IMG/VR virus record: IMGVR_UViG_3300037851_000307
Location: 51,635 to 115,634 of that record
Direction: 5' to 3' (one strand)
DNA: 64,000 bases
Source: a virus
Lineage: Duplodnaviria; Heunggongvirae; Uroviricota; Caudoviricetes
Part shown: positions 1 through 64,000 of the stretch, in pieces
How the letters are laid out: every line of letters starts with the position of its first letter
How positions within the stretch are numbered: position 1 is the stretch's first letter
Notes under the pieces: model-generated
Database searches by the model: none
What the model was told of the DNA's origin: nothing
What the model saw: the letters and a program-made list of their open reading frames with translations, nothing else
Made by a program: the position numbers and the translations under genes

Positions 1-852
1 GAATTCAGAAACCATGTCCAAGTCATTGTTGATCAGGGAATTGCCTATTATTATGTGCTTGGAAATCACGATTTCTATAAGCCAACGTCCAGTAAATACC
101 ACGCTCTTCAAAGCATGGAAGGATTTCATAAAGACTTTGTAATAGTAGACAAGAGATTAGATTTTGATAATATAACAATGGTCCCACATTGCCCTAACTT
201 CAAAGAATTCCCCCTTGATACAAAAGAAATATGTATAGCGCATCAAACATTTCTTGGTGCAGATTATGGCTATATAAGACCAGATGTAGGCGTAAATGCT
301 GATGATGTTGCTGCTGAAATTATTATTTCAGGGCATATTCATATGCGTCAAGAGTTTGGCAAAGTTATATATCCTGGTACACCTTATTCTCAAAGCATAG
401 ATGATATAAATCAAATAAAAGGTTTATTACTTTTTGATACTGAAACGTACAAAAGAACATTTGTACAATCCCCTATGCCTATGTGGAAGGGCTTAAAGTT
501 TGTTTTAGGTGACGAGACAATAGATGAAATTCATTCACATATTGAAGAAACTATTAACAAACAAGATCATTGGACAATAGAAATTACTGGTCCAAAAGCT
601 GAAGTTATAGCATATAGAGATAGCAAACAATACATAAAAGCTATTGATGGCTGCGATGTAAAATTTAAACCAGTTTTTGTAGACAATGAAAAACGATCCG
701 CTGTAAAAATCGAAGCAGTGTCGATGGAACATATTTTACCAGAATATGTAGATAAAGTATACCAAGGAACAGTAGATAAGAAAGTAGTTGTTAATAAAGC
801 ACTTGAAGTTCTTACTAAAGTTCGTCAGGGAAATGCTAGAGCTAAACTGTAA
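1..852 (+). CDS. calcineurin-like metallophosphoesterase (SbcD/Mre11-like nuclease), 5'-partial
   Basis: ORF 55..852 begins with the GNHDF phosphoesterase motif. The frame is open back to nt 1 (…VIVDQGIAYYYVLGNHDF), so the gene starts upstream of the window. Confidence 0.55.
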   Translation, partial: EFRNHVQVIVDQGIAYYYVLGNHDFYKPTSSKYHALQSMEGFHKDFVIVDKRLDFDNITMVPHCPNFKEFPLDTKEICIAHQTFLGADYGYIRPDVGVNADDVAAEIIISGHIHMRQEFGKVIYPGTPYSQSIDDINQIKGLLLFDTETYKRTFVQSPMPMWKGLKFVLGDETIDEIHSHIEETINKQDHWTIEITGPKAEVIAYRDSKQYIKAIDGCDVKFKPVFVDNEKRSAVKIEAVSMEHILPEYVDKVYQGTVDKKVVVNKALEVLTKVRQGNARAKL

Positions 853-861
853 CTCTGCGAG

Positions 862-880
862 TCTGGTATAATGATACCAG
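862..880 (+). promoter_or_regulatory. extended -10 TGGTATAAT within hairpin CTGGTAT/ATACCAG
   Basis: tCTGGTATAATgATACCAGgtagttaggagacctaATG. Confidence 0.4.
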
Positions 881-896
881 GTAGTTAGGAGACCTA

Positions 897-1349
897 ATGA
901 ACGGTAAAGAGATTTTAGATTATATAGACAATCAAAGATGGCTTTTAAACAATGGCCTATTCAATGATGCAAGCAAAAACCAACTGTTTTTGTTTGGTTC
1001 TATTGTTCATAAAGATGTTCAAGCTGTTGATTTAGCTATAGATCCTGCTAATAAAAGAATTGGCTATACGATCTATGTTACTAATAGTCTACTAAAAAAA
1101 ATAGAAAAATATAAAGAGCTGTCTACCTCAAAAAGCTTTTTTGGAATGTGGAGATTTAAGCGCCTTATTGAAAAAGAAGGCAACTTAAACTTTAGACACG
1201 TACTTAGTAATTTCGTGAAAGACTATTGTGGTAAAGATTGGGCTGCAGATGTCGAAGTGCGAAATATCGCTGAGTATGTTGCTGACGGTGATAGAAGTGA
1301 AAACGACAGACAAGGAGTTAATACTCCTGATAAACAGCCTGACCAGTAA
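897..1349 (+). CDS. hypothetical protein
   Basis: 150-aa ORF; TATAAT-in-hairpin and GGAG immediately upstream. Confidence 0.5.
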   Translation: MNGKEILDYIDNQRWLLNNGLFNDASKNQLFLFGSIVHKDVQAVDLAIDPANKRIGYTIYVTNSLLKKIEKYKELSTSKSFFGMWRFKRLIEKEGNLNFRHVLSNFVKDYCGKDWAADVEVRNIAEYVADGDRSENDRQGVNTPDKQPDQ

Positions 1350-1734
1350 CAGAGATTATCAACAAGAACTCTGGATACACTACTTGAGTGGAAACTCTAT
1401 ATCCTCGTTTGCGCAAAAATTAGAAGAGATAAAATACGAACACGAAGAACATCAAAGAATAGCTGACATAGTATCTCACTTATTAAGTAATAGTGAACCA
1501 GAGTTTAAGCAACTTATTGGTGACTTTTCAGAATTTGAGCAGTCTATAATGTGCTTACTTGCAATAGGTTTAAGTATTCCAGAGATCTCTAAGTATAAAA
1601 AACTTAGTATAATAAGGGTGCAGCAGGTTGTAATGACCATAAAAAATCATAGCAAGTGGGATAAAAAATGGCTCTCAAAAGACACTTCACAGAAGAAGAA
1701 AAATACGGACTTACCCAAGAAGAAATCCGTTTAG
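1228..1734 (+). CDS. HTH (sigma region-4-like) protein, start uncertain
   Basis: C-terminal 'LLAIGLSIPEISKYKKLSIIRVQQVV' resembles a sigma-70 region 4.2 HTH. Overlaps 897..1349 in another frame, so the real start is probably downstream. Confidence 0.35.
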   Translation: MVKIGLQMSKCEISLSMLLTVIEVKTTDKELILLINSLTSNRDYQQELWIHYLSGNSISSFAQKLEEIKYEHEEHQRIADIVSHLLSNSEPEFKQLIGDFSEFEQSIMCLLAIGLSIPEISKYKKLSIIRVQQVVMTIKNHSKWDKKWLSKDTSQKKKNTDLPKKKSV

Positions 1735-2285
1735 GCGAAAAGTATTTAAGGAAAAATAAAACAGCAGGTAAAATTGCTGAAAATGAAGCCTTAAAACTTT
1801 ATGAGCTATATCTAATTGGCCATTCTTTTAATGAGTTGGCTGCGCAATTTCCACAATACACTGTCGACAGAATTATAATGACTGCTGCTTTAACTGGATG
1901 GGCTAAAGATAGAGACAATATGCAGTACTCATTGAGAGACAGAGTGCAAGCAAAAGTGGTTAAAAGTGTTATTGAACAGGTTGATTTCTTAACAACATTA
2001 ATGAGTGTTTCTAATGCTGAGCATCTTGATGCCATGAAGAAGTACATCATGGATCCTGTTAATAACCCTAAACCAGACTTAAGAATTGAGACAATTAAAG
2101 AATACAAAGAGGTTGCTGAAACACTTTATAAGTTGGTTGCTGGATCTACACCTGGCTCTCAATCAAAAACATCTCCTATGTTTAATGCTCTAGCTCCTGC
2201 GGTAGATAAGAGAGAAGCAACACAGACAAAACAAGAAGATTCTGTTGCTGACTTCATTGCATCTCAGGTAAAAGAAAATGAGTAA
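1668..2285 (+). CDS. putative terminase small subunit / DNA-binding protein
   Basis: Lies immediately 5' of and overlapping the terminase large subunit; HTH-like 'LYELYLIGHSFNELAAQFPQYTVDRI'. Confidence 0.45.
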   Translation: MALKRHFTEEEKYGLTQEEIRLGEKYLRKNKTAGKIAENEALKLYELYLIGHSFNELAAQFPQYTVDRIIMTAALTGWAKDRDNMQYSLRDRVQAKVVKSVIEQVDFLTTLMSVSNAEHLDAMKKYIMDPVNNPKPDLRIETIKEYKEVAETLYKLVAGSTPGSQSKTSPMFNALAPAVDKREATQTKQEDSVADFIASQVKENE

Positions 2286-4200
2286 AAAGAAGACGCTGTC
2301 AGAAGAAGATAAAAGACGTCTAGCTCTTCTTACGCCATGTAAGACAAAGCTAGAAATGAAAAATTGGATTAAGTTTCATTTGGGTTTACATTTACCAGAT
2401 GTCACTGTGTCTAGATATGCAGATACAAACCCATTAGATATGATATGGGAAGTTTACTCAATATGTGTGTTAAAGCAAAATCCTGAGAACGTTCAGGAAT
2501 TGTTATTCGTTGCTGGTCGTGGATCTGGTAAAACACTAGGTATGGCTATCGCAGAGTTGATGGTTATATTGCATGATAAGCGTGATACTGTTCACGTTGG
2601 TGCCATCTTATCTCAAGCTAAGCGTTGTTATGAATATCAAATTAAGTTTCTGTTAAACGATAAAATAAAACCGGTTATTGATCCTCCAAAGCAGGCCGTT
2701 GACAAGAAGATATTGCAAAAAGCAAACATGGAAAAATCTCTGTTTTTAATAGATGGAGAGCAAGTTTCTTTAGAAGTTCTTCCATGTACACTTAAAGCTT
2801 GTAATGGTCCTCACGTTCCATTAGTTGTTGTCGATGAGATCGATACAGTATCAGGTGAAGGCTTAAAGGCATTCAAAGAAATATCTGGTATGCTTGACTC
2901 TAAGGGTGGAAAGAAAGCTTTACGTGTTGGTATTTCAACTCGTAAGTCTAGATATGGATTGATGAATCAGCAAATTGAAAATGCTGAAAAAGAAGGTCGT
3001 CACGTTAGACGCTGGACTGCATTTGAGTTCACAGAAAGATGCCCAGATGAAAAGTCAGGTTTAGATCCTACAGATGTATACATATTACAAGACACAATGG
3101 AAACTCTTTCTGTAGAGGATTACAATAAGAAAGATGCCAAGAAGCAAAAAGAGTACGTTAAGTATACAATGCCAGGAAAGGGTTGTCAAACTTGTCCAAT
3201 TGCGCCTATTTGTTTAGGTGATGCTAAAAATCAAAACTCTAAGTCGCCAATGCTTAAACCTATTGATGAGTTAATTAAGAAAGTTCGTTCAGAGGGGGCA
3301 GATTGGGCGTTAGCACAGCTGATGAACTTAAAACCATCTGTTGAAGGAATTATTTATAAAGAGTTTGAAGAAAAGGTTCATGTTAAAGACTGGAACCAAA
3401 TGTGGTTTATACTTACTGGAAAAGAGTTTCCGGGTGAGTGTACACATGATTTGTTTGTTAAAAAATGCCATGAGATGAGATTAACTTGTTATGGCGGAAT
3501 TGACTGGGGATGGTCTAATCCAAACACAGTTGTTTATTTTTTCGTAGATAAGAAAGATAATGTTTATGTAGTGAGAGCAGAAGGAATGACTTATGTGAGT
3601 CAGCCTTCTTGGGTACATCACATTAAAACAAGATGGCACCAAATGTATAGATGTCAACTATACTTTCCTGACGTAGCAGATCAGGGAGCTATTGAAGAAA
3701 TGAAGAAAGCTGGTTTGCCTGCCGCTAACGATGTCGATAAGGCAATTAACACAGGAATTCAAGCTATTAAAAAGATGTTAAGGGTTCCAGGACAAACTGA
3801 ACCTAAGATGTTTATAGCAAAAGAAACTTGCGGTCCATTGATTACTGAGTTTTCAATGTATCACTTTAAAACAGATGCTGCTGGTATCATCACAGATGTT
3901 CCAGAAGAAGAATATGATCACTGGCTTGATGCTTTGCGTTATGGCATAACGATGCTATTTGGTAAGTCTACTATGATCATAGGCGGTGGAGTTAATGTTG
4001 TAGACAATACTTCAATTATTGATAAAAATGGCAACTACCATAGAGTTCCAACTGCAGCTGAATATGCTGCAGCTAATAACATGAACTTTAATCCTGATGT
4101 AGATACCTCTAAAATAGGTAAAGTCGGCACTAAATCTAAGCTAGATGATGACGGTGATGATGGCGTTGGTGGAGAAGGTGGCTTTTTGTGGTCATTTTAA
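2278..4200 (+). CDS. terL: terminase large subunit (ATPase + nuclease)
   Basis: 640 aa; Walker A 'VAGRGSGKT'; Walker B-like 'VVVDEID'; C-terminal nuclease-like region; sits in front of the portal. Confidence 0.9.
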   Translation: MSKKKTLSEEDKRRLALLTPCKTKLEMKNWIKFHLGLHLPDVTVSRYADTNPLDMIWEVYSICVLKQNPENVQELLFVAGRGSGKTLGMAIAELMVILHDKRDTVHVGAILSQAKRCYEYQIKFLLNDKIKPVIDPPKQAVDKKILQKANMEKSLFLIDGEQVSLEVLPCTLKACNGPHVPLVVVDEIDTVSGEGLKAFKEISGMLDSKGGKKALRVGISTRKSRYGLMNQQIENAEKEGRHVRRWTAFEFTERCPDEKSGLDPTDVYILQDTMETLSVEDYNKKDAKKQKEYVKYTMPGKGCQTCPIAPICLGDAKNQNSKSPMLKPIDELIKKVRSEGADWALAQLMNLKPSVEGIIYKEFEEKVHVKDWNQMWFILTGKEFPGECTHDLFVKKCHEMRLTCYGGIDWGWSNPNTVVYFFVDKKDNVYVVRAEGMTYVSQPSWVHHIKTRWHQMYRCQLYFPDVADQGAIEEMKKAGLPAANDVDKAINTGIQAIKKMLRVPGQTEPKMFIAKETCGPLITEFSMYHFKTDAAGIITDVPEEEYDHWLDALRYGITMLFGKSTMIIGGGVNVVDNTSIIDKNGNYHRVPTAAEYAAANNMNFNPDVDTSKIGKVGTKSKLDDDGDDGVGGEGGFLWSF

Positions 4201-4225
4201 TTAAATAACATGATATGATGATTGA

Positions 4226-4735
4226 ATGAAGCTTTGCAATGGACCATGTAAAACATTGTTGCCGATATCTGAGTTCCATAAAGGTAATGGCAGATTTGGC
4301 GTTAAATCTCGATGTAAACAGTGTTGCAAGTTGACATATAAACCTAATTCTTCTGAATATAAAAGAGAATATTATTTAAAAAACAAAGAAAGAGCACGCG
4401 ATGCGCGTCGCAGGCATCAACAGAGAAATAGAGAAGAATATAGAAAGCGAAATTCTGCTTATGATAAGTTACATAGACCAGAAAGGGCTGCTAGAGAAGC
4501 TTTTAGAAGAGCTCAAAAGTTAAATGCTACTCCAAAGTGGTTAACTAAAGAACAAAAAGAGCGCATGAAGCAGTTCTACATAGAAAGGGATAGATTGCGT
4601 GAAGTTACGGGTATAATATATCATGTGGATCATATAGTGCCTTTGATTGGCAATAACGTATGTGGTTTACATGTTCCTTGGAATTTGCAGATTCTTCCTT
4701 GGTACGAAAATTTAAGTAAAGGGAATAAGGTGTAA
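4226..4735 (+). CDS. HNH endonuclease
   Basis: Cys-rich N-terminus; HNH motif 'HVDHIVPL…NLQIL'; inserted between terL and the portal, as is common for homing endonucleases. Confidence 0.8.
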   Translation: MKLCNGPCKTLLPISEFHKGNGRFGVKSRCKQCCKLTYKPNSSEYKREYYLKNKERARDARRRHQQRNREEYRKRNSAYDKLHRPERAAREAFRRAQKLNATPKWLTKEQKERMKQFYIERDRLREVTGIIYHVDHIVPLIGNNVCGLHVPWNLQILPWYENLSKGNKV

Positions 4736-4737
4736 TT

Positions 4738-6636
4738 TTGGCTTGGTACGACAGTTGGCTAAAAAATAGAATACAGGGTCAAATTGATGAGCTCTTGAAG
4801 TCTGATGGCGATCGTTTGCCCGATAAGCCAGAAGAAAATCACAACACTGAAGAGCAAATTGGTCGTAAAGCGATCATAGATGATCCATTTTATGAACATG
4901 TTTCTCAACATGTTATGTATAAACATAAGCTGTCTCGTTTATCTAACAAGACACTTAAAGACGTCTCTATTAGAGATTGGTTGATTTCTGCTATTATTCA
5001 ATGTCGTATTGATACCATGAGTCGTTTTACTAGACCTAGCCACGATAAATTTAAAGAGGGCATGAGATTTGTAAAACGAGGCAAGAATGTAGAATGGTCA
5101 CCTGAAGAAAGAGCTGAAATTGCTGCCTTAGAAGACTTTATCTATAACTGCGGTAGAACTGAAAATGTTCCACCAGATGACAAGATGTTATTTAATGAGT
5201 TTGTTCGCTTAGCAATAAGAGATGCGTTAACATTTGGTCATGTTGCTGTAGAAAAGATTAAAACTCGTTCTGGCGGCTTACATAGATTTAGACCTATTCC
5301 AGCAGAATCAGTTTATTTAATCAATAAAAAGCAAAACCGGGATGTTTTAGAAAGAGAGCTTCAAACAAGTAAGAAGCTTTATGCACCAGGTGATAATGAT
5401 CCTAGAAAAGATCAAGAAATCAATGAAGTGCCTGTAGAATACTATAAGTACGTTCAGACTTCTTATGATATGAGAGTTATTGCTGCATTTGGTGATGAAG
5501 ACATGATTTGGAGACTATTTAATCCTCAAAATTTTGTGGATTCTATGGGATACTGTTATTCTCCATTAGAGTTGGCAATAATCAATGTAACAAATCACTT
5601 AAATGTTGAAAATTATAATGCTAACTTTTTCACGCATGGTTATGCTGCAAGAGGTGTTTTGCATTTAAAGGGAACTGTTACACAGTCTCAATTGACAGCT
5701 TTCCGTAGACAGTTTTACAATACTATATCTGGTTCACAGCATGCTTGGAGAACTCCAATCATTGCTGGTATCGATGAAGTTCAATGGGTTCCATTGGCGG
5801 CTAATGCTAAAGAGATGGAATATATCAACTTTAATAACCATATATTGCGTGCGATATGCGCTCAGTTCCAAATTGATCCAATTGAGATTGGGTTAGATTA
5901 TTTAGCTTCCGCTAACGGAAGAGGTGCTGCGGCAGCTCAATCTAATCAAGCTAAAATTGAATACTCTCGTGAACGTGGTTTATATCCATTATTTATGTTT
6001 ATTGAGGATTTAATCAATCACGATATTCTTCCCGCATTAGACCCTGAGTTGGCTAATAAGTATAAGTTTGAATTCACTGGTTACACAGATGAGACTCCAC
6101 AGACTCAAGTTGCTCAGCTACAAGCTGAGATGACAGTCCATAGTTCAATGAACGACTTATTAAAGTCTGCACAGAAAGATTCTTTAAAAGAAGCTATTGC
6201 TAATTTACCACTTAATGCTGCTTTTTGGGCATTAGTTGAAAAAAACATGACGCGCGGTGAGATTAGAGAATATTTCATGGGTGATGAGGGTGCCTCAACT
6301 AGAAAAGAACTCCAATATATTCCTGGCGATCCTGCATTCATGGGTTGGCAGCAATTATTGATCACTATGGAATCTCAAAAGAAGCAACAAAAGGCTATGG
6401 AACAGCAACAGCAGTCTGAAGCTGCTCAAGCACAGTTTGAGAATCGTCACGCTGAGGGTGAACATCAAAGAGAAGAAGAGCGCCATAATATGGAGCTTGA
6501 GATGATGCGCAACCAAGCAGCTCACGAAGCAGTGTCTAATGGCAATATACAAGACACAGCAAAACAGTTTGGTGCTGGATCAACTCCACTTCACATTGGT
6601 GGAACTACCGTAGCTAATCCAATCAATAAGAAATAA
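4738..6636 (+). CDS. portal protein
   Basis: 632 aa, directly after terminase/HNH; Gln-rich acidic C-terminus; synteny with the head module. Confidence 0.7.
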   Translation: MAWYDSWLKNRIQGQIDELLKSDGDRLPDKPEENHNTEEQIGRKAIIDDPFYEHVSQHVMYKHKLSRLSNKTLKDVSIRDWLISAIIQCRIDTMSRFTRPSHDKFKEGMRFVKRGKNVEWSPEERAEIAALEDFIYNCGRTENVPPDDKMLFNEFVRLAIRDALTFGHVAVEKIKTRSGGLHRFRPIPAESVYLINKKQNRDVLERELQTSKKLYAPGDNDPRKDQEINEVPVEYYKYVQTSYDMRVIAAFGDEDMIWRLFNPQNFVDSMGYCYSPLELAIINVTNHLNVENYNANFFTHGYAARGVLHLKGTVTQSQLTAFRRQFYNTISGSQHAWRTPIIAGIDEVQWVPLAANAKEMEYINFNNHILRAICAQFQIDPIEIGLDYLASANGRGAAAAQSNQAKIEYSRERGLYPLFMFIEDLINHDILPALDPELANKYKFEFTGYTDETPQTQVAQLQAEMTVHSSMNDLLKSAQKDSLKEAIANLPLNAAFWALVEKNMTRGEIREYFMGDEGASTRKELQYIPGDPAFMGWQQLLITMESQKKQQKAMEQQQQSEAAQAQFENRHAEGEHQREEERHNMELEMMRNQAAHEAVSNGNIQDTAKQFGAGSTPLHIGGTTVANPINKK

Positions 6637-6647
6637 TGTAAAAATCT

Positions 6648-6695
6648 AAAATAGGTATAATCTTCGTAGAGATATTTTTCTCTACGGAGTATTTC
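6648..6695 (+). promoter_or_regulatory. TATAAT (-10-like) followed by 8-bp hairpin CGTAGAGA/TCTCTACG ending in GGAG, upstream of 6696 ATG
   Basis: aggTATAATcttCGTAGAGAtatttttTCTCTACGGAGtatttcATG. Confidence 0.4.
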
Positions 6696-7532
6696 ATGTC
6701 ATGGATAATTCTTGAAGGTTTAGATAGAACAGGTAAAACAACTGTCGCAGAATATTACAAAAGACAGGGTTATCAGATTGTTCACATGTCTGCACCAGAT
6801 AAAAAGTATTCAAAACCTGGTTACACTGGTCCATCTTATCTAGATGAGCTTTTGGATGTTTATATGCGGTACACCGGAAAAGATGTGATTTTTGATCGCT
6901 CTGGTTATGGTGAATTTGTATGGCCATTTGTATATGGACGATCAGCTCAACTATCTGATGAAGATGTTGAGATTCTTCAAGACATCGAGGAAAAGAATGA
7001 TACTCAAAAGATTCTTATGTATGACGCAAATATTGAAGCCCATTGGAAAAGATGCGTGGACAACAATGAGCCACTTACTCGTCCACAGTTTAATAGTGCA
7101 TCTGTGTTGTTTGACAAGATGGCTCGCAAGTACAATTTTGAAAAGAAACAATTATCTGATTTTTCGACTTTATCAAAAGCAGCATTACCATCTGTACCTG
7201 AAGCTTCTAATTCAGGAGAAGAAGATAACGTCAAAAACAATGATGTGGGAACTGTACTTTCACAAAACAGAAGCACGGTGGCGCAGTCAAAAGCGAGCAG
7301 AGAGATATATAAGTTAGAGCAAGCAAACGCTATAAACGACATCCTTAATAAAAGAATTATTAAACAAAAGGGTGAAATTTATGATAAACTAGAGAGCGAC
7401 ATACGTCACTTTTTAGAACACAAACTGAGTACAATCTTCGGTGAAGATAAAAATAAAAATTTCTCAGACGATGAGATAGAAATTTTAAAACTATATTGTA
7501 AACAAATAAAGCAAAAGCTAGGAGCAAAATGA
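6696..7532 (+). CDS. thymidylate-kinase-like P-loop dNMP kinase
   Basis: N-terminal 'ILEGLDRTGKTT' matches the Tmk P-loop (EGxDxxGKTT); C-terminal half is coiled/low-complexity. Confidence 0.6.
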   Translation: MSWIILEGLDRTGKTTVAEYYKRQGYQIVHMSAPDKKYSKPGYTGPSYLDELLDVYMRYTGKDVIFDRSGYGEFVWPFVYGRSAQLSDEDVEILQDIEEKNDTQKILMYDANIEAHWKRCVDNNEPLTRPQFNSASVLFDKMARKYNFEKKQLSDFSTLSKAALPSVPEASNSGEEDNVKNNDVGTVLSQNRSTVAQSKASREIYKLEQANAINDILNKRIIKQKGEIYDKLESDIRHFLEHKLSTIFGEDKNKNFSDDEIEILKLYCKQIKQKLGAK

Positions 7533-8116
7533 TGACAAGTTCTAGAAATGGTTTCAGACAGAAAGCCACAAACAGTAAAAAGGCCGCTGCCAAAGAATTA
7601 GAGACAACGGTAAAAAATCTAACTATGGCGGTTAGAGTTATGCAGATCATGAATCAGCAACTTGCCACTAGCTATCAAAATATGCAAAACGATATGAATC
7701 GTCTTCTTGGTGTTGTTAATAATTTGCAATACAAGTCTAATGCAATGCAGTCTCTTCTTAACGTAGATGAGGCAGTTATCAATGCTAAGGCTGATGAAAT
7801 TAAGTTAACTGATTATAATAAAGCTTCTGATAAAGAAGATCAAGAAAAGGGTTTAACTGTTGCAGACGTAGTTGTAGCAGACAGTATTTGCATTATCACG
7901 TCTACTTGCGAAGATAAAGAGAAAGAAATCTTTAGATCTAAGTTTAAGTTGAGTGAAGCTGGCGTTCCTGAGCTGCAGGAGAAACTTGTTGGCAAAAAAG
8001 TTGGAGATAAAGTAGAGGTTACATTAAACGGTACAGTTCATACAATTGAATTGTTAGGTGTAAGAACTGAACCTCCTAAAGAAGCTACTCAAGCACAAGA
8101 AGCAACCACTCACTAA
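7529..8116 (+). CDS. hypothetical protein
   Basis: 195-aa ORF translationally coupled to neighbours. Confidence 0.5.
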   Translation: MMTSSRNGFRQKATNSKKAAAKELETTVKNLTMAVRVMQIMNQQLATSYQNMQNDMNRLLGVVNNLQYKSNAMQSLLNVDEAVINAKADEIKLTDYNKASDKEDQEKGLTVADVVVADSICIITSTCEDKEKEIFRSKFKLSEAGVPELQEKLVGKKVGDKVEVTLNGTVHTIELLGVRTEPPKEATQAQEATTH

Positions 8117-8544
8117 TGAGCGACGAATCTAATCAACCAAAATGTAAAATGGACAAACGTTGTCCTAGAAAGCTTGAAGGGCATCCAGAATCTTGGTGCC
8201 CTTTAGCTGTTTTGCGTTTAAAGGCTGTAAGAAACGCCGGTAAAGAGCTGTCTGAAGAAGAAGAGGCTAAGTTACCAGGTTGTCCATGGGCGGTTAATCA
8301 TCAGTTGGCCAATTATTGCTTTTTTAAGTATATTTCTGAGTTTGGCAGTGATGTTCCTCCTTCAGAGGCTGAAATAGCTCATTATTTAAACTTATCTGTT
8401 GATACGGTAAAAAAGACTCAAAAAGAAGCTATAAATAAGGTTCGTCAGAATCCTTCCATAGCTCAAATCCTAGATAGTCATGACGGTAGAGAGTCTATAG
8501 TTGGCGACTTTGATACAAACGACACATACTCTATAAGAAAATAA
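8116..8544 (+). CDS. Cys-rich protein with C-terminal HTH (possible late transcription regulator)
   Basis: 'HYLNLSVDTVKKTQKEAINKVRQ' is sigma region-4-like; N-terminal Cys cluster. Confidence 0.45.
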   Translation: MSDESNQPKCKMDKRCPRKLEGHPESWCPLAVLRLKAVRNAGKELSEEEEAKLPGCPWAVNHQLANYCFFKYISEFGSDVPPSEAEIAHYLNLSVDTVKKTQKEAINKVRQNPSIAQILDSHDGRESIVGDFDTNDTYSIRK

Positions 8545-8550
8545 CTTGCT

Positions 8551-8573
8551 GCTCTATATAGTATAATAGAGCA
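8551..8573 (+). promoter_or_regulatory. TATAAT embedded in hairpin GCTCTAT/ATAGAGC upstream of 8574 ATG
   Basis: GCTCTATatagTATAATAGAGCaATG. Confidence 0.35.
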
Positions 8574-10091
8574 ATGGCAAGTAAAAAAGATCAACTTTGG
8601 ATAGATGGCGTTGTGGGCAGTCAATTACGTGATACCCAAGGCGAAATGTTATCTGTAGAGGGCGCTGATATTTCTGACCTACAACAAGGTAGAGGGCGCT
8701 GGAATGATAATCACGGTAAAGGTTTTTTTAATTCAATAGGTCGCATCACAGAGGCTAAAAAGATATTTGGTCCAGATGATTGCACTAACGACCGCCATAA
8801 ATACTACTGGGAAAAAATAAAGGCACCATACATATACGCTAAAGGGTACTTGTATACTGATGGTGATCATATGAATGCTAAGGCTGCGGCAGCAATCTTA
8901 CGTAATATACATAAGTCTGATACTCCTCTTAAATTAAAAGCCTCTGTTGAAGGTGGCGTTGTTGCTAGAGGAATTAAAGATCCTACTCTTTTACAGCAAA
9001 CAAAAATTCACTCTGTAGCATTAACTTTTACTCCCGCAAATAATGCTACTTTAATTGAACCTGTGTCTTTAGATAAAAGCAATGTCGATGAACAAGCTGA
9101 CATGATTCTAATGAAGTCAGTGATGCATTTAGCTGAAAAAGATGTTCCTAGTTTTAGAGTAATTCAAAAAGCTGCATCTGCCGCAAAAGCTGCAAGAAAC
9201 ATTAAACAAATTCAAAATATGTTAAAGCAACTGAAGCAAGATGATATGGAAAAGGGTTTAAAAGAAAAAATAGCCGGTGCTGCATTAGCTGGTACTATGG
9301 CTGTTAGTTCTCCAATAGGAAAAGATCAACCTGTACCAAGCCCTCAAAAAGTAGAACAACAGGCTTCTGTTTCACATAAAGATGTAGTTAATTCTCTTAA
9401 AGATAAAAATCCTGTTTTATGGAGTATAGCTCAAGTTGAATCTAGCGGTGGTGAAAACTTAGATCATAAAACTTTAGACTCTGGTATGCATAAAGGTCAA
9501 ACTGCTGGTGGCGCATGGGGAATCATGCCAAAAACGGCAGCTTATATATTTAAGTTAAGTAAAAACCTGCGAGATAAGTATCCAGATTTAGTGGAACACT
9601 TATCTGATGTAAGTAAAAATCACAAAGAAATCACAAAGAAACTAAATGAAGATCCTGAAGCATCTCATGATGTTGCTAAGGCCTTACTTAATCACATTAA
9701 GTCGATTCATGGCGATGATTTAGATAAAGTTATTCATTCTTGGCATTATGGTATCAATGGCACTAATAATGCTGTTAAGGATAAAAAGGATTTATCTTCT
9801 GATGAGTATGTAAAGAAAATATCTAGTCATTTAAATAGCTTAAGCGGCGATAGACAGCCTGCAGGCGGTTTAAATAAAGCTTTAACAGCTGGTTATGGTG
9901 GAGCAGATTCGCCTTCTAGTAGAACTGGTGGAACTATTTTTCAAACAGAGTCTCTAGAAGGAGGTATAAAGTTTAAATATGCAACTTGCGATAGTTGTGG
10001 TGATGAGCAGATTTACTCTAAACATCAGGTAAAATGTCGTAAGTGTGGAACTCCATGGAGTTTGGCTAAATTAGTAAAACTGATGGGTTAA
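8574..10091 (+). CDS. head/virion protein: N-terminal prohead-protease-like region, internal SLT lytic-transglycosylase-like motif, C-terminal Zn ribbon
   Basis: Position between portal and scaffold; 'VESSGGEN…GGAWGIMPKTAAYI' resembles the SLT motif (ES…GxxGxMQ…P.TA); C-terminal CDSCG…CRKCG. Confidence 0.5.
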   Translation: MASKKDQLWIDGVVGSQLRDTQGEMLSVEGADISDLQQGRGRWNDNHGKGFFNSIGRITEAKKIFGPDDCTNDRHKYYWEKIKAPYIYAKGYLYTDGDHMNAKAAAAILRNIHKSDTPLKLKASVEGGVVARGIKDPTLLQQTKIHSVALTFTPANNATLIEPVSLDKSNVDEQADMILMKSVMHLAEKDVPSFRVIQKAASAAKAARNIKQIQNMLKQLKQDDMEKGLKEKIAGAALAGTMAVSSPIGKDQPVPSPQKVEQQASVSHKDVVNSLKDKNPVLWSIAQVESSGGENLDHKTLDSGMHKGQTAGGAWGIMPKTAAYIFKLSKNLRDKYPDLVEHLSDVSKNHKEITKKLNEDPEASHDVAKALLNHIKSIHGDDLDKVIHSWHYGINGTNNAVKDKKDLSSDEYVKKISSHLNSLSGDRQPAGGLNKALTAGYGGADSPSSRTGGTIFQTESLEGGIKFKYATCDSCGDEQIYSKHQVKCRKCGTPWSLAKLVKLMG

Positions 10092-10191
10092 TACTAGGTG
10101 CCATCAAGGTTATGTTTAACAAAGAAGCGTGATATACTAGTATTCATTGAGCTTCTAATGTAAAGAAATTCTAATCGAAGGAGATACAATA

Positions 10192-10590
10192 ATGGCTAAC
10201 AAAAAGCAAATTCTTGCGAAAATCGCTCGAAATGCTAAGCAGATCGGATTGACTGTCAACAGTGAATCACAAACTGCTGTAGTTATCGAAAACGGATCAA
10301 ACGATCTTACAGTGAGCTATGTAGATGCTAGTATCCAAAGTCCAATGGGTGGAGTAAGCGATGCTTCTTCTCCTTTTCTTGGCATTGGTATAGCTAATCC
10401 AGGCAAAATTAAGATCAAATCAGCTATTTCTACTAACGACAACATGACTGATATCTTAGATTCAGTTGTTGCCGCTAAAGTTTTAGCATTGTGCGCTGGT
10501 AAAGCAAACAACATCATTTTAGAAAATAGTGATGCGGCTTTTTCTGCGGAAATCCCAGGTCACCCAGATCTATTAGGAATGGGCGAGTAA
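10192..10590 (+). CDS. hypothetical head-module protein
   Basis: 132 aa with good RBS 'aaggagatacaataATG'. Confidence 0.5.
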   Translation: MANKKQILAKIARNAKQIGLTVNSESQTAVVIENGSNDLTVSYVDASIQSPMGGVSDASSPFLGIGIANPGKIKIKSAISTNDNMTDILDSVVAAKVLALCAGKANNIILENSDAAFSAEIPGHPDLLGMGE

Positions 10591-10620
10591 TATTAACTTT
10601 CGTAACGCGAGGAGAAAAAC

Positions 10621-11370
10621 ATGAATGAGGAACTAGTTAAAGCTTTAACAAGCCTCATCGACGAGACTATCGTTGAGATCGAAGATCTTAAGAAGTCTAA
10701 GTTTTCTGCTGCTGAAGTTAAAATTAAAGGTCCAGGCGAAGATGGTTTAAAAGGTCATCCAGCTGATGGAAAACTTGGCAAAGAAGAAGACAAAAAAGAC
10801 GATGATAAAAAAGATGACGACAAAGACAAAAAGGACGATATGGATAAGGGTGAGAACAACTCAGCTGATCCAAACGCCGGTCATCACAAAGTCGCAAAAA
10901 ATGACGACGAAGACGAAGACGACAAAAAAGAAAAGAAAGACGACAAAGATGACGACAAAAAAGACATGATGGATAAAGGTGAAAATAATTCAGCTGATCC
11001 TAATGCTGGTCATCACAAAGTTGCTAAAGCTGACGAATATGTCAAAAAGTCTTTAGATGAACACAATGCTTTGATGAAGTCTTATATCGATGGTCGTATT
11101 GAATCTTTAGAAAGCAAATTGGGAAGCATCCTTGACTTAGTTAAGAAAGTTGCTGACCAACCCGTTGCTCCTAAAGGTGCAAGTGCAAAGAATTTTGCAA
11201 TTCTTTCAAAGTCTAGCGATGAGAAAGCTACATTGACTAAGAGTCAAGTTGCTGACAAACTTTTTGAACTAAAAAAATCTGGAAAACAAGTTGATTCTGC
11301 AGACATTACCGCTGCTGAATTAGGTTCGACAGATCTTAACCAAATTATTAACAAATACGGTCTTCAATAA
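10621..11370 (+). CDS. scaffolding protein (highly charged, internal duplication)
   Basis: KEEDKKDDDKKDDDKDKKDD tracts; the 20-aa unit 'MDKGENNSADPNAGHHKVAK' occurs twice; lies immediately 5' of the capsid gene. Confidence 0.6.
   Translation: MNEELVKALTSLIDETIVEIEDLKKSKFSAAEVKIKGPGEDGLKGHPADGKLGKEEDKKDDDKKDDDKDKKDDMDKGENNSADPNAGHHKVAKNDDEDEDDKKEKKDDKDDDKKDMMDKGENNSADPNAGHHKVAKADEYVKKSLDEHNALMKSYIDGRIESLESKLGSILDLVKKVADQPVAPKGASAKNFAILSKSSDEKATLTKSQVADKLFELKKSGKQVDSADITAAELGSTDLNQIINKYGLQ
10838..11030 (+). repeat. direct repeat (about 60 nt, two copies about 126 nt apart) inside the scaffold gene
   Basis: ggataagggtgagaacaactcagctgatccaaacgccggtcatcacaaagtcgc versus ggataaaggtgaaaataattcagctgatcctaatgctggtcatcacaaagttgc. 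Confidence 0.7.
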
Positions 11371-11382
11371 GGAGAATATAAA

Positions 11383-12834
11383 ATGAACGAAATGGTAAAC
11401 CAAATCTTGCAAGGTATCGAGCAAGGTGTCGTTACTCCTGAAGATATCGAAAGCTTAAATAAGGCCATTACTGCAGGCTACGGCGGAGCTGGTAAGCCAA
11501 CCGACCTTACCTACGGTGGCGTTATCCAAGCCGAGTCTTTAGAGTCAACGTTGAAAAGCGTGACGTTTGATATGCAGAACCTAAAATTTTGGCCTGCAAT
11601 CAGCGTTGATAAGGCATACAATCTGTTTGAACAATACAACCGTTTAATCGGTTTTGGTTCAGACGCATCGCCATATATGGGTGAAGGTGGAGCTCCTCAA
11701 GAAGAAGACTCAACTTACATTCGTGATGGTCAAAGAATCGTGTTCTTTGGTACACGCCGTAAGGTGTCTCACCAAATGACATTGGTTCGTACGACTGTCG
11801 GTGATGTTGTTGCTCAACAAGCAAAAGAAGGAACTATGCACCTTCTTAAGCACATCGAAAGAGAAATGTATTGGGGACATGCCCACTTTGCGAACAACGC
11901 AACTGGTAACATGGACGGATCAGTTTCTGATCTACCAGTAAACTCTCTTGCTATGAACGGATTGTTACAACAATTACTTAAAGGTGATTCTGATGTTCAA
12001 CAACGTTCTGGTGACTTCGAAGGTTACGGAGATTTACAATCAATCGCTCAAGATCTTGACGGTCAAGTAATGACTCAAGACGATGTTGAAAGATTGGCTG
12101 TTATCGCCCTTGAAAACTTCGGTGCTCCTCGCGAATTACACATTGAGCCAATTGCTCTTTCTGCATTCGTGAAGCAGTTCTATCCACAATTCCGTTCTGC
12201 TCCTGGTCTTTCAAGCCAAACAGTTGGTTACGATGTTTCTAAAGTAACTACTTCTGCTGGTTCAATCGATCTTAAGCCGAACTTATTCTTACGTCCTCGC
12301 GCTGGTGTACGTGCTGTTGCCGTTAACCAAAACGCTCCTGCTGCTCCTGCTATCGCGGTTGCTGCTGCTGGTGCTACAATTTCTGGTGGTAAATTGATCT
12401 CTGGTCAAACTTATCGCTTGAAAGCTACTGCAGTAAACGATTTCGGTGAAGGTGCTCCACAGGATCTTGGCGCAGTAACTCTTGCGGGTGCTGAAAACGC
12501 AATCACTGCAACTTTAACTCCAATCGCTGGTGTTAAATACTTCAAAGTATATGCTACTGTTGAAGGTGGTGCTGCTGGAACTGAGAAATTTGTAGGTAAC
12601 TACAAAGCTGACGGTTCTTCAATCGCCTACAAAGGTGTTAAGCGTCCTGGTCTTGGTGAAGCTTTCTTACTTGATATGTCTGCTCAATGCATGCGTTTCA
12701 AGCAGCTTGCTCCATTAAGCAAGATCAACTTCGCGATCGTTACTACAGCTCTTGAATTTGCTGTTGTGTTATACGGAGCTTTATTCGTGTACACTCCTCG
12801 ATTCAACTGCTTGTTCAAGAACATGGGTAAGTAA
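11383..12834 (+). CDS. major capsid protein with C-terminal Ig/FN3-like region
   Basis: 483 aa after the scaffold; strong RBS 'aaggagaatataaaATG'; followed by the strongest terminator in the window. Confidence 0.65.
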   Translation: MNEMVNQILQGIEQGVVTPEDIESLNKAITAGYGGAGKPTDLTYGGVIQAESLESTLKSVTFDMQNLKFWPAISVDKAYNLFEQYNRLIGFGSDASPYMGEGGAPQEEDSTYIRDGQRIVFFGTRRKVSHQMTLVRTTVGDVVAQQAKEGTMHLLKHIEREMYWGHAHFANNATGNMDGSVSDLPVNSLAMNGLLQQLLKGDSDVQQRSGDFEGYGDLQSIAQDLDGQVMTQDDVERLAVIALENFGAPRELHIEPIALSAFVKQFYPQFRSAPGLSSQTVGYDVSKVTTSAGSIDLKPNLFLRPRAGVRAVAVNQNAPAAPAIAVAAAGATISGGKLISGQTYRLKATAVNDFGEGAPQDLGAVTLAGAENAITATLTPIAGVKYFKVYATVEGGAAGTEKFVGNYKADGSSIAYKGVKRPGLGEAFLLDMSAQCMRFKQLAPLSKINFAIVTTALEFAVVLYGALFVYTPRFNCLFKNMGK

Positions 12835-12870
12835 TTACTTAATACTTGACGATATAGTCGATATAAAAAA

Positions 12871-12897
12871 GGCCAGTTATGCTGGCCTTTTTTATTT
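12871..12897 (+). terminator. rho-independent terminator
   Basis: GGCCAGttatgCTGGCC followed by TTTTTTATTT. Confidence 0.85.
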
Positions 12898-12900
12898 CCC

Positions 12901-13104
12901 TTGTATAATATAATGATGAAGAAAAGTGAAATTATTAAGCTAATGGTTGATGAATTAAAAACCAACTCATTAGATAGCGAAGCAGAGATGAAATCTGCAA
13001 TGGAGCATGTTTTGTTTGTCATGGAGCAAAACGGTATGTTGCCTCCACGCGCTCCAATTCCAGGTACTAATTTCTCAGACAACTATTGGGAGAAAGAAGA
13101 ATGA
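12901..13104 (+). CDS. hypothetical protein
   Basis: 67-aa ORF; TGTATAAT just upstream. Confidence 0.4.
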   Translation: MYNIMMKKSEIIKLMVDELKTNSLDSEAEMKSAMEHVLFVMEQNGMLPPRAPIPGTNFSDNYWEKEE

Positions 13105-13373
13105 AATCTGAAACAGATATCTTAAAAGAACAAGTTGACATACTTAAAAAACTTGTTGAAACACAAGAACTTCTAATACAAGAGATGCGAAAGAATACGC
13201 CATATGTCTCTATTCCATCTGTTTGGACTGTTGATCCATGTCAACACGAATACCCTAATCCTTGGATGGGGACGGTTCCACCTTCTTGTAGGAAATGCGG
13301 TAAGCAAGCAGAGATGACTACTTTTACAAGTACTAGCTCTGGCTCGTTGCGGTTTTGGGATGATGATAAGTAA
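13086..13373 (+). CDS. hypothetical protein with C-terminal CxxC…CRKCG
   Basis: 95-aa ORF. Confidence 0.45.
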   Translation: MGERRMKSETDILKEQVDILKKLVETQELLIQEMRKNTPYVSIPSVWTVDPCQHEYPNPWMGTVPPSCRKCGKQAEMTTFTSTSSGSLRFWDDDK

Positions 13374-13388
13374 TGATATAATTAAGGT

Positions 13389-13889
13389 ATGTTTAAACGT
13401 TTAGATGAACTACATACCACTTTAGAACAATTCAGAGAGGAGCTCAATAAGATGAGCAACTACGGTCCTAAAAAAGGTGGTCAGTATACAGTTGCTGACA
13501 ACATTAAACGTAAAGCAAACAACACAGGTGATCAAACTGGTTTTGGACAAAACGTCAATACTAAATCATATTCTTCTAAACCTGGACAGTTGTCTGCAAA
13601 AGCTCAAGCCTCACAAGAGCAAAGAAAAACTAAAAAATTAAGTGGCCCTGTAAAGGTCTATTCTGAAGAAGAAAAAGCAGCACTTGCTGCACAGATGGGC
13701 ATGAAAGCATCTGTTAAAAAGCAAGAAGAAGTTACTACGCCACACGGCCAATCTGATTCACATGAACTTCCTGGTAAAGCACCATTGCCATTTCAAGTAG
13801 AAGAAAAGAAAAAATTAAAAGACGGCAAAAAAACAATAGAACTGTTGGACTTCAATAAATCAGGTCAATGGTCTATTAAGACTAAGTAA
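13389..13889 (+). CDS. hypothetical basic protein
   Basis: 166 aa, Lys-rich. Confidence 0.5.
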   Translation: MFKRLDELHTTLEQFREELNKMSNYGPKKGGQYTVADNIKRKANNTGDQTGFGQNVNTKSYSSKPGQLSAKAQASQEQRKTKKLSGPVKVYSEEEKAALAAQMGMKASVKKQEEVTTPHGQSDSHELPGKAPLPFQVEEKKKLKDGKKTIELLDFNKSGQWSIKTK

Positions 13890-13911
13890 CGCATAAAAAT
13901 CTACACCTCTG

Positions 13912-13941
13912 TATAATTACATTTAAACCTTAGAGGAATAA
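13912..13941 (+). promoter_or_regulatory. TGTATAAT inside hairpin CCTCT/AGAGG whose 3' arm is the SD of 13942
   Basis: CCTCTgTATAATtacatttaaaccttAGAGGaataaATG. Confidence 0.4.
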
Positions 13942-14601
13942 ATGAAGAAGACACGTTACATTTGCATTGAAGGCACAGAGGGCGTATATAAAACAACAAA
14001 TACAAAAAGACTGGTTGAATACCTAAGATCAAAAGGGTATTCTGTTCTTGAAACAAAAGAGCCAGGTTCTCCACACTCTGATCTAACGATGAAGCTTCGC
14101 GCAATAATGTTAGACAATCAATATGACAAAGAACTCACTATGGCTGGCAGAGAGTTTATTAGTCAAGCAATCCGCTCTATACATCTTGAGAAGGTAATAT
14201 TACCAGCAATGGGTGAATACGATTTTATCATTCAAGACAGAGGTATCCTTTCTGGCCTTGCCTATGGCACAGGATGTGGCAATAATGAAGATTTTTTATA
14301 TAGCCTTACACGATATGTATTGTCAACCGCGGACATGAAGAAGGTGTCTTCTAGAACGTTATATGATGATGTTGTATATCTCACGACAGATGATACTTCT
14401 AAAGGTTTAAAGACTGCTGTTAATTCTAAAAAAGAGTTTGAAACTGGCGATGCAATGGAGTCTCGTGGCGACTCTTTTTTGAGCAAGGTTTCTGATAACA
14501 TGAAAAAGCAGTCTAGAGATTTCAACACTAAAATTGTTAATGTAGACGGCAAAGGTAAAGATGAAGTCTTTGCTGACATCTTGAAAGCTTTAAACTTATA
14601 A
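13942..14601 (+). CDS. thymidylate-kinase-like protein with degenerate P-loop
   Basis: 'ICIEGTEGVYKTT…ETKEPG' follows the Tmk layout (EGxxGxGKTT … EPGG), but the Walker A Gly-Lys is replaced by Tyr-Lys. Confidence 0.55.
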   Translation: MKKTRYICIEGTEGVYKTTNTKRLVEYLRSKGYSVLETKEPGSPHSDLTMKLRAIMLDNQYDKELTMAGREFISQAIRSIHLEKVILPAMGEYDFIIQDRGILSGLAYGTGCGNNEDFLYSLTRYVLSTADMKKVSSRTLYDDVVYLTTDDTSKGLKTAVNSKKEFETGDAMESRGDSFLSKVSDNMKKQSRDFNTKIVNVDGKGKDEVFADILKALNL

Positions 14602-14610
14602 AGGAATAAA

Positions 14611-15450
14611 ATGGCAAAAACTAAAAAAATAACAGCATTGCTTCCCCCTCCAGAAAAAGGCCCTAAGGTGCTAATATATGACATCGAGACTGCACCAATT
14701 TTGGCCCATGTTTGGGGTTTATGGGAAAATAATGTTGCTCTGAATCAAATTGTGTCCGATTGGCATGTTCTAAGTTGGAGTGCAAAATGGCTTGGAGATG
14801 GTCCCGATAAAGTTATGTATATGGACCAGAGAAATGCTAAAAACATAGAAGATGATACACATATTTTAAGTGGTATCTGGGAACTTCTAAATCAAGCTGA
14901 CATTGTAATTACGCAAAACGGTAAAAATTTTGATCAAAAGAAATTAAATGCTAGATTTATCATAAAAGGTTTTCAGCCTCCTGGCAGTTATAAGCACATC
15001 GATACAAAGCAAATTGCAGGTAAACATTTTGGTTTTACTAGCTCTAAATTAGAGTACATGACAGATAAGCTTTGTGTAAACTATAAAAAACAAAAGCATA
15101 AAAAGTTCCCAGGACATGAGATGTGGGTTGAGTGTATTGCGGGCAACTTAGATGCATGGAAAGAGATGGAGAAATACAATAAGTATGATGTTCTATCTCT
15201 TGAAGAACTCTACTACAAACTTATTCCTTGGGATAACAGTATTAACTTTAATGTATACCATGACGGCACACATCATGAATGTTCTTCTTGCGGCGGTAAG
15301 ACCTTTATTAAAAATGGGTTTTACTATACATCTTCTGGTAAGTTCCAGAAATATAGATGTAAAGGTTGTGGTGCAGAGCACAGAGATAAAAATAATCTCT
15401 TTGATAAAGAGAAGAGAGAATCTCTTAAGATGACGCCCCCTAGATCATAG
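14611..15450 (+). CDS. DEDD-family 3'-5' exonuclease-like protein with C-terminal Zn ribbon
   Basis: Exo motif I 'LIYDIETAP', Exo II-like 'TQNGKNFD'; C-terminal CSSCGG…CKGCG. Confidence 0.55.
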   Translation: MAKTKKITALLPPPEKGPKVLIYDIETAPILAHVWGLWENNVALNQIVSDWHVLSWSAKWLGDGPDKVMYMDQRNAKNIEDDTHILSGIWELLNQADIVITQNGKNFDQKKLNARFIIKGFQPPGSYKHIDTKQIAGKHFGFTSSKLEYMTDKLCVNYKKQKHKKFPGHEMWVECIAGNLDAWKEMEKYNKYDVLSLEELYYKLIPWDNSINFNVYHDGTHHECSSCGGKTFIKNGFYYTSSGKFQKYRCKGCGAEHRDKNNLFDKEKRESLKMTPPRS

Positions 15451-15473
15451 GGAGCGTTGTCGGAAAGACAACC

Positions 15474-16037
15474 ATGAAATACAAAGAAATAGAAACAAAA
15501 TACGACGCTGACGGTATTAGTATGCAGAACTTCATTGATTTGGTGGAGCGCCTACCTAATATAACTAAAAAAATGATGGTCAGCTCATATGATGAGTATT
15601 TTGTAAATAAAGATGGCGATTTTGTAAGGTACCGATATACAGACGATAGAGGTGAACTTACAATCAAGAAGAAAATCAATAAAAATAACAACCTAGAGAG
15701 AATTGAGATTAACATGCCTACTGCTGGTGATAGTTTGCCTACAGTGACTGCGTTTATGGACTCCTTAGGTTATAAGTACAACTTTGGTATATATAAAACT
15801 TGCAAGATCTACTGGTTAGATAATGCTGTATTGGTGTACTACGTTGTTTACGATAAAGATATGCGTGAAAAGCGCCGCTTTATTGAAGTAGAAGCCGATG
15901 AACACCACTCTTGGTCTTCTGAGCAAGAAGCTTGGGATCATGTAGTTAAGTGGGAAAAGGTTTTAGAGCCATTGGGTATATCTCCAAAGAATAGATTAAG
16001 AAAGAGCTTGTTCGAGCTGTTCAGAAAAGAGTCTTAA
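15474..16037 (+). CDS. hypothetical protein
   Basis: 187-aa ORF. Confidence 0.5.
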   Translation: MKYKEIETKYDADGISMQNFIDLVERLPNITKKMMVSSYDEYFVNKDGDFVRYRYTDDRGELTIKKKINKNNNLERIEINMPTAGDSLPTVTAFMDSLGYKYNFGIYKTCKIYWLDNAVLVYYVVYDKDMREKRRFIEVEADEHHSWSSEQEAWDHVVKWEKVLEPLGISPKNRLRKSLFELFRKES

Positions 16038-16099
16038 CCACCGTTTTAAAGTCGGTTATAAGGTATAATGGTCTAATAGTAACCTTAAGGAGCTATTAG

Positions 16100-16438
16100 A
16101 TGCAAATATATAATGAATCAGCTCGAGTAGAGCGTAATGCCGAATTTGGCCATGTATGGGTTGAAGTGCAAAGTGGTGCTGGATCCCTATCAATGGAAGT
16201 TCCTAAGTATTCTGCTGTAAGAGTTAAGGCAGCAGCTACAATAACAGTACAATTTGATGGCGTTTTATCAGCTACCATGACTTCTGGTGAAATTATTATT
16301 TTCAATTCAGGTCGTGGCGACGTTGGTAACGGCACAGATAACAAGATGACTGTTACATTAGCTGTTAGCGGTGCTGCATACGTTCAAATTGCAAGAAATA
16401 CTGACAACGGTAGAGAAAACATTGTAGCGCCTGGGTAA
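16100..16438 (+). CDS. hypothetical small beta-rich protein
   Basis: 112 aa; RBS 'aaggagctattagATG'. Confidence 0.5.
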   Translation: MQIYNESARVERNAEFGHVWVEVQSGAGSLSMEVPKYSAVRVKAAATITVQFDGVLSATMTSGEIIIFNSGRGDVGNGTDNKMTVTLAVSGAAYVQIARNTDNGRENIVAPG

Positions 16439-16448
16439 GGAGTAGTTT

Positions 16449-17534
16449 ATGAAGTTATCTAGCTTCAGAGAACTTCTTCTTAGAAAGACGCAAGATGATG
16501 CAAGTCTTTACGCGTTAATTAAATACGCACGCGAAGAAGTAATCTTAGAAAGAGTAATAGAAGCCTTAGAGAAAATGGCAAGAGCTCGTCACAAAGGCGA
16601 TTCTGCCAATTTTGCTGTTCGTCATTTCGCAACAGAAATGGATCCTGAAACTGAGCCACACATGATTCGCGATGCTATTGGTCATCACGTTTCTAGATAT
16701 AAAGCTGCACTAGGATCTAACAGAAATGAATTAGCGAATCAACATGCTCGTCAAGCATTTAACTTGATGAACGTTGCTGATATTGCTTCAAAGCATTCTG
16801 GCGGTAAATTATCTATTGATTACGTTGCTCCACATCCATGGGAAAGAAGCAAATACACCAATCAATATGATGAGTCTCACCCATTAGTTCAAGAAGGTAA
16901 ATATAAAAAGGGTGACTTCACAACTAAAACAAAAGGTTTAAATTATGCTCTTAAGGGAAAAGATTTTTCTTTTCTACAAGGTGCTCCGCATGAATCTTAT
17001 GATTATGAGATTAAGCGTCATGGCCACAATAAAGCATATCCATTTGAACAAATTAGAGTTAACGGTAAATATGTTCCAGTAGATGATGTAAAAGACTTAA
17101 AAGGATACGAAGAACATCCTTTTGATAAGCATCCAATCATGAATCATTTTCATGAGAACCCAAGCTCTAGATCTCCTGAGAGAGATAAGCAATATGCTGA
17201 TGAGCATGAAAAGTACTACACACAAGATCCACATATTGAAAACTTTTTCAATAAGCATACAGAACTAGAATCTGCTGATCCTGAAGCATATGCAAAAAGA
17301 GGATCCGAAGCTGCTAAGCCTGTGCATGCAGATATCCCTGGTTTAGATGTTTCTAATGCAAAAGAAAAAGTTGCTGCTGCTCCATCTTCACCAAAAGCCG
17401 AAGCAGTGTCTGCTGCGAAACCTGGTGAAGAATGGAAGTCTGTGCCTCAAGGTGTTAAGCTTGATCAAAAGCAGTGGGATGCTTTAGATGATAAAACAAA
17501 AATGGCGTTACATGAAGCCTTTAAGGGGAAGTAA
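16449..17534 (+). CDS. hypothetical protein
   Basis: 361 aa; RBS 'aaggagtagtttATG'. Confidence 0.55.
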   Translation: MKLSSFRELLLRKTQDDASLYALIKYAREEVILERVIEALEKMARARHKGDSANFAVRHFATEMDPETEPHMIRDAIGHHVSRYKAALGSNRNELANQHARQAFNLMNVADIASKHSGGKLSIDYVAPHPWERSKYTNQYDESHPLVQEGKYKKGDFTTKTKGLNYALKGKDFSFLQGAPHESYDYEIKRHGHNKAYPFEQIRVNGKYVPVDDVKDLKGYEEHPFDKHPIMNHFHENPSSRSPERDKQYADEHEKYYTQDPHIENFFNKHTELESADPEAYAKRGSEAAKPVHADIPGLDVSNAKEKVAAAPSSPKAEAVSAAKPGEEWKSVPQGVKLDQKQWDALDDKTKMALHEAFKGK

Positions 17535-18748
17535 TGTCAATTAAGAATATACAAGAAAAAATAAAATTTTTAAAAGAGTTAGCGGAAAGCAACCCTGAGT
17601 TATCTGATACCGTGATAGCAGCTCTTAAAAAAGCAAGAGGAGAAGACGATGAAGATTATGGCTACGATCCGCAAGACTACGGAGACGATCAACAATTATC
17701 TGACGAAGATTTGGAAGGACTTAATGTCACTGATGACCCCTTCTCAGACGAAGATGACGAAGCCGCAAAATGGCTGCGTGAAAATGATGTGCAAGGAAGA
17801 GGGCAAGTGCCAGAATCCCAAGGCACATCAGAAGAAGATGAAGAAGCGCCGCAAGAAGTAACAGATAAGCCTAAAAAATCTAGCGGGTACTCTGAGTGGA
17901 AGCCGCATGGCCAATATACCCCAGAGCAATCCGCTAAGATGAAACAGTTGGTTGGTCAAGGTTACTCTGATCGCGAAGCTGAAAGAATCGTTGGTGCACA
18001 TAGAGGCCCAACTGATTTTCAGTCTGCTTTAAAACACACTGTTAAGCCATCTCAGCCATCTGAAAAGATGTTGGGGGAATTAAAAGAATTAGCAGGCCAT
18101 TGGCTTGAAAGAGCCGATAGACATTCAAAGTTGAATGCTGATCCTGAAAAGAATCCTCAAAAGTTTGCAGCAGGAAAAATGATGCAAGCACACGAAGAGC
18201 ATTCAAAGGGCTTTAAAGAAGCTTATGATAGTTTTTTAAATTCTGATGAATTAAAGGGCAAAAAGGGTTTAGATAGACATAAAGCTATTCAAGAATGGAA
18301 ATCTAATTGGAAAAGTAGAAATCCAGACTATAAAGAAAACATTGGAAATGTTTCTCAGGCTCAATCGCATTATAAAGAGGCTCATGAAGCTAGAAAGAAA
18401 AATGTAGATGAGGCATTACAGCACATTTTAACTGGTGGCTATAATCCAGAGGCAATGAGTGACCAAGAGGCCGCTCAACACGTTGGTGGTGAGAAAACAG
18501 ATCAGGGTTATACAGCAACCACTATAAAAGATCCTTCTGCATCTTTTGCAGAAAGGAATAAGACTTTTGTTGATACAATGAAGCAGAAACAACAAACTGC
18601 AGCTCAACCTGTACAACAAGCTCCTAAAAAGGATCCAATGGTAGTTATTAGAAGAAGAGCAAATCCAGAGCAAATGGATAGATTTACTAGAGTTCAAGCT
18701 GCAAGAACTGCACAGGGTATCGGTAAGAAACCAGAGGGAGTCGAATAA
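17534..18748 (+). CDS. hypothetical acidic protein
   Basis: 404 aa; ATGA overlap with the upstream gene. Confidence 0.55.
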   Translation: MSIKNIQEKIKFLKELAESNPELSDTVIAALKKARGEDDEDYGYDPQDYGDDQQLSDEDLEGLNVTDDPFSDEDDEAAKWLRENDVQGRGQVPESQGTSEEDEEAPQEVTDKPKKSSGYSEWKPHGQYTPEQSAKMKQLVGQGYSDREAERIVGAHRGPTDFQSALKHTVKPSQPSEKMLGELKELAGHWLERADRHSKLNADPEKNPQKFAAGKMMQAHEEHSKGFKEAYDSFLNSDELKGKKGLDRHKAIQEWKSNWKSRNPDYKENIGNVSQAQSHYKEAHEARKKNVDEALQHILTGGYNPEAMSDQEAAQHVGGEKTDQGYTATTIKDPSASFAERNKTFVDTMKQKQQTAAQPVQQAPKKDPMVVIRRRANPEQMDRFTRVQAARTAQGIGKKPEGVE

Positions 18749-19575
18749 TGCCTATTTCAAAAACGCCGCAAATAGCTCCGTTTCCAGCTTGGTCTATAGA
18801 TCAAAAAGAACCAAGTGTTCAACGCTATCTACCGTTGCCAACAGCTGAAAGTATCAAGAATGGTGCATTGTTTGGTATTCCTTTAAAGTCTAATTTGACT
18901 CAACAAGAACTACCAGATGAAACTATACAAAACTATATAAATGAAGCAATCTCTCAAATAGAGCATGCTTTAGATTTATATATCACTCCAGTAGAGTTTT
19001 CTGAGAAGTATGACTACGATAGACATCACTTTACTTGGAACTATAACTATTTAAAGCTAAATCACCCTAATGTTTTGTATGTCAGCTCTGTTGAACTTAG
19101 TTTTAGTAATAATGCTGTTCCAGGCTTCGTGCAGTTTCCATTAGAACACGTTCATGTTATGCCGCAAGAAGGCGTTATACAGCTTGTGCCAGCATTTGGT
19201 ACATCTTTAAGTGGCTTCTTATTATCAGCGTTTTCTGGTACTCAGTTCCACGCTTTACGCGCTATTGGTATGACTAATTTTCCTGGTGGTGTAAGGGTAA
19301 AATATACATGTGGCTTTGAGCAAGATAAGGTTCCTGCTGTATTGGTTGGTTTAATAGAAACTATAGCAGCACTAAGAATCCTATCCATACTAGGTCCTTT
19401 AATTTTTCCACATAATGCTGTAAGTATAAACACTGATGGCGTTTCTCAATCAACTAGTACACTTGGTCCTGGTTTCTTGAGACAAAGAATGGATGAATTA
19501 GAGAAACAAAGAGATCAATACATGGACGCCGCTAAGGGTTACTATCAACGTAAATTTTTAGTGGATTTCTTCTAA
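18748..19575 (+). CDS. hypothetical structural protein
   Basis: 275 aa; coupled to the upstream gene (ATAATG). Confidence 0.55.
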   Translation: MPISKTPQIAPFPAWSIDQKEPSVQRYLPLPTAESIKNGALFGIPLKSNLTQQELPDETIQNYINEAISQIEHALDLYITPVEFSEKYDYDRHHFTWNYNYLKLNHPNVLYVSSVELSFSNNAVPGFVQFPLEHVHVMPQEGVIQLVPAFGTSLSGFLLSAFSGTQFHALRAIGMTNFPGGVRVKYTCGFEQDKVPAVLVGLIETIAALRILSILGPLIFPHNAVSINTDGVSQSTSTLGPGFLRQRMDELEKQRDQYMDAAKGYYQRKFLVDFF

Positions 19576-19584
19576 GGTGGTTGT

Positions 19585-21126
19585 ATGAGTAAGCATGAAG
19601 ATAAGTTATCAGGTGGAAAAGCCGATAACAAACAACCGAAAGATTTTGATTCAGAGCAGCTAGCAGCTGGAATCAAGCATGAAATGGAGCACACAGACAA
19701 TAAAACTGTTGCTCAAGAGATCGCCATGGATCATCTAAGCGAAGATGCGGATTATTATAAAAAGTTAAAAACTATAGAAAAACAAGATCGAGTTGAAGTT
19801 ACGCCTGATGGTAAGACAGAACTCGATTATGGAAAAGAAAAATTAGATAAGAAGCCTATGAAAAAATCTTTATTGTCTAGATGGGACCTAATTAAAAAGG
19901 AGTTAGATAATAACTCTGCGATATTAGATCTTTCAACAATGATTGAAGATGACGAAGAAGATCAACCAGAGATTATGGATGATGGTGGTCAAGAAGACGC
20001 TGAAGCCGATGAAGCAGCTGACGGCGAACGCCCAGAATGGTTACCTGATCATATGGAGCACGATGGTGAAGAGCCAGAGTTGCACCAAGATGAAGATATG
20101 GATCAAGATGATCAAAATGGTGATCTTGACGACGAAGGCGGAGAACAAGAGTTGATTGATGCTTTGAGAGAACTTGGACACAGTGACTCTGAAATAGCAC
20201 ATATTGTTCATGGACACATGACTCCTCCAGTTGATGAAGCTAAGCGTGCAAAAGCGGCTGCTGAATATGCTGGTATAGACCATGATAAAGAAGCGCATCA
20301 GAAAGAAATGGAAATTAGAGACCGTGAGGCTCAAATTGAAGCTGAACATGCTCAAAGAATGAAAGACGTTGAGTATCAAAGAGCCCAGAAAGAATCTGGT
20401 GAAACTGATTTAGATTTAGAGCATAAACGTCGTTTGCAGGATTTAGAATATCAAAAAGCTAAAGCTGAAATGACTGTTAATGAGGCTCAAATGGAAGCAG
20501 AACATAAAAAGCGCATGCTTGAATTGGAGTATGAAACTGCTAAGAAGCAAAAAGAAATTGAGCTTGAATATAAGAAAAAAGAACTTGAAATGAAAATCAA
20601 GCATAATGAAGAGATAGCTAGACAGAAACATAAAGATAAGCTGGCTATGGCTAAAGAAGATGGCAAAAACAAGATGGCTGAAAAGAAAGCTGATTCTAAA
20701 AAAGTTAAGAAAAGCGAAGATGAGCAAGATGATTTGCAAAAGGCTGTTAATTGGAAGTTTAGCAGAAAATCAAATCAACTAGTTCATCCTGAGCATGGCT
20801 TTATTGCAGTTAATCAGTTGCCATCAGGCGCCTATGAAATTAAGCACAATGGTACTTCTTTAGGTAGATATGCTCCAGAGCATGTAAAAGATGCTATCAC
20901 TTATCACACTGATTCTATAAGTACTCCTGTAGCATATGATCCACAGAAGACAAAGATGCAAAGACCACCAACCATACCAAAGCCATATATAGACAATCCA
21001 CCAGGAACTCCTACTGAGCAAGAAGGTGTTAGTCCTGCGGCATTAGCTGGCGTTAATGAGAGATATGGAAAGTTATATCACCCAGATCTTTCTGGTACTA
21101 TAGATTATAAGAAGAAGGGTGGATAA
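19585..21126 (+). CDS. hypothetical acidic coiled-coil protein
   Basis: 513 aa with an acidic DE-rich segment and repeated EYxKAK/ELEYK heptad-like units. Confidence 0.55.
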   Translation: MSKHEDKLSGGKADNKQPKDFDSEQLAAGIKHEMEHTDNKTVAQEIAMDHLSEDADYYKKLKTIEKQDRVEVTPDGKTELDYGKEKLDKKPMKKSLLSRWDLIKKELDNNSAILDLSTMIEDDEEDQPEIMDDGGQEDAEADEAADGERPEWLPDHMEHDGEEPELHQDEDMDQDDQNGDLDDEGGEQELIDALRELGHSDSEIAHIVHGHMTPPVDEAKRAKAAAEYAGIDHDKEAHQKEMEIRDREAQIEAEHAQRMKDVEYQRAQKESGETDLDLEHKRRLQDLEYQKAKAEMTVNEAQMEAEHKKRMLELEYETAKKQKEIELEYKKKELEMKIKHNEEIARQKHKDKLAMAKEDGKNKMAEKKADSKKVKKSEDEQDDLQKAVNWKFSRKSNQLVHPEHGFIAVNQLPSGAYEIKHNGTSLGRYAPEHVKDAITYHTDSISTPVAYDPQKTKMQRPPTIPKPYIDNPPGTPTEQEGVSPAALAGVNERYGKLYHPDLSGTIDYKKKGG

Positions 21127-21494
21127 TGGCCGATTCTAAAACTAATTTTAACGTAGATCAAGGAGCCACTTTTACGCTTGATTTTCAGCTGAAAGATGCT
21201 GATGGTGATCCCGTTAATATATCTACTGCGGTAATTTTTGGTCAGGTTAGAAAAACAGTTTCTTCTAAAGAAATTGCTGCTAACTTTGAAGTTATTCCTA
21301 TAGATTTAGTTCAAGGTCAGTTTACTTTAAAATTAAGTGCTATTTCTACATCAAAATTAAAATGCAACCCATCACATACTGCGCAGCGTCAACCAACGCC
21401 TTTTGCGTATGATGTAGAGTTGCACTACTCAGATGGTACAGTGAGCAGAATACTTGAGGGTATTTTGTTTGTTTCTCCAGAGGTAACTAGATGA
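21126..21494 (+). CDS. hypothetical protein
   Basis: 122 aa; overlaps neighbours by ATGA. Confidence 0.5.
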
Positions 21495-24400
21495 GCGACA
21501 TAAAAACAATTGTTATAAATCAAGGTAAACAGGGTGAAACCGGTCCACAAGGACCAGTTGGTCCACAGGGCCCACAGGGACCTCAAGGTGCGCAAGGACC
21601 TCAAGGTAACATTGGTCCACAAGGTCCACAAGGCACTCAAGGAGATCCAGGTCCTCAGGGTTCACAGGGTCCACAAGGATTGCAAGGAATACAGGGGATT
21701 CAAGGTCCAGCAGGAAACAATGGTGCAGATGGCTTGTCAGCATATGACATCGCTGTTAATAATGGTTTTGTTGGTACAGAGCAAGATTGGCTTGATTCTT
21801 TAGTTGGTCCACAGGGTGCTCAAGGTCCAGCAGGACAAGGAGTTTCAACCGGTGGAACTACAGGTCAAGTTTTAGCAAAAAATAGTAACTCTGATTTTGA
21901 TACTAATTGGATAACTTTAGATAAAACTAGTGTTGGTTTAGGTAATGTTGATAATACCTCAGACGTAAATAAGCCAGTAAGTACAGCTCAAGCTTTAGCT
22001 GATAGTGCTGTGCAGTCTTATTCAATTCAGAGAGCTAATCATACAGGAACTCAAACTGCCTCTACAATCTCTGATTTTAACTCTGCTGCTGATGCTAGAA
22101 TCTCTTTACACGTAGCAGATGTAGATCCGCATACACAATATCAAAAAGAATCTGAAAAGGGCCAACCTAATGGTTATGCAAGCTTAGATGGAGCAGGAAA
22201 AGTTCCATCATCTCAGCTGCCTAATTCTATAATGACTTATGAAGGTGTATGGGATGCTAATACTAACACCCCAACACTTGCTGATGGAGTAGGTAACACT
22301 GGTGAAGTTTATAGAGTAACAGTTGCTGGGACTCAAGACTTAGGATCTGGCAATATTTCTTTTACAGTTGGTGATTACGTAATTTATAATTCTTCTGGTG
22401 TTTGGGAAAAATCTGATACGACAGACGCAGTTGCATCTGTTAACGGTCAAACAGGAATTGTTAGCTTAGATTCAGATGATATTGCTGAAGGCGTAGCTAA
22501 TTTATATTTTACAGATTTAAGAGCTAGAACTGCCGTAGTTGATGACGCAATTACTGACGGCGTAATTGATAAAGCTCCTTCTCAGAATGCAGTATTTGAT
22601 GCGTTAGCTTTAAAAGCTGATGATTCTCTTGTTATGCATTTAGCTGGAGCAGAAACTGCTACTGGCTATAAAACTTTTCAAGCTGGACTGAAGTCTGAAG
22701 AAGAAATTTTAATTGATTCAACGCTAAATCCTTACGCCACTATCAGAAGTCCTAATGTTTCTGGAGTAAGCAAGTCAATCGCGTTTCTTTCTGGCGATTC
22801 TGCAACGGATAATTCTGGTGATACTGTGATTTCTGTTGGCGCAGCAACAAATACAACTCCAAATCCTCTTGTAATTCAAGGTGTAACCTTTACATATAAT
22901 CCTAGTTTAGTTGGTAGGATAATGAATGACGCCTCTGTTCAGATTATTGTTGACAATACAAATATTACTAATCCTGCGTCACCGAATTTTGTTCTACGTG
23001 GATCGGCTGGTCAGCGATTAGCAATTAGAGTAAATTCTTTAACAACTATAGATCAATTAGTTGCAGCTTTTCTTTCTAGTGGTCTTACAGGTACATATAC
23101 CGTTACTGGTTCAGGTTTAACGACTTTCACCAATGATCTTCAATTCTTCTCAGGCGCCAAAGGAGAAGGTCAAACTGTAATTTCGACTAATTATCGAGCC
23201 ATAGTTGATTCTGATTATTTAATGCTCGGTTATGGTAATGGCGGAGCAAACATCACAACAGGCTTTGTTGATGGTGTATTAAATTCTGACTCATTGTTTA
23301 TGATTACTGGTCGTGTTCGTGGAACAGGTAATTCTGGTTCTATCTCTATTAGATCAGCAGATATGGAAGGCACAGGAGCTTCAGGATCTACATTTATTCG
23401 TACTGGTTCTGTTAATGGTACACTTGCTTCTGGTTCGACAAATATTTCAACAGGTGCAACTACAACATATTCTAGTACATCATCCGGAAGTATGTCTATC
23501 AACACAGGTAATATTGGCGGTATTTCTGGTATTTCTGGAAACGTGACTATTTTATCTGGTCAAAATAATACCAACACATTGTTAAGAACTGGCGATATTA
23601 CAAACGGAAGCACAACAATTTCAAACATAGATGTAACTGGTATCTTTCCTGGTTTACTCATCATGGGTAATGGTATACAAAGAAACTGTTTTGTTCAAAC
23701 AGTCGGCGTAAATTCAATTACTATCAGTTTAGCAGCACAATTAACCACAACAGGTGTTTCGCTTAATCTTAGCGGCGGTACTGGTGCTTTAACCATAAGA
23801 TCGCAAGCTATGAACGGAACGGCATCTTATGCCACAGGTTCTATGAGCTTAGGAACAGGTAACAAAAATAGTGCAAGCGGATCTGGTTTTACAGGAACTA
23901 TAAATTTCAACACAGGTAATCACAGCGGAGTTATCGGTGGCACAGGCAATATATTTATCACAACTGGAAGCTTAACAGGTGTGAACAACGGTGGCGCAAG
24001 AACAGGCGACACAACGGCAGCGAGCAACCAATTAACAAATGTTTCTGACATGACAAATATCTATTTGGGTATGTCGATTATGGGTTCTGGTATTCCAGCT
24101 GGTACAACTGTTTCCGCTACGAACGGCACAACTATTACACTAAGCCAAAACGCCACAATTTCTGCAACAGGTGTGTCGTTTAATGTTTCAGCTGGTACTG
24201 GTGTTGCGAATTTTACTACGGGAAATATCACTAACGCATCTTCGGTAGGAAGCACAGGTTCAATATACATAGCGTCTGGTAACAGCGGTGGTTTAGGTAC
24301 TTCAGGTGCTTTAACACTACAATCTGGTATTATCAACGGAACGGCGGCAGTAACATCTGGTTCGGTTTCGCTTGCTTCAGGTGGGATGACTAGCGGTGCG

Positions 24401-25855
24401 GCAACAGCATCAACTGGTCTTGTTCAAGTATTTTCTGGTAACGTGTCTGCTGGAAATGGAATATCTGGAAATGTAAGCATTTACTCAGGTTCAACAAATG
24501 GCTCTGGCAGCTCAGGTAGCGTAAATGTTTCTTCAGGATTCACAAATGGTTCTGCAAATTCAGGAACATTTGGTATTGGTTCAGGTCATGCAAACGGTTC
24601 TGGTAACTCTGGTTACACGGTGTTGCAATCTGGTAACGCAAACACGGGCATGTCTGGTCAGTTAGATTTAAGAACTGGTAATGTAAGCGCTGGATCAAAC
24701 TCATCTGGTTTTATACAGATAATTACAGGTTCGGTAGCAAACAATAGTAACACTGGCTATATTGTGATGCGATCTGAAAACGCATCTGGAACTGGTCAAT
24801 CTGGCAGCATAGGTATAAATTCGGGCGATGTTGCGAATGGTGCTTCTGGTAACGTAAGTGTTTACTCTGGCAATCACAACGGCACTTCTGGTTCTGGTAC
24901 TGCACAAGTGTTGATCCAATCTGGTAACATTAACGGCGCATTGATAGGCGGAACTTCTGGCAATATAACAATAAATACTGGTAATGTATTTAATGCAGGA
25001 TCTACTGCAAATTCAGGTGATATCAACTTAACAACTGGCTTTATTAGTGGCGGTTCAGGTAATAGAGGAACTGTTAATATTACAGGTAAATATATTCAAC
25101 TGACTTCTGATGTTGGTGGAAACATTCACATGTTTCATACATTCAACGGCTCTACTACTTTCTTTGATGGAGGCACTCAGAAGAGTGCTATTTTCACAGG
25201 AAATCAAAATCAGTACAATGTTGATCTACATTCAGCATTTCAAGGTTCTAGTCAAAATGATAGAACTAATATAGGTATTTTAGCTGGTAGCGATGCCGGT
25301 GGTGCTGCACAAGGTGGTACTGTTCTTATAGCTGGTGGTTTTGGGGCAGTTAGCAACGGCGGTGACGTCCACATAAACAGTGGTGGTTCAATTGGTGGTA
25401 CCGGCGGCAATATATTATTAAGAGTTAATGGCTTAGATGGATTTAAAGGTAATATTATCTTTAGAGATCAATCAAATAACGATGGAAGCTCAGGTGTTGT
25501 AGATTACGTGTGGACACAAATTGATTCTGCGGGTCGTGGTACTTGGAAAGTAAACAAAGCTTTTACATTCTATTCTCCTAATCTCGATGGCGGCACATAT
25601 CAACTAACAGTATTACAAAATTGGGTGGCTGCTGGTGGTGGAACCGCAAATACAACGCTTAAGTTACCTAATACATCTGGTGGTGCTGTGCCACAAGGCT
25701 TTGTTTTTAAATTTGTCAATAAAAGTGCAACTTATGACATGATGGTGCAAGATTTTGGTGGCGGAGCAATTGTTACTGTGCCACCATCAACAGCAGCAGA
25801 TATAATTTTTAATGGTGGTTGGGATTATTATAAATATACAATTATCCCATACTAA
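21491..25855 (+). CDS. collagen-like tail fiber protein
   Basis: 1454 aa: about 60 Gly-X-Y triplets ([16 protein letters not shown]…) at the N-terminus, then a long Ser/Gly/Asn/Thr-rich repetitive body. Confidence 0.85.
21540..21723 (+). repeat. tandem 9-nt (Gly-X-Y) coding repeats
   Basis: ggtccacaagga / ggacctcaaggt units iterated. Confidence 0.8.
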
Positions 25856-25880
25856 ACATTTACTTTAGTATAAGGAATAT

Positions 25881-26252
25881 ATGGAAAAACTTATTAAGAA
25901 TAAACATGGACAATGGGTTTTAGAAAAAGCTAGCTTAATGAACGATACTTGTAAAGCTGAAGAGCCACACAAAGATGATCCTGATCATGAGAAGAAAGAG
26001 CAAGAAAAAGCTAAAGATATAAAAGCTAAAGCTCAAGAAATTCTTGATATGCACAAGGATGAGAATGGTTCTTTAGAGAAAGATGCTGCTGATCCTAAGT
26101 TTGCACCAAAAGAAGTTAAAGTAAAGCAGTTAAAAGCTCAAGTGACTGCTGGTACTTATAAGCCAGATTCTAAAAAGATTGCTGAAAAAATTGTTGAGCG
26201 TGTTAAGCTTAATAAAGGCGGACAGTGGTCTTTTGATGGCGGTGATGCCTAA
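25881..26252 (+). CDS. hypothetical protein
   Basis: 123 aa. Confidence 0.5.
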   Translation: MEKLIKNKHGQWVLEKASLMNDTCKAEEPHKDDPDHEKKEQEKAKDIKAKAQEILDMHKDENGSLEKDAADPKFAPKEVKVKQLKAQVTAGTYKPDSKKIAEKIVERVKLNKGGQWSFDGGDA

Positions 26253-26674
26253 TGCCAAAGCAGTTTCTTGATTGGTCAGATCTAATGGCAGGAAAAGTGG
26301 GTGAACCCGAACACCCACTTTCTAGACCTATTACTCCTGGTCCAACTCTTAGAAAAGGCGAAGTGCCTCGTCGTCCAAGTGATGCTGAAATTAGAGAGTG
26401 CATAATGAAAGGTGCACCAAAGCAGCCAACAGACCAAGAAATGTTTGGTCGTTTTGAGGTTACAGAAGAGCAAGCAAAAGCTGCGCAAGAGCAATGGGAA
26501 GGTACTTTTACTAGATTCTTTAAGACAAATCACCCTCCAATAGAATCTCAGGATCCAAATAAAACCTGGGGAAATCGTGGTCCAGTAAACTTTAACGATA
26601 GGTCTCAACTTACAGAAGAAGAGCGTCGTATAAGTGAAATACCAGTAGATCCATCACTCCTTAGCGGAGAATAA
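26252..26674 (+). CDS. hypothetical protein
   Basis: 140 aa; ATGCCTAATG coupling. Confidence 0.5.
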   Translation: MPKQFLDWSDLMAGKVGEPEHPLSRPITPGPTLRKGEVPRRPSDAEIRECIMKGAPKQPTDQEMFGRFEVTEEQAKAAQEQWEGTFTRFFKTNHPPIESQDPNKTWGNRGPVNFNDRSQLTEEERRISEIPVDPSLLSGE

Positions 26675-26723
26675 GATATAATATAGTTATATCCATGAAG
26701 GGTCATGGATTTAAGGAAAGGGT

Positions 26724-27659
26724 ATGTTTGAGAAGCGCTTAGCCGCTGTCCCACCACAAGCTTTTACAGCTAATGGTACGGATAGAGGTGTTGTTACAAT
26801 AGCAAATACAAGTTTGTTTAAAGTAAAACAGCAAGTTTCTTTAATGGCCTCAGCATTACCTAATATTCTCCTTGAAGTTAAGAAAATTATTAGCCCCACG
26901 CAACTAATAGTTGGTCCTATAAGCCCTGACATAAATTCATATCAAGATATATCAGCATATACCACTGCACAAATTTCTTTTATATTTGCAAATGAGCAAA
27001 AGCGCCCTTCAATACCATTTGAAGAGTTTATGCGGGCGGTTTATGAAGAAGAGCCAACAGTTGCATTAAGAACAATGTTGGTTGACATATTTGGCAACAG
27101 ATATACAACTAGTAATCCGCTTCCAGTTCAGTTATCTGATGGGTCTATTAACATAGGCACAGTTAATGCGGAATTAGAAGTAGCGCTTTCACACAAAGAT
27201 AATGATCCTGATTTCGGCGACGTACATGATTCAGTTAGAATAGGCGATGGCATAGAAGAGTTAGAGATTAACCCCGATGGCTCTATAAATGTAAACATTA
27301 TTCAAACGCCTTCTGCCACAGAAGCAACATTAAATGAATACAATGAAGTCGTTGGCGTTGTTGCTGGTGTTGAAACGGTAATTGTAAGTATTGTATTGCC
27401 TGCTAATAGCAACTATCAACTTCAAAGAGCTCAATTTTCTGGAGAGCAGATCGCCCACTATAGACTGTATGTTAATAACGTATGTGTTGGTTCTTGTAGA
27501 ACACATCATGGTTCTGGCTTAAGTAATGTGATAGAGTTTGTTGGTGCTTCTGATGAGGGTTTGCAAGTAGATGCTGGAGATACTATAGAACTTAGAGTTT
27601 TACATGGTAGACCAGGAACTGGTAATTTTGAAGGCAGAATACAGATATATAGTTATTAG
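26724..27659 (+). CDS. putative tail/baseplate structural protein
   Basis: 311 aa; position in tail module. Confidence 0.5.
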   Translation: MFEKRLAAVPPQAFTANGTDRGVVTIANTSLFKVKQQVSLMASALPNILLEVKKIISPTQLIVGPISPDINSYQDISAYTTAQISFIFANEQKRPSIPFEEFMRAVYEEEPTVALRTMLVDIFGNRYTTSNPLPVQLSDGSINIGTVNAELEVALSHKDNDPDFGDVHDSVRIGDGIEELEINPDGSINVNIIQTPSATEATLNEYNEVVGVVAGVETVIVSIVLPANSNYQLQRAQFSGEQIAHYRLYVNNVCVGSCRTHHGSGLSNVIEFVGASDEGLQVDAGDTIELRVLHGRPGTGNFEGRIQIYSY

Positions 27660-27667
27660 GAAGTTTT

Positions 27668-27844
27668 ATGACACAGTTAGAGATAAAGAAAATAGAAGCA
27701 GAATTAGCTAGAGTACGTGCGGCGCGTCTAGAGATGGAAGTAAGACTTGCTGAACTTGAAGAAGCTATGAATAGAATTAAAAAAGACACTGATTTACATT
27801 TAACTAAAGAAAGAGAATTAGAATCTAAGTTAAAAATCAGTTAA
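27668..27844 (+). CDS. small coiled-coil protein (58 aa)
   Basis: Not in the ORF track (under 60 aa); MTQLEIKKIEAELARVRAARLEMEVRLAELEEAMNRIKK…; fills the gap between two tail genes. Confidence 0.3.
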   Translation: MTQLEIKKIEAELARVRAARLEMEVRLAELEEAMNRIKKDTDLHLTKERELESKLKIS

Positions 27845-27863
27845 AATATAAAAAGAGGTTATT

Positions 27864-28631
27864 ATGTCAGATTATAATTCAGGTTTGCCGGTCAGATCGC
27901 AAGCCGATGGTGTAGATGAGAAAGTCATAGTTAAGGTCATCGATGGTGTTCCTGGTGGAACGAACCAGATGTCTGTTGACTCTGATAAAAATGCGCATGT
28001 TGAGGTTCATGGCAATGATCCTGCTGGCGTAGATAGAGTATTAAGAACAAGTGAACTTGGTGCACTTACTCCAGATGGTGTTTATGATGGAAGTAATAAC
28101 ACTAAACCTGGAAACACTGGTTTAATTGCTTCTGTTCGAGATGCTGCACCTAGTGATTCAACTCAAACTCAAAGATTAACCTCTGTAACAAATGGCACAA
28201 AGCGTTTACTAGATATATCTATGCACGATGAGAATGGTGCTCCATTTAGTGCATCAAACCCACTTCCAGTAACCTCAGTAGATTCTGAAGGCACAGAGAT
28301 TAACAACTATGACGCCGCTGTTAACGTTGCAGCAGGTGCCACAAGTAATCATGATTACACAGTCACAGTTGCAACAACATTAAAGTTAAGTCAAATTTGG
28401 GCTACAGCTTCAGGAAAAATGAAGATTGAAGTTCAAGTTGAAACAGGTGTAGCAACGAATGTATTTACAACTAGATTTGTAGGTTTTAATTCTACAGCTA
28501 ATCCAAATGTTTTAATTCCAGTAAATGAGAATATCTCGGTTGCTGCTGGAGTTAGAGTGAGAGTAATTAAGAGAAACAACGACAACCAATCTCAGGATTT
28601 ATATTCTACTATTAGTGGACATGAGATATAA
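27864..28631 (+). CDS. putative tail fiber/receptor-binding protein
   Basis: 255 aa, beta-rich. Confidence 0.5.
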   Translation: MSDYNSGLPVRSQADGVDEKVIVKVIDGVPGGTNQMSVDSDKNAHVEVHGNDPAGVDRVLRTSELGALTPDGVYDGSNNTKPGNTGLIASVRDAAPSDSTQTQRLTSVTNGTKRLLDISMHDENGAPFSASNPLPVTSVDSEGTEINNYDAAVNVAAGATSNHDYTVTVATTLKLSQIWATASGKMKIEVQVETGVATNVFTTRFVGFNSTANPNVLIPVNENISVAAGVRVRVIKRNNDNQSQDLYSTISGHEI

Positions 28632-28641
28632 TTGGTGATTT

Positions 28642-29037
28642 ATGGCAGATTTAAATGATGTAAACTCAGCACAATCAATTAAGATAATAGGCTCTACTGC
28701 TGCTGGAGTAGAAACTGTTCCTGCAAAAGTATCTGCCAATCAAGACCTTGGTGTTGCCGATGTTTTAGATAATTCAGGATTAGATACTATTATCTCACTA
28801 ACAACGTCTCCTAAATTGGGAGTTGTTAATGTTGATGGTATAACGCCAAAAGCAAATAGAAAGTATTTTATAATGCAAGCACTAGATACAAACATAAAAT
28901 GGGGTTTTAGTAATACAACTCAAAGTTTTGATATTTTTAAAAGTCAACTTATAATGATTCCATGCGGACCAAATACTCAAATTTGGTTTAAGATGTCAGT
29001 AGGAACAGGCAATGTTGCTATTGGAGAGGTGAGTTAA
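28642..29037 (+). CDS. hypothetical tail protein
   Basis: 131 aa. Confidence 0.5.
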   Translation: MADLNDVNSAQSIKIIGSTAAGVETVPAKVSANQDLGVADVLDNSGLDTIISLTTSPKLGVVNVDGITPKANRKYFIMQALDTNIKWGFSNTTQSFDIFKSQLIMIPCGPNTQIWFKMSVGTGNVAIGEVS

Positions 29038-29546
29038 TGCCAGCACCATTTACAACGCCGGTGGCGCAATCGGTTCCATTTGAAGCTAATAGAAATCCTG
29101 GTTTTGGTGGGGTGCCAAGTGATTTGACATCAACAAATGTTCAGGACGCTATTGAAGAAGCAAAAAATGATGCTCTTTCTAATGATAGATATGTTATCCT
29201 AGGTTCCTATGGTGCCAATGCTAATGCTGGTCGTTATTTAGAATTTTTTGCTGGTATTGATTCTTTTGAAGCACCTATTATATTGCCAGTTTCAACAAAG
29301 TTAATTAACTTTGTTGCAGCGGCTTCTGCTGTAAGTAATGGTTCAATGGCTTTTTTTGATTTAAATGTAAGTTCGACAATTCCAGTATATATAATAAATT
29401 ACAGTGGTTCAGATTCTGTAATAGGATCAGGCACGCCATCATCTGCATTAGCAGTTTTTCCGCCAAATGCGAAATTAGCCATTCGTGTGACGAATGGTTC
29501 TGTTTTAAAACCGAGAATTTATTTCTTTTTAAGTTCTTCTACATAG
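29037..29546 (+). CDS. hypothetical tail protein
   Basis: 169 aa; ATG overlaps the upstream stop. Confidence 0.5.
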   Translation: MPAPFTTPVAQSVPFEANRNPGFGGVPSDLTSTNVQDAIEEAKNDALSNDRYVILGSYGANANAGRYLEFFAGIDSFEAPIILPVSTKLINFVAAASAVSNGSMAFFDLNVSSTIPVYIINYSGSDSVIGSGTPSSALAVFPPNAKLAIRVTNGSVLKPRIYFFLSSST

Positions 29547-29553
29547 GGCATTT

Positions 29554-30306
29554 ATGATAAAAATAAAAAACAATAAACAGATTAGTGATGTGTGGGTTGG
29601 TCAGTTAATAGAAGCCAATCAACACTATGAGTTACCAAATGCAGATAGTATTAAATGGGCAAATAATTCAAAGGTATTAACTGACATTGGTAATGGTGAT
29701 TTAATTGTTAATGATAACGATGTAGATTTGGTAGAGGTTGCTGATGCTATAAATGTGTTAAAAGGCGAATTGCCAAAAGATGAAAATGGTAGACAGTTGG
29801 TGCGAACTGTTGCGGGCTCTTCTGGATGGAAAGCACAGTTTCACTCAGTTCGCGTAACTACATCTACAGTAGATGGCTTTTATAATAAAGATAAAAATGG
29901 CAATAATTTAGGCTTTTGTACGTATACCATGTATGATGTAAATAATCAGGTTACGGCAGTAGAAAATGATTGTGTAAAAACAGTTGTTACTTGGGAACCA
30001 AATCACGATATAGAAATTATTGGTGGTAAAGTTTCTCAGCGACAAGCTCCAGCAACAGACGTGTGGATGTATATTACCGCCGCTGCACATATTCCCGCTC
30101 AGTATGGTGGAAATATTGCTTTCGCAGAGGGTGGAATAAATCTTTATGATGTAGGTGAAGGGGGAAAGAGTGATTTCGATGGACGAGCATCTAAGTTCAT
30201 CAAATACGATCCTGTTTATCATTCAGGTCGATTTGAGATTTTAATAAAGCATGATGCAGGTATAAAACATTCTTTTTCTCTAATATTAGAGATATTTAAA
30301 CCTTAA
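29554..30306 (+). CDS. hypothetical tail protein
   Basis: 250 aa. Confidence 0.5.
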   Translation: MIKIKNNKQISDVWVGQLIEANQHYELPNADSIKWANNSKVLTDIGNGDLIVNDNDVDLVEVADAINVLKGELPKDENGRQLVRTVAGSSGWKAQFHSVRVTTSTVDGFYNKDKNGNNLGFCTYTMYDVNNQVTAVENDCVKTVVTWEPNHDIEIIGGKVSQRQAPATDVWMYITAAAHIPAQYGGNIAFAEGGINLYDVGEGGKSDFDGRASKFIKYDPVYHSGRFEILIKHDAGIKHSFSLILEIFKP

Positions 30307-30307
30307 T

Positions 30308-30790
30308 ATGAAAAAAGTTGTAATAGGTTTTTCTAAGTCTACAAAGAAATATGCCATTGGTAGCTTACTTATTAGAAGCTATATGGGAACTCCCTATAGT
30401 CATGTCTATATTAAGTTTTATTCTTCTACATTTGATAGAGAGCTTATATATGAGGCAGTGGGAAGCGGTGTCAGGTTTATAGGCATAGATAGATGGAAGC
30501 AACATGCAGTAGAAGTAGACTCCTTTGAAATAGAGCTATGTGATGAAAGTTACAAACGATTGATGCAATACTGTATAGATAACTCTGGCGTAGAGTATGG
30601 CTTTTTTCAAAATTTAGGAATTATTTGGGCAAACATATGTAAGCTGGCAAAAAATCCAGTTGATGATGGAGAGAACTGTTCTGAAATAATTGGAGAAATT
30701 CTGGCGTTGCAAGGTTATACAATCAATAAAGACTTTAACCTATTAACGCCAAAAGATATATGGTTAATCCTCAACAATAAGACCATCTAA
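30308..30790 (+). CDS. hypothetical protein (last gene of the plus-strand block)
   Basis: 160 aa; converges with the minus-strand gene at 30764. Confidence 0.5.
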   Translation: MKKVVIGFSKSTKKYAIGSLLIRSYMGTPYSHVYIKFYSSTFDRELIYEAVGSGVRFIGIDRWKQHAVEVDSFEIELCDESYKRLMQYCIDNSGVEYGFFQNLGIIWANICKLAKNPVDDGENCSEIIGEILALQGYTINKDFNLLTPKDIWLILNNKTI

Positions 30791-31144
30791 GGCCTCTAAG
30801 TCCTTAATTGATACATTAATGTTATCACCAAGCTCAGACATTTTTATAGTAGCAATATCTACATCTACTGTAGAAAGATCGTTTATCTCTTTTATAAAAT
30901 CTTTAAGATTATCACCATCAAATTGTACTTGATTTTTTGAATCTAGTATCAATTTGTCATTTTCATCTTTCTTGCCGTACTTATTGAGTGCTTTATTGCG
31001 TATGTCTTCATATTTGACAAATTCTTCTCTAACAGTCTTCATAGCGCCTTTGAGTTTAAAGGCCGTTTTGACAGGCAGAGATTGCTCATATAATCGGTCT
31101 AATGCTTCTTGAAATTGTTGATTAGCGATTTTTCCAAGTTTCAT
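30764..31144 (-). CDS. hypothetical protein
   Basis: 126 aa. Confidence 0.45.
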   Translation of the reverse strand: MKLGKIANQQFQEALDRLYEQSLPVKTAFKLKGAMKTVREEFVKYEDIRNKALNKYGKKDENDKLILDSKNQVQFDGDNLKDFIKEINDLSTVDVDIATIKMSELGDNINVSIKDLEALDGLIVED

Positions 31145-31155
31145 AGGGTCTCCTT

Positions 31156-31509
31156 GTGATAAAATTATACTATATGCATTTTAGCGGCTTAAAGATCAAG
31201 TGGAATAAACTTGTAAACAAGATGAATAAAAAGGGAGTACCACTCCCACTAATTCGTGATCCTAAAACAGGATTGGGAAGTGTTTCACTTACTCTTTTGT
31301 TTATTAGTTTTAACTTAGTTATCATTGGTTTAGTTGGTAAGTGGGTCGAAAAAATGGGTGGCTTTGATATCGGTCAAGCTTTAAACTTATTTTACGCATG
31401 TGCTGCTTTATACTTTGGTCGCAATATAAGTCCAAGTAGTTCTAGTTCTTCTCAGGAAGAAGATCAGGAGCTTGAGGATTCTCAGTCTGAAGACTCTGAT
31501 CGATCATAG
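31156..31509 (+). CDS. small membrane protein with acidic tail
   Basis: TM helix 'VSLTLLFISFNLVIIGLVG'. Confidence 0.4.
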   Translation: MIKLYYMHFSGLKIKWNKLVNKMNKKGVPLPLIRDPKTGLGSVSLTLLFISFNLVIIGLVGKWVEKMGGFDIGQALNLFYACAALYFGRNISPSSSSSSQEEDQELEDSQSEDSDRS

Positions 31510-31663
31510 CAATTGTTTCTTGTAGCGCCCTGATAGCACCAATTAACTGAGTTATCCTAGTGTCTATGTTGCTGAGTTCTTTTTCTACTGTTTCTTTAAA
31601 AACAAGGTGCTGTTCTAGTTCCTGTTGCAGTTGTTTTAGTTGATTTTCTACTATATGTTTCAT
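31442..31663 (-). CDS. hypothetical coiled-coil protein
   Basis: 73 aa; overlaps the 3' end of 31156..31509. Confidence 0.35.
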   Translation of the reverse strand: MKHIVENQLKQLQQELEQHLVFKETVEKELSNIDTRITQLIGAIRALQETIAMIDQSLQTENPQAPDLLPEKN

Positions 31664-32160
31664 TTATAAAACCACGGTTTTGTCGCGTTTGTCCACGACG
31701 GTTTAATCTTATCTTTTTGCCATTTAGTGACCATAGTTTTTCTATAGGCCTCATAAATGTCTTCTTCCTCTTTATACAAAGAACAGTTAGGAAAAGGCGT
31801 TTGTTTGCCTTCAGGTAAGTACTTAATGGCATCTTTTAAGCGCTGAAGGTTTGTGTCACCCCAATGCTCATGTCCATATCGCATCTTAAACTCAATAAGC
31901 AGGCCCATCATATGTTGCCAAAGCCATAAATAGTTGTCTTGGTTTTGCCTAGCCCAAACTGTACATGGGTGATTTTTGTGCGCTATCCTGTAGCCTTTTC
32001 CAGTTTGTTTAGCTATGGGGAGCTCAGATTCCGGACACCCATGTATGATAAGGGCCGTTGCCAACATCTGGCATGATTCGGTTATCATCTTATTGACGCG
32101 CTTATCGTCTAGGGCCGACGCGCTCTTAATGGGGTCCGGATCTGTCACAAAGATATTCAT
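31660..32160 (-). CDS. possible pyrimidine-dimer DNA glycosylase (T4 endonuclease V/DenV-like)
   Basis: Recalled similarity to T4 endoV: N-terminal 'MNIFVTDPDPIKSASALDDKRV' versus '[24 protein letters not shown]', and C-terminal 'KPWFYK' versus 'PTWYKYYG'. From memory only. Confidence 0.4.
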   Translation of the reverse strand: MNIFVTDPDPIKSASALDDKRVNKMITESCQMLATALIIHGCPESELPIAKQTGKGYRIAHKNHPCTVWARQNQDNYLWLWQHMMGLLIEFKMRYGHEHWGDTNLQRLKDAIKYLPEGKQTPFPNCSLYKEEEDIYEAYRKTMVTKWQKDKIKPSWTNATKPWFYK

Positions 32161-32197
32161 TGGTGCTCCGATGGATATTATACGGATCTGATCGGTA

Positions 32198-32674
32198 TTG
32201 CCTTGGGCCCAGTTTCTGGTAAGATGGAATGGTGGTTATTATATGGTACAAAAGGGGTCTACTGTGAGTGACAATTCGTACGTCAATAAGAGCATCGATA
32301 AGCTTGAGAAGGCTATTGAAAAAATTGATGAAAAATGCGACAACATAGATAAAACTGTTGCCCTATTTGGTCAGCGATTTGAAGAGCACTTAAAGCAAGA
32401 TGAGAAGATGTACGAAGAGTTCAAGCGTATGGTTGATATCTTAGCTGAAAACACCGCAGACATGAAACACCATATTTCTAGAACAGATGAACTTCAAGAT
32501 TTAGTTGTAGCTTTAAATAACCGTTTAACTCCAATAGAACAAGAAAAATTAAAGAAAGAAGCAGTAAAAGAATTCCTTATGGAAAGAGCTGCTAAATGGG
32601 GTAAGGTTACGGGAGCGATCATAAGTGTGTTAACTATTGCTTACTATATAGTTAAACTTACACAAGGCACTTAA
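32198..32674 (+). CDS. hypothetical protein with C-terminal TM helix
   Basis: 158 aa, coiled-coil plus 'AIISVLTIAYYIV'. Confidence 0.45.
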   Translation: MPWAQFLVRWNGGYYMVQKGSTVSDNSYVNKSIDKLEKAIEKIDEKCDNIDKTVALFGQRFEEHLKQDEKMYEEFKRMVDILAENTADMKHHISRTDELQDLVVALNNRLTPIEQEKLKKEAVKEFLMERAAKWGKVTGAIISVLTIAYYIVKLTQGT

Positions 32675-32705
32675 ATGATATAATGGTATTACTTACGGAG
32701 AACAT

Positions 32706-32984
32706 ATGTTAACTAAAAAAACTAAACAAAGACTTACAAACGCCCTAACTAGAAAAACACTAGCGGATGAGTTTGAAGCCAAACTTACAACTCCTGGTGC
32801 ATTAAGCTCAAAACTTAAGAGAGCAATTGAAGTTGCTTTTGCAAGTAAGGCTGCAGCATTAGATATTATTGCTAAGCTTCAAAGTGGTCCAGGTGCTTTA
32901 AAGAAAGACACTAAGGCTAGAATCTTGGCTGAAATGGCTGAAAAGAAAGCTGCTAACGAAGTTATTAACGACTTAGAATCTTAA
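32706..32984 (+). CDS. hypothetical protein
   Basis: 92 aa; RBS 'ggagaacatATG'. Confidence 0.4.
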   Translation: MLTKKTKQRLTNALTRKTLADEFEAKLTTPGALSSKLKRAIEVAFASKAAALDIIAKLQSGPGALKKDTKARILAEMAEKKAANEVINDLES

Positions 32985-33385
32985 TATAGGGCTCGCAGGA
33001 CATACTTGTTTAGTTCTGCGAGCTTATTTCTAATATAATCCCTATCATTCAATTTTCTATTACGCCCTGAGGGATGGGGCATCGCAAAATGATCAATCTG
33101 GGCATGTTTTAGAACGTTTTCGGCCGTTTTTCCGACCGCTATTATCTTGTAATTTTTAAAACTTTCAAGTTGCGTCCGGATGGGATTTATCTGATGAGAG
33201 TTGAGGGGCTTATTGTTCTCTGTTTTCTCATTACTTACATTAATGAAGTGTAGGTCAGCAGGTATACCTGCAAACCACTTATCAATGGTCTTACGGGACT
33301 TTGTAGATGGGTGAAACGCTGAGTTGTCAGGTGATGCTTGTGATGGATTGCTGCCGACAATTAAGACCTTAAGCATCTTCTCCAC
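32981..33385 (-). CDS. hypothetical protein (GSNPS…HPSGRN motifs, possibly UDG-superfamily-like)
   Basis: 134 aa; weak resemblance to family 4/5 UDG motifs; start lies in the conserved junction motif. Confidence 0.35.
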   Translation of the reverse strand: MEKMLKVLIVGSNPSQASPDNSAFHPSTKSRKTIDKWFAGIPADLHFINVSNEKTENNKPLNSHQINPIRTQLESFKNYKIIAVGKTAENVLKHAQIDHFAMPHPSGRNRKLNDRDYIRNKLAELNKYVLRALY

Positions 33386-33650
33386 CTAAGATAATCTGGT
33401 CAATCATATACTCGTTATACTTTTCTTGTAATAGCTTGTTACCCTTCTCACAAATATCTTTAATCGGGTCATAATCCTTCTTGTCAGAAAGAAAAACCAA
33501 ATGTGATACTTTGATCACTTGAGTAAAGTGCTCTTGCGTTTTCATGTTTATGACAACGGCTGTATAAGACCTATATAAGTCCACCATTGCATTCTCATAA
33601 ATACGTAACTCAAAGCAGCCTAATGTGTGTTTAAATTCTGGTTGTGTCAT
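33369..33650 (-). CDS. small protein ending in -IILGGEDA
   Basis: 93 aa; its 3' end overlaps the junction motif. Confidence 0.45.
   Translation of the reverse strand: MTQPEFKHTLGCFELRIYENAMVDLYRSYTAVVINMKTQEHFTQVIKVSHLVFLSDKKDYDPIKDICEKGNKLLQEKYNEYMIDQIILGGEDA
33375..33398 (-). promoter_or_regulatory. conserved gene-junction motif AGATTATCTTAGGTGGAGAAGATG (instance 1)
   Basis: Encodes -IILGGED of the upstream ORF plus the SD GGTGGAG and start codon of the downstream ORF. Confidence 0.5.
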
Positions 33651-34099
33651 TTTGCCCTATAAGTTAATTCTAAGAAACCTTCAGGAGTATCTAGTACATC
33701 AATAGATAAATCCTTCATCTGACAAATATTATCAAAGTCTCTGTACTTTTCTTTTGCAATAACGCGCGTAATACCACATTGCCACAATAGTCGCATACAT
33801 GCTGCACATGGAGTTAATGTACATACAAGTGTTGTATCTTCCATAGAAACGCCATGCCGCGCGCAGTTGGCGATTAGATTCTGCTCTGAGTGAACTATGT
33901 ATGGGTATTTTTCTGGTCTAGTGTTAGGTAATTCACTATCGTCTGCGCCTCTCACGAAGCCATTAAAACCTGTTGCTATGATTGCACCGGTTTTATTGTT
34001 GACAAGCACAGAACCTACTTGAGTTTCAGCGTCATGTGACCTAGCTGACACTGCTACGCTAACATCCATGTACGTCTGAAGCTTAGTTGGCCTAGTCAT
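33647..34099 (-). CDS. dCMP (deoxycytidylate) deaminase
   Basis: 'HAETQ…' and 'TLTPCAAC' match the CDA-fold H(A/C)E … PCxxC zinc motifs; about 150 aa, typical of phage dCMP deaminases. Confidence 0.85.
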   Translation of the reverse strand: MTRPTKLQTYMDVSVAVSARSHDAETQVGSVLVNNKTGAIIATGFNGFVRGADDSELPNTRPEKYPYIVHSEQNLIANCARHGVSMEDTTLVCTLTPCAACMRLLWQCGITRVIAKEKYRDFDNICQMKDLSIDVLDTPEGFLELTYRAK

Positions 34100-34946
34100 G
34101 TAATGCGCTCCTTGGTTTTGTGAAATACCAATAACGTCTCGCTGTGACTATTTCGTTCTCAAATATCTCTGGATCAGTAGAGTATCTGCTGTTAATGGGT
34201 TTAACTTTTAACATCATAATGTCTTTAATAGAATTTTGACTTGCCCATGTGAGTGCAGACTGTTTTCGCCACGAAGTTAGAGATGCACCAAGTGGACCCA
34301 CATTTATCTCTGCAAGCAAAGGAAATTCTATAGAGACTATCTCTAGTTCATCTACAGAATAACATGTATCTTTATCATATGTCCTATATATTCTGTCGCC
34401 TGGTTTTAACTTTTTAAATGCTTCTCTTGCTAAAGCTGATGTAGATGTATTTTCTCTTATTGCTCTATTTTGTTTTCTGATTTGTTCTCTTTTGGCTTTG
34501 TTATTTTTAAAAGCCTCCAGTGGATCAAAAGACTTTTCATCATCAGACAAGATGACGTGCGCAACTTGATCTGGGTCTTGCTCGAACCACTGATTATCTA
34601 GATCGATAGAAGTACAACTCATAACAGAGACGCCTTCTTTGCCATTTGTAGATATTACTTTTACGTAAGGTATACCATATTCATCTATGTGAATGCACTT
34701 ATATTTTCTTGGAACGGGTGACGAGTAGCTCACTTTTTCTACTGAAACTTCTGTTTGACCAGTTGATCGATTGTATCCCATCATTTTTCTTACTAAGATA
34801 TCACCAACATCAAAATTAAGTTTATGGCGATTTTTCAAGAATCTGTGTGCCTCAGACTCTTTCATTGCAATTTCTACTCTTTTTTTATCTTGCTCGGATA
34901 GTGTATCTATTAGATTGCCGGGATAGTTTGGATCTGCATGACTCAT
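34092..34946 (-). CDS. hypothetical protein
   Basis: 284 aa. Confidence 0.55.
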   Translation of the reverse strand: MSHADPNYPGNLIDTLSEQDKKRVEIAMKESEAHRFLKNRHKLNFDVGDILVRKMMGYNRSTGQTEVSVEKVSYSSPVPRKYKCIHIDEYGIPYVKVISTNGKEGVSVMSCTSIDLDNQWFEQDPDQVAHVILSDDEKSFDPLEAFKNNKAKREQIRKQNRAIRENTSTSALAREAFKKLKPGDRIYRTYDKDTCYSVDELEIVSIEFPLLAEINVGPLGASLTSWRKQSALTWASQNSIKDIMMLKVKPINSRYSTDPEIFENEIVTARRYWYFTKPRSALHD

Positions 34947-34973
34947 GTATAATACCCTTTTGGGATATTATAC

Positions 34974-35222
34974 CTAATCTTGTAATGGAAAACGTTCGCA
35001 CTTGTCGCAGATCATGTATTCATCGTCAGAATCTGGTTGCTTTCTGTAAACCCATTTATGCGGTGGACAGTTTTCTTTTTTCTTCTGTAGTGCCATTGCT
35101 TGCTGCTGAGATAATGCTTCAGCTTCTCCAAGCTTTTTAATGAAATAAATAACTCCAATAACCAACAGTACTGTTATCAAACTATCCATCGATGTCCTCA
35201 TCATTTTCTGATGTTGAATCAC
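34974..35222 (-). CDS. small membrane-anchored Cys protein
   Basis: N-terminal TM helix, C-terminal 'CDKCERF'. Confidence 0.4.
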   Translation of the reverse strand: MIQHQKMMRTSMDSLITVLLVIGVIYFIKKLGEAEALSQQQAMALQKKKENCPPHKWVYRKQPDSDDEYMICDKCERFPLQD

Positions 35223-35421
35223 TGTCTATTTTAGACGTTAGATCGCTATCAGGTATTACAGGAACCTCTCCACCATCACCCTTTGGTTTAAGCTTTTTAA
35301 CCTTAACCTTCTGCACTACTTTTCCTCTAATAGGACAGTTGAATGTGATTTCTTGTTCCACTTCTTCTAATACATTTGGGTCTTGTTTCTTTTGAATTTT
35401 CTTGGTTTTCTTTTTAGCCAT
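35182..35421 (-). CDS. small basic protein
   Basis: 79 aa, KKKTKKIQKK N-terminus. Confidence 0.4.
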   Translation of the reverse strand: MAKKKTKKIQKKQDPNVLEEVEQEITFNCPIRGKVVQKVKVKKLKPKGDGGEVPVIPDSDLTSKIDSDSTSENDEDIDG

Positions 35422-35964
35422 CTAAACCTGCAACTTTTTCCATTCGTTGATGATAATACCTTTTACTGCGTCAGCGTATGCTTTAACTGGCTTTGGTAAG
35501 TTATTTTGTCTAGCGAACTTTAACCAGTTAGCAAGCGGACCACTTATTATGATCTCATTATATACACTAACTGGGCTATTAACTTGCGATATAAAGCGGT
35601 CACATCCATCTTTTTGGTATGCTGCTGGATTTATTAGAAGTGCATCTTGTGTTCTTTTTAGATCGTCTGCTATATCATGTGCTACTTCTAGATTTTGCCC
35701 ACCGACGTCTGTTATATCAGGAGTAAAAGCTTCTAATGAGTCAACGGGGAGATCGACAACATTAAAGTTAAACTTCATGAGATTTAACTGGACGAACAGT
35801 GGGCACTTGATAACTAAAGTCATAGAAGATAAAGCGTACAAGTTTTGATCAAGGTTCTTTTTAAGAAGCTCAACAGAGATTTTATGTAATAAATCTCCAT
35901 CGTTTGATGTGGACATCAAAGCAACATAACCTTTATCTAGTACGTTTATCTTATTGAGTAACAT
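35422..35964 (-). CDS. hypothetical protein
   Basis: 180 aa. Confidence 0.5.
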   Translation of the reverse strand: MLLNKINVLDKGYVALMSTSNDGDLLHKISVELLKKNLDQNLYALSSMTLVIKCPLFVQLNLMKFNFNVVDLPVDSLEAFTPDITDVGGQNLEVAHDIADDLKRTQDALLINPAAYQKDGCDRFISQVNSPVSVYNEIIISGPLANWLKFARQNNLPKPVKAYADAVKGIIINEWKKLQV

Positions 35965-35965
35965 A

Positions 35966-36220
35966 TTATTTCTTTACAAACCTGTAGTATAGTTCAAATG
36001 GTGTAGCTATTATCATAGCTACTATGATGGCCACAAGTATACCAGGTATAGAGGCAACCATTCCAGACACTCTTAAAAACTTTTCAAGTCTTGTTTCTGG
36101 GGTGAAATCCCATGACGTTAAGTGATCATCAAGAGTTAGCATAGTATGGGCAACTAAAATAGTATATGCAACTAGACATAAGCTACCAAAGATGATTTGA
36201 CCTATAGATAAAGTTATCAT
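35966..36220 (-). CDS. small two-TM membrane protein
   Basis: 84 aa, two hydrophobic helices. Confidence 0.45.
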   Translation of the reverse strand: MITLSIGQIIFGSLCLVAYTILVAHTMLTLDDHLTSWDFTPETRLEKFLRVSGMVASIPGILVAIIVAMIIATPFELYYRFVKK

Positions 36221-36744
36221 AAGTCTTCTTCCTCATCATCTTGAGTGGTAGCAGGAGCCGTAGACTTTTCTTCTTCAAGAGGATTACGTGGATCTTCTGT
36301 TTTATCTGCAGACAAGATAGTTGCAGTATGTGTGAAATCGCCTTGCTGCAAGATAGCATCTTCGATGATACCTTCAGCAACTAAATCTTGCCAGTGGGCT
36401 TCGATGTAATCGATAGTTTTTTCATCCAAGAACTGGATAGGCTTTGTTCTATCTTTATCCATGATGATAACTTTTGCGTGGTGTTGATGCTGCTCCCACA
36501 TGTAGCCAACTTCTTCAACCATCTCAAGATACTCATATGGACCATGGGCTGTTGAAGTTAAGTAGCGACCTTTATCTCTTGGACCTGTATTTACTGCAAC
36601 CATGTAAGTTTTGCCTCTTAAAGGCTCTAAATCCATGTTTGCAAACTCAGCTATAAAGCCTTCGTCGCTTGTTTTATTGATTGTTGTTGGAACTGCTGCG
36701 GCAGCTGGTATATTAGCTGAACCGTTCATCTGTTGATCGCTCAT
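36217..36744 (-). CDS. hypothetical protein with acidic C-terminus
   Basis: 175 aa. Confidence 0.5.
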   Translation of the reverse strand: MSDQQMNGSANIPAAAAVPTTINKTSDEGFIAEFANMDLEPLRGKTYMVAVNTGPRDKGRYLTSTAHGPYEYLEMVEEVGYMWEQHQHHAKVIIMDKDRTKPIQFLDEKTIDYIEAHWQDLVAEGIIEDAILQQGDFTHTATILSADKTEDPRNPLEEEKSTAPATTQDDEEEDL

Positions 36745-36776
36745 ATTATCTCCCCGTTTTCTATATGTCGAATCTG

Positions 36777-37241
36777 TTATGGTTTCAATACCTCTTCATC
36801 CACAGTAGCATCAGTGTGCGCAGCAAGAAGGTCATCTAGTGATATACCTACGTCAGTAGGTTCTAGATGAATAGAGTAATCTACGTTAAATATTGGTCTT
36901 GAGTTTGGTTGTTTTTTCAAAGCAAATCTTCTATACTTTCTGTTATATCTATCTTCACGTTCCTGTAGAAGTTGTTCTCTATCTGATAATGGAGCTGATA
37001 TGGTATTGATACTATGTAAATGCTTTGTTATTAGTAGTTTATCAATAACCTGTTGTCTGAGTTCTGCAGGTATCTGCTTAAATGCTTCAAGCTTTAAGTT
37101 TTTTTCAACTAAAAGTCGCTGTCTTGTTAGTTCTTCTAACTCTGTTTTTTGTTCATCAGTTAGTCCACTTTCATCTAAGTGGTGTCTCAATGAGTCTAAG
37201 AATTCATCTGTTTCTATGTCGATAAATATCTGCTTACTCAT
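36777..37241 (-). CDS. hypothetical protein
   Basis: 154 aa. Confidence 0.5.
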   Translation of the reverse strand: MSKQIFIDIETDEFLDSLRHHLDESGLTDEQKTELEELTRQRLLVEKNLKLEAFKQIPAELRQQVIDKLLITKHLHSINTISAPLSDREQLLQEREDRYNRKYRRFALKKQPNSRPIFNVDYSIHLEPTDVGISLDDLLAAHTDATVDEEVLKP

Positions 37242-37684
37242 CGTTCACCTCTTAATTTAAGTACCGCTTGCATTGCGACAATCATCTCTTCATGAGATAA
37301 ATGAATATTTCTTATTTGATTGCAGCTTCCACAACAAGGAACAACATTACTCAACTCATATCCTTTTAGATTATCTAATCTATCTAAACCAACTCCAGTT
37401 TCTTTAGATATATCTTTTTTACAGTAAAGACAACCATTGGATATCAGTTTAGAATAAGTTTCAAAAGATAAACTTATAAACAACTTTTGGTGATTACACT
37501 TAAACTGTAATTTTTGAAACCTTCTCCAAGGTTTAGTGGCAATTGTTTTTTGATAAGAATTTGTTCTATCAGAATATCTTTTTGCAACATCAGGACTTCT
37601 TCTATAGCAAAGCCTAGAACAATATACTTTATCTTTTCTTTTACAATCAAAAGATTTTAAACACGTTACACACTGTTTTGTCAT
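37238..37684 (-). CDS. HNH endonuclease (HNH_3-like)
   Basis: Cys clusters plus 'GLDRLDNLKGYELSNVVPCCGSCN'; paralogous to 55545..56093. Confidence 0.75.
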   Translation of the reverse strand: MTKQCVTCLKSFDCKRKDKVYCSRLCYRRSPDVAKRYSDRTNSYQKTIATKPWRRFQKLQFKCNHQKLFISLSFETYSKLISNGCLYCKKDISKETGVGLDRLDNLKGYELSNVVPCCGSCNQIRNIHLSHEEMIVAMQAVLKLRGER

Positions 37685-38442
37685 TTTTCTCCAAGCATTT
37701 TCAGCACTTTATCTTCATCTCTTTCATATATATGAAGACTATGAACAATGTGTGTATATGTTCCTTTTGTTAAGTTGGGGTATTTTTCTTTTAGTTCATC
37801 TATCATTTTGTCCATAAGTGAAATAAACCACGGTAGATCATAAGCCAAACCTAACACTAAATCATTACTTCTCATGACTACAGTGAAATAAAGTTTGTCT
37901 TCTCTTATTAGAAAGTTTCCATTAAGTGTACATGTTTGATCCTTGTTACCCATCCACTGATGTTCAGGTAAAGAGAAGCGCAAAATTGCCTGTCGTGTAT
38001 CTTTATCTGCCAACAGACACTGCTTCGCCCATTCCCATGGTGTTCTGTATTCACCAACACCATTTTTATGCTCATAAAACTCGTTACCATGAGAAGCATT
38101 CTTCCATATAAGATATCCATAAGCAGAATTAACCGTTCCATCTGGATTAGCGATGGTACCCCAGAACTTAGAGGCTTTTACAAAGTCTTCTACTTTATTA
38201 GAGCATGAGTTGTATAGTTCTACTTCTTTGGCTGTATAGGATTCAATGATCTTATTGCGTTCTGCGTCTTTTGTAGTAATAGCTTTGGCAGTTGGATTAG
38301 CAATAGAAAAGCTATAATCAAGGCTCTCACGAACTGGAATGCCGCGAGGACTAGACCGAAAATCGTAATTATAATAGATATCACGAAGAGTCCCAAGGTA
38401 CGCTTCATCGATGTTATCGTAGAGTTTTCTTCCATTTCCCAT
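37681..38442 (-). CDS. deoxypyrimidylate hydroxymethylase (thymidylate-synthase superfamily, T4 gp42-like)
   Basis: Motifs 'VNSAYGYLIW', 'TCTLNGNFLIREDKLYFTVVMRSNDLVLGLAYDLPWF' and 'HSLHIYERD' parallel the TS/dCMP-HMase motifs (xNSxYGxxIW; CTxxxQ…MRSND…G…D; SLHxY). At 253 aa it is gp42-sized. Confidence 0.7.
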   Translation of the reverse strand: MGNGRKLYDNIDEAYLGTLRDIYYNYDFRSSPRGIPVRESLDYSFSIANPTAKAITTKDAERNKIIESYTAKEVELYNSCSNKVEDFVKASKFWGTIANPDGTVNSAYGYLIWKNASHGNEFYEHKNGVGEYRTPWEWAKQCLLADKDTRQAILRFSLPEHQWMGNKDQTCTLNGNFLIREDKLYFTVVMRSNDLVLGLAYDLPWFISLMDKMIDELKEKYPNLTKGTYTHIVHSLHIYERDEDKVLKMLGEK

Positions 38443-38829
38443 CTATTCTCCTGGTTCGCTTTCGAACAGTACTTCTTCCAGGTTGGCATGACGTACGCCA
38501 TAGCCATAACGCTTTTTAGTTAGTTTCTTCATTAGTTGACCAGTACGATTAAACAAATGCTGAAACACAAAAGTAGATTCTTTAACGCTCTTACCTTCTT
38601 TTGTCTTGTAGTCTGGATTGTAGTTCTGTAGCGCGACTACGACTTCAGTGCGTAAGTATTGCCTGAAGTCTCGCATTGTGTAGCCTGTGTTGCCAATTGA
38701 TATGTGATCCTGGTCTTTTCTCTGGCTTGCTTCATTCCAGTTTTTAACTATAGAATCACGGATATAACTTTCAACCATCGCTTCGTATTTGAATATGTCC
38801 TCATTAGTTACTTTCCGTTCTTTGCTCAT
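38443..38829 (-). CDS. hypothetical protein
   Basis: 128 aa. Confidence 0.5.
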   Translation of the reverse strand: MSKERKVTNEDIFKYEAMVESYIRDSIVKNWNEASQRKDQDHISIGNTGYTMRDFRQYLRTEVVVALQNYNPDYKTKEGKSVKESTFVFQHLFNRTGQLMKKLTKKRYGYGVRHANLEEVLFESEPGE

Positions 38830-39341
38830 CTTCTACCTTTTCGCCGTTTTTTAGCCGGCATGTGTTCTGGCTTAAAATTCTTTATATAGTAAGCTTCTAA
38901 GAAAGCTGCAGTGTTTTTTAATGCAGCTTCATCTTGATTCTCCTCAGCTTCAGCTACAGCTTTATATGTATATAACAATAAATCTACGTACTGATTTTGA
39001 TTAAAGATGTAATGTTTATACCACACTCTAAGGGGTTTTTGTTTGTCGTCAGTGAATTTTCTGTTAATAAATTCCGTTAAGGTACGCGTTGCGATCCATC
39101 GAACTTGATGAAGAGTGGATTCTTGATCTATAGTGACTATTTTTGTTAAGCCATCAGTCTTATTTTGTAGACAAGTCACAACCATGTCGTGCCAAAATTC
39201 ACCATTAAGTGTGTTTTTACTATGTTTATCATGTGTTAATGAAAAGGATCTATCACTCCAAGAGCTTCTTGTTAAGCCATACATTGATTCAACTGGCTCC
39301 ATAGTTTTTATTAAATCTTTAAGTTTTTCACCAATACTCAT
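38826..39341 (-). CDS. hypothetical protein with basic C-terminal tail
   Basis: 171 aa. Confidence 0.5.
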   Translation of the reverse strand: MSIGEKLKDLIKTMEPVESMYGLTRSSWSDRSFSLTHDKHSKNTLNGEFWHDMVVTCLQNKTDGLTKIVTIDQESTLHQVRWIATRTLTEFINRKFTDDKQKPLRVWYKHYIFNQNQYVDLLLYTYKAVAEAEENQDEAALKNTAAFLEAYYIKNFKPEHMPAKKRRKGRR

Positions 39342-40045
39342 ATTGGCTCCTCTTCTATAGAGTAGATAGCATCTCCACTATGTGTCATGACTTTAAACTT
39401 ACAGAAATTTGTTAACGCTGGAAGACTTCCATTTTTTAGATATAACACTATCCAATGACATACTCTATCTGCAAGCTCGACATTTTTAATGTTCCATTTG
39501 TTTTTATTGATGTGAGTGGCAAGACTTTTTCTTATCTCATCAAGCTTACCAGACGTAGATCTTTTACTTAAAGCTGCGCTGCAGCCAAGCAGTTCTGCTA
39601 TTTCGTTACATCTTTCGGTGGTCGTATCTCTATGATTTAACAATAGAATGCCATCTAAGCCTGCTCGACCCATATCTTTAAGAAGATCTTTTTCTTCTAT
39701 TATGCTAACTGTTTTGCGTATTATGAAGGGATCGCCAAAAGCAGTACCGTTCTTAAAATCAAAGGTTACAGCTTTACTGCCTGTTTGTACTATGTCGAAG
39801 TATTTAACTATTTTTTTACATGGTATATCTGTCTTTATATACGGTGCAATCATAGCTGTAATTATAGTTTCATAATCAAGCGTCGTACCATAGTGGTTCT
39901 GAAATAAAGTAAAAAGTTTTTCTAACGAAAGTGGAATCTCATCTGGAACTTCAGAGAGTGCTGTGTTTTTATCTGATATAACTGGCTCAATTGCTTTAAC
40001 CAGCCAATCCATCTCATCATATTGTTTATCGTCAAATAATCCCAT
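39338..40045 (-). CDS. hypothetical protein (start moved to internal Met)
   Basis: The ORF-track start at 40132 lies inside a different-frame small ORF; the Met at 40045 (MGLFDD…) sits 10 nt downstream of an ACCGAATCGA motif. Confidence 0.45.
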   Translation of the reverse strand: MGLFDDKQYDEMDWLVKAIEPVISDKNTALSEVPDEIPLSLEKLFTLFQNHYGTTLDYETIITAMIAPYIKTDIPCKKIVKYFDIVQTGSKAVTFDFKNGTAFGDPFIIRKTVSIIEEKDLLKDMGRAGLDGILLLNHRDTTTERCNEIAELLGCSAALSKRSTSGKLDEIRKSLATHINKNKWNIKNVELADRVCHWIVLYLKNGSLPALTNFCKFKVMTHSGDAIYSIEEEPI

Positions 40046-40049
40046 AGTG

Positions 40050-40229
40050 TTATTTCGATTCGGTAATGTTGTTAAGATTTTTTCTAAGCTCAGATAGTGC
40101 GCAGCCAATACAGTAAACATTATGATCTTCACAAGCTGTAGAGATATTCTTAGCTGCTAGTTCTTTTTCAATACCAGCTATGTTAGCTTCTATCTTTTCT
40201 TTTGGGGTCATTTCAGAGTATTTTTTCAT
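40050..40229 (-). CDS. possible small ORF (59 aa, MKKYSEMTPKEK…)
   Basis: Open frame overlapping the annotated start of the downstream gene; no convincing SD. Confidence 0.25.
   Translation of the reverse strand: MKKYSEMTPKEKIEANIAGIEKELAAKNISTACEDHNVYCIGCALSELRKNLNNITESK
40055..40064 (-). promoter_or_regulatory. ACCGAATCGA motif instance
   Basis: 10 nt upstream of the ATG at 40045. Confidence 0.45.
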
Positions 40230-40242
40230 AAGTAAAATGGAG

Positions 40243-40317
40243 GCGGGAGATATTGCAGTATTCTAGACTACTGAACTCAGATCTAGTGGCCATAACTTAT
40301 CCACTAGAACTCCCGCC
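40243..40317 (-). ncRNA. structured element (nested hairpins closed by GGCGGGAG/CTCCCGCC) 3' of the Ro60 gene
   Basis: 8-bp outer stem enclosing the TCTAGTGG/CCACTAGA hairpin and a TTCTAGA…TCTAG repeat; could be a terminator or a small RNA. Confidence 0.4.
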
Positions 40318-40333
40318 ATGTAATAAAAAGAAA

Positions 40334-40432
40334 GCGACGCTCAATGGATTGTGAATCCATCGTTAACTACCTATTCTAGACTTTCTCCAGAACCCATAGC
40401 TCAGTTTTACGTGGCTAGTTAACCACCGTCGC
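40334..40432 (-). ncRNA. structured element: three hairpins enclosed by GCGACG/CGTCGC
   Basis: ATGGATT/AATCCAT and GTGG…CCAC hairpins inside a 6-bp closing stem; non-coding. Confidence 0.35.
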
Positions 40433-40459
40433 TGCAAACAAATGGCACGTACCAATTGT

Positions 40460-42070
40460 TTATAAGTTGCCTTTTGAGAACTCGGTCATGATTTGTGGAG
40501 TCGAAGTATCGAAACCAACAACATCAAGCATATTCTTATCAGAAGGATCTGCGATGGTGAAACCATTTGCGCAAGTTCCTACTGTGATAAGTTTAGCTTC
40601 AGGCACCGACATTCCAGAGCGATATTTGTTTAAAGCTTGGAAAGGGTGCATTGAGCCAGCATAAGTTTCATTATCAGTATAGATAGCAAACGTGTCGATA
40701 TGTAACTTTTGTGCTAAAGCCCATTGCATAGGCAACGAACAGTCTGTTCCACCCCATGGAGCTTTTTGCATTGTTTTCAACACATCATCTAAACGTTTAC
40801 GCTTAGAAAGATCAAGTCTGTCTATTCCTGATGAGCCGTAACCAGAAGACGAGAAGTATACAACTTCTGAATTAGGTTCAGCTTTTAAAGTAACCATTGC
40901 CATGGCTCCAGCAGCTTCTGCCGCCGTCAAACCTGTTCCAGCGATTCTTGCTCCAAACATAGAACCTGAGCAATCAAGCGCAAGAAGATGGTTTTTGCCA
41001 GAAGTTTCTACGTTTCCAAAGGAAGTATAGAAAGCTTCATCCAACGCATCTATGATGTTGGTTACTGGTGACCAAGTCAGCGACCCCTTATCGCCTCGCC
41101 CTTGCTTATAAATAGCAAGCGCGTTCAGGATAGTGATGGGGTGAACACGCGATCTCTTGATCTGTTCAGCGTTATTCAGACGCTCAACGACTAGCTTAGT
41201 GTTAGTATCTAGGTTTGATTTCAACAAACCTACAGCAGTCATCTTAGCTAGATTTCTTAAAGTTGCAGTCATAGGCATATTCTGATTAAGAGCTTCCCAT
41301 ACTTCTCTTGAGTTCAAGAGTTCAGTGGGAAGCGCTTCACGAGGTAGCCCATACTTTTGTATCAAAGCAACAGCTTGCTTAGTATCTCCAGCTCCAAGAG
41401 TTTGGATTTCTTCAAAACCTTGAACAAGCGCGTGCTTTGTGGTTACTTCTTTGCCGGCTGCATATCTTAATAAGTCGTTCAATGCTGCATCGTTAGATGA
41501 AGCATGGCAAAGACGTAACACATCGCGGTGAGTAAAGTTGTTTCTGTTGCGGTACTTGATGATGTTCATAGCAACTTTATCAATATCATTTTGAGTATAA
41601 AACTTTGCAACACCATTTCTTAGTCCACGAGACCAACCGCGTAATGCTTGGATATTCTCAGTGAACTGAAATAAATGAGTTCCGATTCTACATACATCGG
41701 TGATAGCTTTATATGCTGCATTCTTTGTGGCTTCATCGCCAAAAGTTGTTGCTAAAGCTAACGCAAAGATTGCAGGGTCATTTTTAGGTGCTCGACCAGC
41801 TACAGAGATTTCAACGATTGTTTTCACAGTTCGCAAACCATCTTGCTTGATGCAATCAATAACAGCTTGCGCGTTGTCTACTGTCATCTTTTTCTCTGAC
41901 GCGTAGTATGAACCACCTTCGTTACCTAAGATAAGAAATCGATTCAGTTTAGAGAAGCTGTCTTGAGCAAAAACAAAACCACCGGCATTATTTTTAACCT
42001 GATCTTTACCTGGAACTTGTTGTGTTTGAGGAGTTGTTTTTGTGTTGAAGTGCTTAGTATAAGACATACT
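40460..42070 (-). CDS. rsr: Ro60/TROVE-domain ribonucleoprotein orthologue (Rsr) with C-terminal vWA (MIDAS DCSGS)
   Basis: 'GGFVF…RFLILGNEGGSYY…DPAIFALALA' matches the Ro60 TROVE signature (RFL.LGSEGGTYY); C-terminal 'LALDCSGSM' vWA MIDAS. Start set at MSYTKHF, which has the SD 'aaaggagaaagtATG'. Confidence 0.85.
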   Translation of the reverse strand, partial: SMSYTKHFNTKTTPQTQQVPGKDQVKNNAGGFVFAQDSFSKLNRFLILGNEGGSYYASEKKMTVDNAQAVIDCIKQDGLRTVKTIVEISVAGRAPKNDPAIFALALATTFGDEATKNAAYKAITDVCRIGTHLFQFTENIQALRGWSRGLRNGVAKFYTQNDIDKVAMNIIKYRNRNNFTHRDVLRLCHASSNDAALNDLLRYAAGKEVTTKHALVQGFEEIQTLGAGDTKQAVALIQKYGLPREALPTELLNSREVWEALNQNMPMTATLRNLAKMTAVGLLKSNLDTNTKLVVERLNNAEQIKRSRVHPITILNALAIYKQGRGDKGSLTWSPVTNIIDALDEAFYTSFGNVETSGKNHLLALDCSGSMFGARIAGTGLTAAEAAGAMAMVTLKAEPNSEVVYFSSSGYGSSGIDRLDLSKRKRLDDVLKTMQKAPWGGTDCSLPMQWALAQKLHIDTFAIYTDNETYAGSMHPFQALNKYRSGMSVPEAKLITVGTCANGFTIADPSDKNMLDVVGFDTSTPQIMTEFSKGNL

Positions 42071-42145
42071 TTCTCCTTTAAAAATAGCGGATAAATTGAT
42101 GACCATGGGGTTTTCGCCAAATGATAACCCATAATCTACGACCCG
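42071..42145 (-). ncRNA. Y-RNA-like module 5 (begins CGGGTCGTAGATTATGGGTTATCA, ends TTATCCGC + T-run)
   Basis: Shares the 5' consensus YGGGTCGWWAGA..TTNGGTTAYCA and the 3' TTATCCRY-Tn with four other units. Confidence 0.4.
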
Positions 42146-42149
42146 CGTT

Positions 42150-42429
42150 GTAAAAATTTTTCGTATCGGTTACAGTAAAAAGCTGCACGGATAATGAAGC
42201 AGATATTGGAAGCATGCGTTATGGCATGGATGTGTTTTAAGAGACATCGTGCTCATCCTGACCATATTAGCAGGTCATTGTGCGACTCATGTGTTTAGCC
42301 TTAGATATGCTGCAACGGTTTCCGCCGCTACACGTTGCTACTAGACTGAGCTTCTCTATTTCAAGAGGGGGTTAACGCCTAGAGTGCAGTTCTTTATCAA
42401 GTGTTGGTAACCAATTATCTATCGACCCG
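42150..42429 (-). ncRNA. Y-RNA-like module 4 (about 280 nt, several internal hairpins)
   Basis: Starts CGGGTCGATAGATAATTGGTTACCA and ends TTATCCGTGCAGCTTTTT; includes a GCAAC…GTTGC hairpin, a TGACC…GGTCA hairpin and an ACCGATACGA motif near its 3' end. Confidence 0.4.
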
Positions 42430-42430
42430 T

Positions 42431-42575
42431 GCTTAAAAATAAACTGATGGATAAAAGTATCGACATTCGGAAGATGACTTTTGCTCTACCAGCTGAGCTA
42501 CTTCCGCTACGGTGCAGAAGGTGGGATTCGAACCCACGACCCAAAGTTTGTTGATAACCAAATATCTACGACCCA
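42431..42575 (-). ncRNA. Y-RNA-like module 3 with circularly permuted tRNA-like domain (YrlA-like)
   Basis: Reading the minus strand: ACTTT-GGGTC-GTGGG TTCGAAT CCCAC (T-arm) – CTTCTGC accgta GCGGAAG (acceptor-like stem closed by a loop) – TA – GCTC AGCTGGTA GAGC (D-arm) – A – AAAGT. The anticodon-stem equivalent ACTTT/AAAGT joins the domain to the rest of the RNA. Confidence 0.6.
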
Positions 42576-42661
42576 TCAAAAAACTAAATAAAAAATGCGG
42601 ATAAGCTGTATGACAATAGGGGGTAATCATTAACAGTGATAACCTAAAGTCTATCGACCCG
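42576..42661 (-). ncRNA. Y-RNA-like module 2 (short)
   Basis: CGGGTCGATAGACTTTAGGTTATCA … TTATCCGCATTTTTTATTT. Confidence 0.35.
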
Positions 42662-42793
42662 CAAAAACTAAAACTAAAAGAGACGGATAAGGGGTGAGAT
42701 TGGAGATTTGCCTCTTGGACCACCTTTGGCTGACGGAATCGAACCGCCCAGATTTTTGTTTCAGAAAAAAGGTAACCAATACTCTTCGACCCG
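42662..42793 (-). ncRNA. Y-RNA-like module 1 (contains T-arm-like GGCGG TTCGATT CCGTC)
   Basis: CGGGTCGAAGAGTATTGGTTACC … TTATCCGTCTCTTTTAG; starts 8 nt after the stop of 42802..43083. Confidence 0.4.
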
Positions 42794-42801
42794 TCAAAAT
42801 T

Positions 42802-43083
42802 CTATTCTACCACAAATCCTTGTTCTTTGGCTTCTTTAAGAGATAAAGAACCTTGGCGTTCACCTTGTCTACGAGTTCGCTCGTAGCCAATCTTGTCAAA
42901 CGCTACAAATCGACCTTCAGGAATAACTATCTTGTAGACAGTACCTTCTTGGTCTTGAAAGTAACCATTAACTCCGATTTCCTTAGCAACAGCTTCAGTT
43001 GCAGCCGCAAGTTCTTCAAAGAATTTCTTAACTTCTTCTTTGCGTTTCTCTAACGCAACGAATTTTTGTTGTGCTTCAGTCAT
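42802..43083 (-). CDS. hypothetical protein
   Basis: 93 aa. Confidence 0.5.
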   Translation of the reverse strand: MTEAQQKFVALEKRKEEVKKFFEELAAATEAVAKEIGVNGYFQDQEGTVYKIVIPEGRFVAFDKIGYERTRRQGERQGSLSLKEAKEQGFVVE

Positions 43084-43232
43084 TACATCATTCCCAGTTG
43101 TTTAAAGATTTCAGTGCCGATAAAGCCTATCAAGAAAGCTACTACGCAAGTGGTAAACAGGCTATACCCTTTGGTGTTGGCATATATACCCCAACCCATA
43201 CCAATAGCAAGTAATAAAATTAAAGTCATCAT
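43083..43232 (-). CDS. small hydrophobic protein (49 aa, not in ORF track)
   Basis: MMTLILLLAIGMGWGIYANTKGYSLFTTCVVAFLIGFIGTEIFKQLGMM; TAATG overlap with the next gene; ACCGATTCGA motif about 20 nt upstream. Confidence 0.35.
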   Translation of the reverse strand: MMTLILLLAIGMGWGIYANTKGYSLFTTCVVAFLIGFIGTEIFKQLGMM

Positions 43233-43252
43233 CTTAACCTCGTATCAAAAAA

Positions 43253-43262
43253 TCGAATCGGT
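43253..43262 (-). promoter_or_regulatory. ACCGATTCGA motif instance
   Basis: Upstream of the small ORF 43083..43232. Confidence 0.4.
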
Positions 43263-43840
43263 TATTGTGTTGTGGTTTTTCCACCTTCAATAAGGAAGAA
43301 GGTCTTACCGTTTTTAACTACTTTTTTAATAGATTCTGGCTCAACATTTGCAGGTGGTTCGACTTCTGGACCATCAGTGATTTTTTGAGTAGGTGATTCA
43401 CCAGAAGCAATCTTTAAAAACTCTGATAAAAGAATCTCTTCGTTTTGCTGAGTAGAGTTGTTGAAGCACATAACCATAGGATCAAAGCCATCAGTAACAA
43501 TAGATCTTAAGATTTCTAACTTTTCTTCTTCTAGCTGTTTGAAGCGAGATGCTAGTTGATTTTTATATTTGCTATGCAAGGCATTAGATGAAGGCATGCT
43601 GTGCTGTGCAGCAATAGCATTTTGCTCTTGAGTGCATTCGCCGGCCTTCTTAAGCCTTTCAAGAACAGATTTAGTCATATGTCTTGGCGGAAGATTTGAC
43701 ATTTCTTTATCAAGTTGTGCTAACTCTTGATTTAGTTTTTTGCCTCTTTTATAAAGCTTATAAAGCTGAAAACCTAAAAAGCATAAAAAACCAAAACAAA
43801 AACCAACCAACACTAAAGCAAGTATGGCAATAGGAGACAT
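43262..43840 (-). CDS. membrane-anchored protein (N-terminal TM)
   Basis: 192 aa; 'IAILALVLVGFCFGFLCFLGF'. Confidence 0.5.
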   Translation of the reverse strand: MSPIAILALVLVGFCFGFLCFLGFQLYKLYKRGKKLNQELAQLDKEMSNLPPRHMTKSVLERLKKAGECTQEQNAIAAQHSMPSSNALHSKYKNQLASRFKQLEEEKLEILRSIVTDGFDPMVMCFNNSTQQNEEILLSEFLKIASGESPTQKITDGPEVEPPANVEPESIKKVVKNGKTFFLIEGGKTTTQ

Positions 43841-43864
43841 AAAAGCCTTTCTTTAATTATGAAT

Positions 43865-44524
43865 TTATTCTACTGAATCGTCAGCAATATCGTCGAAGAA
43901 CGTCTCTAAAAAGTTATCATCTAACATCTCTAGAGTTTTAGCTAAATCTTCGTTTCCTGCTTCGTAAGCTTTAGCAGTCATCAAAGCTTTAAAGTCATCT
44001 AACTCATATCCAGACTTTTTGATTCTCTTTTTCCAAGCAGCTAGCTTTTTAGAATCTACTTTATGTCTACCGCGATTTAGTTTCTCAGGTACCGCTCTTG
44101 TATTAGAAGCCGCGTAACCTTTAGAGTTGTCCTTTCTATCTGGACTTAATTTTTGTCCAGTTTTCTTCTCAGCAGACTGCATCTGTCTAACGATGCTCTT
44201 ACGAGAACCACGACCATGGCTTTTATGAGAAGCTGTACCGTTCTTACCGTCTTGACGTCTCAAGGCATCATCCGCTTTGGTCTGCGCTCTTTGCCAATGG
44301 CCAGGGGTTTTTTTATTTCTCTTGAGCTGATTTAAGTGCTTTCTGCAGCGACCTGATGGGTTGCTTGGGTTGGCACTTTTATCACCACAACGAGGACACT
44401 TCTTAGCAAGCTCCTCAAATTCTTCTTTTTCATCTTTAGACAGCTCTTCAAACTCGCTATCTAACAAGATATCTTCGTCTTCTAAAAACTCTTCAAAAGT
44501 TGAACCGGTATGTGGGTTTGTCAT
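43865..44524 (-). CDS. hypothetical basic protein with Zn ribbon
   Basis: 219 aa; CPRCG…CRKH; ATG lies 7 nt after TGGTATAAT, so it may be leaderless. Confidence 0.5.
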   Translation of the reverse strand: MTNPHTGSTFEEFLEDEDILLDSEFEELSKDEKEEFEELAKKCPRCGDKSANPSNPSGRCRKHLNQLKRNKKTPGHWQRAQTKADDALRRQDGKNGTASHKSHGRGSRKSIVRQMQSAEKKTGQKLSPDRKDNSKGYAASNTRAVPEKLNRGRHKVDSKKLAAWKKRIKKSGYELDDFKALMTAKAYEAGNEDLAKTLEMLDDNFLETFFDDIADDSVE

Positions 44525-44530
44525 GTACTT

Positions 44531-44544
44531 ATTATACCAGGCTC
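44531..44544 (-). promoter_or_regulatory. extended -10 promoter TGGTATAAT (minus strand)
   Basis: GAGCCTGGTATAATaagtacATG, immediately after a terminator. Confidence 0.45.
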
Positions 44545-44550
44545 AAAACT

Positions 44551-44581
44551 AATAAAAAAGGCCGTGGGGAACCCATCGGCC
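44551..44581 (-). terminator. rho-independent terminator (minus strand)
   Basis: GGCCGATGGGTTCCCCACGGCC + TTTTTTATT after the stop of 44599..44862. Confidence 0.65.
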
Positions 44582-44598
44582 TGACAGAAAGGAGGGAA

Positions 44599-44862
44599 CT
44601 ATTTATCATCCTGATGCTTATTTATCGATTCGGTTGAAGCACTTTGGTCTGTAAGTATTACAAGTTCTGCAAGCTGATTTTGAAGCTCTATATTTTGTTT
44701 ATTAAGGTCATATATTTCACTGGTTAATATGTTCCATATAACCTCTTGACGCGTATATCTTGCCTTAACACTTGCTTCGTCTGATCGCCCATCTTTGATG
44801 AGCTCAAGTATTAGCTCTACTTCTGGGTTAATAGATTCTAGTAAATCTTTAAGAGTTTTCAT
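44599..44862 (-). CDS. hypothetical protein
   Basis: 87 aa. Confidence 0.45.
   Translation of the reverse strand: MKTLKDLLESINPEVELILELIKDGRSDEASVKARYTRQEVIWNILTSEIYDLNKQNIELQNQLAELVILTDQSASTESINKHQDDK
44625..44634 (-). promoter_or_regulatory. ACCGAATCGA motif instance (inside the 3' end of 44599..44862)
   Basis: Upstream of 43865..44524. Confidence 0.35.
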
Positions 44863-45115
44863 TGTTTGTCTTTATGGCGGGCACTTGTTTACCGCCTAGA
44901 AAGTCTCTAAATAACTCGGAACAACTAGAGCATAAATCTATGTCTTGACTAATGCCGCCAGCAGCACCATCGTAGCCACGAGCCCACATTTCAACTTTTT
45001 TAGCGTGAGTTCCGCCGTTGCCAAAAGGGCCTTCAGCTCTTTCGCCTTGAGCGTCACATCTATCACATATTAAAATTGTTTTAGCCGGAATCGTCTTTGC
45101 GCCCATTGTTGTCAC
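44849..45115 (-). CDS. small Cys-rich protein
   Basis: CDRCDAQG…CSSC. Confidence 0.45.
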   Translation of the reverse strand: MTTMGAKTIPAKTILICDRCDAQGERAEGPFGNGGTHAKKVEMWARGYDGAAGGISQDIDLCSSCSELFRDFLGGKQVPAIKTNNENS

Positions 45116-45320
45116 CTAAAATTATAGAGTCAGCCTTTTCAGACTCAAGCTCGTCAATGCGTTTGTTTAAAAGCTCAATCTCTTTGTTGAGGAAATCAAA
45201 GTTTTTGTTACTCATATCAATCTCCTGATTTAGCTGAGTAACAAATTTTCTCAACGCAGCTTCATTGTTCTCAAAGCGTTCTTTGATCGCTTCAACAAGC
45301 TTAGTGATACCGTCCATCAT
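45081..45320 (-). CDS. small coiled-coil protein
   Basis: 79 aa. Confidence 0.45.
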   Translation of the reverse strand: MMDGITKLVEAIKERFENNEAALRKFVTQLNQEIDMSNKNFDFLNKEIELLNKRIDELESEKADSIILGDNNGRKDDSG

Positions 45321-46780
45321 TATCTTCTTCCTCTAGGTTTTTCAGAGTCAGGAATCTTGATTGTGGTACCTAAGCGCTTGATCGGGTGATCTGCTTGACC
45401 TTGGCGCGAGATGATAAACAGCGTGGTCGGAAACTTAACTCCTGGTGGAACCATCTGCTCAAAGTTAACATCACCATAGCAACCGTCAGTTACAAAGATC
45501 GCAAGATCTGGTCTGCGTTTAGCAATATCTTCAAAAGATTTCGTTAAACATGTGCCGCCAGATTCAACTTTGCTTTTATCTAAACGTTCACCTAGTTTAT
45601 ATTCTTCACTGTAATAGTTTTCAGTGTGGAATAAGTTAAGGCGACATTTTCTGCTACCCGTACGTAAGAAATTATCAACAACCTCTAAGAACTCATTTAA
45701 TTCTTCAGTAGAGATTGAACCTGACGTATCGAGATAGATATTAAGTTTAGGTAAGTCACCAACTTTTGTGCCTGGCGCTTTATTGCCAAAACGTTTTGAC
45801 TTGCGTGTCCAAGTGTGCTTACGCTCGTGACCTGATGCTGACTTTTTAATAGCCAACAATATCATAGATCTGTAATCTAACTCAGACTTACGCGTCTTGA
45901 TTTCTTGTAAAAGATCTTTGATAGAACCTGGAAGATCGTTGTAGTCAAGCTTTTGCTTGATCATCGCACGCTTGATAAGATCTTCTGTGGCTTCAAGCAT
46001 TTCTTTTTCTTCAGCTGCGCCATCCCACATATGCTCATCTAGAGTTTGTGGAGTGCCTTTACCGCCACCTTGTCCACCTTCACCATCGCCTTCTTCGTTA
46101 TCTGGGTCATCAAGGCGCTGTAAAAGTTTTTCGTAGTAGTATTCCATGGTTTGATCTTTTTTCCATGGGGTTTTAGCGTTTGTTTGTGGATCTACGTCAA
46201 AGAAGTCTTTGATGTCGATGCAAAAACCTGGACAGTTTTCATTAGGAAACATTTGTACGCTGCCGTCAGGTAGTTGTTGTGGCTCACAGCGACCGTTAGG
46301 TGCAGTAGAACACTGATCGCAGCCTTCTGGTAAGCCTTTAATATACTGGTTGATCGCCATGTCAGCGCCAACGTTCATAAGCTGACGTTTTCTTGAAGAA
46401 ATCTTCAAGAACGGTACGCGAAATGGATGCTTGTTCGTGATGTGGTTAATCTCGTGAAGTAACACAGCACTTCGCGCTAAATCACCGCGCTCTTGACGCG
46501 TCATACCTGGAATTGACTTAGAGTTGTTAAGTTTATCAACAAAGAACTTTGGATTGATGTACATATCCCAGCGTTTTGCTTCAGTATTAAACATAATACC
46601 GGCTGTTGGAATATAGTGTGAATACATGATATTCAAACACTGAAGAATTGAACCTATGAAAGGCGCTTTCTTTGTTACATTATAAATCGAAGTAGCAAGC
46701 GCTTTTGATTTCGCTTCTACTGGTACGAACTCTTTATCTAAGAGTTCCTTTGTTATGTTCGATCTGCGTCTATCGCTCAC
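45320..46780 (-). CDS. vWA-domain protein with HExxH metallopeptidase motif (partner of the MoxR ATPase)
   Basis: 'LHEINHITNKH' is an HExxH motif; C-terminal 'IYLDTSGSIS' is a vWA MIDAS; sits directly downstream of the AAA+ gene. Confidence 0.7.
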   Translation of the reverse strand: MSDRRRSNITKELLDKEFVPVEAKSKALATSIYNVTKKAPFIGSILQCLNIMYSHYIPTAGIMFNTEAKRWDMYINPKFFVDKLNNSKSIPGMTRQERGDLARSAVLLHEINHITNKHPFRVPFLKISSRKRQLMNVGADMAINQYIKGLPEGCDQCSTAPNGRCEPQQLPDGSVQMFPNENCPGFCIDIKDFFDVDPQTNAKTPWKKDQTMEYYYEKLLQRLDDPDNEEGDGEGGQGGGKGTPQTLDEHMWDGAAEEKEMLEATEDLIKRAMIKQKLDYNDLPGSIKDLLQEIKTRKSELDYRSMILLAIKKSASGHERKHTWTRKSKRFGNKAPGTKVGDLPKLNIYLDTSGSISTEELNEFLEVVDNFLRTGSRKCRLNLFHTENYYSEEYKLGERLDKSKVESGGTCLTKSFEDIAKRRPDLAIFVTDGCYGDVNFEQMVPPGVKFPTTLFIISRQGQADHPIKRLGTTIKIPDSEKPRGRR

Positions 46781-46803
46781 GATTCCCTCCTAATAGGTAT
46801 CAA

Positions 46804-46813
46804 TCGATTCGGT
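46804..46813 (-). promoter_or_regulatory. ACCGAATCGA motif instance
   Basis: About 20 nt upstream of the GTG/ATG of 45320..46780, after a hairpin plus T-run. Confidence 0.45.
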
Positions 46814-46825
46814 GCAGTATAAAGC

Positions 46826-46870
46826 CTCCTTTAGAAAAAATGCGGGCCTAGCAAAAGGAGGGACAAACTA
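46826..46870 (-). terminator. hairpin GCGGGC…GCCCGC + T-run (weak terminator)
   Basis: Downstream of the 46891..48033 stop. Confidence 0.4.
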
Positions 46871-46890
46871 AGCCCGCTGGGGGTGAACTA

Positions 46891-48033
46891 TTAAGTTTCC
46901 GCTTTGTTGCCGTCTACTTTCGTAGCGCGGTTAATGCGGATATTATCTCTGATAATATCAGTCATTTCAGGGTGACGTTTTACAAACTCACGGAAGTAGT
47001 TAAGAACTGCGCCGTTAGATTGCTTAAAGCCACAACCTTTGATGAGATTGATCGCTTGGTCTGAAGGAATAATCTTAGCGACTTCTGCCATCAGATCTTC
47101 GTCGATTTGATTATCTTTACACTTATCTTTTAAGCCACCGTAGTGCTTAATGATTGAATCAACAGTCATAGCGATCATCTCACCTTGGTAGTTGTTTTTA
47201 TCAGATTGTGCTTCAAGACGCTTTAACGCTGCCGGACGATCTTTTAAAAGATCTTCAGCGGTAACCGGAGCTTGATCGTAACAGAACTTGTGGTACTGTA
47301 AACCGATGTCGTTACCTAAGATTGAGATTGCAGTCAATCTATGTAAAGCGCGTGACTTATGAACTCCTGCTCTTTCAGCAGCGTTCATTTTTGACCAAGT
47401 ACGTGGAGAAACGTATTTGCCTTCTGGACCAAGCTCTTTTGGAGTTTTGTAGATCCAAAGACCTGAGTTGATAAAGCGTTGAACTTTGTCATCCCAGTTT
47501 GCAGAATCAGCGTATTCGCTGAATGATAAGTGGTCGAACTCGATTTCGTACTCTTCGAAACGGTCTTTTAAGGCTGCGTCCATGTTGTTAACATCGTACT
47601 CAGAGCCTTCAGGGTTAATACAGCCTGCGATTACCCAACCGTCAGGTAAGGTATATTTGTGAACTTTACGGTCAGTTAAGATCTGCATTAAGCAGTTCAT
47701 TACGCCGGTAGTTCCGCGGTTTGGTTCTTCGAGAAGTAATAAACCTCTACCGCTTGTTGGCCAGAAATCTGGCAGTTCGTGAACTGTTCTACGAACACCA
47801 TTCACTTCGAAAACCTCAGGAAACCCGATTAAGTCAGGTGCTTCCATGTACGCGATACGAAGGTCGATGAACCCGAAAGTTGGGTCTTCTTTCTTCTGTT
47901 TCGCTACCCACTGCTGACATACCTGCGATTTTCCGAGACCTGCTTCACCCGTAAATAATGGGTTAAAGACTTCGTTGATGTCCCTTGCTGCTAACGCAAG
48001 GTCCAATACAACACCAATATTTGCTGCTTTCAC
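46891..48033 (-). CDS. MoxR-family AAA+ ATPase
   Basis: Walker A 'GEAGLGKSQV'; 'LLLEEPNRGTTGVMNCLMQILTDRKV' is the MoxR sensor/ENR-like segment; about 380 aa. Confidence 0.75.
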   Translation of the reverse strand: MKAANIGVVLDLALAARDINEVFNPLFTGEAGLGKSQVCQQWVAKQKKEDPTFGFIDLRIAYMEAPDLIGFPEVFEVNGVRRTVHELPDFWPTSGRGLLLLEEPNRGTTGVMNCLMQILTDRKVHKYTLPDGWVIAGCINPEGSEYDVNNMDAALKDRFEEYEIEFDHLSFSEYADSANWDDKVQRFINSGLWIYKTPKELGPEGKYVSPRTWSKMNAAERAGVHKSRALHRLTAISILGNDIGLQYHKFCYDQAPVTAEDLLKDRPAALKRLEAQSDKNNYQGEMIAMTVDSIIKHYGGLKDKCKDNQIDEDLMAEVAKIIPSDQAINLIKGCGFKQSNGAVLNYFREFVKRHPEMTDIIRDNIRINRATKVDGNKAET

Positions 48034-48073
48034 TACTTCCTCCTTTTAAGGTTCTATATATTGCAAAAACAAT

Positions 48074-48083
48074 TCGATTCGGT
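48074..48083 (-). promoter_or_regulatory. ACCGAATCGA motif instance
   Basis: About 40 nt upstream of the 46891..48033 start. Confidence 0.45.
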
Positions 48084-48359
48084 TTAGTGTTTTTGCGTAT
48101 CCTTATATTTAGTGGCAAGCAGTTTTCCGAGTCTAGCCTGAAATAAGCGTGCTAGTTGCGCTCTTGCAAAAAATGTTTCTGCAGTAGAAGATTCACCTTG
48201 AGCCATAGCACTACCTGCAACATAGTCAAATGTTCCAGCACTTGCTCCAAGCAAGTTTATTAGTGTCCACAGTTCTGACTCAGAAAGTGGAATAAAGATT
48301 CGATCACCAGCTTCTTCTATTACTGGTGAATCGTTTTCTTCTTCTTCATCGTGCATCAT
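48084..48359 (-). CDS. hypothetical acidic protein
   Basis: 91 aa. Confidence 0.4.
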   Translation of the reverse strand: MMHDEEEENDSPVIEEAGDRIFIPLSESELWTLINLLGASAGTFDYVAGSAMAQGESSTAETFFARAQLARLFQARLGKLLATKYKDTQKH

Positions 48360-48688
48360 ATCCCCAGAGCTTTACGTACTTCCTCAGGGATATCACCTAG
48401 ATTTATGTTTGTCAAATCTGGTTCTTTAACTTTCTTTGTTCTTTGAGATTTTTCTCCATAGAACAAATCGCCTTCTTGTAAGGTCATAAGTTGTACTGGC
48501 CCTGGGTTAGTACTTTTAATTACTTGAGGTTTCGCTGGTTCCGCAGCGGGACACTTGGTGATTTTACCGCCCTTGGCCAAAAAATCTTGTAGGAGCTTTT
48601 CAGTATTACTCACATTTTTCTCCATTGTTGTGATCTTTTGTCTGTTCGGTTTTGATTTTTTAGGTTTATTCGTTGAAATCGTCGCCAA
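48356..48688 (-). CDS. hypothetical protein
   Basis: 110 aa. Confidence 0.4.
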   Translation of the reverse strand: MATISTNKPKKSKPNRQKITTMEKNVSNTEKLLQDFLAKGGKITKCPAAEPAKPQVIKSTNPGPVQLMTLQEGDLFYGEKSQRTKKVKEPDLTNINLGDIPEEVRKALGI

Positions 48689-49112
48689 GTAATACTCCGT
48701 CGAAAGATTGTGGAAATATCTTCATCAAATCCTCAAGGAAATGATTATTTTCTTTTGCTCTTTTATATTCTACAATTTTTTGACGAAGTGCTTCAAATTC
48801 TCGGTTTAATTTTGTGTATTTCCAGTACCAGCAGTAATCAGATATTATGGATTTTTCTCCCCTGAAAGCCGAAGCAGTGTCATTTATAACGCAGTGAAAT
48901 CTGCCATCTTTCTTTCGACTTATAGTGACTGTTTTAGTGGGAGAAAAGTAGCCTTGTGAGTCGTTTTGAGTTTGCGGGGTCCACTTTACAATGACCTCAT
49001 CGCTCATAATTCCAGGGTCGGGGAGGGTATTAAACCAGTCGTGGTGCTCGCCCACATTCCACTGTTTTTTAAGCTCTATGAGAGCCGCTCTAATAAGATC
49101 CGCTTTAGTCAT
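48666..49112 (-). CDS. hypothetical protein (start moved to internal Met with SD GGGAAGGA)
   Basis: The ORF-track start at 49235 overlaps ClpP; the Met at 49112 is preceded by GGGAAGGAAC. Confidence 0.45.
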   Translation of the reverse strand: MTKADLIRAALIELKKQWNVGEHHDWFNTLPDPGIMSDEVIVKWTPQTQNDSQGYFSPTKTVTISRKKDGRFHCVINDTASAFRGEKSIISDYCWYWKYTKLNREFEALRQKIVEYKRAKENNHFLEDLMKIFPQSFDGVLLGDDFNE

Positions 49113-49136
49113 GTTCCTTCCCAGGCTTACCCAAGG

Positions 49137-49142
49137 TATAAT
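49137..49142 (+). promoter_or_regulatory. TATAAT in divergent intergenic region (ClpP side)
   Basis: ccaaggTATAATtattattatatcaggggcattATG. Confidence 0.35.
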
Positions 49143-49163
49143 TATTATTATATCAGGGGCATT

Positions 49164-49979
49164 ATGGCAACACAGCAGACAGAACTTAGCGATCAATTGA
49201 TATATGGCATCGATCTTAAGGCACGCCGGATTCATTTCGGGGTTGGTCTAGATCATACAGAAGAGAACCCAGGTATGTTTAGTGGGGCCTCTGTAGAATT
49301 AGCCATTAGGGCGATCCATAAGATGATCCAAGAGGCTCCTAATAAGCCAATTGAGATACACATGAACTCTTATGGCGGCGATGCTTATTCTATGATGTAC
49401 TTAATGGATGTTATCCTATCTAGCCCATGTCAATTTAAGTTCTTTGGCGGTGGAGCTATAATGAGTAGCGCTACTTGGATAATGGCTGTATGCGATGAGC
49501 GATGGCTGTACCCTAATGCAACTATCCTTATTCATGATGGTTATGTAGAAGGTACTGTAAGAAACACCACAGATCACCAAATTGATGCTAAGGAAAATAA
49601 GCGCCTTCAAGATAGACTTAATACTATTTATGCTGAAAACTCTAGAATGCCAAAAGAGTTCTGGGATGATATAGTTCAACGTGACTTATACTTAACTGCG
49701 GAAGAAGCCATAATGTTTGGTTTAGCAGATAAGCTTGTTGAGTACAAGAAGCGCGGAAACTTACGTAAATCTCGTCAAGGCATCTTAGCAAAGCAACCAG
49801 AGTCTAAAGAGTTTAAGAAGCTAATTAAGAATGTATACGACAGGATCGAAAGGGTTTCTGTACCAAACATTTCATTGAATGTAGCTAAAAAAGAAGAATC
49901 TGATCCTAAGGTGATTGTAGACGATACTCCAGTTGTTCAACCTGAAGTTCCTGTAGTTGAGCCAGAGAAGAAAGATTAG
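49164..49979 (+). CDS. ClpP-like serine protease
   Basis: 'IHMNSYGGDAYSMMYLMDV…GGGAIMSSATWIM…ILIHDGY' matches the ClpP Ser/His motif pattern; start moved to MATQQ… at 49164. Confidence 0.7.
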   Translation: MATQQTELSDQLIYGIDLKARRIHFGVGLDHTEENPGMFSGASVELAIRAIHKMIQEAPNKPIEIHMNSYGGDAYSMMYLMDVILSSPCQFKFFGGGAIMSSATWIMAVCDERWLYPNATILIHDGYVEGTVRNTTDHQIDAKENKRLQDRLNTIYAENSRMPKEFWDDIVQRDLYLTAEEAIMFGLADKLVEYKKRGNLRKSRQGILAKQPESKEFKKLIKNVYDRIERVSVPNISLNVAKKEESDPKVIVDDTPVVQPEVPVVEPEKKD

Positions 49980-50446
49980 TAGTCAGACTCTTTGCATTGT
50001 AAGCAGGTAACGCCAATACTTCTCCACATATCTACAACAGATTGCCGATCGTCGACTGCAAAATCGACTTCATAGTATGGCTTTACCATTTCGTTATATA
50101 TGTCTTGCTTTACGATATAGTCATCTCTGTGGTCATGTGACCCACGCATATGAAGAGTGTAGTCTACGTCTTTATTGATGTATTGATCTAGCCATTTAGT
50201 TGTTACTCTTTTAGCATTGTCTGCTCTACCAGTTATAAATATGATCTTATAGCCTGCAGAGTTATAAAGATGAACTAAGTTTTGACACCACACATGAGGT
50301 GGATCATTTATACTCATCTCGTTTATTTCAGTCCAATCTTTTACCTGAGAATGATTTTCAAAGAAGTGCAATCGTGCTGTATTATCAGATAGGGTTCCGT
50401 CAATATCTACGATAATAGCTTTCTGTTTCATGAAAGCATTGTACAA
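49976..50446 (-). CDS. HAD-superfamily phosphatase
   Basis: Motif I 'IIVDIDGTLSD'; motif III-like 'FAVDDR'. Confidence 0.6.
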   Translation of the reverse strand: MYNAFMKQKAIIVDIDGTLSDNTARLHFFENHSQVKDWTEINEMSINDPPHVWCQNLVHLYNSAGYKIIFITGRADNAKRVTTKWLDQYINKDVDYTLHMRGSHDHRDDYIVKQDIYNEMVKPYYEVDFAVDDRQSVVDMWRSIGVTCLQCKESDY

Positions 50447-50457
50447 AGAATAAAATT

Positions 50458-50910
50458 TTAAGGCTGTTCTGGCGTGTCTAAGAGCTGCTGCGTGCTCATT
50501 ATTTTAGTGTTTGTGCACTGACTCATCTTATGTAAAGCGTCTCTTGCTTGGTCCATTGTTTTCTTGGTTTTTTCATATACAGATCTATCGTCTGAAAAGT
50601 ATTCTACAATATGAAAGTTGCCGATGGTAAATATATCTATGAAAGCTTGATAAGACAACTCTTCTCTAAGAGAAGTTTTACTGTCTTTATAGTTGATTAT
50701 TCTTCTCTTTTTGAAAAAATGCAATAGCAATAAAACATATACAATGAGTGGCAATATTAGCATCATTCCGGCAATCACAAAGCCATCTTTTACAGTAGAC
50801 CAATCTTTGTCTCTTATTGCTACTATAAAGCTTGCAAGAACCGCACAAATAGCTAATATTGGTGCTAATATCGTTAATATGTGTGAGAATAATAGTCTAA
50901 GTATTTTCAT
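50458..50910 (-). CDS. membrane protein
   Basis: Two N-terminal TM helices. Confidence 0.45.
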   Translation of the reverse strand: MKILRLLFSHILTILAPILAICAVLASFIVAIRDKDWSTVKDGFVIAGMMLILPLIVYVLLLLHFFKKRRIINYKDSKTSLREELSYQAFIDIFTIGNFHIVEYFSDDRSVYEKTKKTMDQARDALHKMSQCTNTKIMSTQQLLDTPEQP

Positions 50911-51316
50911 CTTTTCTAAAGTACTTTCTTTTATTTTTACTAAAAAATCTACAATATGGAGTCTTAAAGAAGAACGAATAAGAGTCAGAATCGTCTATGT
51001 GTAAGTCTATTCCTTCTCTTAAGCAAAAATCTCCCTTAGTTTTATCCCACAAGTAGTCATCTAAGTAGTGATTACCTTTATCATCTACCATCATTTCTGT
51101 ACCTATAGATTTATGGTAGTCAACTATAGAAAACAAATGAGTGTAAGTGATATTAAGTCGTTGCAGTTCTTCGCGCAAGCGAGGTCCATCTGGTGGACCT
51201 GTGATAACATAAACTTGATGCCCAGCATCAACTAGAGTTTTAGATAAAACAGAGAAGAGTTCAGGAACCTCATCCATTACTCCATGTATATCAAGACCGA
51301 TCTTTAGAATCTTCAT
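50897..51316 (-). CDS. HAD-like protein (5'(3')-deoxyribonucleotidase-like, variant motif I DIHGV)
   Basis: 'KIGLDIHGVMDE' versus the NT5C 'DMDGVLAD'. Confidence 0.4.
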   Translation of the reverse strand: MKILKIGLDIHGVMDEVPELFSVLSKTLVDAGHQVYVITGPPDGPRLREELQRLNITYTHLFSIVDYHKSIGTEMMVDDKGNHYLDDYLWDKTKGDFCLREGIDLHIDDSDSYSFFFKTPYCRFFSKNKRKYFRKDENT

Positions 51317-51662
51317 CTAATACCGTCCTTTCTATAACCCACGATTGAAACGCAGCATTTATGCTTTTGTCGTTGCCCCACATAGGGTCTATAACTATCC
51401 ACTTAAGTGGTAAGTCTGTTTGCAGATACATTAAAAACTTTGTTTCAGGACAAACAGATAGCTTTCTTAGATGACCATAGTGGCTAAGCATAATCATCTC
51501 ATCAAACCAAAACATCTGCCTACTGTCTTCGGTGTAATCTGGGTCTCTTGCTGGTTGAGTTAGCTGATTATTAGGGTGATGCTTCAATAACTCTGGAGGA
51601 GTTTGAGAATGATGTACATCCATAATAATTATAGGATTTCTATTTGGAGGATTAGCCACCAA
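51291..51662 (-). CDS. small protein, paralog family member 1
   Basis: Shares 'WFDEMI…CP.T.FLMY…D.PLK' with the next two ORFs. Confidence 0.5.
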   Translation of the reverse strand: MVANPPNRNPIIIMDVHHSQTPPELLKHHPNNQLTQPARDPDYTEDSRQMFWFDEMIMLSHYGHLRKLSVCPETKFLMYLQTDLPLKWIVIDPMWGNDKSINAAFQSWVIERTVLDEDSKDRS

Positions 51663-51942
51663 GCACCTCCTTTTCTATTATGTGGTCTTGATATGCATCC
51701 CATACTTCGCGTCCATAATGATGATCTGGATCTAATAAGCAATACTTTAAAGGATAGTCACTTTCAAAGTACATGAGGAAATTAGTTACTGGGCATATTG
51801 CCATCTTTTTAGGAATCCACATTCCATCACTTCTAATAGATGTAAGAATCATCTCGTCGAACCAAATTCTTACATATGGTCTAATAAAATCAGGCTTTCT
51901 ATTAGGAACAATTAAGCCATTATTTGGATGTGGGGTGTTCAT
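51652..51942 (-). CDS. small protein, paralog family member 2
   Basis: 'RIWFDEMILTS…ICPVTNFLMYFESDYPLKY'. Confidence 0.5.
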   Translation of the reverse strand: MNTPHPNNGLIVPNRKPDFIRPYVRIWFDEMILTSIRSDGMWIPKKMAICPVTNFLMYFESDYPLKYCLLDPDHHYGREVWDAYQDHIIEKEVLGG

Positions 51943-52225
51943 GAAATATAGCCTGTTCTACAAGAAAGTTGTTATAAGCTTCCATTGTGCAAGATTCTGG
52001 TGGAAAAACTTCCCAACCATATACATGCTTTTGAAGCATAAGGCAGCTGGTTAGTGGACATATTGCAAGCTTTTTCATAGCAAATCCACCCATTGGGTAA
52101 CTTACCTTACATGTCATTTGTTCAAACCAGAATTCTTTATCACCTACTTCAAAATCACTAGGTGTATCTGGCACTGTAACATCGTTGTTCCATATAGCTT
52201 TTTGTCGTTCGTATTTGCTATCCAC
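51920..52225 (-). CDS. small protein, paralog family member 3
   Basis: 'FWFEQMTCKVS…ICPLTSCLML'. Confidence 0.5.
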   Translation of the reverse strand: MDSKYERQKAIWNNDVTVPDTPSDFEVGDKEFWFEQMTCKVSYPMGGFAMKKLAICPLTSCLMLQKHVYGWEVFPPESCTMEAYNNFLVEQAIFHEHPTSK

Positions 52226-52655
52226 CCAATAGCTCCACTTCTATTGCGTACTCTACAATTGCGTCTTTTAATTCTAAAACAGTTTCGCAACCAGCCTCTA
52301 TAATAAAGCCATTAACTTCTTTCATTTGAGCTTCGCCATATTTGTTGGCGTTTTCTTTTATCTCGATTAAAAGCAAATTGTCTGCATCATCGAAACGAAA
52401 GTCATATACGTTTGACCTTCCAGCAATATGAGCTTTACCTACATCTATGAAGAAAGTTATATTTACATTCATGAACCCATTGTCATAATTGGTTGCAAGA
52501 ATATTTTTAAGTTCTCCCATAAAACCTAGCTTATCTGAAGCTGATGCCCATGTCTTGTTTTTCGCTGAAACCTTTGTTGAACTTCTCAGTGTGCTCAACC
52601 ATTTCTTTAATAACCTCTCCCATTGTTTTATCGTGAAGCATGCTTCGCACAACAA
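52218..52655 (-). CDS. hypothetical protein
   Basis: 145 aa; its 5' end overlaps the AAA ATPase gene, so the true start may be internal. Confidence 0.4.
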   Translation of the reverse strand: MLCEACFTIKQWERLLKKWLSTLRSSTKVSAKNKTWASASDKLGFMGELKNILATNYDNGFMNVNITFFIDVGKAHIAGRSNVYDFRFDDADNLLLIEIKENANKYGEAQMKEVNGFIIEAGCETVLELKDAIVEYAIEVELLGG

Positions 52656-53565
52656 TCTCTTCTAAGTGAGCAATACTGAAATCCTTGATCTTAGGATTAT
52701 TGAGAGCCTCTTTTTCTTCTTCAGTGAGGTCACGTTTAGCGATGAACGCAGTTAACGCCAACTTTTCCTGATACGTAGGAGGATCAAGTTTCATCATGAG
52801 GTCAAAGCGACCCGGGCGATCAGCTAGAGAAGCTAATAGGTTCTCTGGGTGATTTGTAGTGGCCACGATGAAAGTTGGCAAAGAGAACGTCACGCCAACA
52901 CCATCTAATAGGTTTAATAAACCAGAATCAACTGGTGCAGCCATTCCGTTGTTTTCTCTTTCTGTTCCGCCGATGTCTTCCATGATGAAGATGAGGCGAG
53001 TACATTTAGAGTCATACTCACTATTTACAGAAAGGAAGTGAGATATAGTATCGGCATCAATCGCTGATGTCGGCCAAACCATAACTACGGTACCTGGATC
53101 TTCTTTAACAAACTCGTTACAAATCTTAGCGATAGCAGAAGACTTACCCATACCCGGAGAAGAATAGATTAAAACTGATCTTTTCTTCATTCGCTTTAAT
53201 TTTTCATATATGTGGAGCTTTGAGTAGAAAAGCTTAGCTTCTTTGGTGATTCTTTCGGTGCTTGTAACAGAAGACAGAAGCTCCCTATCTCTAAGCTCAA
53301 GGGTTCTAAGCTTAACACCGACTGAAGTTTGCTCTAACATAAAAATGCCAGGCTCAATAATATTCTTCTCTTCATCTTCTTTAGGCTTCATATATTCAAA
53401 CTGAACAATTTTGCCTTCATGTTGGAAACAAAGATCGCTTTCTGGAAGCTCATTTTGTTTCCCGCTGATAAATTCATCTAGAGAAGTTGCTTTAATAAGC
53501 TTAAAAAAGCCTTCTTGAGGCTTTTTAACTTCTTCAGTTTTTTCTACTTCTTCTTTAGATGACAT
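52531..53565 (-). CDS. AAA+ ATPase
   Basis: Walker A 'SSPGMGKSS'; Walker B 'LIFIMEDIGG'; sensor 1 'VATTNH'; Arg finger 'RPGRFD'. Confidence 0.65.
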   Translation of the reverse strand: MSSKEEVEKTEEVKKPQEGFFKLIKATSLDEFISGKQNELPESDLCFQHEGKIVQFEYMKPKEDEEKNIIEPGIFMLEQTSVGVKLRTLELRDRELLSSVTSTERITKEAKLFYSKLHIYEKLKRMKKRSVLIYSSPGMGKSSAIAKICNEFVKEDPGTVVMVWPTSAIDADTISHFLSVNSEYDSKCTRLIFIMEDIGGTERENNGMAAPVDSGLLNLLDGVGVTFSLPTFIVATTNHPENLLASLADRPGRFDLMMKLDPPTYQEKLALTAFIAKRDLTEEEKEALNNPKIKDFSIAHLEEIVVRSMLHDKTMGEVIKEMVEHTEKFNKGFSEKQDMGISFR

Positions 53566-53575
53566 CCACCCTCCA

Positions 53576-53899
53576 CTACTGCCTTGTGTTGACCATGTAA
53601 CTCTTTTTATTTAAAAAAGCATGATTTCTTCTGTTAATTCTGTTTACTCTTTTTACAAGAGGCTTACATTCTGAGTCCCAATTGTCAGGTTTTGCGCCTG
53701 GGTTAAACAGATTCATTTTTTCATTTGCTTTTACATGCTTTGGACTAGTTAGAGGAAGCTCTATGTTGTTAGCATAATCCTCATTACCTCTTCCGGGACC
53801 ACTCCACATCAGTCTTTCTTTTCTTGAAAAGATGCGATAAAATTGGTCTCTGTATCTGCGTATCTTTTCAAAAAGACTCTCATCTCTACTCATTAACAC
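53576..53899 (-). CDS. hypothetical basic protein
   Basis: 107 aa. Confidence 0.45.
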   Translation of the reverse strand: MLMSRDESLFEKIRRYRDQFYRIFSRKERLMWSGPGRGNEDYANNIELPLTSPKHVKANEKMNLFNPGAKPDNWDSECKPLVKRVNRINRRNHAFLNKKSYMVNTRQ

Positions 53900-54057
53900 A
53901 TTCCCAATCTAAATAAACAAGGATACTGTGCGTCTAAAGCCGGCAAGAAAGATAAGAAGTTTGTATCGCCATGGTTTAACAAAAGGTAAGTCCAAGTGAC
54001 AGACACTAAAGCTAATAAAACCAATTGGCCAAAATACTTTTTAATAAAAGCAAACAT
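53893..54057 (-). CDS. small membrane protein (54 aa, not in ORF track)
   Basis: MFAFIKKYFGQLVLLALVSVTWTYLLLNHGDTNF…. Confidence 0.3.
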   Translation of the reverse strand: MFAFIKKYFGQLVLLALVSVTWTYLLLNHGDTNFLSFLPALDAQYPCLFRLGMC

Positions 54058-54074
54058 AATATTCCTTTTTAAAG

Positions 54075-54153
54075 TGGTTGCGGAGCCTGGAGTCGCACCA
54101 AGTACACCTTCTAGCTTATGAAACTAGTGAGCCGCAGTTGCTCGATCCCCGCA
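54075..54153 (-). tRNA. tRNA-Met-like (anticodon CAT), atypical 3-nt 8-10 connector and T-loop TGCGACT
   Basis: Acceptor TGCGGGG/CTCCGCA with A-CCA; D-arm GAGC-AACTGCG-GCTC; anticodon arm CTAGT-TTCATAA-GCTAG. Confidence 0.5.
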
Positions 54154-54177
54154 CGTTATAGTTATAAATCGAATCTG

Positions 54178-54858
54178 TTAAAACGGAATGTCTTCATCGT
54201 CGTCTTTGTCGATGTACTCGTTTTTGGTCAGTGTGGTTTTTAGTACTATTGTACCATCGTCTTGTTTTTCAGCTGATAGAATTTTTTCTTTTTCTACAAC
54301 AGTTCCACCAGCTTTTTTGATTAGCATGTCAACAAGGTTATTTTTGACATGCTGCTGTACAACCTTATTCATTTCTTCTTTTAGCATGGTTTCAATTAAG
54401 CGAGACACGGTATGACTATCGATGCACCGCTTAACTTGATTCCTAATATTTGCCTGTATAGCTTCTCTGATCTTTCGTTGTTCCTCAGGGTTGCCAATGA
54501 ACGTTTCTGGCGCTAACTGATTAGCTATAATGAACTCTTTTAGAGGTTGGCCGATCAAACCGTCCATAACTGATCCAGTTTTAATCTCCCAATCGCTCCA
54601 TTTTGTTTCAAAGCCTAAAGCAGACCATACGATCTTTTTCATATTCTGCGAAGCTTCTTTTAAGACATTTGCTTTAGTGTCCTCTAACATAGCTTCAAAC
54701 GAAATATTTCTCATTGACTCAAGATCTACATTTAAAACAACGGCATCCGCTACATCATCATCTGATACTGGAATAAGCTTTAAAGTACCCCAATCTTCTT
54801 TGATTTCGTAAAGTTTGTTCTCGAATTTTGCTAATTTTGCCTTTGGATCTAAAGCCAT
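54178..54858 (-). CDS. hypothetical protein ending in SSB-like acidic tip (…DKDDDEDIPF)
   Basis: C-terminal DDDEDIPF copies the bacterial SSB C-terminal tip (DDDIPF); start moved to MALDPK, which has the SD GGGGGTAAT. Confidence 0.55.
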   Translation of the reverse strand: MALDPKAKLAKFENKLYEIKEDWGTLKLIPVSDDDVADAVVLNVDLESMRNISFEAMLEDTKANVLKEASQNMKKIVWSALGFETKWSDWEIKTGSVMDGLIGQPLKEFIIANQLAPETFIGNPEEQRKIREAIQANIRNQVKRCIDSHTVSRLIETMLKEEMNKVVQQHVKNNLVDMLIKKAGGTVVEKEKILSAEKQDDGTIVLKTTLTKNEYIDKDDDEDIPF

Positions 54859-54879
54859 ATTACCCCCGATATACACTCA

Positions 54880-54889
54880 TCGAATCGGT
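54880..54889 (-). promoter_or_regulatory. ACCGATTCGA motif instance (preceded by CTTTTTAC)
   Basis: About 20 nt upstream of the 54178..54858 start. Confidence 0.45.
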
Positions 54890-54900
54890 AAAGTAAAAAG

Positions 54901-54975
54901 TGGCGTAGCACCTAGGAGTCGAACCTAGATTTCATGGTTTTGGAGGCCAGACGAATGCCGTTATCTTAGTGCTAC
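54901..54975 (-). tRNA. tRNA-like element (canonical acceptor/T-arm/CCA but no foldable anticodon arm); possible pseudo-tRNA
   Basis: GTAGCAC…CTAGG TTCGACT CCTAG GTGCTAC G CCA; the middle region will not form a 5-bp/7-nt anticodon arm. Confidence 0.35.
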
Positions 54976-54977
54976 AT

Positions 54978-55049
54978 GGCGCGGATAAGGGAATCGAACC
55001 CCTGACATTCGGTAGACAGCCGAAGGTTTTGCCACTAAACTATATCTGC
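54978..55049 (-). tRNA. tRNA-Asp (anticodon GTC)
   Basis: D-arm GTTT-AGTGGCA-AAAC; anticodon arm TTCGG-CTGTCTA-CCGAA; T-arm AGGGG-TTCGATT-CCCTT. Confidence 0.75.
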
Positions 55050-55050
55050 G

Positions 55051-55126
55051 TGGGGTGATTGACGGGAGTCTAACCCAGTACCTTCGCTTTCACAGAGCGA
55101 CGTGCAGACCTTACACTACAACCACC
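55051..55126 (-). tRNA. tRNA-His (anticodon GTG) with G-1
   Basis: Extra 5' G pairing with discriminator C; anticodon arm TCGCT-CTGTGAA-AGCGA; 3' CCA. Confidence 0.75.
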
Positions 55127-55143
55127 ATATAAAAATCAACTTT

Positions 55144-55222
55144 AATGTTCCATATCCAGATGGGGATATTAAACATTAGTCAAAAACTTTTATGTTTAAT
55201 CCCGACGGGGGAAATTAAACAT
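55144..55222 (-). repeat. two tandem similar hairpins (AATGTT…GGGGATATTAAACATT and ATGTTTAATCCCGACGGGGGAAATTAAACAT) inside the tRNA cluster
   Basis: Imperfect direct repeat of hairpin-forming units, each followed by a T-rich run on the minus strand. Confidence 0.5.
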
Positions 55223-55236
55223 AAGTAAATAAAACT

Positions 55237-55311
55237 TGGTGCCCAATGGAAGATTCGAACTCCCCAAACCGCGTTACAAAGGCGGCGTTATTCCCACTTA
55301 ACTAATCGGGC
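55237..55311 (-). tRNA. tRNA-Thr (anticodon TGT)
   Basis: Acceptor GCCCGAT/ATTGGGC; D-arm GTTA-AGTGGGAA-TAAC; anticodon loop TTTGTAA; T-arm GGGAG-TTCGAAT-CTTCC; A-CCA. Confidence 0.75.
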
Positions 55312-55312
55312 A

Positions 55313-55404
55313 TGGTCTCACGGGCAGGACTCGAACCTACATTTTGCGCCAATCTAGCGCGTCTGGTGTATAAGGCCAGGGTTTTGCCATTAAACTACCG
55401 TGAG
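55313..55404 (-). tRNA. class-II-like tRNA (92 nt, 22-nt variable hairpin) with apparent anticodon TAT in loop CTTATAC; identity unresolved
   Basis: Acceptor CTCACGG/CCGTGAG; D-arm GTTT-AATGGCA-AAAC; anticodon stem CTGG(C)/(A)CCAG; variable arm GCGC-TAGATTG-GCGC; T-arm GTAGG-TTCGAGT-CCTGC; A-CCA. Confidence 0.5.
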
Positions 55405-55474
55405 TGGTTGCGGACAGGGTAGTTGCAACCCTTATATTAGGCTTATGAGACCCATATAGCGACTTGCGCCCGCA
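55405..55474 (-). tRNA. tRNA-Met/Ile2-like (anticodon CAT) with reduced D-arm
   Basis: Anticodon arm TGGGT-CTCATAA-GCCTA; T-arm AGGGT-TGCAACT-ACCCT; acceptor TGCGGGC/GTCCGCA; only 70 nt. Confidence 0.45.
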
Positions 55475-55490
55475 ATCGTACTTAAAATTT

Positions 55491-55565
55491 TGGTAGACGA
55501 TATAGGAGCTGCACCTATGACCTTCGCTTTGTAAGAGCGCTGCTCTACTGCTGAGCTAATCGTCT
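55491..55565 (-). tRNA. tRNA-Val (anticodon TAC)
   Basis: Acceptor AGACGAT/ATCGTCT; D-arm GCTC-AGCAGTA-GAGC; anticodon loop CTTACAA; T-loop TGCAGCT; A-CCA. Its 5' end overlaps the stop of 55545..56093. Confidence 0.7.
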
Positions 55566-56093
55566 ATGATTCATTACTGCTTTAATTGCTTCTATCCATT
55601 CTTCATGTGAAAAATTATCTGCTCTAGATATGTTGCATTTTCCACAACACGGAACTACATTTTCTAATGTATATCCATATGAATTATTTTTTCTATCTAA
55701 ATTATGACCAGTTTCTTGGCATAAAGAAGAATTGCAATAAAAACATTCTTTTATTAAATTTTTATAGCTATCAAAGTCTATACTCCATTCTAAACTTCTT
55801 TCATTGGCTTTTCTTTGACCATATTTAAATCTATTAAATAGATCAGTTCTATTGATGAAACTTTTATTCTTAGCTTCTTCTCTTTGCCAATAAATATTTC
55901 GTTTCCAGCTATTTTTGCACTCCCTACATGACGAATATCTTCCGTCTTTTGTTGTTTTGCTTTTCGCAAATTTATCTAAATCTTTTTCAATCTTACATTT
56001 ACTACATATTTTGGTACACATAATCCTTTTATACCAAGATAAAAATGGTACCTGGTGCTGGATTCGAACCAACCTTACTCGCCTATCAAGCAA
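55545..56093 (-). CDS. HNH endonuclease inside the tRNA cluster
   Basis: 'GHNLDRKNNSYGYTLENVVPCCGKCN' plus Cys clusters; paralog of 37238..37684. Confidence 0.7.
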   Translation of the reverse strand: MLDRRVRLVRIQHQVPFLSWYKRIMCTKICSKCKIEKDLDKFAKSKTTKDGRYSSCRECKNSWKRNIYWQREEAKNKSFINRTDLFNRFKYGQRKANERSLEWSIDFDSYKNLIKECFYCNSSLCQETGHNLDRKNNSYGYTLENVVPCCGKCNISRADNFSHEEWIEAIKAVMNHRRLAQQ

Positions 56094-56119
56094 GCTTTCT
56101 TCCTACTGAAATAACCAGG
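56045..56119 (-). tRNA. tRNA-Ile (anticodon GAT)
   Basis: D-arm TTTC-AGTAGGAA-GAAA; anticodon arm CTTGC-TTGATAG-GCGAG; T-arm GTTGG-TTCGAAT-CCAGC; A-CCA. Confidence 0.75.
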
Positions 56120-56120
56120 C

Positions 56121-56197
56121 ATGGTCTGCAAGGTCAGAATCGAACTGACTTCCCCTCGGTTCCAAACCGAGAAAGCACCCATATGCTCCTCTCGCAG
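56121..56197 (-). tRNA. tRNA-Pro (anticodon TGG)
   Basis: Anticodon arm CTCGG-TTTGGAA-CCGAG (perfect); T-arm GTCAG-TTCGATT-CTGAC; A-CCA. Confidence 0.8.
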
Positions 56198-56210
56198 ATA
56201 AACTAAAATT

Positions 56211-56287
56211 TGGTACCGGTGAAAGGAATTGAACCTTCAAACACTTGATTCTAAGTCAAGCTGCTTTGCCTGTTTGCATACACCGGC
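56211..56287 (-). tRNA. tRNA with anticodon TAG (Leu by anticodon) but class-I architecture (5-nt variable loop)
   Basis: Anticodon arm CTTGA-CTTAGAA-TCAAG (perfect); T-arm GAAGG-TTCAATT-CCTTT; acceptor GCCGGTG/CACCGGT; A-CCA. Confidence 0.6.
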
Positions 56288-56303
56288 ACGTTAAAACTAA
56301 AAT

Positions 56304-56380
56304 TGGAGCGCGTAGTCGGATTCGAACCGACACTCCATGATTGGAAGTCACGTATGCTAGCCGTTGAACATTACACGCGC
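56304..56380 (-). tRNA. tRNA-Gly (anticodon TCC)
   Basis: Anticodon arm CGTGA-CTTCCAA-TCATG; T-arm GTCGG-TTCGAAT-CCGAC; T-CCA. Confidence 0.75.
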
Positions 56381-56382
56381 AC

Positions 56383-56458
56383 TGGATAGGGATGCTGGAT
56401 TTGAACCAGCGTCATGAGGGTCAAAGCCTCAGGTCCTAGGCCACTAGACGAATCCCCA
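56383..56458 (-). tRNA. tRNA-Gln (anticodon TTG)
   Basis: D-arm GTCT-AGTGGCCTA-GGAC; anticodon arm TGAGG-CTTTGAC-CCTCA; T-arm GCTGG-TTCAAAT-CCAGC; T-CCA. Confidence 0.75.
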
Positions 56459-56463
56459 TCGAT

Positions 56464-56667
56464 TTAAAAACCTCTCTTATATTCAAATTCATAATCAGTT
56501 TGATCTAAGATCTCCTTGATTACTTTTGCCTCGCTTTCGCATTTTTCGACATCTTGGTATTCTCTATTGTCATTGACCCAACGCATCATATCTGTGTATA
56601 TGCTAAATAAAATGTCAGCATTGTCTTTGCTAATAAAAACTTTATTCTCTTTATTGAAATTAAACAT
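56464..56667 (-). CDS. hypothetical small protein
   Basis: 67 aa. Confidence 0.4.
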   Translation of the reverse strand: MFNFNKENKVFISKDNADILFSIYTDMMRWVNDNREYQDVEKCESEAKVIKEILDQTDYEFEYKRGF

Positions 56668-56683
56668 AAATCTCCTTAAAATT

Positions 56684-56760
56684 GGTGGACCGCAAGGGAA
56701 TCGAACCCTTCACAGGTGCATTGCAAATGCGCCTCGCCTGCCCTTGGTACATGGCAGCCC
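56684..56760 (-). tRNA. tRNA-Ala-like (anticodon TGC, G3:U70) with atypical D-region
   Basis: Acceptor GGGCTGC/GCGGTCC with a G3·T70 wobble; anticodon loop TTTGCAA; T-arm AAGGG-TTCGATT-CCCTT; A-CCA. The D-arm cannot be paired cleanly. Confidence 0.5.
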
Positions 56761-57028
56761 AAAAAGCTCTTTGCATCGTGGGAATAAAGCCACTTCTATT
56801 GGTGACGATACGCAGAGCGGTTTTTCTTATGTAATTATGTTAGCCGTTGGATTGTTAGAGCGCCGGCTGCGCTATCGTATGTGACCACTGCGGATCAATA
56901 CCCGTAAGTGAACGCACTCCAGCACCGGCAGATTGAATGCCTGTGAGACCTAGAATGTTTATTTTGTTCATTACGTTTTTCATATATACCTAATATACCA
57001 TGTTTTGGTATTAAAACTTAAAAATTTG

Positions 57029-57262
57029 TTATTTTTTTAGTAAAATTTGCTCTATCTCTTGTTCCATAGCTGATGTGAGCAAATCAAAAGCCTCACCGGC
57101 TTCTTCTAATGTTTCATAACGCCAAACTACTAAATTAGTGCCTTGCTTTATTATGTTAAATTCAGTCATATCATAAGGTGGCTGATTGTCTATAACAAAA
57201 AAGAAATCGTTTGCAAGTAGGACTTTATATTTGTTTTTATAAAGATCACCTTTTTTCAGCAT
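57029..57262 (-). CDS. hypothetical small protein
   Basis: 77 aa; start lies in a junction motif. Confidence 0.4.
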   Translation of the reverse strand: MLKKGDLYKNKYKVLLANDFFFVIDNQPPYDMTEFNIIKQGTNLVVWRYETLEEAGEAFDLLTSAMEQEIEQILLKK

Positions 57263-57281
57263 TATCCACCTAGAATTATCT
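57260..57281 (-). promoter_or_regulatory. gene-junction motif variant AGATAATTCTAGGTGGATAATG (instance)
   Basis: Encodes -KIILGG of the upstream ORF and the start of the downstream ORF. Confidence 0.45.
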
Positions 57282-57483
57282 TGTCTGCATGGTCATCTAC
57301 TATCTTTTTCCAGTTTCTGTTAAGAAGACCAACCAACCACATTCTTTGTCCTTTTGACGTCATGTAAAGACTGTCATCGTGTATCCAACGAACTTCATAT
57401 TCGCTATATGTACCTTCATGATAACCAGGTATATGGCGTATGAACTTTATATATAGATATGGACTCCAATCATATTCTTCCAT
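57262..57483 (-). CDS. small protein ending -KIILGG
   Basis: 73 aa. Confidence 0.45.
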   Translation of the reverse strand: MEEYDWSPYLYIKFIRHIPGYHEGTYSEYEVRWIHDDSLYMTSKGQRMWLVGLLNRNWKKIVDDHADKIILGG

Positions 57484-57860
57484 TACTCTTCCAACAAAAT
57501 TTTATCGATTCGGTCGATTTTTTCTTGAGCTCTTCTTTCCATAATATCAAACATTTTATCTACATTGTCGCTTTTTAATGCTTTGCGCCCCCAATGGCAT
57601 TTCATAACAATTGCTTTTTCTTCTTTATCAACTAGATAGTACCTATATTCAGAGCGATGAGCATCATACATCTCAATATGCTTACCATTGACAGTACATA
57701 TGCCTCGCTTACCATAAGAGACGCATATCATTTGGTAATAATCGTTTTCTGCAAAAACAGAAGCATGCTTATGGTTTTTAAACCTTTGAATTGCAAAATT
57801 ATCTTCATCAACAACGTTTAATGTCCAAAAACTAGTTATTGTGTTGTTATCAACGCTCAT
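57483..57860 (-). CDS. hypothetical protein
   Basis: 125 aa. Confidence 0.45.
   Translation of the reverse strand: MSVDNNTITSFWTLNVVDEDNFAIQRFKNHKHASVFAENDYYQMICVSYGKRGICTVNGKHIEMYDAHRSEYRYYLVDKEEKAIVMKCHWGRKALKSDNVDKMFDIMERRAQEKIDRIDKILLEE
57505..57514 (-). promoter_or_regulatory. ACCGAATCGA motif instance
   Basis: About 25 nt upstream of the 57262..57483 start. Confidence 0.4.
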
Positions 57861-58089
57861 CTTCTCCCCCTAAAATAATCTTCTCTGCTTTTTCAACTAC
57901 GGTTTTATAGACCCTTCGAGCTTTACGCACTGCAGCACCTACAGATCTTTCACCTTGGCCATATCTCTTACCGGTATGAACGCAGAAAACACCCCAGTAG
58001 AAGTTTCTAAACTCATGATATCCTTTTACCTTAAAGTGGTACTCCCAAGCTTCAGTTTTCTTAAGATCTTCTAATAAATCGTCACTCAT
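57850..58089 (-). CDS. small protein ending -KIILGGEDER
   Basis: 79 aa. Confidence 0.45.
   Translation of the reverse strand: MSDDLLEDLKKTEAWEYHFKVKGYHEFRNFYWGVFCVHTGKRYGQGERSVGAAVRKARRVYKTVVEKAEKIILGGEDER
57858..57880 (-). promoter_or_regulatory. gene-junction motif (instance)
   Basis: AGATTATTTTAGGGGGAGAAGATG. Confidence 0.45.
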
Positions 58090-58441
58090 GAAAAATTATA
58101 CTTTCTATCTCTTCTTCAAGATACTTAATGTAACTAGGTCCATGTGTATAAATCCAATAGTAACAATCTGCTGTAACTCTACCTTCCCCATCAACATAGT
58201 AATTATCTATGTTTTCATCTTCTGTTAAGTACCATCCATCGACTCTTTCACCAGAAATTTTGGAGAAAACACCAAACAAAACACAAGGTGCACTTAATGG
58301 TTTTTTTAAACCTATTGATTCAATTGTTTCAACTGGAATAATGTCAAAGTGGTGCAATATGGGTTTAGCTTTGTCATAATACTGAACGCCATCAGTATTA
58401 GGCACTTCTTTCATTTCTTCTTCAGTAGGTTTGCGTCTCAT
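58082..58441 (-). CDS. hypothetical protein
   Basis: 119 aa. Confidence 0.45.
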   Translation of the reverse strand: MRRKPTEEEMKEVPNTDGVQYYDKAKPILHHFDIIPVETIESIGLKKPLSAPCVLFGVFSKISGERVDGWYLTEDENIDNYYVDGEGRVTADCYYWIYTHGPSYIKYLEEEIESIIFHE

Positions 58442-58697
58442 ACTGTTTCCAAAGCAGTTCTCGTGCCTTTTTAGCTTCTTCTGTTAATGGTACGTTTTCT
58501 TTCAACTCAGTCATTAAATCAGGATACTTAGGAGAGAATTCTCTAAAGAACATCAGTATATTTTCTGAGTTGTACTTTGCAAAAAGCTTTATCGCTGTAA
58601 TTTGCTCATCATACGACATGCTTTTTAAAGCTTCAACCATCTGTTGTTCTGTGATTGCTTTATTTTTACACTTTTCATAAAAATCACTCAATGTCAT
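58422..58697 (-). CDS. hypothetical protein
   Basis: 91 aa. Confidence 0.4.
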   Translation of the reverse strand: MTLSDFYEKCKNKAITEQQMVEALKSMSYDEQITAIKLFAKYNSENILMFFREFSPKYPDLMTELKENVPLTEEAKKARELLWKQYETQTY

Positions 58698-58902
58698 CTT
58701 GTACCCCTAATATCTCTAAGTCAACCATGTGGTCTTGATACTCAGCAAACAAATCGTTAACAGCTTTAATGTAGTCTTTCTCTAAACCAGGTGGGAACCA
58801 AGTCTTAAGACCCCAAAAATGCCAATAGGCATCCTTAGTGGACATATCCCTCACTTGCTCTTTAAGGGTTTTCTTGTAATCATCTACAGTGACATGTATC
58901 AT
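58684..58902 (-). CDS. hypothetical protein
   Basis: 72 aa; motif about 45 nt upstream. Confidence 0.4.
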   Translation of the reverse strand: MIHVTVDDYKKTLKEQVRDMSTKDAYWHFWGLKTWFPPGLEKDYIKAVNDLFAEYQDHMVDLEILGVQDDIE

Positions 58903-58938
58903 TTTAACCGACCCGTATGAAAAAACAATAATTTTTTA

Positions 58939-58966
58939 TACTTTTTACTCGAATCGGTAAAAAGTA
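58939..58966. promoter_or_regulatory. palindromic element TACTTTTTAC-TCGAATCGG-TAAAAAGTA containing the ACCGATTCGA core, followed by TGGTATACT
   Basis: Inverted repeat around the motif core; could act bidirectionally (minus gene 58684..58902 and plus-strand tRNA cluster). Confidence 0.4.
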
Positions 58967-59068
58967 TGGTATACTAGAGGATATATGACAAACGCAATCT
59001 ACAACCTATTCGAATCTAAATCGAAACGCTACGAGCGTAAGGTGTGCGTTTGTGTCTTTACGTAATCG

Positions 59069-59090
59069 AAACGCACACCAAGTCTTTTCA
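59069..59090 (+). other. long hairpin GGTGTGCGTTT…AAACGCACACC upstream of the plus-strand tRNA cluster
   Basis: 11-bp inverted repeat. Coordinates are approximate: the element spans about 59,040 to 59,095. Confidence 0.35.
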
Positions 59091-59124
59091 CGCTCACAAC
59101 TTAATTACGTTATTTAAAATATAG

Positions 59125-59202
59125 TGATGCGTGGTGTTTAATGGCAAGCATTTCTGGCTCTTAACCAGTAGGGTATAGGTTCGAATCCTATCGCATCAAC
59201 CA
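59125..59202 (+). tRNA. tRNA-Lys (anticodon CTT)
   Basis: Acceptor TGATGCG/CGCATCA; D-arm GTGT-(10-nt loop)-GCAT; anticodon loop CTCTTAA; T-arm ATAGG-TTCGAAT-CCTAT; A-CCA. Confidence 0.7.
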
Positions 59203-59208
59203 ATTTAT

Positions 59209-59285
59209 TGGCTCATGGTGTTTAACGGTAGCATTCTAGACTTTTAATCTACGGGGTCTCGGTTCGAATCCGAGTGGGCCAACCA
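59209..59285 (+). tRNA. tRNA-Lys (anticodon TTT)
   Basis: Paralog of the previous tRNA; anticodon loop CTTTTAA; T-arm CTCGG-TTCGAAT-CCGAG; A-CCA. Confidence 0.7.
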
Positions 59286-59297
59286 TTTTATGTTTAG

Positions 59298-59372
59298 GGC
59301 GTCATCGACTACTGGCTAGGTCACCAAGCTTTCACCTTGGAGAAGCGGGATCGATACCCGCTGACGCCTCCA
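59298..59372 (+). tRNA. tRNA-Glu (anticodon TTC)
   Basis: Acceptor GGCGTCA/TGACGCC; D-arm GACT-ACTGGCTA-GGTC; anticodon arm CCAAG-CTTTCAC-CTTGG (perfect); T-arm GCGGG-ATCGATA-CCCGC; T-CCA. Confidence 0.75.
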
Positions 59373-59598
59373 ATTTTTTCTTATTAAATCTCTCAAGGTT
59401 TCTTTTTCTATTCTCTTCAATTTCTTCTTCTGTGTAAACATACGCAGGGTGATTTGTCATAAAGACACCAAATACCCAAAAATTTAACTCCCAATAATCG
59501 CCATCATAATAATCATGCTTATATCCCCACTCTGGTTGCTTATGTATTGCGCAAAAATAAATCGCTATGCAGCGTTCTTTTGAGTTATAAATTCTCAT
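59332..59598 (-). CDS. hypothetical protein (3' end overlaps tRNA-Glu on the opposite strand)
   Basis: 88 aa. Confidence 0.4.
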   Translation of the reverse strand: MRIYNSKERCIAIYFCAIHKQPEWGYKHDYYDGDYWELNFWVFGVFMTNHPAYVYTEEEIEENRKRNLERFNKKKLEASAGIDPASPR

Positions 59599-60005
59599 CC
59601 AAAAACAATCTCCTCAAATAACTCTGTCATTATCTCTCGCGCTTCTTCAACGATAATATCTCTAGCAGCTTGATCGTCTCTAGAATAACTCCATTTTTCT
59701 TTATTCTTTTTCTTATTGAGTCCTTCAAACGCCGCAGTACTAGCAGCAGACCATTGCACTTTAAGTCCTTCTGGGTCTGCAAATATCTGATTGTAAACTT
59801 CTTCAAACTTATCAATCAAAGAATCCTCTGACTCAGAGATTAGACCTCTGTTGCCAACAATGAGCATTTTCATAAGTTGATCTTCGTGAAACTCTTCGCA
59901 AGAAAGTTTATACATAGCAATGAAATAAGCTATCCTCTTTTTCATCTGAGGGGCTTGCTCTAGATGCTTAATTCTTCTTTTCTTGCCTTTAAACTTCTTG
60001 CTCAT
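59595..60005 (-). CDS. hypothetical protein
   Basis: 136 aa. Confidence 0.45.
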   Translation of the reverse strand: MSKKFKGKKRRIKHLEQAPQMKKRIAYFIAMYKLSCEEFHEDQLMKMLIVGNRGLISESEDSLIDKFEEVYNQIFADPEGLKVQWSAASTAAFEGLNKKKNKEKWSYSRDDQAARDIIVEEAREIMTELFEEIVFG

Positions 60006-60322
60006 AATGTATTCAAGAATCTTTCTAAGCCTTTAAGCTCACTTTGAAGAGATGGAAACTTAGGCATGTTTCTCGTTGTTCTTTTAGGTATGTAACCATC
60101 AGGATAAGCTCCGTGAATTACTTTTTCTTGCAGAAGCTCATAAGACGAGCCACTGATAGCTGGAGCTTGCATAGTACCCAAACCTGGGTCAACTCCATGG
60201 CAATGCATGCAGCTCATTCTATAAATATCCCTGCCTCTTTCAAGCAGGGCTTCATCGTAATAGTATTTAACTTTTGTTTCTCGACATCCAGTTAAAAATA
60301 AAAGTACGAATAGATATTTCAT
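60002..60322 (-). CDS. c-type cytochrome lipoprotein (class I, CxxCH)
   Basis: Lipobox 'LLFLTGC'; haem-binding 'CMHCHG'; downstream '…PAISG…YELL…NMPKF' fits the mono-haem cytochrome c (c553/c6-like) pattern. Confidence 0.55.
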   Translation of the reverse strand: MKYLFVLLFLTGCRETKVKYYYDEALLERGRDIYRMSCMHCHGVDPGLGTMQAPAISGSSYELLQEKVIHGAYPDGYIPKRTTRNMPKFPSLQSELKGLERFLNTL

Positions 60323-60537
60323 AAGTCGCCAACCAATATTATCCTATCTACCAAATCATTTTCAAAGTTTCGTTTCATGCGGGCATATTTTTGAGGGTTT
60401 TTGCGACTAGTAACTTTTATTCTCGCTGCACAACTCTTAGAGCACGAACGTGACCAGCCTCTCTTTAAATCTGCAGTTCTAGCTTTAAACAAACCACAGC
60501 AAGCTATGCATCTTATCTCAATGATCTTACCTCTCAT
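60319..60537 (-). CDS. small basic Cys-rich protein ending -RIILVGDL
   Basis: 72 aa. Confidence 0.4.
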   Translation of the reverse strand: MRGKIIEIRCIACCGLFKARTADLKRGWSRSCSKSCAARIKVTSRKNPQKYARMKRNFENDLVDRIILVGDL

Positions 60538-60866
60538 AGAGGTATATACCCATGCTTGATTGTTTCGCTTATTTCTTTAACATCGTCAAACACTCTGTGG
60601 GGCTTGCACATAGCAAAATCTACTTCTTTTTCTAAGCCAAGAGCTTTTACTACTTTTTCTGCCCACTCGTGACCAGATGCAGACCAAACCACAACTGTCC
60701 AGCCTAACGTATTGTAATCTTTAATTTTTTGAACATGCTTAGTGTGAACTTGAAACACACGATCGTTGATGGTTACTTCTGGTAAAGTTCTATCAACTTT
60801 ATACCACATTATTAAAGTATCATCACAGTCGAAAAAAGCAACTCTATCTGATTTAATCGTTACCAC
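60534..60866 (-). CDS. HAD-like small phosphatase
   Basis: Motif I 'AFFDCDDTL'; 'VVVWSASG' motif II-like. Confidence 0.45.
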   Translation of the reverse strand: MVTIKSDRVAFFDCDDTLIMWYKVDRTLPEVTINDRVFQVHTKHVQKIKDYNTLGWTVVVWSASGHEWAEKVVKALGLEKEVDFAMCKPHRVFDDVKEISETIKHGYIPL

Positions 60867-61092
60867 TTTCGCCCCCTAAGATAATTACATCTACTTGGTT
60901 TTTTATTGATTTTGCCATATAATCACATATAGCAACACAAAACGTATAATCTTTGCTGCGTGCCTCAACTATAAAATTTCTTGAACTTTTACAGAGTATT
61001 CTATATTCTTTGTTGCCGCTTGAACCACGACCTTGAAGTTCATAGAACTCATTTTCAAAAGCTTTATACCACCGACTGGTAGCTCTACCCAT
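60853..61092 (-). CDS. small protein ending -VIILGGESGND
   Basis: 79 aa. Confidence 0.4.
   Translation of the reverse strand: MGRATSRWYKAFENEFYELQGRGSSGNKEYRILCKSSRNFIVEARSKDYTFCVAICDYMAKSIKNQVDVIILGGESGND
60864..60888 (-). promoter_or_regulatory. gene-junction motif (instance)
   Basis: TAATTATCTTAGGGGGCGAAAGTG. Confidence 0.4.
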
Positions 61093-61288
61093 TTTCTACA
61101 CCTAAGATAATCTCTTCAATCTCTTGCTCTTCAAATCTCTTGTGGTCTTTGAGCCAAACTTCTGCAGCTTCTTCACAAGAAAAACCAGGAGTTATTTGAT
61201 CACCGTTCTCAAATACAACCCAGCCTTGCTCATGTCTGCACCAGTTTATCTCAAAGCGATTCATTAGTAATCGCCCTTTTCTATGCAA
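61085..61288 (-). CDS. small protein ending -EIILGVENG
   Basis: 67 aa. Confidence 0.4.
   Translation of the reverse strand: MHRKGRLLMNRFEINWCRHEQGWVVFENGDQITPGFSCEEAAEVWLKDHKRFEEQEIEEIILGVENG
61090..61113 (-). promoter_or_regulatory. gene-junction motif (instance)
   Basis: AGATTATCTTAGGTGTAGAAAATG. Confidence 0.45.
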
Positions 61289-61488
61289 GCAGAAAGCTTT
61301 TTAGCATAATCAAACTGATCACCGTCTGTTACGCATTTAACTAATTTTTGATGGCATTGTTTGTTTGCGTCTTTGACTTCTTTGTAAACAGCAGTCGTAT
61401 TTGAAGGATTAGTTTGGCAGAACACTGCGATTGCTAATAGTATGTTTGCTAACATTATTTCTCCAATAAAGAAGCTAAGTGGTTCCAC
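61264..61488 (-). CDS. small secreted Cys-containing protein
   Basis: Signal-peptide-like 'IMLANILLAIAVFCQT'. Confidence 0.4.
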   Translation of the reverse strand: MEPLSFFIGEIMLANILLAIAVFCQTNPSNTTAVYKEVKDANKQCHQKLVKCVTDGDQFDYAKKLSACIEKGDY

Positions 61489-61943
61489 ATATCTTCGTGT
61501 TGACCAGGAGTGTAAAGTGCTTCTTTAAAACCTTCCCACTCTTTTTTATACATTTTAAATCTTGAATCTCTGTAGCGAATACATGCCTCCACATTCGCTA
61601 TCCTGTCTGCGAGCTTCAATATGATAGCGTTTGGAGTAGTTTTGATCTTATGATAAGTAGCAGCATGGCGCGCTGCTCTGTTTACGCCAGCTTCGTTTGT
61701 TACGGCGTAAACTAAAGCAGCAACACCATCACCAAAATCAGACTTTATTTGATCTATTGTTGTAGGGGTATCTTCTACTACATCGTGTAGCCACGCTGCA
61801 ATAATTAGCTCTTCTTGAGTAAACCCAAATCGACGCAAAACTTTCTCTACATCATATAGATGCTCTGTGTAACCACCAGAACCGTAGCTCTGGCTTTTGT
61901 GTGCCTCAGATGCGAAAAGTTTTGCATGCTCCAATGTGCTCAT
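61455..61943 (-). CDS. HD-domain (p)ppGpp hydrolase-like protein (small alarmone hydrolase family)
   Basis: 'AHKSQ…GGYTEHLY…AAWLHDVVEDT…LKLADRIANV' matches the RelA/SpoT HD hydrolase motifs. Confidence 0.65.
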   Translation of the reverse strand: MSTLEHAKLFASEAHKSQSYGSGGYTEHLYDVEKVLRRFGFTQEELIIAAWLHDVVEDTPTTIDQIKSDFGDGVAALVYAVTNEAGVNRAARHAATYHKIKTTPNAIILKLADRIANVEACIRYRDSRFKMYKKEWEGFKEALYTPGQHEDMWNHLASLLEK

Positions 61944-62227
61944 ATGCTATAGATAGGTTTTCTTTTAAAGACTTTTGGTAGTTGTTTCTTTTCACGTATG
62001 TCAGGAAACTTCCTACGCCTATCTTCCTTTTTCTTAAGTTTGTGATTTGCGTCCATCTCTTTACAGAGATGATCAAAGACTTGCACTTTCTTCATGTTGA
62101 AGTCTGTGTCAGTGAGTTGATCGCGCACGATTGCACCACCCATACACCCTACGTAAAAGTCAGATGGTTCCGTAGTGGCGCAAGAAGTAAATGCTGTTAA
62201 CATTAAAAGTATTAACAGCTTTTTCAT
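61940..62227 (-). CDS. lipoprotein
   Basis: 'LLMLTAFTSC' lipobox. Confidence 0.45.
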   Translation of the reverse strand: MKKLLILLMLTAFTSCATTEPSDFYVGCMGGAIVRDQLTDTDFNMKKVQVFDHLCKEMDANHKLKKKEDRRRKFPDIREKKQLPKVFKRKPIYSI

Positions 62228-62425
62228 TACTTATCGTCTTTCTTTTGAGTTGCTTCTTTGTAAGCTTTTACACAAAGCATCACGATAAGAACCGTACAAG
62301 CGATGATTAAAGATGATAGTGCTACAGTTACTAATACTGGCATATTTCCTCCTGTTTATACAACCTAAGTTGTATTGTACTTTCGTACAAATTTATGGGG
62401 TTGCATTGCGCAACCCCTAAGTGGC

Positions 62426-63622
62426 TTACTTCTTTTTAGGGTCAGCCATCTCTTTAGATAGATCATGGAAGGCTTTTAAGCCGATAACATCGAAAGGATT
62501 AAGTGCGCCATGGTTACCACCGCCACCACCGATGATCATCGTAGATGGAAGTTGTACCTTAGCGAGTTGCTCAGCGACACCGATCGCAGTATCTTTCTCG
62601 ATAGTAGCGCGTTCAAGAGGTGTAAGACCAGCTTGAACCTTTAAGCGGTTGATTTCAGCGAGAGCTTTACCTTTTACAATATCAGCTGCAGCTTCCTCTT
62701 TAGCTTTTTGGGCGTTAAGTTTAGCAACCTCAAACTCTTTCTGAGCGATAGTAACCTCTTTGATTTTTTCAACCTCTTGGTTAGCTTTTTCCTCAGCGAT
62801 ACGCGCAGCACCTTGTTCACGTGCAGTAATAGCATCTTGCTTAGCTTTTTCTGCGTTAGCTCGAGCTACGACCTTTTGCTGTTCAGCTTCTTTCTTTTTA
62901 GCGATGAGTGCGTCGATAGTTTGATCAAAGTCGATGTCTTTAATCACGAACTGAATAACCTCAATACCGTACTGCTTAAGAGGAGATTCTTTTCTGATGA
63001 CAGGTTGACCTTTTTCATCTTTTTTAACGTTAACTTCCGCTACGATAAACTCATTACCGTCTGCATCTTTCTCTTTAAACTCTTTAGAAGCTGTTTCAAA
63101 GATACCCAAGATGACTTGATCTTCGGCAATATCTGTGAACTCAGAGCGTCGCGTAGAGTATGAGTCTTCAGCTCGCATTAGAGGTGCAGTTTGCATGAGC
63201 GCTTCTGTGACCACTTGGCGCATCAAGGCATGCTTGATAGCTTCAAATGATTTAAAGTCACGATGTAGTGCTAAGCGTTTATTAGGATCTGTAGGCATTC
63301 TGAACTTAATCATTCCTGAGATCTCTGCAGTACCACCGTCGTTGAACCTCACTTTGATCGCGTCAGATAGACTGTCACCTTCTCCCTCTGTTTTTGAGAA
63401 GTAATACTCATCAGAGATTTTATAGGTGGTGATTCCACCAAACATCTGAAAGTATGTACCGGGGTCACCGATTACCACCATCTCACCGGACATGGCTGTC
63501 TGCTTGATCTGATAATAACCTGCGTCGTTCGTTTCTAACACATATTTACTGGTGGTAACGACTGTCACCAATAAAATAATGCCAGCAATAATAGCCAGCG
63601 GTCCTCTTAAAATACCGTTCAT
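62426..63622 (-). CDS. SPFH/band-7 family membrane protein
   Basis: N-terminal TM helix, SPFH-like core, long Ala/Lys/Glu coiled coil (AKKKEAEQQKVVARANAEKAKQDAITAREQ…). Confidence 0.55.
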   Translation of the reverse strand: MNGILRGPLAIIAGIILLVTVVTTSKYVLETNDAGYYQIKQTAMSGEMVVIGDPGTYFQMFGGITTYKISDEYYFSKTEGEGDSLSDAIKVRFNDGGTAEISGMIKFRMPTDPNKRLALHRDFKSFEAIKHALMRQVVTEALMQTAPLMRAEDSYSTRRSEFTDIAEDQVILGIFETASKEFKEKDADGNEFIVAEVNVKKDEKGQPVIRKESPLKQYGIEVIQFVIKDIDFDQTIDALIAKKKEAEQQKVVARANAEKAKQDAITAREQGAARIAEEKANQEVEKIKEVTIAQKEFEVAKLNAQKAKEEAAADIVKGKALAEINRLKVQAGLTPLERATIEKDTAIGVAEQLAKVQLPSTMIIGGGGGNHGALNPFDVIGLKAFHDLSKEMADPKKK

Positions 63623-63665
63623 CTATCCTCCTTATTAAAGGGTTTGGTTTTTGTTTCGTGTAACT

Positions 63666-63923
63666 TCATCGATTCGGTGCAGTATCCCAAGCGCCATACT
63701 TGTCAACAAGCTCTTTACAGAGAGTCTCAGCAGGTTCTTTACCTAAAAGGGCGTCACTTGTTTCAGGAATTAAAGCTCCTTGTTCTAAGAGTGTTACTTG
63801 AGTTTTTACTGCACCATAGACGCAGGACTGAAAAGAAAGCTCTTTTAGTTGTTCTGCAGTCGGTCCTACGTTTCTTGTGCAGCCCACTGCGAACAGCAGG
63901 CTACATATTAGTAAGTATTTCAT
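63666..63923 (-). CDS. lipoprotein
   Basis: 'LLFAVGC' lipobox. Confidence 0.4.
   Translation of the reverse strand: MKYLLICSLLFAVGCTRNVGPTAEQLKELSFQSCVYGAVKTQVTLLEQGALIPETSDALLGKEPAETLCKELVDKYGAWDTAPNR
63669..63678 (-). promoter_or_regulatory. ACCGAATCGA motif instance
   Basis: About 45 nt upstream of the 62426..63622 start. Confidence 0.4.
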
Positions 63924-64000
63924 TTTTTATTCCACATCACTACGTGATTCTTTCCGATGTCCCATTGGCTAACACGCGTATAAGCGTTACCGGTAGCAAG

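What the first reader, a model, noticed from the sequence alone, without database searches (positions are those of the whole stretch)
33375..61113. Conserved 24-nt gene-junction element (AGATTATCTTAGGTGGAGAAGATG) at five junctions in three loci
Five unrelated small ORFs end in -(I/V)ILGGE(D/S) (33369, 57262, 57850, 60853, 61085; diverged copies at 60319 and 51652). This is because the same nucleotide element sits at each junction. It encodes the last residues of the upstream ORF, a GGTGGAG Shine-Dalgarno and the start codon of the downstream ORF. Conservation beyond what translation needs points to a nucleic-acid-level function. Possibilities are a translational operator in the style of T4 RegA, an endoribonuclease site (T4 RegB cleaves GGAG in early mRNAs), or a recombination hotspot that shuffles small-gene cassettes.
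Basis: seen in the sequence. Interest (0 to 1): 0.6.

Follow-up and report, generated by a model that had tools for sequence, protein, structure and literature searches.

The report
Shared protein tail overlapping ribosome-binding site
The repeated 24-base "junction element" of this uncultured phage is mainly the coding sequence of a short C-terminal peptide shared by about 18 otherwise unrelated small proteins, fused to the ribosome-binding site and start codon of the next gene, and not an RNA or DNA signal in its own right.

Summary
On the minus strand, AGATTATCTTAGGTGGAGAAGATG occurs exactly at 33374-33397. It recurs with 2 mismatches at 57858 and 61090, with 6 at 60864, and with a 2-nt indel near 57260. 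IILG[GV] occurs five times in the six-frame translation, always 0-5 codons before a stop.

The five copies belong to a larger set. About 18 minus-strand ORFs end in hydrophobic-[D/E]-x-[I/V]-[I/L]-[L/F]-G. The six-residue regex gives 14 of 105 genes against 0.34 expected. Two related metagenomic phages give 13/48 and 4/25. About 120 other phage loci give 15/2960.

Conservation is at the peptide level. Third codon positions carry about 0.1 bit. Orthologous tails are saturated at synonymous sites (pS 0.92, against 0.78 in gene bodies) with low pN (0.21). Tail-trimmed bodies show no similarity.

The Leu-Gly-Gly-Glu codons (YTA GGN GGN GAR) read a strong Shine-Dalgarno in frame.

There is no RNA structure, no promoter-terminator cassette and no RegA or RegB homologue. 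Limited evidence links tails to cassette indels.

Most likely the tail is a shared docking or recognition peptide. Its partner is unknown.

The parts
33369..33404 (-). Tail and junction of the 93-aa ORFan g33369 (..M-I-D-Q-I-I-L-G-G-E-D-A*). It holds the exact 24-mer at 33374-33397. The Leu codon is 33387-33389. The downstream UDG-like gene starts at the ATG 33374-33376, 10 nt after the Leu codon.
   Evidence: UDG Pfam hit; g33369 has no homologue among 5.8e9 proteins
57850..57888 (-). Tail and junction of g57850 (..A-E-K-I-I-L-G-G-E-D-E-R*). The 24-mer copy with 2 mismatches is at 57858-57881. The g57483 start ATG lies 10 nt after the Leu codon.
61085..61120 (-). Tail and junction of g61085 (..I-E-E-I-I-L-G-V-E-N-G*). 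The 24-mer copy with 2 mismatches is at 61090-61113. It is 88% identical over 32 nt to the 33374 copy (family D8).
60853..60894 (-). Tail and junction of g60853 (..V-D-V-I-I-L-G-G-E-S-G-N-D*). It has 6 mismatches to the 24-mer. The HAD-phosphatase gene starts at a GTG 10 nt after the Leu codon. The orthologous junction in L092 differs at 4 synonymous sites.
57262..57288 (-). Tail of g57262 (..A-D-K-I-I-L-G-G*). The stop and start overlap as TAATG, and the g57029 start lies 8 nt after the Leu codon.
60319..60351 (-). Tail of the Zn-ribbon protein g60319 (..V-D-R-I-I-L-V-G-D-L*). The next ATG lies 11 nt after the Leu codon. Homologues of the Zn-ribbon body in Vibrio and Pseudomonas phages lack the I-I-L tail.
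57483..57509 (-). Tail of g57483 (..I-D-K-I-L-L-E-E*, TAATG junction). The L092 orthologue is 31% identical in the body but has an identical 9-residue tail with 3 synonymous changes.
57029..57055 (-). Tail of g57029 (..I-E-Q-I-L-L-K-K*), the last gene of the run. It has no SD and no coupled downstream gene. Its 3' end matches the second tail of a two-module 147-aa protein in L092, which marks an in-frame tail-to-tail indel.
58082..58108 (-). Tail of g58082 (..I-E-S-I-I-F-H-E*). The downstream ATG sits inside TTT-CAT-GAG.
58684..58725 (-). Tail of g58684 (..V-D-L-E-I-L-G-V-Q-D-D-I-E*). The next ATG lies 10 nt after the Leu codon. All five D-L-E-I-L codons differ synonymously from the L092 orthologue.
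59595..59618 (-). Tail of g59595 (..L-F-E-E-I-V-F-G*). Remote homologues (30-41% identity) all end in [I/L]-F-E-[D/E/K]-x-phi-[L/F].
51652..51678 (-). Tail of g51652 (..I-E-K-E-V-L-G-G*). Here the SD AAGGAGGTG is read as K-E-V.
51920..51961 (-). Tail of g51920 (..V-E-Q-A-I-F-H-E-H-P-T-S-K*), a paralogue of g51652. The downstream ATG sits inside TTT-CAT-GAA.
45081..45134 (-). Tail of the coiled-coil protein g45081 (..A-D-S-I-I-L-G-D-N-N-G-R-K-D-D-S-G*). The first downstream ATG opening an ORF of at least 40 aa (85 aa) lies exactly 10 nt after the Leu codon, although the ORF's own stop is 11 codons further on.
51291..51335 (-). Weaker tail of g51291 (..V-I-E-R-T-V-L-D-E-D-S-K-D-R-S*), conserved in the L010 orthologue (..V-V-E-R-T-V-L-D-A-T-E-D-R-S*).
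48666..48704 (-). Weaker tail (..S-F-D-G-V-L-L-G-D-D-F-N-E*) of a 189-aa minus-strand ORF.
38443..38481 (-). Weaker tail of g38443 (..N-L-E-E-V-L-F-E-S-E-P-G-E*).
36777..36803 (-). Weaker tail of g36777 (..T-V-D-E-E-V-L-K-P*).

Best explanation
The element is a composite gene junction made of three parts.

(1) The 5' part (..GAN NNN ATT ATC TTA) encodes the end of a short C-terminal peptide: hydrophobic-[D/E]-x-[I/V]-[I/L]-[L/F]. About 18 small non-structural proteins of this phage carry it, and so do proteins of its relatives. Their bodies are otherwise unrelated: a Zn-ribbon, a coiled coil, beta-rich ORFans. The peptide is kept by purifying selection on the amino acids. This step is shown.

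(2) The next codons, (Y)TA GGN GGN GAR, which read Leu-Gly-Gly-Glu, are the in-frame reading of a strong Shine-Dalgarno sequence. They match UAAGGAGGUGA with TAA changed to TTA so that the frame stays open. The downstream start codon lies 10 nt after the Leu codon, or 8 nt in the TAATG type. This step is shown.

(3) The few residues after Gly-Gly-Glu come from running out of frame into the next gene until a stop appears. This step is shown.

The near-identity of three copies results from the same peptide, the same SD and a three-codon Ile / TTA-biased Leu usage. A small residue suggests recent copying between junctions.

Inferred and not shown: the peptide acts as a shared docking or recognition tag. 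It would address many fast-evolving small proteins to one common partner, in the manner of the hydrophobic-acidic C-terminal epitope (LDFLFG) that several unrelated T4 proteins use to bind the gp45 clamp. Because the peptide ends the functional protein, genome compaction places the next gene's SD directly behind it.
For: Enrichment at C-termini:
- The motif lies within 12 residues of the C-terminus in 14/105 window genes (0.34 expected), 13/48 in L010 and 4/25 in L130. In about 120 other phage loci it is 15/2960.

Peptide-level rather than nucleotide-level selection:
- Position -5 was not used to pick the tails, yet it is I/A/V/F/L in 40 of 40. Third codon positions carry 0.04-0.2 bit.
- For 9 orthologue pairs against L092, tails have pS 0.92 and pN 0.21, and bodies have pS 0.78 and pN 0.28.
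- Examples: g57483 body 31% identical with an identical 9-aa tail and 3 synonymous changes; g58684 D-L-E-I-L with 5 of 5 codons synonymously different.
- Codon identity among all window tails equals expectation, 152 against 153.3.

Unrelated bodies:
- hhalign of 21 tail-trimmed families gives a best P of 0.0025 in 210 tests.
- g60319 is a Zn-ribbon (phrog_17137, residues 1-56) whose homologues in other phages end differently.
- g45081 is a coiled coil.

Deep conservation:
- Remote homologues of g59595 (30-41% identity) all end in [I/L]-F-E-[D/E/K]-x-phi-[L/F].
- A more distant relative, L093, has the tails EKEVLE*, EKELLG* and DDMLLVNK*.

Independence from the SD:
- g57029 and its L092 orthologue keep I-L-L-K at the end of the operon, with no SD and no coupled gene.
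- Coupled junctions of the structural genes have SD-derived Gly residues but no hydrophobic triplet.

The SD part:
- Anti-SD duplexes are -6 to -11 kcal/mol for the 10-nt class, -6.2 on average for other starts and -3.0 for random sequence.
- The distance from the Leu codon to the start is 10 nt in 10 junctions and 8 nt in 6.

Precedent:
- T4 gp43 ends in EKASLDFLFG. The same epitope occurs in T4 ligase, and highly similar hydrophobic-acidic C-termini are carried by gp33 and gp55. In the ligase peptide bound to gp45 it forms an amphipathic helix with three consecutive hydrophobic residues (PMC6212786, PMC2988020).
Against: - No partner has been identified.
- No clamp gene was seen in the 74 kb available. 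The phage's own Pol III alpha (L009) ends in ..SEIEKIER, without the tail.
- The structure models have low confidence and disagree. The tail is helical in g57029 (pLDDT 52) and a short strand in g61085 (pLDDT 69).
- The position of the tail relative to the downstream start is tight. This could also mean a translation-linked role for the peptide or the RNA.
- The 4-5 core copies share more codons than codon usage predicts (30 against 18.5, P 0.005; I-I-L codons alone 16 against 9.1, P 0.02).
- Common descent with total loss of body similarity cannot be excluded with profiles of 1-4 sequences.
- Only one close relative (L010/L092) supplies most of the orthologue data.
Confidence: 0.6

Rival explanations
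1. Diverged paralogue family. All tail-bearing ORFs would descend from one ancestral small gene by serial duplication. Their bodies evolved past recognition, and the C-terminal segment survives because it is the most constrained structural element.
For: - Orthologue bodies evolve very fast. g57483 and g58082 are 28-31% identical between the two phages, yet the g57483 tail stays identical.
- Many of the ORFs are tandem and of similar size.
- An unrelated phage (L131) has a clear tandem family with a shared C-terminal NF[K/R]W..R motif.
- g51652 and g51920 are true paralogues (E 1e-9).
Against: - Tail-trimmed profile comparisons are at chance.
- The tail sits on a Zn-ribbon family that has homologues in Klebsiella, Vibrio and Pseudomonas phages. 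The Vibrio and Pseudomonas homologues that were aligned lack I-I-L.
- It also sits on a coiled-coil protein and on the separate g59595 family.
Confidence: 0.18
2. Recombination linker. The repeated junction would serve as a short-homology site that lets ORF cassettes be inserted, deleted or reordered while keeping the reading frame and the next gene's translation signals. This is the function of PeSL elements in T4-type phages.
For: - g57029 (77 aa) equals the first module of a 147-aa L092 protein joined exactly at the I-L-L codons to that protein's second tail and 3' flank.
- The adjacent genes g57483 and g57262 are in the opposite order in L092, with breakpoints at TAATG.
- Gene content between the two clusters differs by whole cassettes.
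- The core copies share more codons than expected.
- The 33374 and 61090 copies, 27 kb apart, are 88% identical over 32 nt.
Against: - The nucleotide sequence is not maintained. pS is 0.92 in orthologous tails, and codon sharing among all tails is at expectation in both phages.
- The homology tracts are only about 14-32 nt long.
- Whole-gene indels in packed operons must break near gene borders anyway.
- Selection for evolvability cannot explain amino-acid conservation with synonymous turnover.
Confidence: 0.12
3. RNA-level regulatory site. The element would be a translational operator (like T4 RegA) or an endoribonuclease target (like T4 RegB, which cuts GGAG) shared by a co-regulated set of early mRNAs.
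For: - The element overlaps the SD and start of the downstream genes.
- It recurs in a presumably co-expressed, non-structural gene set on one strand.
Against: - Third codon positions are free, and orthologues are saturated at synonymous sites.
- GGAG is present in only 2 of 5 core copies.
- No RegA or RegB family hit appears among the scanned or precomputed Pfam annotations of the window and flanks.
- There is no RNA structure and no Rfam match.
- The hydrophobic triplet also occurs where no gene follows.
Confidence: 0.04
4. Pure by-product of translation-initiation constraints. A U-rich, unstructured tract 5' of the SD, plus the SD itself, read in frame, would happen to give I-I-L-G-G-E with no selection on the peptide.
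For: - L-G-G-E is fully explained by the SD.
- The junctions are unstructured.
- The triplet lies at a fixed distance from the start.
Against: - Coupled junctions of the structural genes lack the hydrophobic triplet.
- Relatives use GC-containing codons such as CTG, CTC and GTT for the same residues.
- The motif extends to an acidic residue at -4 and a hydrophobic one at -5, with a strict 3-nt periodicity.
- The triplet is present at operon-terminal genes.
- If U-richness were the selected trait, the tract would appear in all three frames.
Confidence: 0.06

Closest known systems
[quoted passage not shown]
   Same: Both are a short acidic-plus-hydrophobic peptide with three consecutive hydrophobic residues followed by Gly. 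Both sit at the extreme C-terminus of unrelated phage proteins and are interchangeable between carriers. In the T4 ligase peptide bound to gp45 it forms an amphipathic helix (PMC6212786 and PMC2988020). Compare g59595 ..LFEEIVFG* and g57262 ..ADKIILGG*.
   Different: - Here one extra residue separates the acidic residue from the triplet.
- I and L are used rather than F and L.
- There are about 18 carriers, nearly all small proteins of unknown function.
- The phage's own polymerase lacks the tail.
- No clamp gene was identified, and binding is untested.
This is an analogy of mechanism and not a membership claim.
Translationally coupled gene junctions with the Shine-Dalgarno sequence embedded in the 3' end of the upstream ORF (ordinary in bacteria and phages; stated from general knowledge)
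   Same: The GGNGG lies 5-6 nt before the start codon. The start overlaps the upstream ORF. The Gly-Gly-Glu residues are dictated by the SD.
   Different: This does not explain the conserved phi-[D/E]-x-phi-phi-L segment upstream of the SD. That segment is absent from the coupled junctions of this phage's structural genes.
PeSL (promoter-early stem-loop) cassettes of T4-type phages
   Same: Both are a short repeated sequence at the borders of small non-essential ORFs in a variable region. Both are associated with indels and reordering between related phages (PMC2839356 and PMC4122927; here).
   Different: PeSLs are intergenic and combine a sigma-70 promoter with a terminator stem-loop. They are conserved as DNA. 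This element is coding, has no promoter or stem-loop, and is conserved as a peptide.
T4 RegB cleavage sites and RegA operators
   Same: They overlap the SD and start regions of a set of early-type genes.
   Different: GGAG is not conserved. There is no nucleotide-level conservation between orthologues. No regA or regB homologue was found.

Membership tests
SD-in-ORF translationally coupled junction | Sequence complementary to the 16S rRNA 3' end, a few nt upstream of the start codon | tested here: met
   Duplex energies are -6.3 to -11.3 kcal/mol for the 10-nt class, against a mean of -6.2 for other starts and -3.0 for random 20-mers.
SD-in-ORF translationally coupled junction | The downstream start codon lies inside or abuts the upstream ORF | tested here: met
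   The start lies 10 nt (10 junctions) or 8 nt (6 junctions) after the Leu codon. The upstream stop lies 0-11 codons further on.
T4 RegB target | Conserved GGAG in the SD of the target mRNAs | tested here: not met
   The core copies read GGTGGAG, GGGGGAG, GGGGGCG, GGTGTAG and GGTGGAT. Only 2 of 5 contain GGAG.
T4 RegB / RegA system | A phage-encoded RegB endoribonuclease or RegA repressor | tested here: not met
   No such Pfam hit appears in 37 proteins scanned or in the precomputed annotations of L008 and L009. Only about 74 kb of a contig of at least 115 kb was seen, so absence is not proven.
PeSL regulatory cassette | Intergenic location | tested here: not met
   The element lies inside the upstream ORF and overlaps the downstream start.
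PeSL regulatory cassette | Sigma-70-type promoter plus terminator stem-loop | tested here: not met
   No promoter-like or terminator-like site recurs at the junctions. Fold z-scores are between -1.55 and +0.84.
PeSL regulatory cassette | Indels or rearrangements between relatives that break at the element | tested here: inconclusive
   There is one tail-to-tail in-frame indel and one swap of adjacent genes. Only one relative was compared, and no control was run for ordinary gene borders.
T4-type clamp-binding C-terminal epitope | Acidic residue plus three consecutive hydrophobic residues plus Gly at the extreme C-terminus of unrelated proteins | tested here: met
   The logo of 40 tails is phi-[DE]-x-[IV]-[IL]-[LF]-G. 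For comparison see LDFLFG. The spacing of the acidic residue differs by one.
T4-type clamp-binding C-terminal epitope | Present on the replicative polymerase and other clamp clients | tested here: not met
   Pol III alpha (L009:1394-4879) ends in ..NISEIEKIER. The SSB-like proteins end in DDDEDIPF (window) and ..DDDIFALADNILNS (L009).
T4-type clamp-binding C-terminal epitope | A cognate clamp, and physical binding | not testable with these tools
   No clamp family hit was found in the regions available. Binding needs an experiment or a complex prediction.
Ubiquitin-like or double-glycine processed C-termini | Invariant Gly-Gly at the processing or conjugation site | tested here: not met
   Position +1 is Gly in 21/40 tails and position +2 in 10/40. 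Many tails end in ..ILLEE*..ILLKK* or ..IVFG*.
Single paralogous gene family | Detectable similarity outside the shared tail | tested here: not met
   hhalign of tail-trimmed families gives a best P of 0.0025 in 210 tests. The blastp matches are confined to the tails except for g51652 with g51920. Power is low, with 1-4 sequences per profile.

The most novel reading that the evidence does not exclude
The tail is a portable address tag. In this phage clade a dozen or more fast-evolving, unrelated small proteins would be recruited to one hub through the same C-terminal peptide. The hub could be a clamp-like tool-belt, an AAA+ or protease machine, or the capsid interior.

Because the tag is fused to the next gene's ribosome-binding site, whole ORF cassettes can be gained, lost or reordered by junction-to-junction recombination without losing either the tag or downstream expression. 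That would be a built-in system for diversifying a host-takeover or anti-defence repertoire.
Probability: 0.2. Interest if true: 0.75.

Novelty: new variant of a known kind. Interest (0 to 1): 0.45.

Why it matters
If the tail is a docking tag, one peptide would give a handle on a whole set of ORFan proteins in an uncultured phage lineage related to SPO1 only at about 30% capsid identity. Finding the single partner would assign a cellular address to more than a dozen proteins of unknown function. It would also show how phages keep a constant interface while the effector bodies diversify.

There is also a methodological point. A repeated nucleotide element at gene junctions can be produced entirely by a shared peptide plus an embedded Shine-Dalgarno sequence. 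Synonymous-site tests against even one diverged relative separate the two readings.

Tried and rejected
- DNA search of the 4.6-kb cluster against 50,697 phage records: no match.
- Exact 17-mer scan of IMG/VR: 6 scattered hits, not examined further; judged chance matches.
- A single-protein locus search with the HD protein found nothing. Profile searches then found many HD-bearing phages. None outside the small clade carries the tails.
- g33369 has no homologue at all.
- PHROG scans of ten tail-bearing ORFs placed only the Zn-ribbon g60319 in a family.
- Structured-RNA reading: rejected.
- Promoter-terminator cassette reading: rejected.
- Programmed frameshift or fusion: considered from the sequence and dropped. 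There is no slippery site, and the SD spacing fits initiation.
- Ubiquitin-like or double-glycine reading: dropped because Gly-Gly is present in only a quarter of the tails. It had been prompted by a ThiS/ThiF pair in the relatives.
- AlphaFold single-sequence models of g57029 and g61085: low confidence (pLDDT 52 and 69). A BFVD fold search gave nothing with E below 0.4.
The rest of this genome was therefore not examined.

Full report
**Context.** The window is part of an uncultured tailed phage. Its source is a JGI contig of 115,634 bp, and it is also present in Logan run SRR12687606. Its major capsid protein is about 30% identical to those of SPO1-like Bacillus phages. There is no DNA-level relative among 50,697 phage records. 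Positions 1 to about 33,000 carry plus-strand structural genes. Positions from about 33,000 to 64,000 carry minus-strand non-structural genes: dCMP deaminase, thymidylate synthase, UDG, Ro60, SSB, HD and HAD hydrolases, two tRNA arrays and many small ORFans.

**Check of the observation.** The element lies on the minus strand.
- The 24-mer is exact at 33374-33397.
- It has 2 mismatches at 57858-57881 and at 61090-61113, and 6 at 60864-60887.
- It aligns to the fifth junction (about 57260) only with a 2-nt shift.
- None of 100 shuffles gave 3 matches.
- An independent repeat search recovers it as families D6 and D8.
- IILG[GV] occurs five times in the six-frame translation, each time 0-5 codons before a stop of a small minus-strand ORF.

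The element covers the last residues of one ORF, a Shine-Dalgarno (SD) sequence and the next start codon.

**The five copies are the tip of a larger set.** Listing the C-termini of all ORFs shows a wider tail on about 18 minus-strand ORFs. Its form is hydrophobic(-5)-[D/E](-4)-x(-3)-[I/V](-2)-[I/L](-1)-[L/F](0)-G(+1)-[G/E](+2).
- A six-residue version lies within 12 residues of the C-terminus in 14 of 105 window genes. Internal occurrences predict 0.34.
- Searches with conserved neighbours (the HAD and HD genes) and with the Zn-ribbon ORF found two relatives with the same gene order. One is NODE_706/FRDC01000751 (L010/L092). The other is a Logan contig (L130).
- These relatives carry the tail on 13 of 48 and 4 of 25 genes.
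- About 120 other phage loci fetched in the same searches carry it on 15 of 2,960 genes.
- A more distant relative (L093) has weaker versions: EKEVLE*, EKELLG* and DDMLLVNK*.

**Peptide or nucleic acid?** Four tests agree on the peptide.
1. In an alignment of 40 tails, first and second codon positions are informative. Third positions carry 0.04-0.2 bit. Position -5, which was not used to select the tails, is hydrophobic or Ala in 40 of 40.
2. For nine orthologue pairs between the window and L092, tail codons have pS 0.92 and pN 0.21. Gene bodies have pS 0.78 and pN 0.28. Individual cases are striking. In g58684, D-L-E-I-L has all five codons changed synonymously. In g60853, IILGGE has four synonymous changes in 18 nt. 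For g57483 the bodies are 31% identical, yet the nine-residue tail RIDKILLEE is identical with three synonymous changes.
3. Codon sharing among all window tails equals what codon usage predicts: 152 against 153.3. The same holds in L092.
4. The hydrophobic triplet is present where no gene follows. g57029 and its orthologue end in ..ILLK[K/N]* before an intergenic region. It is absent from the coupled junctions of the structural genes, which show only SD-derived Gly residues.

There is also no RNA structure (z between -1.55 and +0.84), no Rfam family, no recurring promoter or terminator, and no RegA or RegB homologue. GGAG itself is present in only two of the five core copies.

**The SD part.** Leu-Gly-Gly-Glu corresponds to (Y)TA GGN GGN GAR. 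This is the complement of the 16S rRNA 3' end (UAAGGAGGUGA) read in frame, with TAA replaced by TTA or CTA.
- Predicted anti-SD duplexes are -6 to -11 kcal/mol. Other starts average -6.2 and random 20-mers -3.0.
- The downstream start codon lies 10 nt after the Leu codon in 10 junctions and 8 nt after it in 6 junctions of the TAATG type.
- This holds even when the upstream ORF runs on for 5-11 more codons, as in g45081.
- The residues after Gly-Gly-Glu therefore come from incidental out-of-frame reading of the next gene.

In a second class the SD AAGGAGGTG is read as Lys-Glu-Val, as in g51652 (..EKEVLGG*).

**Are the ORFs paralogues?** No similarity is detectable outside the tails.
- blastp matches are confined to the tails, except for g51652 with g51920.
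- hhalign of 21 tail-trimmed families gives a best P of 0.0025 in 210 comparisons.
- The carriers include a Zn-ribbon family with homologues in Klebsiella, Vibrio and Pseudomonas phages. The Vibrio and Pseudomonas homologues that were aligned end differently (..DLDWGAS....DEHFGNVV..).
- They also include a coiled-coil protein.
- In the g59595 family, 30-41% identical homologues from a 1.84-billion-protein library all end in [I/L]-F-E-[D/E/K]-x-phi-[L/F].

The profiles are thin, however, and common descent cannot be ruled out completely.

**Why three copies are nearly identical.** Most of the identity follows from the same peptide, the same SD and codon usage. The five IILG copies still share more codons than expected: 30 against 18.5 (P 0.005), and for the I-I-L codons alone 16 against 9.1 (P 0.02). 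The 33374 and 61090 copies are 88% identical over 32 nt although they lie 27 kb apart. This suggests some recent copying between junctions.

Comparison with L092 gives two structural hints of the same kind.
- g57029 (77 aa) corresponds to the first module of a 147-aa L092 protein. It is joined exactly within the I-L-L codons to that protein's second tail and its conserved 3' flank.
- The neighbouring genes g57483 and g57262 are in the opposite order in L092, with breakpoints at TAATG.

These points support a secondary role of the tails as cassette borders. They rest on one relative and lack a control.

**Mechanism.** What is shown: a peptide under purifying selection, directly followed by the SD and start of the next gene. 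What is inferred: the peptide is a shared docking or recognition tag.

The nearest documented analogue is the hydrophobic-acidic C-terminal epitope of T4. There gp43 ends in ..EKASLDFLFG, and gp33 and gp55 have highly similar hydrophobic-acidic C-termini. Ligase carries an internal copy. These motifs are interchangeable. In the ligase peptide bound to the gp45 clamp, the motif is an amphipathic helix with three consecutive hydrophobic residues (PMC6212786, PMC2988020).

The resemblance is one of form. Here the carriers are small proteins of unknown function. The phage's own Pol III alpha lacks the tail. No clamp gene or other partner was identified. The single-sequence structure models have low confidence and disagree on helix against strand for the tail. 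A fold search gave nothing.

**Verdict.** The nucleic-acid interpretation is not supported. The element is the coding sequence of a shared C-terminal peptide fused to an ordinary, strong translation-initiation region, with a possible side role in cassette shuffling. The peptide motif itself appears undescribed: literature searches found nothing comparable. It is moderately interesting as a candidate hub-binding tag.

Noticed in passing
window 40460-42800 (-): The phage encodes a Ro60/TROVE+vWA protein (Pfam E-values 1e-46 for TROVE and 5e-59 for the vWA domain). Just upstream lie five copies of GGGTCG(A/T)AGA..GGTTA(C/T)C mixed with tRNA-like T-arm sequences. There is also a sub-threshold Rfam YrlA (Y-RNA-like) hit at 42479-42545 (35.8 bits, E 5.6e-6). 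This is probably a phage Ro60 plus multi-module Y-RNA locus (family D15).
   Followed up: partly
L010:2113-6504, L092:4049-8440, L130:2422-6967: The related phages carry, just upstream of the Band_7 gene, a ThiS-like ubiquitin-like protein (69 aa, ending ..KGGG* or ..KGGS*) and a ThiF/E1-like protein. L010 and L092 also carry an M10-type peptidase upstream. Between the ThiS-like and ThiF-like genes lie several proteins with extremely acidic C-termini ending in an aromatic residue. The window ends before the equivalent region.
   Followed up: no
window 59125-59372 (+): Three tRNA genes (Lys-CTT, Lys-TTT, Glu-TTC) lie on the plus strand, antisense within the minus-strand small-ORF cluster. The ORF g59332 overlaps tRNA-Glu antisense and may not be a real gene.
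   Followed up: no
L092:16002-16445: A 147-aa protein is built of two modules. Each module ends in the tail motif (..ELEEILLLK.. internally and ..AEKILLKN* at the end). The window orthologue g57029 has only the first module.
   Followed up: yes
L131:10830-15188: An unrelated phage contig (Logan SRR21686404) has its own tandem array of small ORFs (85-109 aa). They share a different C-terminal motif (..NF[K/R]W..R*). C-terminal signatures on small phage ORF arrays may therefore be more general.
   Followed up: no
window 21524-21830 (+): Collagen-like Gly-X-Y repeats (9-nt period, 15 or more copies) lie at the start of the 1,454-aa ORF 21491-25855, presumably a tail fibre.
   Followed up: no
window 54178-54876 (-) and L009:5357-6403: Two proteins have SSB-type acidic tails. 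One is a 232-aa protein ending ..DKDDDEDIPF*. The other is a 348-aa protein ending ..SVDDDIFALADNILNS*. Neither has a Pfam hit.
   Followed up: no
window 56985-57028 (-) and L092:16446-16490: The intergenic sequence after g57029 (GTTTTAATACCAAA[A/T]CATGGTATATTAGGT[A/T]TATATG) is almost identical between the two phages, although coding regions are saturated at synonymous sites. It may be a promoter or other regulatory site ahead of a conserved 42-aa ORF.
   Followed up: no
window 41913-41935 (-): The repeat finder groups an internal stretch of the Ro60 gene (CTTATCTTAGGTAACGAAGGTGG) with the junction elements. It lies inside a long ORF with no stop or start nearby and is a coincidental match.
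   Followed up: yes

What the first reader, a model, noticed from the sequence alone, without database searches (positions are those of the whole stretch)
33647..38442. Candidate DNA base-hypermodification module: gp42-like deoxypyrimidylate hydroxymethylase, dCMP deaminase and two Tmk-like kinases
37681..38442 carries thymidylate-synthase-fold motifs laid out as in T4 dCMP hydroxymethylase (…NSAYGYLIW…TCTLNGN…MRSNDLVLG…HSLHIY) and is hydroxymethylase-sized at 253 aa. dCMP deaminase (33647..34099) would supply dUMP. Two thymidylate-kinase-like P-loop proteins are encoded inside the structural block; the 6696..7532 copy has the intact P-loop (EGLDRTGKTT) and the 13942..14601 copy has a degenerate Walker A (GVYKTT). 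P-loop kinases of this type phosphorylate 5-hmdU in DNA in phages with hypermodified thymine. Three HNH endonucleases are also present; HNH endonucleases often accompany modified-DNA phages. Together this suggests hm-pyrimidine DNA (5-hmC or 5-hmU, possibly further modified) rather than canonical bases.
Basis: partly seen in the sequence, partly recalled or inferred. Interest (0 to 1): 0.65.

Follow-up and report, generated by a model that had tools for sequence, protein, structure and literature searches.

The report
Predicted phage dCMP hydroxymethylase gene block
An uncultivated large phage carries a T4-style enzyme predicted to turn dCMP into 5-hydroxymethyl-dCMP, so its DNA probably contains 5-hydroxymethylcytosine; this is a known strategy in a new phage lineage, and nothing found supports further "hypermodification".

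Summary
The genes and motifs exist as described. ORF 37681..38442(-) has the thymidylate-synthase fold but is not a thymidylate synthase. By sequence and by predicted structure it sits closest to the CMP hydroxymethylase MilA and to T4 gp42. It carries every published diagnostic residue of a dCMP hydroxymethylase (E. coli ThyA numbering):
- Asp for N177: cytosine, not uracil.
- Asp for L143: hydroxymethyl, not methyl.
- D169 kept: not a 5-hydroxy-dCMP synthase.
- Ser167 and Arg126 equivalents: deoxyribose, not ribose.

All 120 close homologues share these residues. So the enzyme takes dCMP, and the dCMP deaminase competes with it for substrate rather than feeding it.

The 5-hmU and DNA-kinase part of the finding is not supported. 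ORF 13942..14601 is an ordinary thymidylate-kinase homologue whose Walker A is damaged only in this genome. ORF 6696..7532 matches kinases only at the P-loop and a DRS-Y motif.

No glycosyltransferase, carbamoyltransferase, gp56-type dCTPase or DHFR was found in about 75 kb surveyed.

The hydroxymethylase-to-deaminase block is syntenic in related 176–180 kb contigs. It also holds a ThyX-fold protein without the ThyX motif and a small UDG-family protein.

Verdict: a new member of a known kind, the T4-type pre-replicative 5hmC pathway.

The parts
37681..38442 (-). TS-fold enzyme predicted to be deoxycytidylate 5-hydroxymethyltransferase (5hmdCMP synthase). Key residues: E73, Y108, R150, D168, C171, R191, S192, D194, D202, H237, Y239.
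   Evidence: Pfam TS 2.5e-10. PDB by sequence: MilA 1.2e-19, T4 gp42 4e-15, ThyA >=3.5e-3. Family profile: MilA 3.8e-25, gp42 1.7e-22, ThyA >=2.3e-6. AF2 pLDDT 90; Foldseek MilA 3.9e-18, gp42 1.7e-14. Diagnostic residues, read against the rules in PMC13326640 and PMC5175136.
33647..34099 (-). dCMP deaminase with an intact zinc site (HSE, PCAAC).
   Evidence: PF00383 3.5e-20; PHROG dCMP deaminase 3.6e-34. 60-62% identical orthologues at the same position in relatives.
13942..14601 (+). Thymidylate-kinase homologue. Its Walker A reads GVYKTT in place of the GVGKTT found in relatives.
   Evidence: Pfam Tmk 3e-16; TIGR00041 76 bits (cutoff 83.25); PDB Tmk 8e-14. Relatives L010 and L011 have GVGKTT; the window codon is TAT against GGY.
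6696..7532 (+). P-loop protein with a C-terminal coiled-coil extension; possible (d)NMP or deoxynucleoside kinase of the Tmk/dNK superfamily. Its role as the 5hmdCMP kinase is inferred only.
   Evidence: Only the P-loop matches Tmk (Pfam 0.0045, TIGR00041 1.4e-4). The P-loop and DRS-Y-GE motif are conserved in a 51%-identical relative. A weak dNK match, E 0.21 over residues 3-107.
35422..35964 (-). ThyX-fold protein lacking the ThyX (RHR...S..R) motif; conserved member of the block; function unknown.
   Evidence: Profile against PDB ThyX 6.9e-6. AF2 pLDDT 90.3; Foldseek T. maritima FDTS 5.3e-11, TMq 0.76. 281 homologues. 44-45% identical orthologues in syntenic relatives.
32981..33385 (-). Small UDG-superfamily protein (GSNPS and HPSGRN motifs), conserved just downstream of the deaminase.
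   Evidence: PF03167 3.8e-10. Orthologues carrying the UDG Pfam domain at the same position in L007 and L008.
34092..34946 (-). Conserved 284-aa protein of unknown function, overlapping the deaminase start. Relatives carry a second paralogue directly after the hydroxymethylase.
   Evidence: BLASTP against L007/L008; alignment A5. No Pfam, PHROG, NCBIfam or PDB match.
38443..38829 (-). Conserved 128-aa protein abutting the hydroxymethylase start; function unknown.
   Evidence: 68-69% identical in relatives, as conserved as the hydroxymethylase itself. No family match.
36217..36744 (-). Conserved 175-aa protein of the block; function unknown.
   Evidence: 42-48% identical orthologues in the same order in L007 and L008.
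37238..37684 (-). HNH/endonuclease-VII-family gene, probably a mobile insertion and not part of the pathway.
   Evidence: phrog_1035 3.9e-10. Absent at this position in relatives, which have a 246-248 aa gene there.

Best explanation
The block encodes a T4-type, pre-replicative route to 5-hydroxymethylcytosine DNA. The TS-fold enzyme (37681..38442) uses Cys171 to attack C6 of dCMP and takes the one-carbon unit from methylene-tetrahydrofolate. Instead of hydride transfer, it lets water add to the exocyclic methylene, giving 5hmdCMP and regenerating THF. The enzyme identity and its substrate and product specificity are shown at the level of published sequence and structure determinants. The chemistry is inferred from T4 gp42 and MilA. 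5hmdCMP must then be phosphorylated and incorporated by the phage DnaE-type polymerase (inferred). The kinase is not identified; the 278-aa P-loop protein is the best in-window candidate, while the Tmk homologue looks thymine-type and is P-loop-damaged in this genome. The dCMP deaminase works in parallel, diverting dCMP to dUMP for dTMP synthesis by the host enzyme, as cd does in T4. The small UDG-family protein may police U or 5hmU in DNA (speculative). Whether replacement of C is complete, and whether 5hmC is further decorated, cannot be decided from the sequence available.
For: Nearest solved relatives are hydroxymethylases and not ThyA, by sequence and by predicted structure. All bacterial ThyA equivalog models score far below their cutoffs.

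Diagnostic residues, read against the experimentally grounded rules of Lee et al. NAR 2026 and Zhao et al. 2016:
- N177 -> D202: cytosine.
- L143 -> D168: hydroxymethyl.
- D169 kept as D194: not a 5ho synthase.
- S167 = S192 and R126 = R150: deoxyribose.

The same four determinant residues (L143, D169, N177 and S167 equivalents; position 127 differs) occur in T4 gp42, and the position -3 Asp also occurs in the SPO1-like dUMP hydroxymethylase. The Xp12 enzyme, from a 5mC phage, differs: Asn at position -3, a ThyA-length C-terminus and an adjacent DHFR. All 120 close homologues share the residues, as do 125 of 137 distant representatives.

No DHFR is found in the window, consistent with a THF-regenerating hydroxymethylase. 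The hydroxymethylase...deaminase-UDG block is syntenic in 176-180 kb relatives. Co-occurrence of a TS homologue with dCMP deaminase is a reported signature of cytosine-modified metaviromic contigs (PMC8670742).
Against: There is no biochemical or nucleoside data, and the residue rules are correlative. No gp56-type or MazG-type dCTPase and no gp1-type dNMP kinase were recognised in the roughly 75 kb examined, so full replacement of C is unproven. Relatives have only a trimeric dUTPase-family gene. About 40 kb of the 115.6 kb contig could not be read. The enzyme has Gln where ThyA and gp42 have the second phosphate-binding Arg (R127), as do the SPO1-like enzyme and the AB434P2 homologue.
Confidence: 0.72

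Rival explanations
1. Ordinary thymidylate supply: the dCMP deaminase makes dUMP and the TS-fold protein is a divergent ThyA making dTMP. This is how the source database (JGI) names it.
For: Pfam Thymidylat_synt hit and the JGI name 'thymidylate synthase'. Catalytic Cys, Glu, Arg, His and Tyr are conserved. Adjacency to a dCMP deaminase.
Against: Asp replaces the uracil-reading Asn177, and Asp replaces Leu143. Only 14 residues follow the HxY motif, against 55 in ThyA. All ThyA equivalog models are far below cutoff. The closest solved relatives are hydroxymethylases. No DHFR.
Confidence: 0.04
2. dCMP C5-methyltransferase, giving 5-methylcytosine DNA as in Xanthomonas phage XP12.
For: Cytosine-type Asp at the N177 position is shared with the Xp12 enzyme, and a dCMP deaminase is adjacent in both.
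Against: The Xp12 enzyme has Asn (not Asp) three residues before the catalytic Cys, a V-P-C context like ThyA, a 61-residue C-terminal region and a neighbouring DHFR. The query has Asp, Q-T-C, 14 residues and no DHFR. The published rule links an acidic residue there with hydroxymethylation.
Confidence: 0.08
3. 5-hydroxy-dCMP synthase (RB69 gp48 / DLP3 gp80 / HY126 AfhB type), a flavin-dependent hydroxylase feeding glycosylated 5-hydroxycytosine.
For: Same fold. N177D and an acidic L143 position are shared with that group. The AfhB structures are structural matches with TMq 0.72-0.76.
Against: The diagnostic D169N change is absent: D194 is kept in the query and in 119 of 120 close homologues. 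AfhB ranks far below MilA and gp42 in sequence searches. No arabinosyl- or glycosyltransferase genes were found.
Confidence: 0.03
4. A 5-hydroxymethyluracil route. Either the enzyme takes dUMP, or 5hmdCMP is deaminated to 5hmdUMP and phosphorylated by the thymine-type Tmk homologue. DNA then carries 5hmU, possibly further modified through DNA kinases.
For: A dCMP deaminase, a Tmk homologue keeping the Arg that aligns with the thymine-O4-contacting Arg of E. coli Tmk (Tmk structural knowledge, not tested here; alignment), and a UDG-family protein are all present. The deamination route cannot be excluded from sequence.
Against: The SPO1-like dUMP hydroxymethylase keeps Asn at position 177, while the query and all close homologues have Asp. 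There is no significant match to the 5-hmdU DNA kinase family (HMUD2, E 0.032, P-loop only), and no aGPT-Pplase-type or other thymidine-hypermodification families in the Pfam scans. T4 has the same enzyme pair and makes 5hmC.
Confidence: 0.06

Closest known systems
T4 gp42 deoxycytidylate 5-hydroxymethyltransferase with cd dCMP deaminase (T-even 5hmC pathway)
   Same: TS fold. Catalytic Cys, Glu and Tyr. Asp at both the N177 and L143 positions. The Ser and Arg that select deoxyribose. A short C-terminus. A co-encoded dCMP deaminase.
   Different: Only about 26-30% identity. No gp56 dCTPase, gp1 dNMP kinase, td/frd or alpha/beta-glucosyltransferase homologues were recognised. The replicase is DnaE-type, and the phage lineage is unrelated: the best isolate match is Myxococcus phage Mx1, terminase 29%.
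MilA CMP 5-hydroxymethylase (mildiomycin biosynthesis, Streptomyces)
   Same: Best sequence and structure match (1.2e-19; Foldseek 3.9e-18, 28% identity). The same Asp/Asp signature.
   Different: MilA has Ala176 and Lys133', which favour ribose. The query has Ser192 and Arg150, like the dCMP enzymes. MilA also has a roughly 100-residue C-terminal extension. The context here is a phage.
Xp15-type TS homologue + dCMP deaminase + 5hmC carbamoyltransferase clusters (MetaGPA, eLife 2021)
   Same: A TS homologue with the Asp/Asp signature next to a dCMP deaminase.
   Different: Those clusters carry a carbamoyltransferase, and often a PRA-PH/MazG-like pyrophosphohydrolase. Neither is present in the window or in the syntenic relatives examined.
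ThyX / flavin-dependent thymidylate synthase (for ORF 35422..35964)
   Same: Same fold over essentially the whole length (TMq 0.76).
   Different: The ThyX motif RHRxxSxxxxSxR is lost (K64-F65-N66; the Ser/Arg segment is deleted). The helical insert carrying His53 is missing. The protein is about 40 residues shorter.

Membership tests
Deoxycytidylate 5-hydroxymethyltransferase (T4 gp42 type) | Thymidylate-synthase fold with the catalytic Cys, Glu60 and Tyr96 equivalents | tested here: met
   C171, E73 and Y108 align to ThyA C146, E58 and Y94. AF2 model pLDDT 90; Foldseek T4 dCH 1.7e-14.
Deoxycytidylate 5-hydroxymethyltransferase (T4 gp42 type) | Asp at the ThyA-N177 / gp42-D179 position (cytosine specificity) | tested here: met
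   D202; 120 of 120 close homologues have Asp. Rule.
Deoxycytidylate 5-hydroxymethyltransferase (T4 gp42 type) | Acidic residue at the ThyA-L143 position (admits water, giving a hydroxymethyl product) | tested here: met
   D168, three residues before C171, in 120 of 120 homologues. Also Asp in gp42, MilA and the SPO1-like dUH; Leu in ThyA; Asn in Xp12.
Deoxycytidylate 5-hydroxymethyltransferase (T4 gp42 type) | Ser169 and Arg123' equivalents (deoxyribose over ribose) | tested here: met
   S192 and R150; rule.
Deoxycytidylate 5-hydroxymethyltransferase (T4 gp42 type) | Catalytic formation of 5hmdCMP from dCMP and CH2-THF | not testable with these tools
   Needs an enzyme assay or in vivo nucleoside LC-MS.
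Thymidylate synthase ThyA | Asn177 reading uracil, hydrophobic Leu143, a closing C-terminal segment, and a score above the curated equivalog cutoffs | tested here: not met
   Asp at both positions. 14 residues after HxY against 55. NCBIfam 38.6 against 174.6 bits, 26.6 against 327 bits, and similar for the rest.
5-hydroxy-dCMP synthase (RB69 gp48 / AfhB type) | Asn at the ThyA-D169 position | tested here: not met
   D194 is retained; 119 of 120 homologues have Asp. Rule.
T4-type complete hmC system | dCTPase (gp56), hmC glucosyltransferases and a dNMP kinase (gp1) | tested here: not met
   tblastn of gp56 and beta-gt against the window, L001 and L002 found nothing below E 0.8. No such Pfam families were found. 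gp1 itself was not queried. About 40 kb of the contig was not examined.
5-hmdU DNA kinase (HMUD1/2) of thymidine hypermodification | Significant full-length match to the family | tested here: not met
   PF18747 E 0.032, 13.9 bits against a cutoff of 25, P-loop only, for 13942..14601. Nothing for 6696..7532.
Thymidylate kinase (13942..14601) | Full-length Tmk homology with the DR motif | tested here: met
   PF02223 3e-16 (60.1 against 27 bits). PDB Tmk 8e-14 over residues 7-218.
Thymidylate kinase (13942..14601) | Walker A GxxxxGK[ST] | tested here: not met
   GTEGVYKTT here, against GTEGVGKTT in two relatives at 59-63% identity. The codon is TAT against GGY.
ThyX / FDTS (35422..35964) | ThyX fold | tested here: met
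   Foldseek 5.3e-11, TMq 0.76; profile-PDB 6.9e-6.
ThyX / FDTS (35422..35964) | ThyX motif RHRxxSxxxxSxR (dUMP and FAD binding) | tested here: not met
   Aligned residues are K64-F65-N66, and the SxR segment falls in a deletion.

The most novel reading that the evidence does not exclude
The conserved, syntenic block around the hydroxymethylase is a new cytosine-tailoring pathway. In this reading 5hmC, or its nucleotide, is further modified by enzymes no current profile recognises. Candidates are the ThyX-fold protein that has lost the thymidylate-synthase motif but keeps invariant polar residues, the duplicated ~250-280-aa family that flanks both the hydroxymethylase and the deaminase in relatives, and the highly conserved 128-aa partner.
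Probability: 0.12. Interest if true: 0.75.

Novelty: new member of a known kind. Interest (0 to 1): 0.4.

Why it matters
The finding would place 5hmC DNA in a large, widespread and uncultivated phage lineage unrelated to the T-even phages. Contigs in this lineage run 115-180 kb and carry a DnaE polymerase, with GroEL (seen in related contigs) and Ro60 (in this window); the hydroxymethylase has more than 1,300 database homologues. It corrects the automatic 'thymidylate synthase' annotation, and it gives concrete genes to clone for testing cytosine modification. It also flags a ThyX-fold protein of unknown role that always travels with the hydroxymethylase. The chemistry itself is textbook, so the gain is in distribution and annotation and not in a new mechanism.

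Tried and rejected
- **Near-identical DNA in GenBank phages:** none found.
- **Recovering the rest of the 115.6 kb contig:**
  - An exact-pattern scan of IMG/VR found nothing.
  - The metagenome scan returned only relatives at 40-72% identity.
  - DNA-search loci are only about 6 kb.
  - Exact look-ups are limited to window proteins.
  - About 40 kb therefore stayed unread.
- **Right-flank view via a Band_7 relative (L029):** gene order is rearranged there, so it says nothing about this genome.
- **284-aa conserved protein:** only 2 homologues by word search. No Pfam, PHROG or NCBIfam hit, and no profile-PDB hit.
- **154-aa ORF 36777..37241:** tested as a possible remnant of the relatives' 246-aa paralogue; no similarity.
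- **278-aa P-loop protein:** the profile built with one relative gave only a non-significant dNK match.
- **HD_4 protein 61455..61943:** considered as a possible dCTPase and rejected. It is a RelA/SpoT-type HD hydrolase.
- **Canonical Y RNA or tRNA next to Ro60:** only a sub-threshold YrlA match.

Full report
**Observation.**
- ORF 37681..38442(-), 253 aa, matches Pfam Thymidylat_synt (E 2.5e-10, above cutoff).
- ORF 33647..34099(-) is a dCMP/cytidine deaminase (PF00383, 3.5e-20; PHROG dCMP deaminase, 3.6e-34) with HSE and PCAAC motifs.
- Three phrog_1035 HNH/endonuclease-VII proteins lie at 4226..4735, 37238..37684 and 55545..56093.
- The two P-loop ORFs carry the quoted Walker A strings.

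**What the TS-fold protein is.** It is not ThyA.
- The single sequence hits MilA (CMP hydroxymethylase) at 1.2e-19 and T4 gp42 at 4e-15. Genuine thymidylate synthases reach only 3.5e-3 or worse.
- A profile of 38 family members widens the gap: MilA 3.8e-25, gp42 1.7e-22, ThyA no better than 2.3e-6.
- All NCBIfam ThyA equivalog models score far below their cutoffs, for example 38.6 against 174.6 bits.
- An AlphaFold model (pLDDT 90.2) finds MilA first (Foldseek 3.9e-18, 28% identity), then T4 dCH (1.7e-14), then ThyAs at 14-18% identity.

**Specificity residues.** Two papers give experimentally grounded determinants.
- Lee et al. (NAR 2026, PMC13326640), in E. coli ThyA numbering:
  - N177 reads uracil, and Asp there selects dCMP.
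  - L143 excludes water, and Asp or Glu there goes with hydroxymethyl products.
  - D169N marks the newly discovered flavin-dependent 5-hydroxy-dCMP synthases.
- Zhao et al. (Sci Rep 2016, PMC5175136):
  - Ser167/Ser169 and Arg126'/Arg123' select deoxyribose.
  - MilA's Ala176 and Lys133' select ribose.

I aligned the query with E. coli ThyA, T4 gp42, a SPO1-like dUMP hydroxymethylase, Xp15, MilA and 257 homologues. The ThyA sequence came from memory; its numbering was verified by the residues found at 18 landmark positions. The query has C171 (C146), D168 (L143), D194 (D169 kept), D202 (N177), S192 (S167) and R150 (R126). This is the gp42 pattern at these determinant positions (the second phosphate-binding Arg, R127, is Gln in the query).

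All 120 close homologues (63-79% identity) share these residues, and 125 of 137 distant representatives have the Asp/Asp/Asp pattern.

Two controls behave as expected. The SPO1-like enzyme keeps Asn177. The TS homologue of the 5-methylcytosine phage Xp12 has Asp177 but Asn at the L143 position, a ThyA-length C-terminus (61 residues after HxY, against 14 in the query) and a DHFR gene next door. No DHFR was found in the window.

The best reading is therefore a dCMP hydroxymethylase making 5hmdCMP.

**Consequences for the rest of the interpretation.** With a cytosine-specific enzyme, the dCMP deaminase does not feed the hydroxymethylase. As in T4 (gp42 plus cd), it diverts dCMP to dUMP for thymidylate.

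The '5-hmdU DNA kinase' idea is not supported.
- ORF 13942..14601 is a full-length thymidylate-kinase homologue (Pfam 3e-16; PDB 8e-14; TIGR00041 76 bits, just under its cutoff of 83).
- Its only HMUD2 signal is E 0.032 over the P-loop.
- It keeps the Arg that aligns with the residue which, in E. coli Tmk, contacts thymine O4 (Tmk structural knowledge; alignment).
- Its Walker A Gly-to-Tyr change is peculiar to this genome. Two IMG/VR relatives at 59-63% identity read GVGKTT, and the codon differs at two bases.

ORF 6696..7532 matches kinases only at the P-loop (EGLDRTGKTT, identical over that motif to yeast Tmk) and a DRS-Y-GE motif. Both are conserved in a 51%-identical relative. The best profile hit is a non-significant deoxynucleoside kinase match, E 0.21. 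It is the best in-window candidate for the kinase that 5hmdCMP needs, but that is inference.

**Search for tailoring and exclusion functions.** I scanned essentially all ORFs of the window against Pfam. They were concatenated into pseudo-proteins with linkers so as to fit the caps. The scans found no glycosyltransferase, carbamoyltransferase, MazG/PRA-PH, dimeric dUTPase/gp56 or DHFR. tblastn with T4 gp56 and beta-glucosyltransferase against the window and the two flanking loci found nothing.

The 10 kb upstream of the window holds a DnaE-type polymerase, RecA, a gp32-like SSB (identified by eye) and an Mre11-like phosphoesterase. Relatives carry a trimeric dUTPase-family gene, an N6/N4 DNA methyltransferase, GroEL and SbcC a few kb further on.

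About 40 kb of the 115.6 kb contig could not be retrieved. 'Hypermodification' therefore remains conjecture, and complete replacement of C is unproven.

**Context and conservation.** There is no near DNA match in GenBank phages. The closest isolate by terminase is Myxococcus phage Mx1, at 29%.

The hydroxymethylase has 1,369 word-search homologues, and 3,341 representatives at E<=1e-3. In two relatives on 176.5 kb and 180 kb contigs the block is syntenic. The order there is:
1. the 128-aa protein (68-69% identical);
2. the hydroxymethylase (68-72%);
3. a 246-248-aa protein;
4. the 175-aa protein;
5. the ThyX-like protein;
6. small ORFs;
7. a ~270-aa protein;
8. the dCMP deaminase (60-62%);
9. 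the UDG-family protein (43-48%).

The 246-248-aa protein is a paralogue of the window's 284-aa protein (alignment A5). In the window an HNH gene and an unrelated 154-aa ORF occupy its place. The HNH is therefore a mobile insertion and not evidence about DNA modification.

**ThyX-fold protein.** ORF 35422..35964 has no Pfam, PHROG or NCBIfam hit. A profile of 58 homologues hits T. maritima ThyX at 6.9e-6 over its full length. The AlphaFold model (pLDDT 90.3) matches FDTS structures at 5.3e-11, TMq 0.76. The RHR...S..R ThyX motif is replaced (K64-F65-N66, with the Ser/Arg segment deleted), so it is not a canonical flavin-dependent thymidylate synthase. Its constant association with the hydroxymethylase is unexplained, and it is the main hook for a more novel reading.

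**Verdict.** The module is real, and its core enzyme is very probably a dCMP hydroxymethylase. The phage most likely makes 5hmC DNA by the T4-type pre-replicative route. This is a new member of a known kind, of moderate interest.

Noticed in passing
window 35422..35964 (-): A 180-aa protein with a confident ThyX (flavin-dependent thymidylate synthase) fold, but with the catalytic RHR...S..R motif replaced or deleted. It has 281 homologues and always sits inside the hydroxymethylase-deaminase block of this phage clade. Invisible to Pfam, PHROGs and NCBIfam.
   Followed up: yes
window 32981..33385 (-): A small (131-134 aa) UDG-superfamily protein with MUG/SMUG-like motifs (GSNPS, HPSGRN), conserved directly downstream of the dCMP deaminase in relatives. 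It could remove U or 5hmU from DNA. The true start is probably ATG 33376, behind an SD-like GGTGGAG.
   Followed up: partly
window 13984..13986 (codon 15 of ORF 13942..14601): The invariant Walker A glycine of the thymidylate-kinase homologue is Tyr here (TAT). Two relatives at 59-63% identity have Gly (GGC/GGT), a two-base change, so the kinase may be inactive in this particular genome.
   Followed up: partly
window 40460..42106 (-) and 42479..42545 (-): A Ro60/TROVE + vWA protein (PF25045 7.8e-59, PF05731 2.1e-46), with a YrlA-like (bacterial Y RNA) tRNA-like element in the adjacent non-coding stretch (Rfam RF02553, 35.8 bits, E 8e-6, below the gathering score of 69).
   Followed up: partly
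window 54075..59372: A cluster of 15 tRNA genes on both strands, including an unusually long (92 nt) tRNA-Ile with anticodon TAT.
   Followed up: no
window 37238..37684 (-) and 36777..37241 (-): The HNH gene and a 154-aa ORF occupy the position where syntenic relatives carry a 246-248-aa paralogue of the conserved 284-aa protein (34092..34946). This suggests replacement of that paralogue by a mobile endonuclease cassette.
   Followed up: partly
window 33369..33650, 57262..57483, 57850..58089, 60853..61092, 61085..61288 (all -): Many small early ORFs end in a near-identical peptide, ...(I/L)ILGG(E/G).... At 33369..33650 these codons (TTAGGTGGAGAA) contain the Shine-Dalgarno sequence of the overlapping downstream gene. 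The shared 'motif' is probably a translational-coupling artefact and not a protein family.
   Followed up: partly
window 45320..46780 (-) and 46891..48033 (-): A DUF2201 vWA-like putative metallopeptidase next to a MoxR-like AAA ATPase; function in the phage unknown.
   Followed up: no
window 51291..52225 (-): Three tandem paralogous small proteins (123, 96 and 101 aa) sharing a FWFDEM...AICP.T.FLMY core.
   Followed up: no
window 21491..25855 (+): A 1,454-aa presumed fibre protein with an N-terminal collagen-like G-X-Y repeat run, followed by long Gly/Ser/Thr/Asn-rich repeats.
   Followed up: no
window 31660..32160 (-); 49976..50446 (-); 61455..61943 (-): A T4 endonuclease V-like pyrimidine-dimer glycosylase (PF03013 2.7e-7), a PNKP-type HAD phosphatase domain (2.5e-34), and a RelA/SpoT-type HD hydrolase (TIGR00691 1.1e-19).
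   Followed up: no
L014 3769..4305 and 4326..5066; L026 3184..3699 and 3714..4445 (relatives, upstream of the region homologous to L002): Related contigs encode a trimeric dUTPase-family protein (PF00692 3e-22) next to an N6/N4 DNA methyltransferase, plus GroEL- and SbcC-like proteins (identified by eye from the translations; not included in the Pfam scan). The window's own genome probably has them in the unread part of the contig.
   Followed up: partly
L005 3838..4500 (Agathobaculum phage AB434P2, OP172633.1): The gene is annotated 'deoxyuridylate hydroxymethyltransferase', but it has Asp at the N177 position and Asp at the L143 position. By the same rules it is more likely a dCMP hydroxymethylase.
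   Followed up: no
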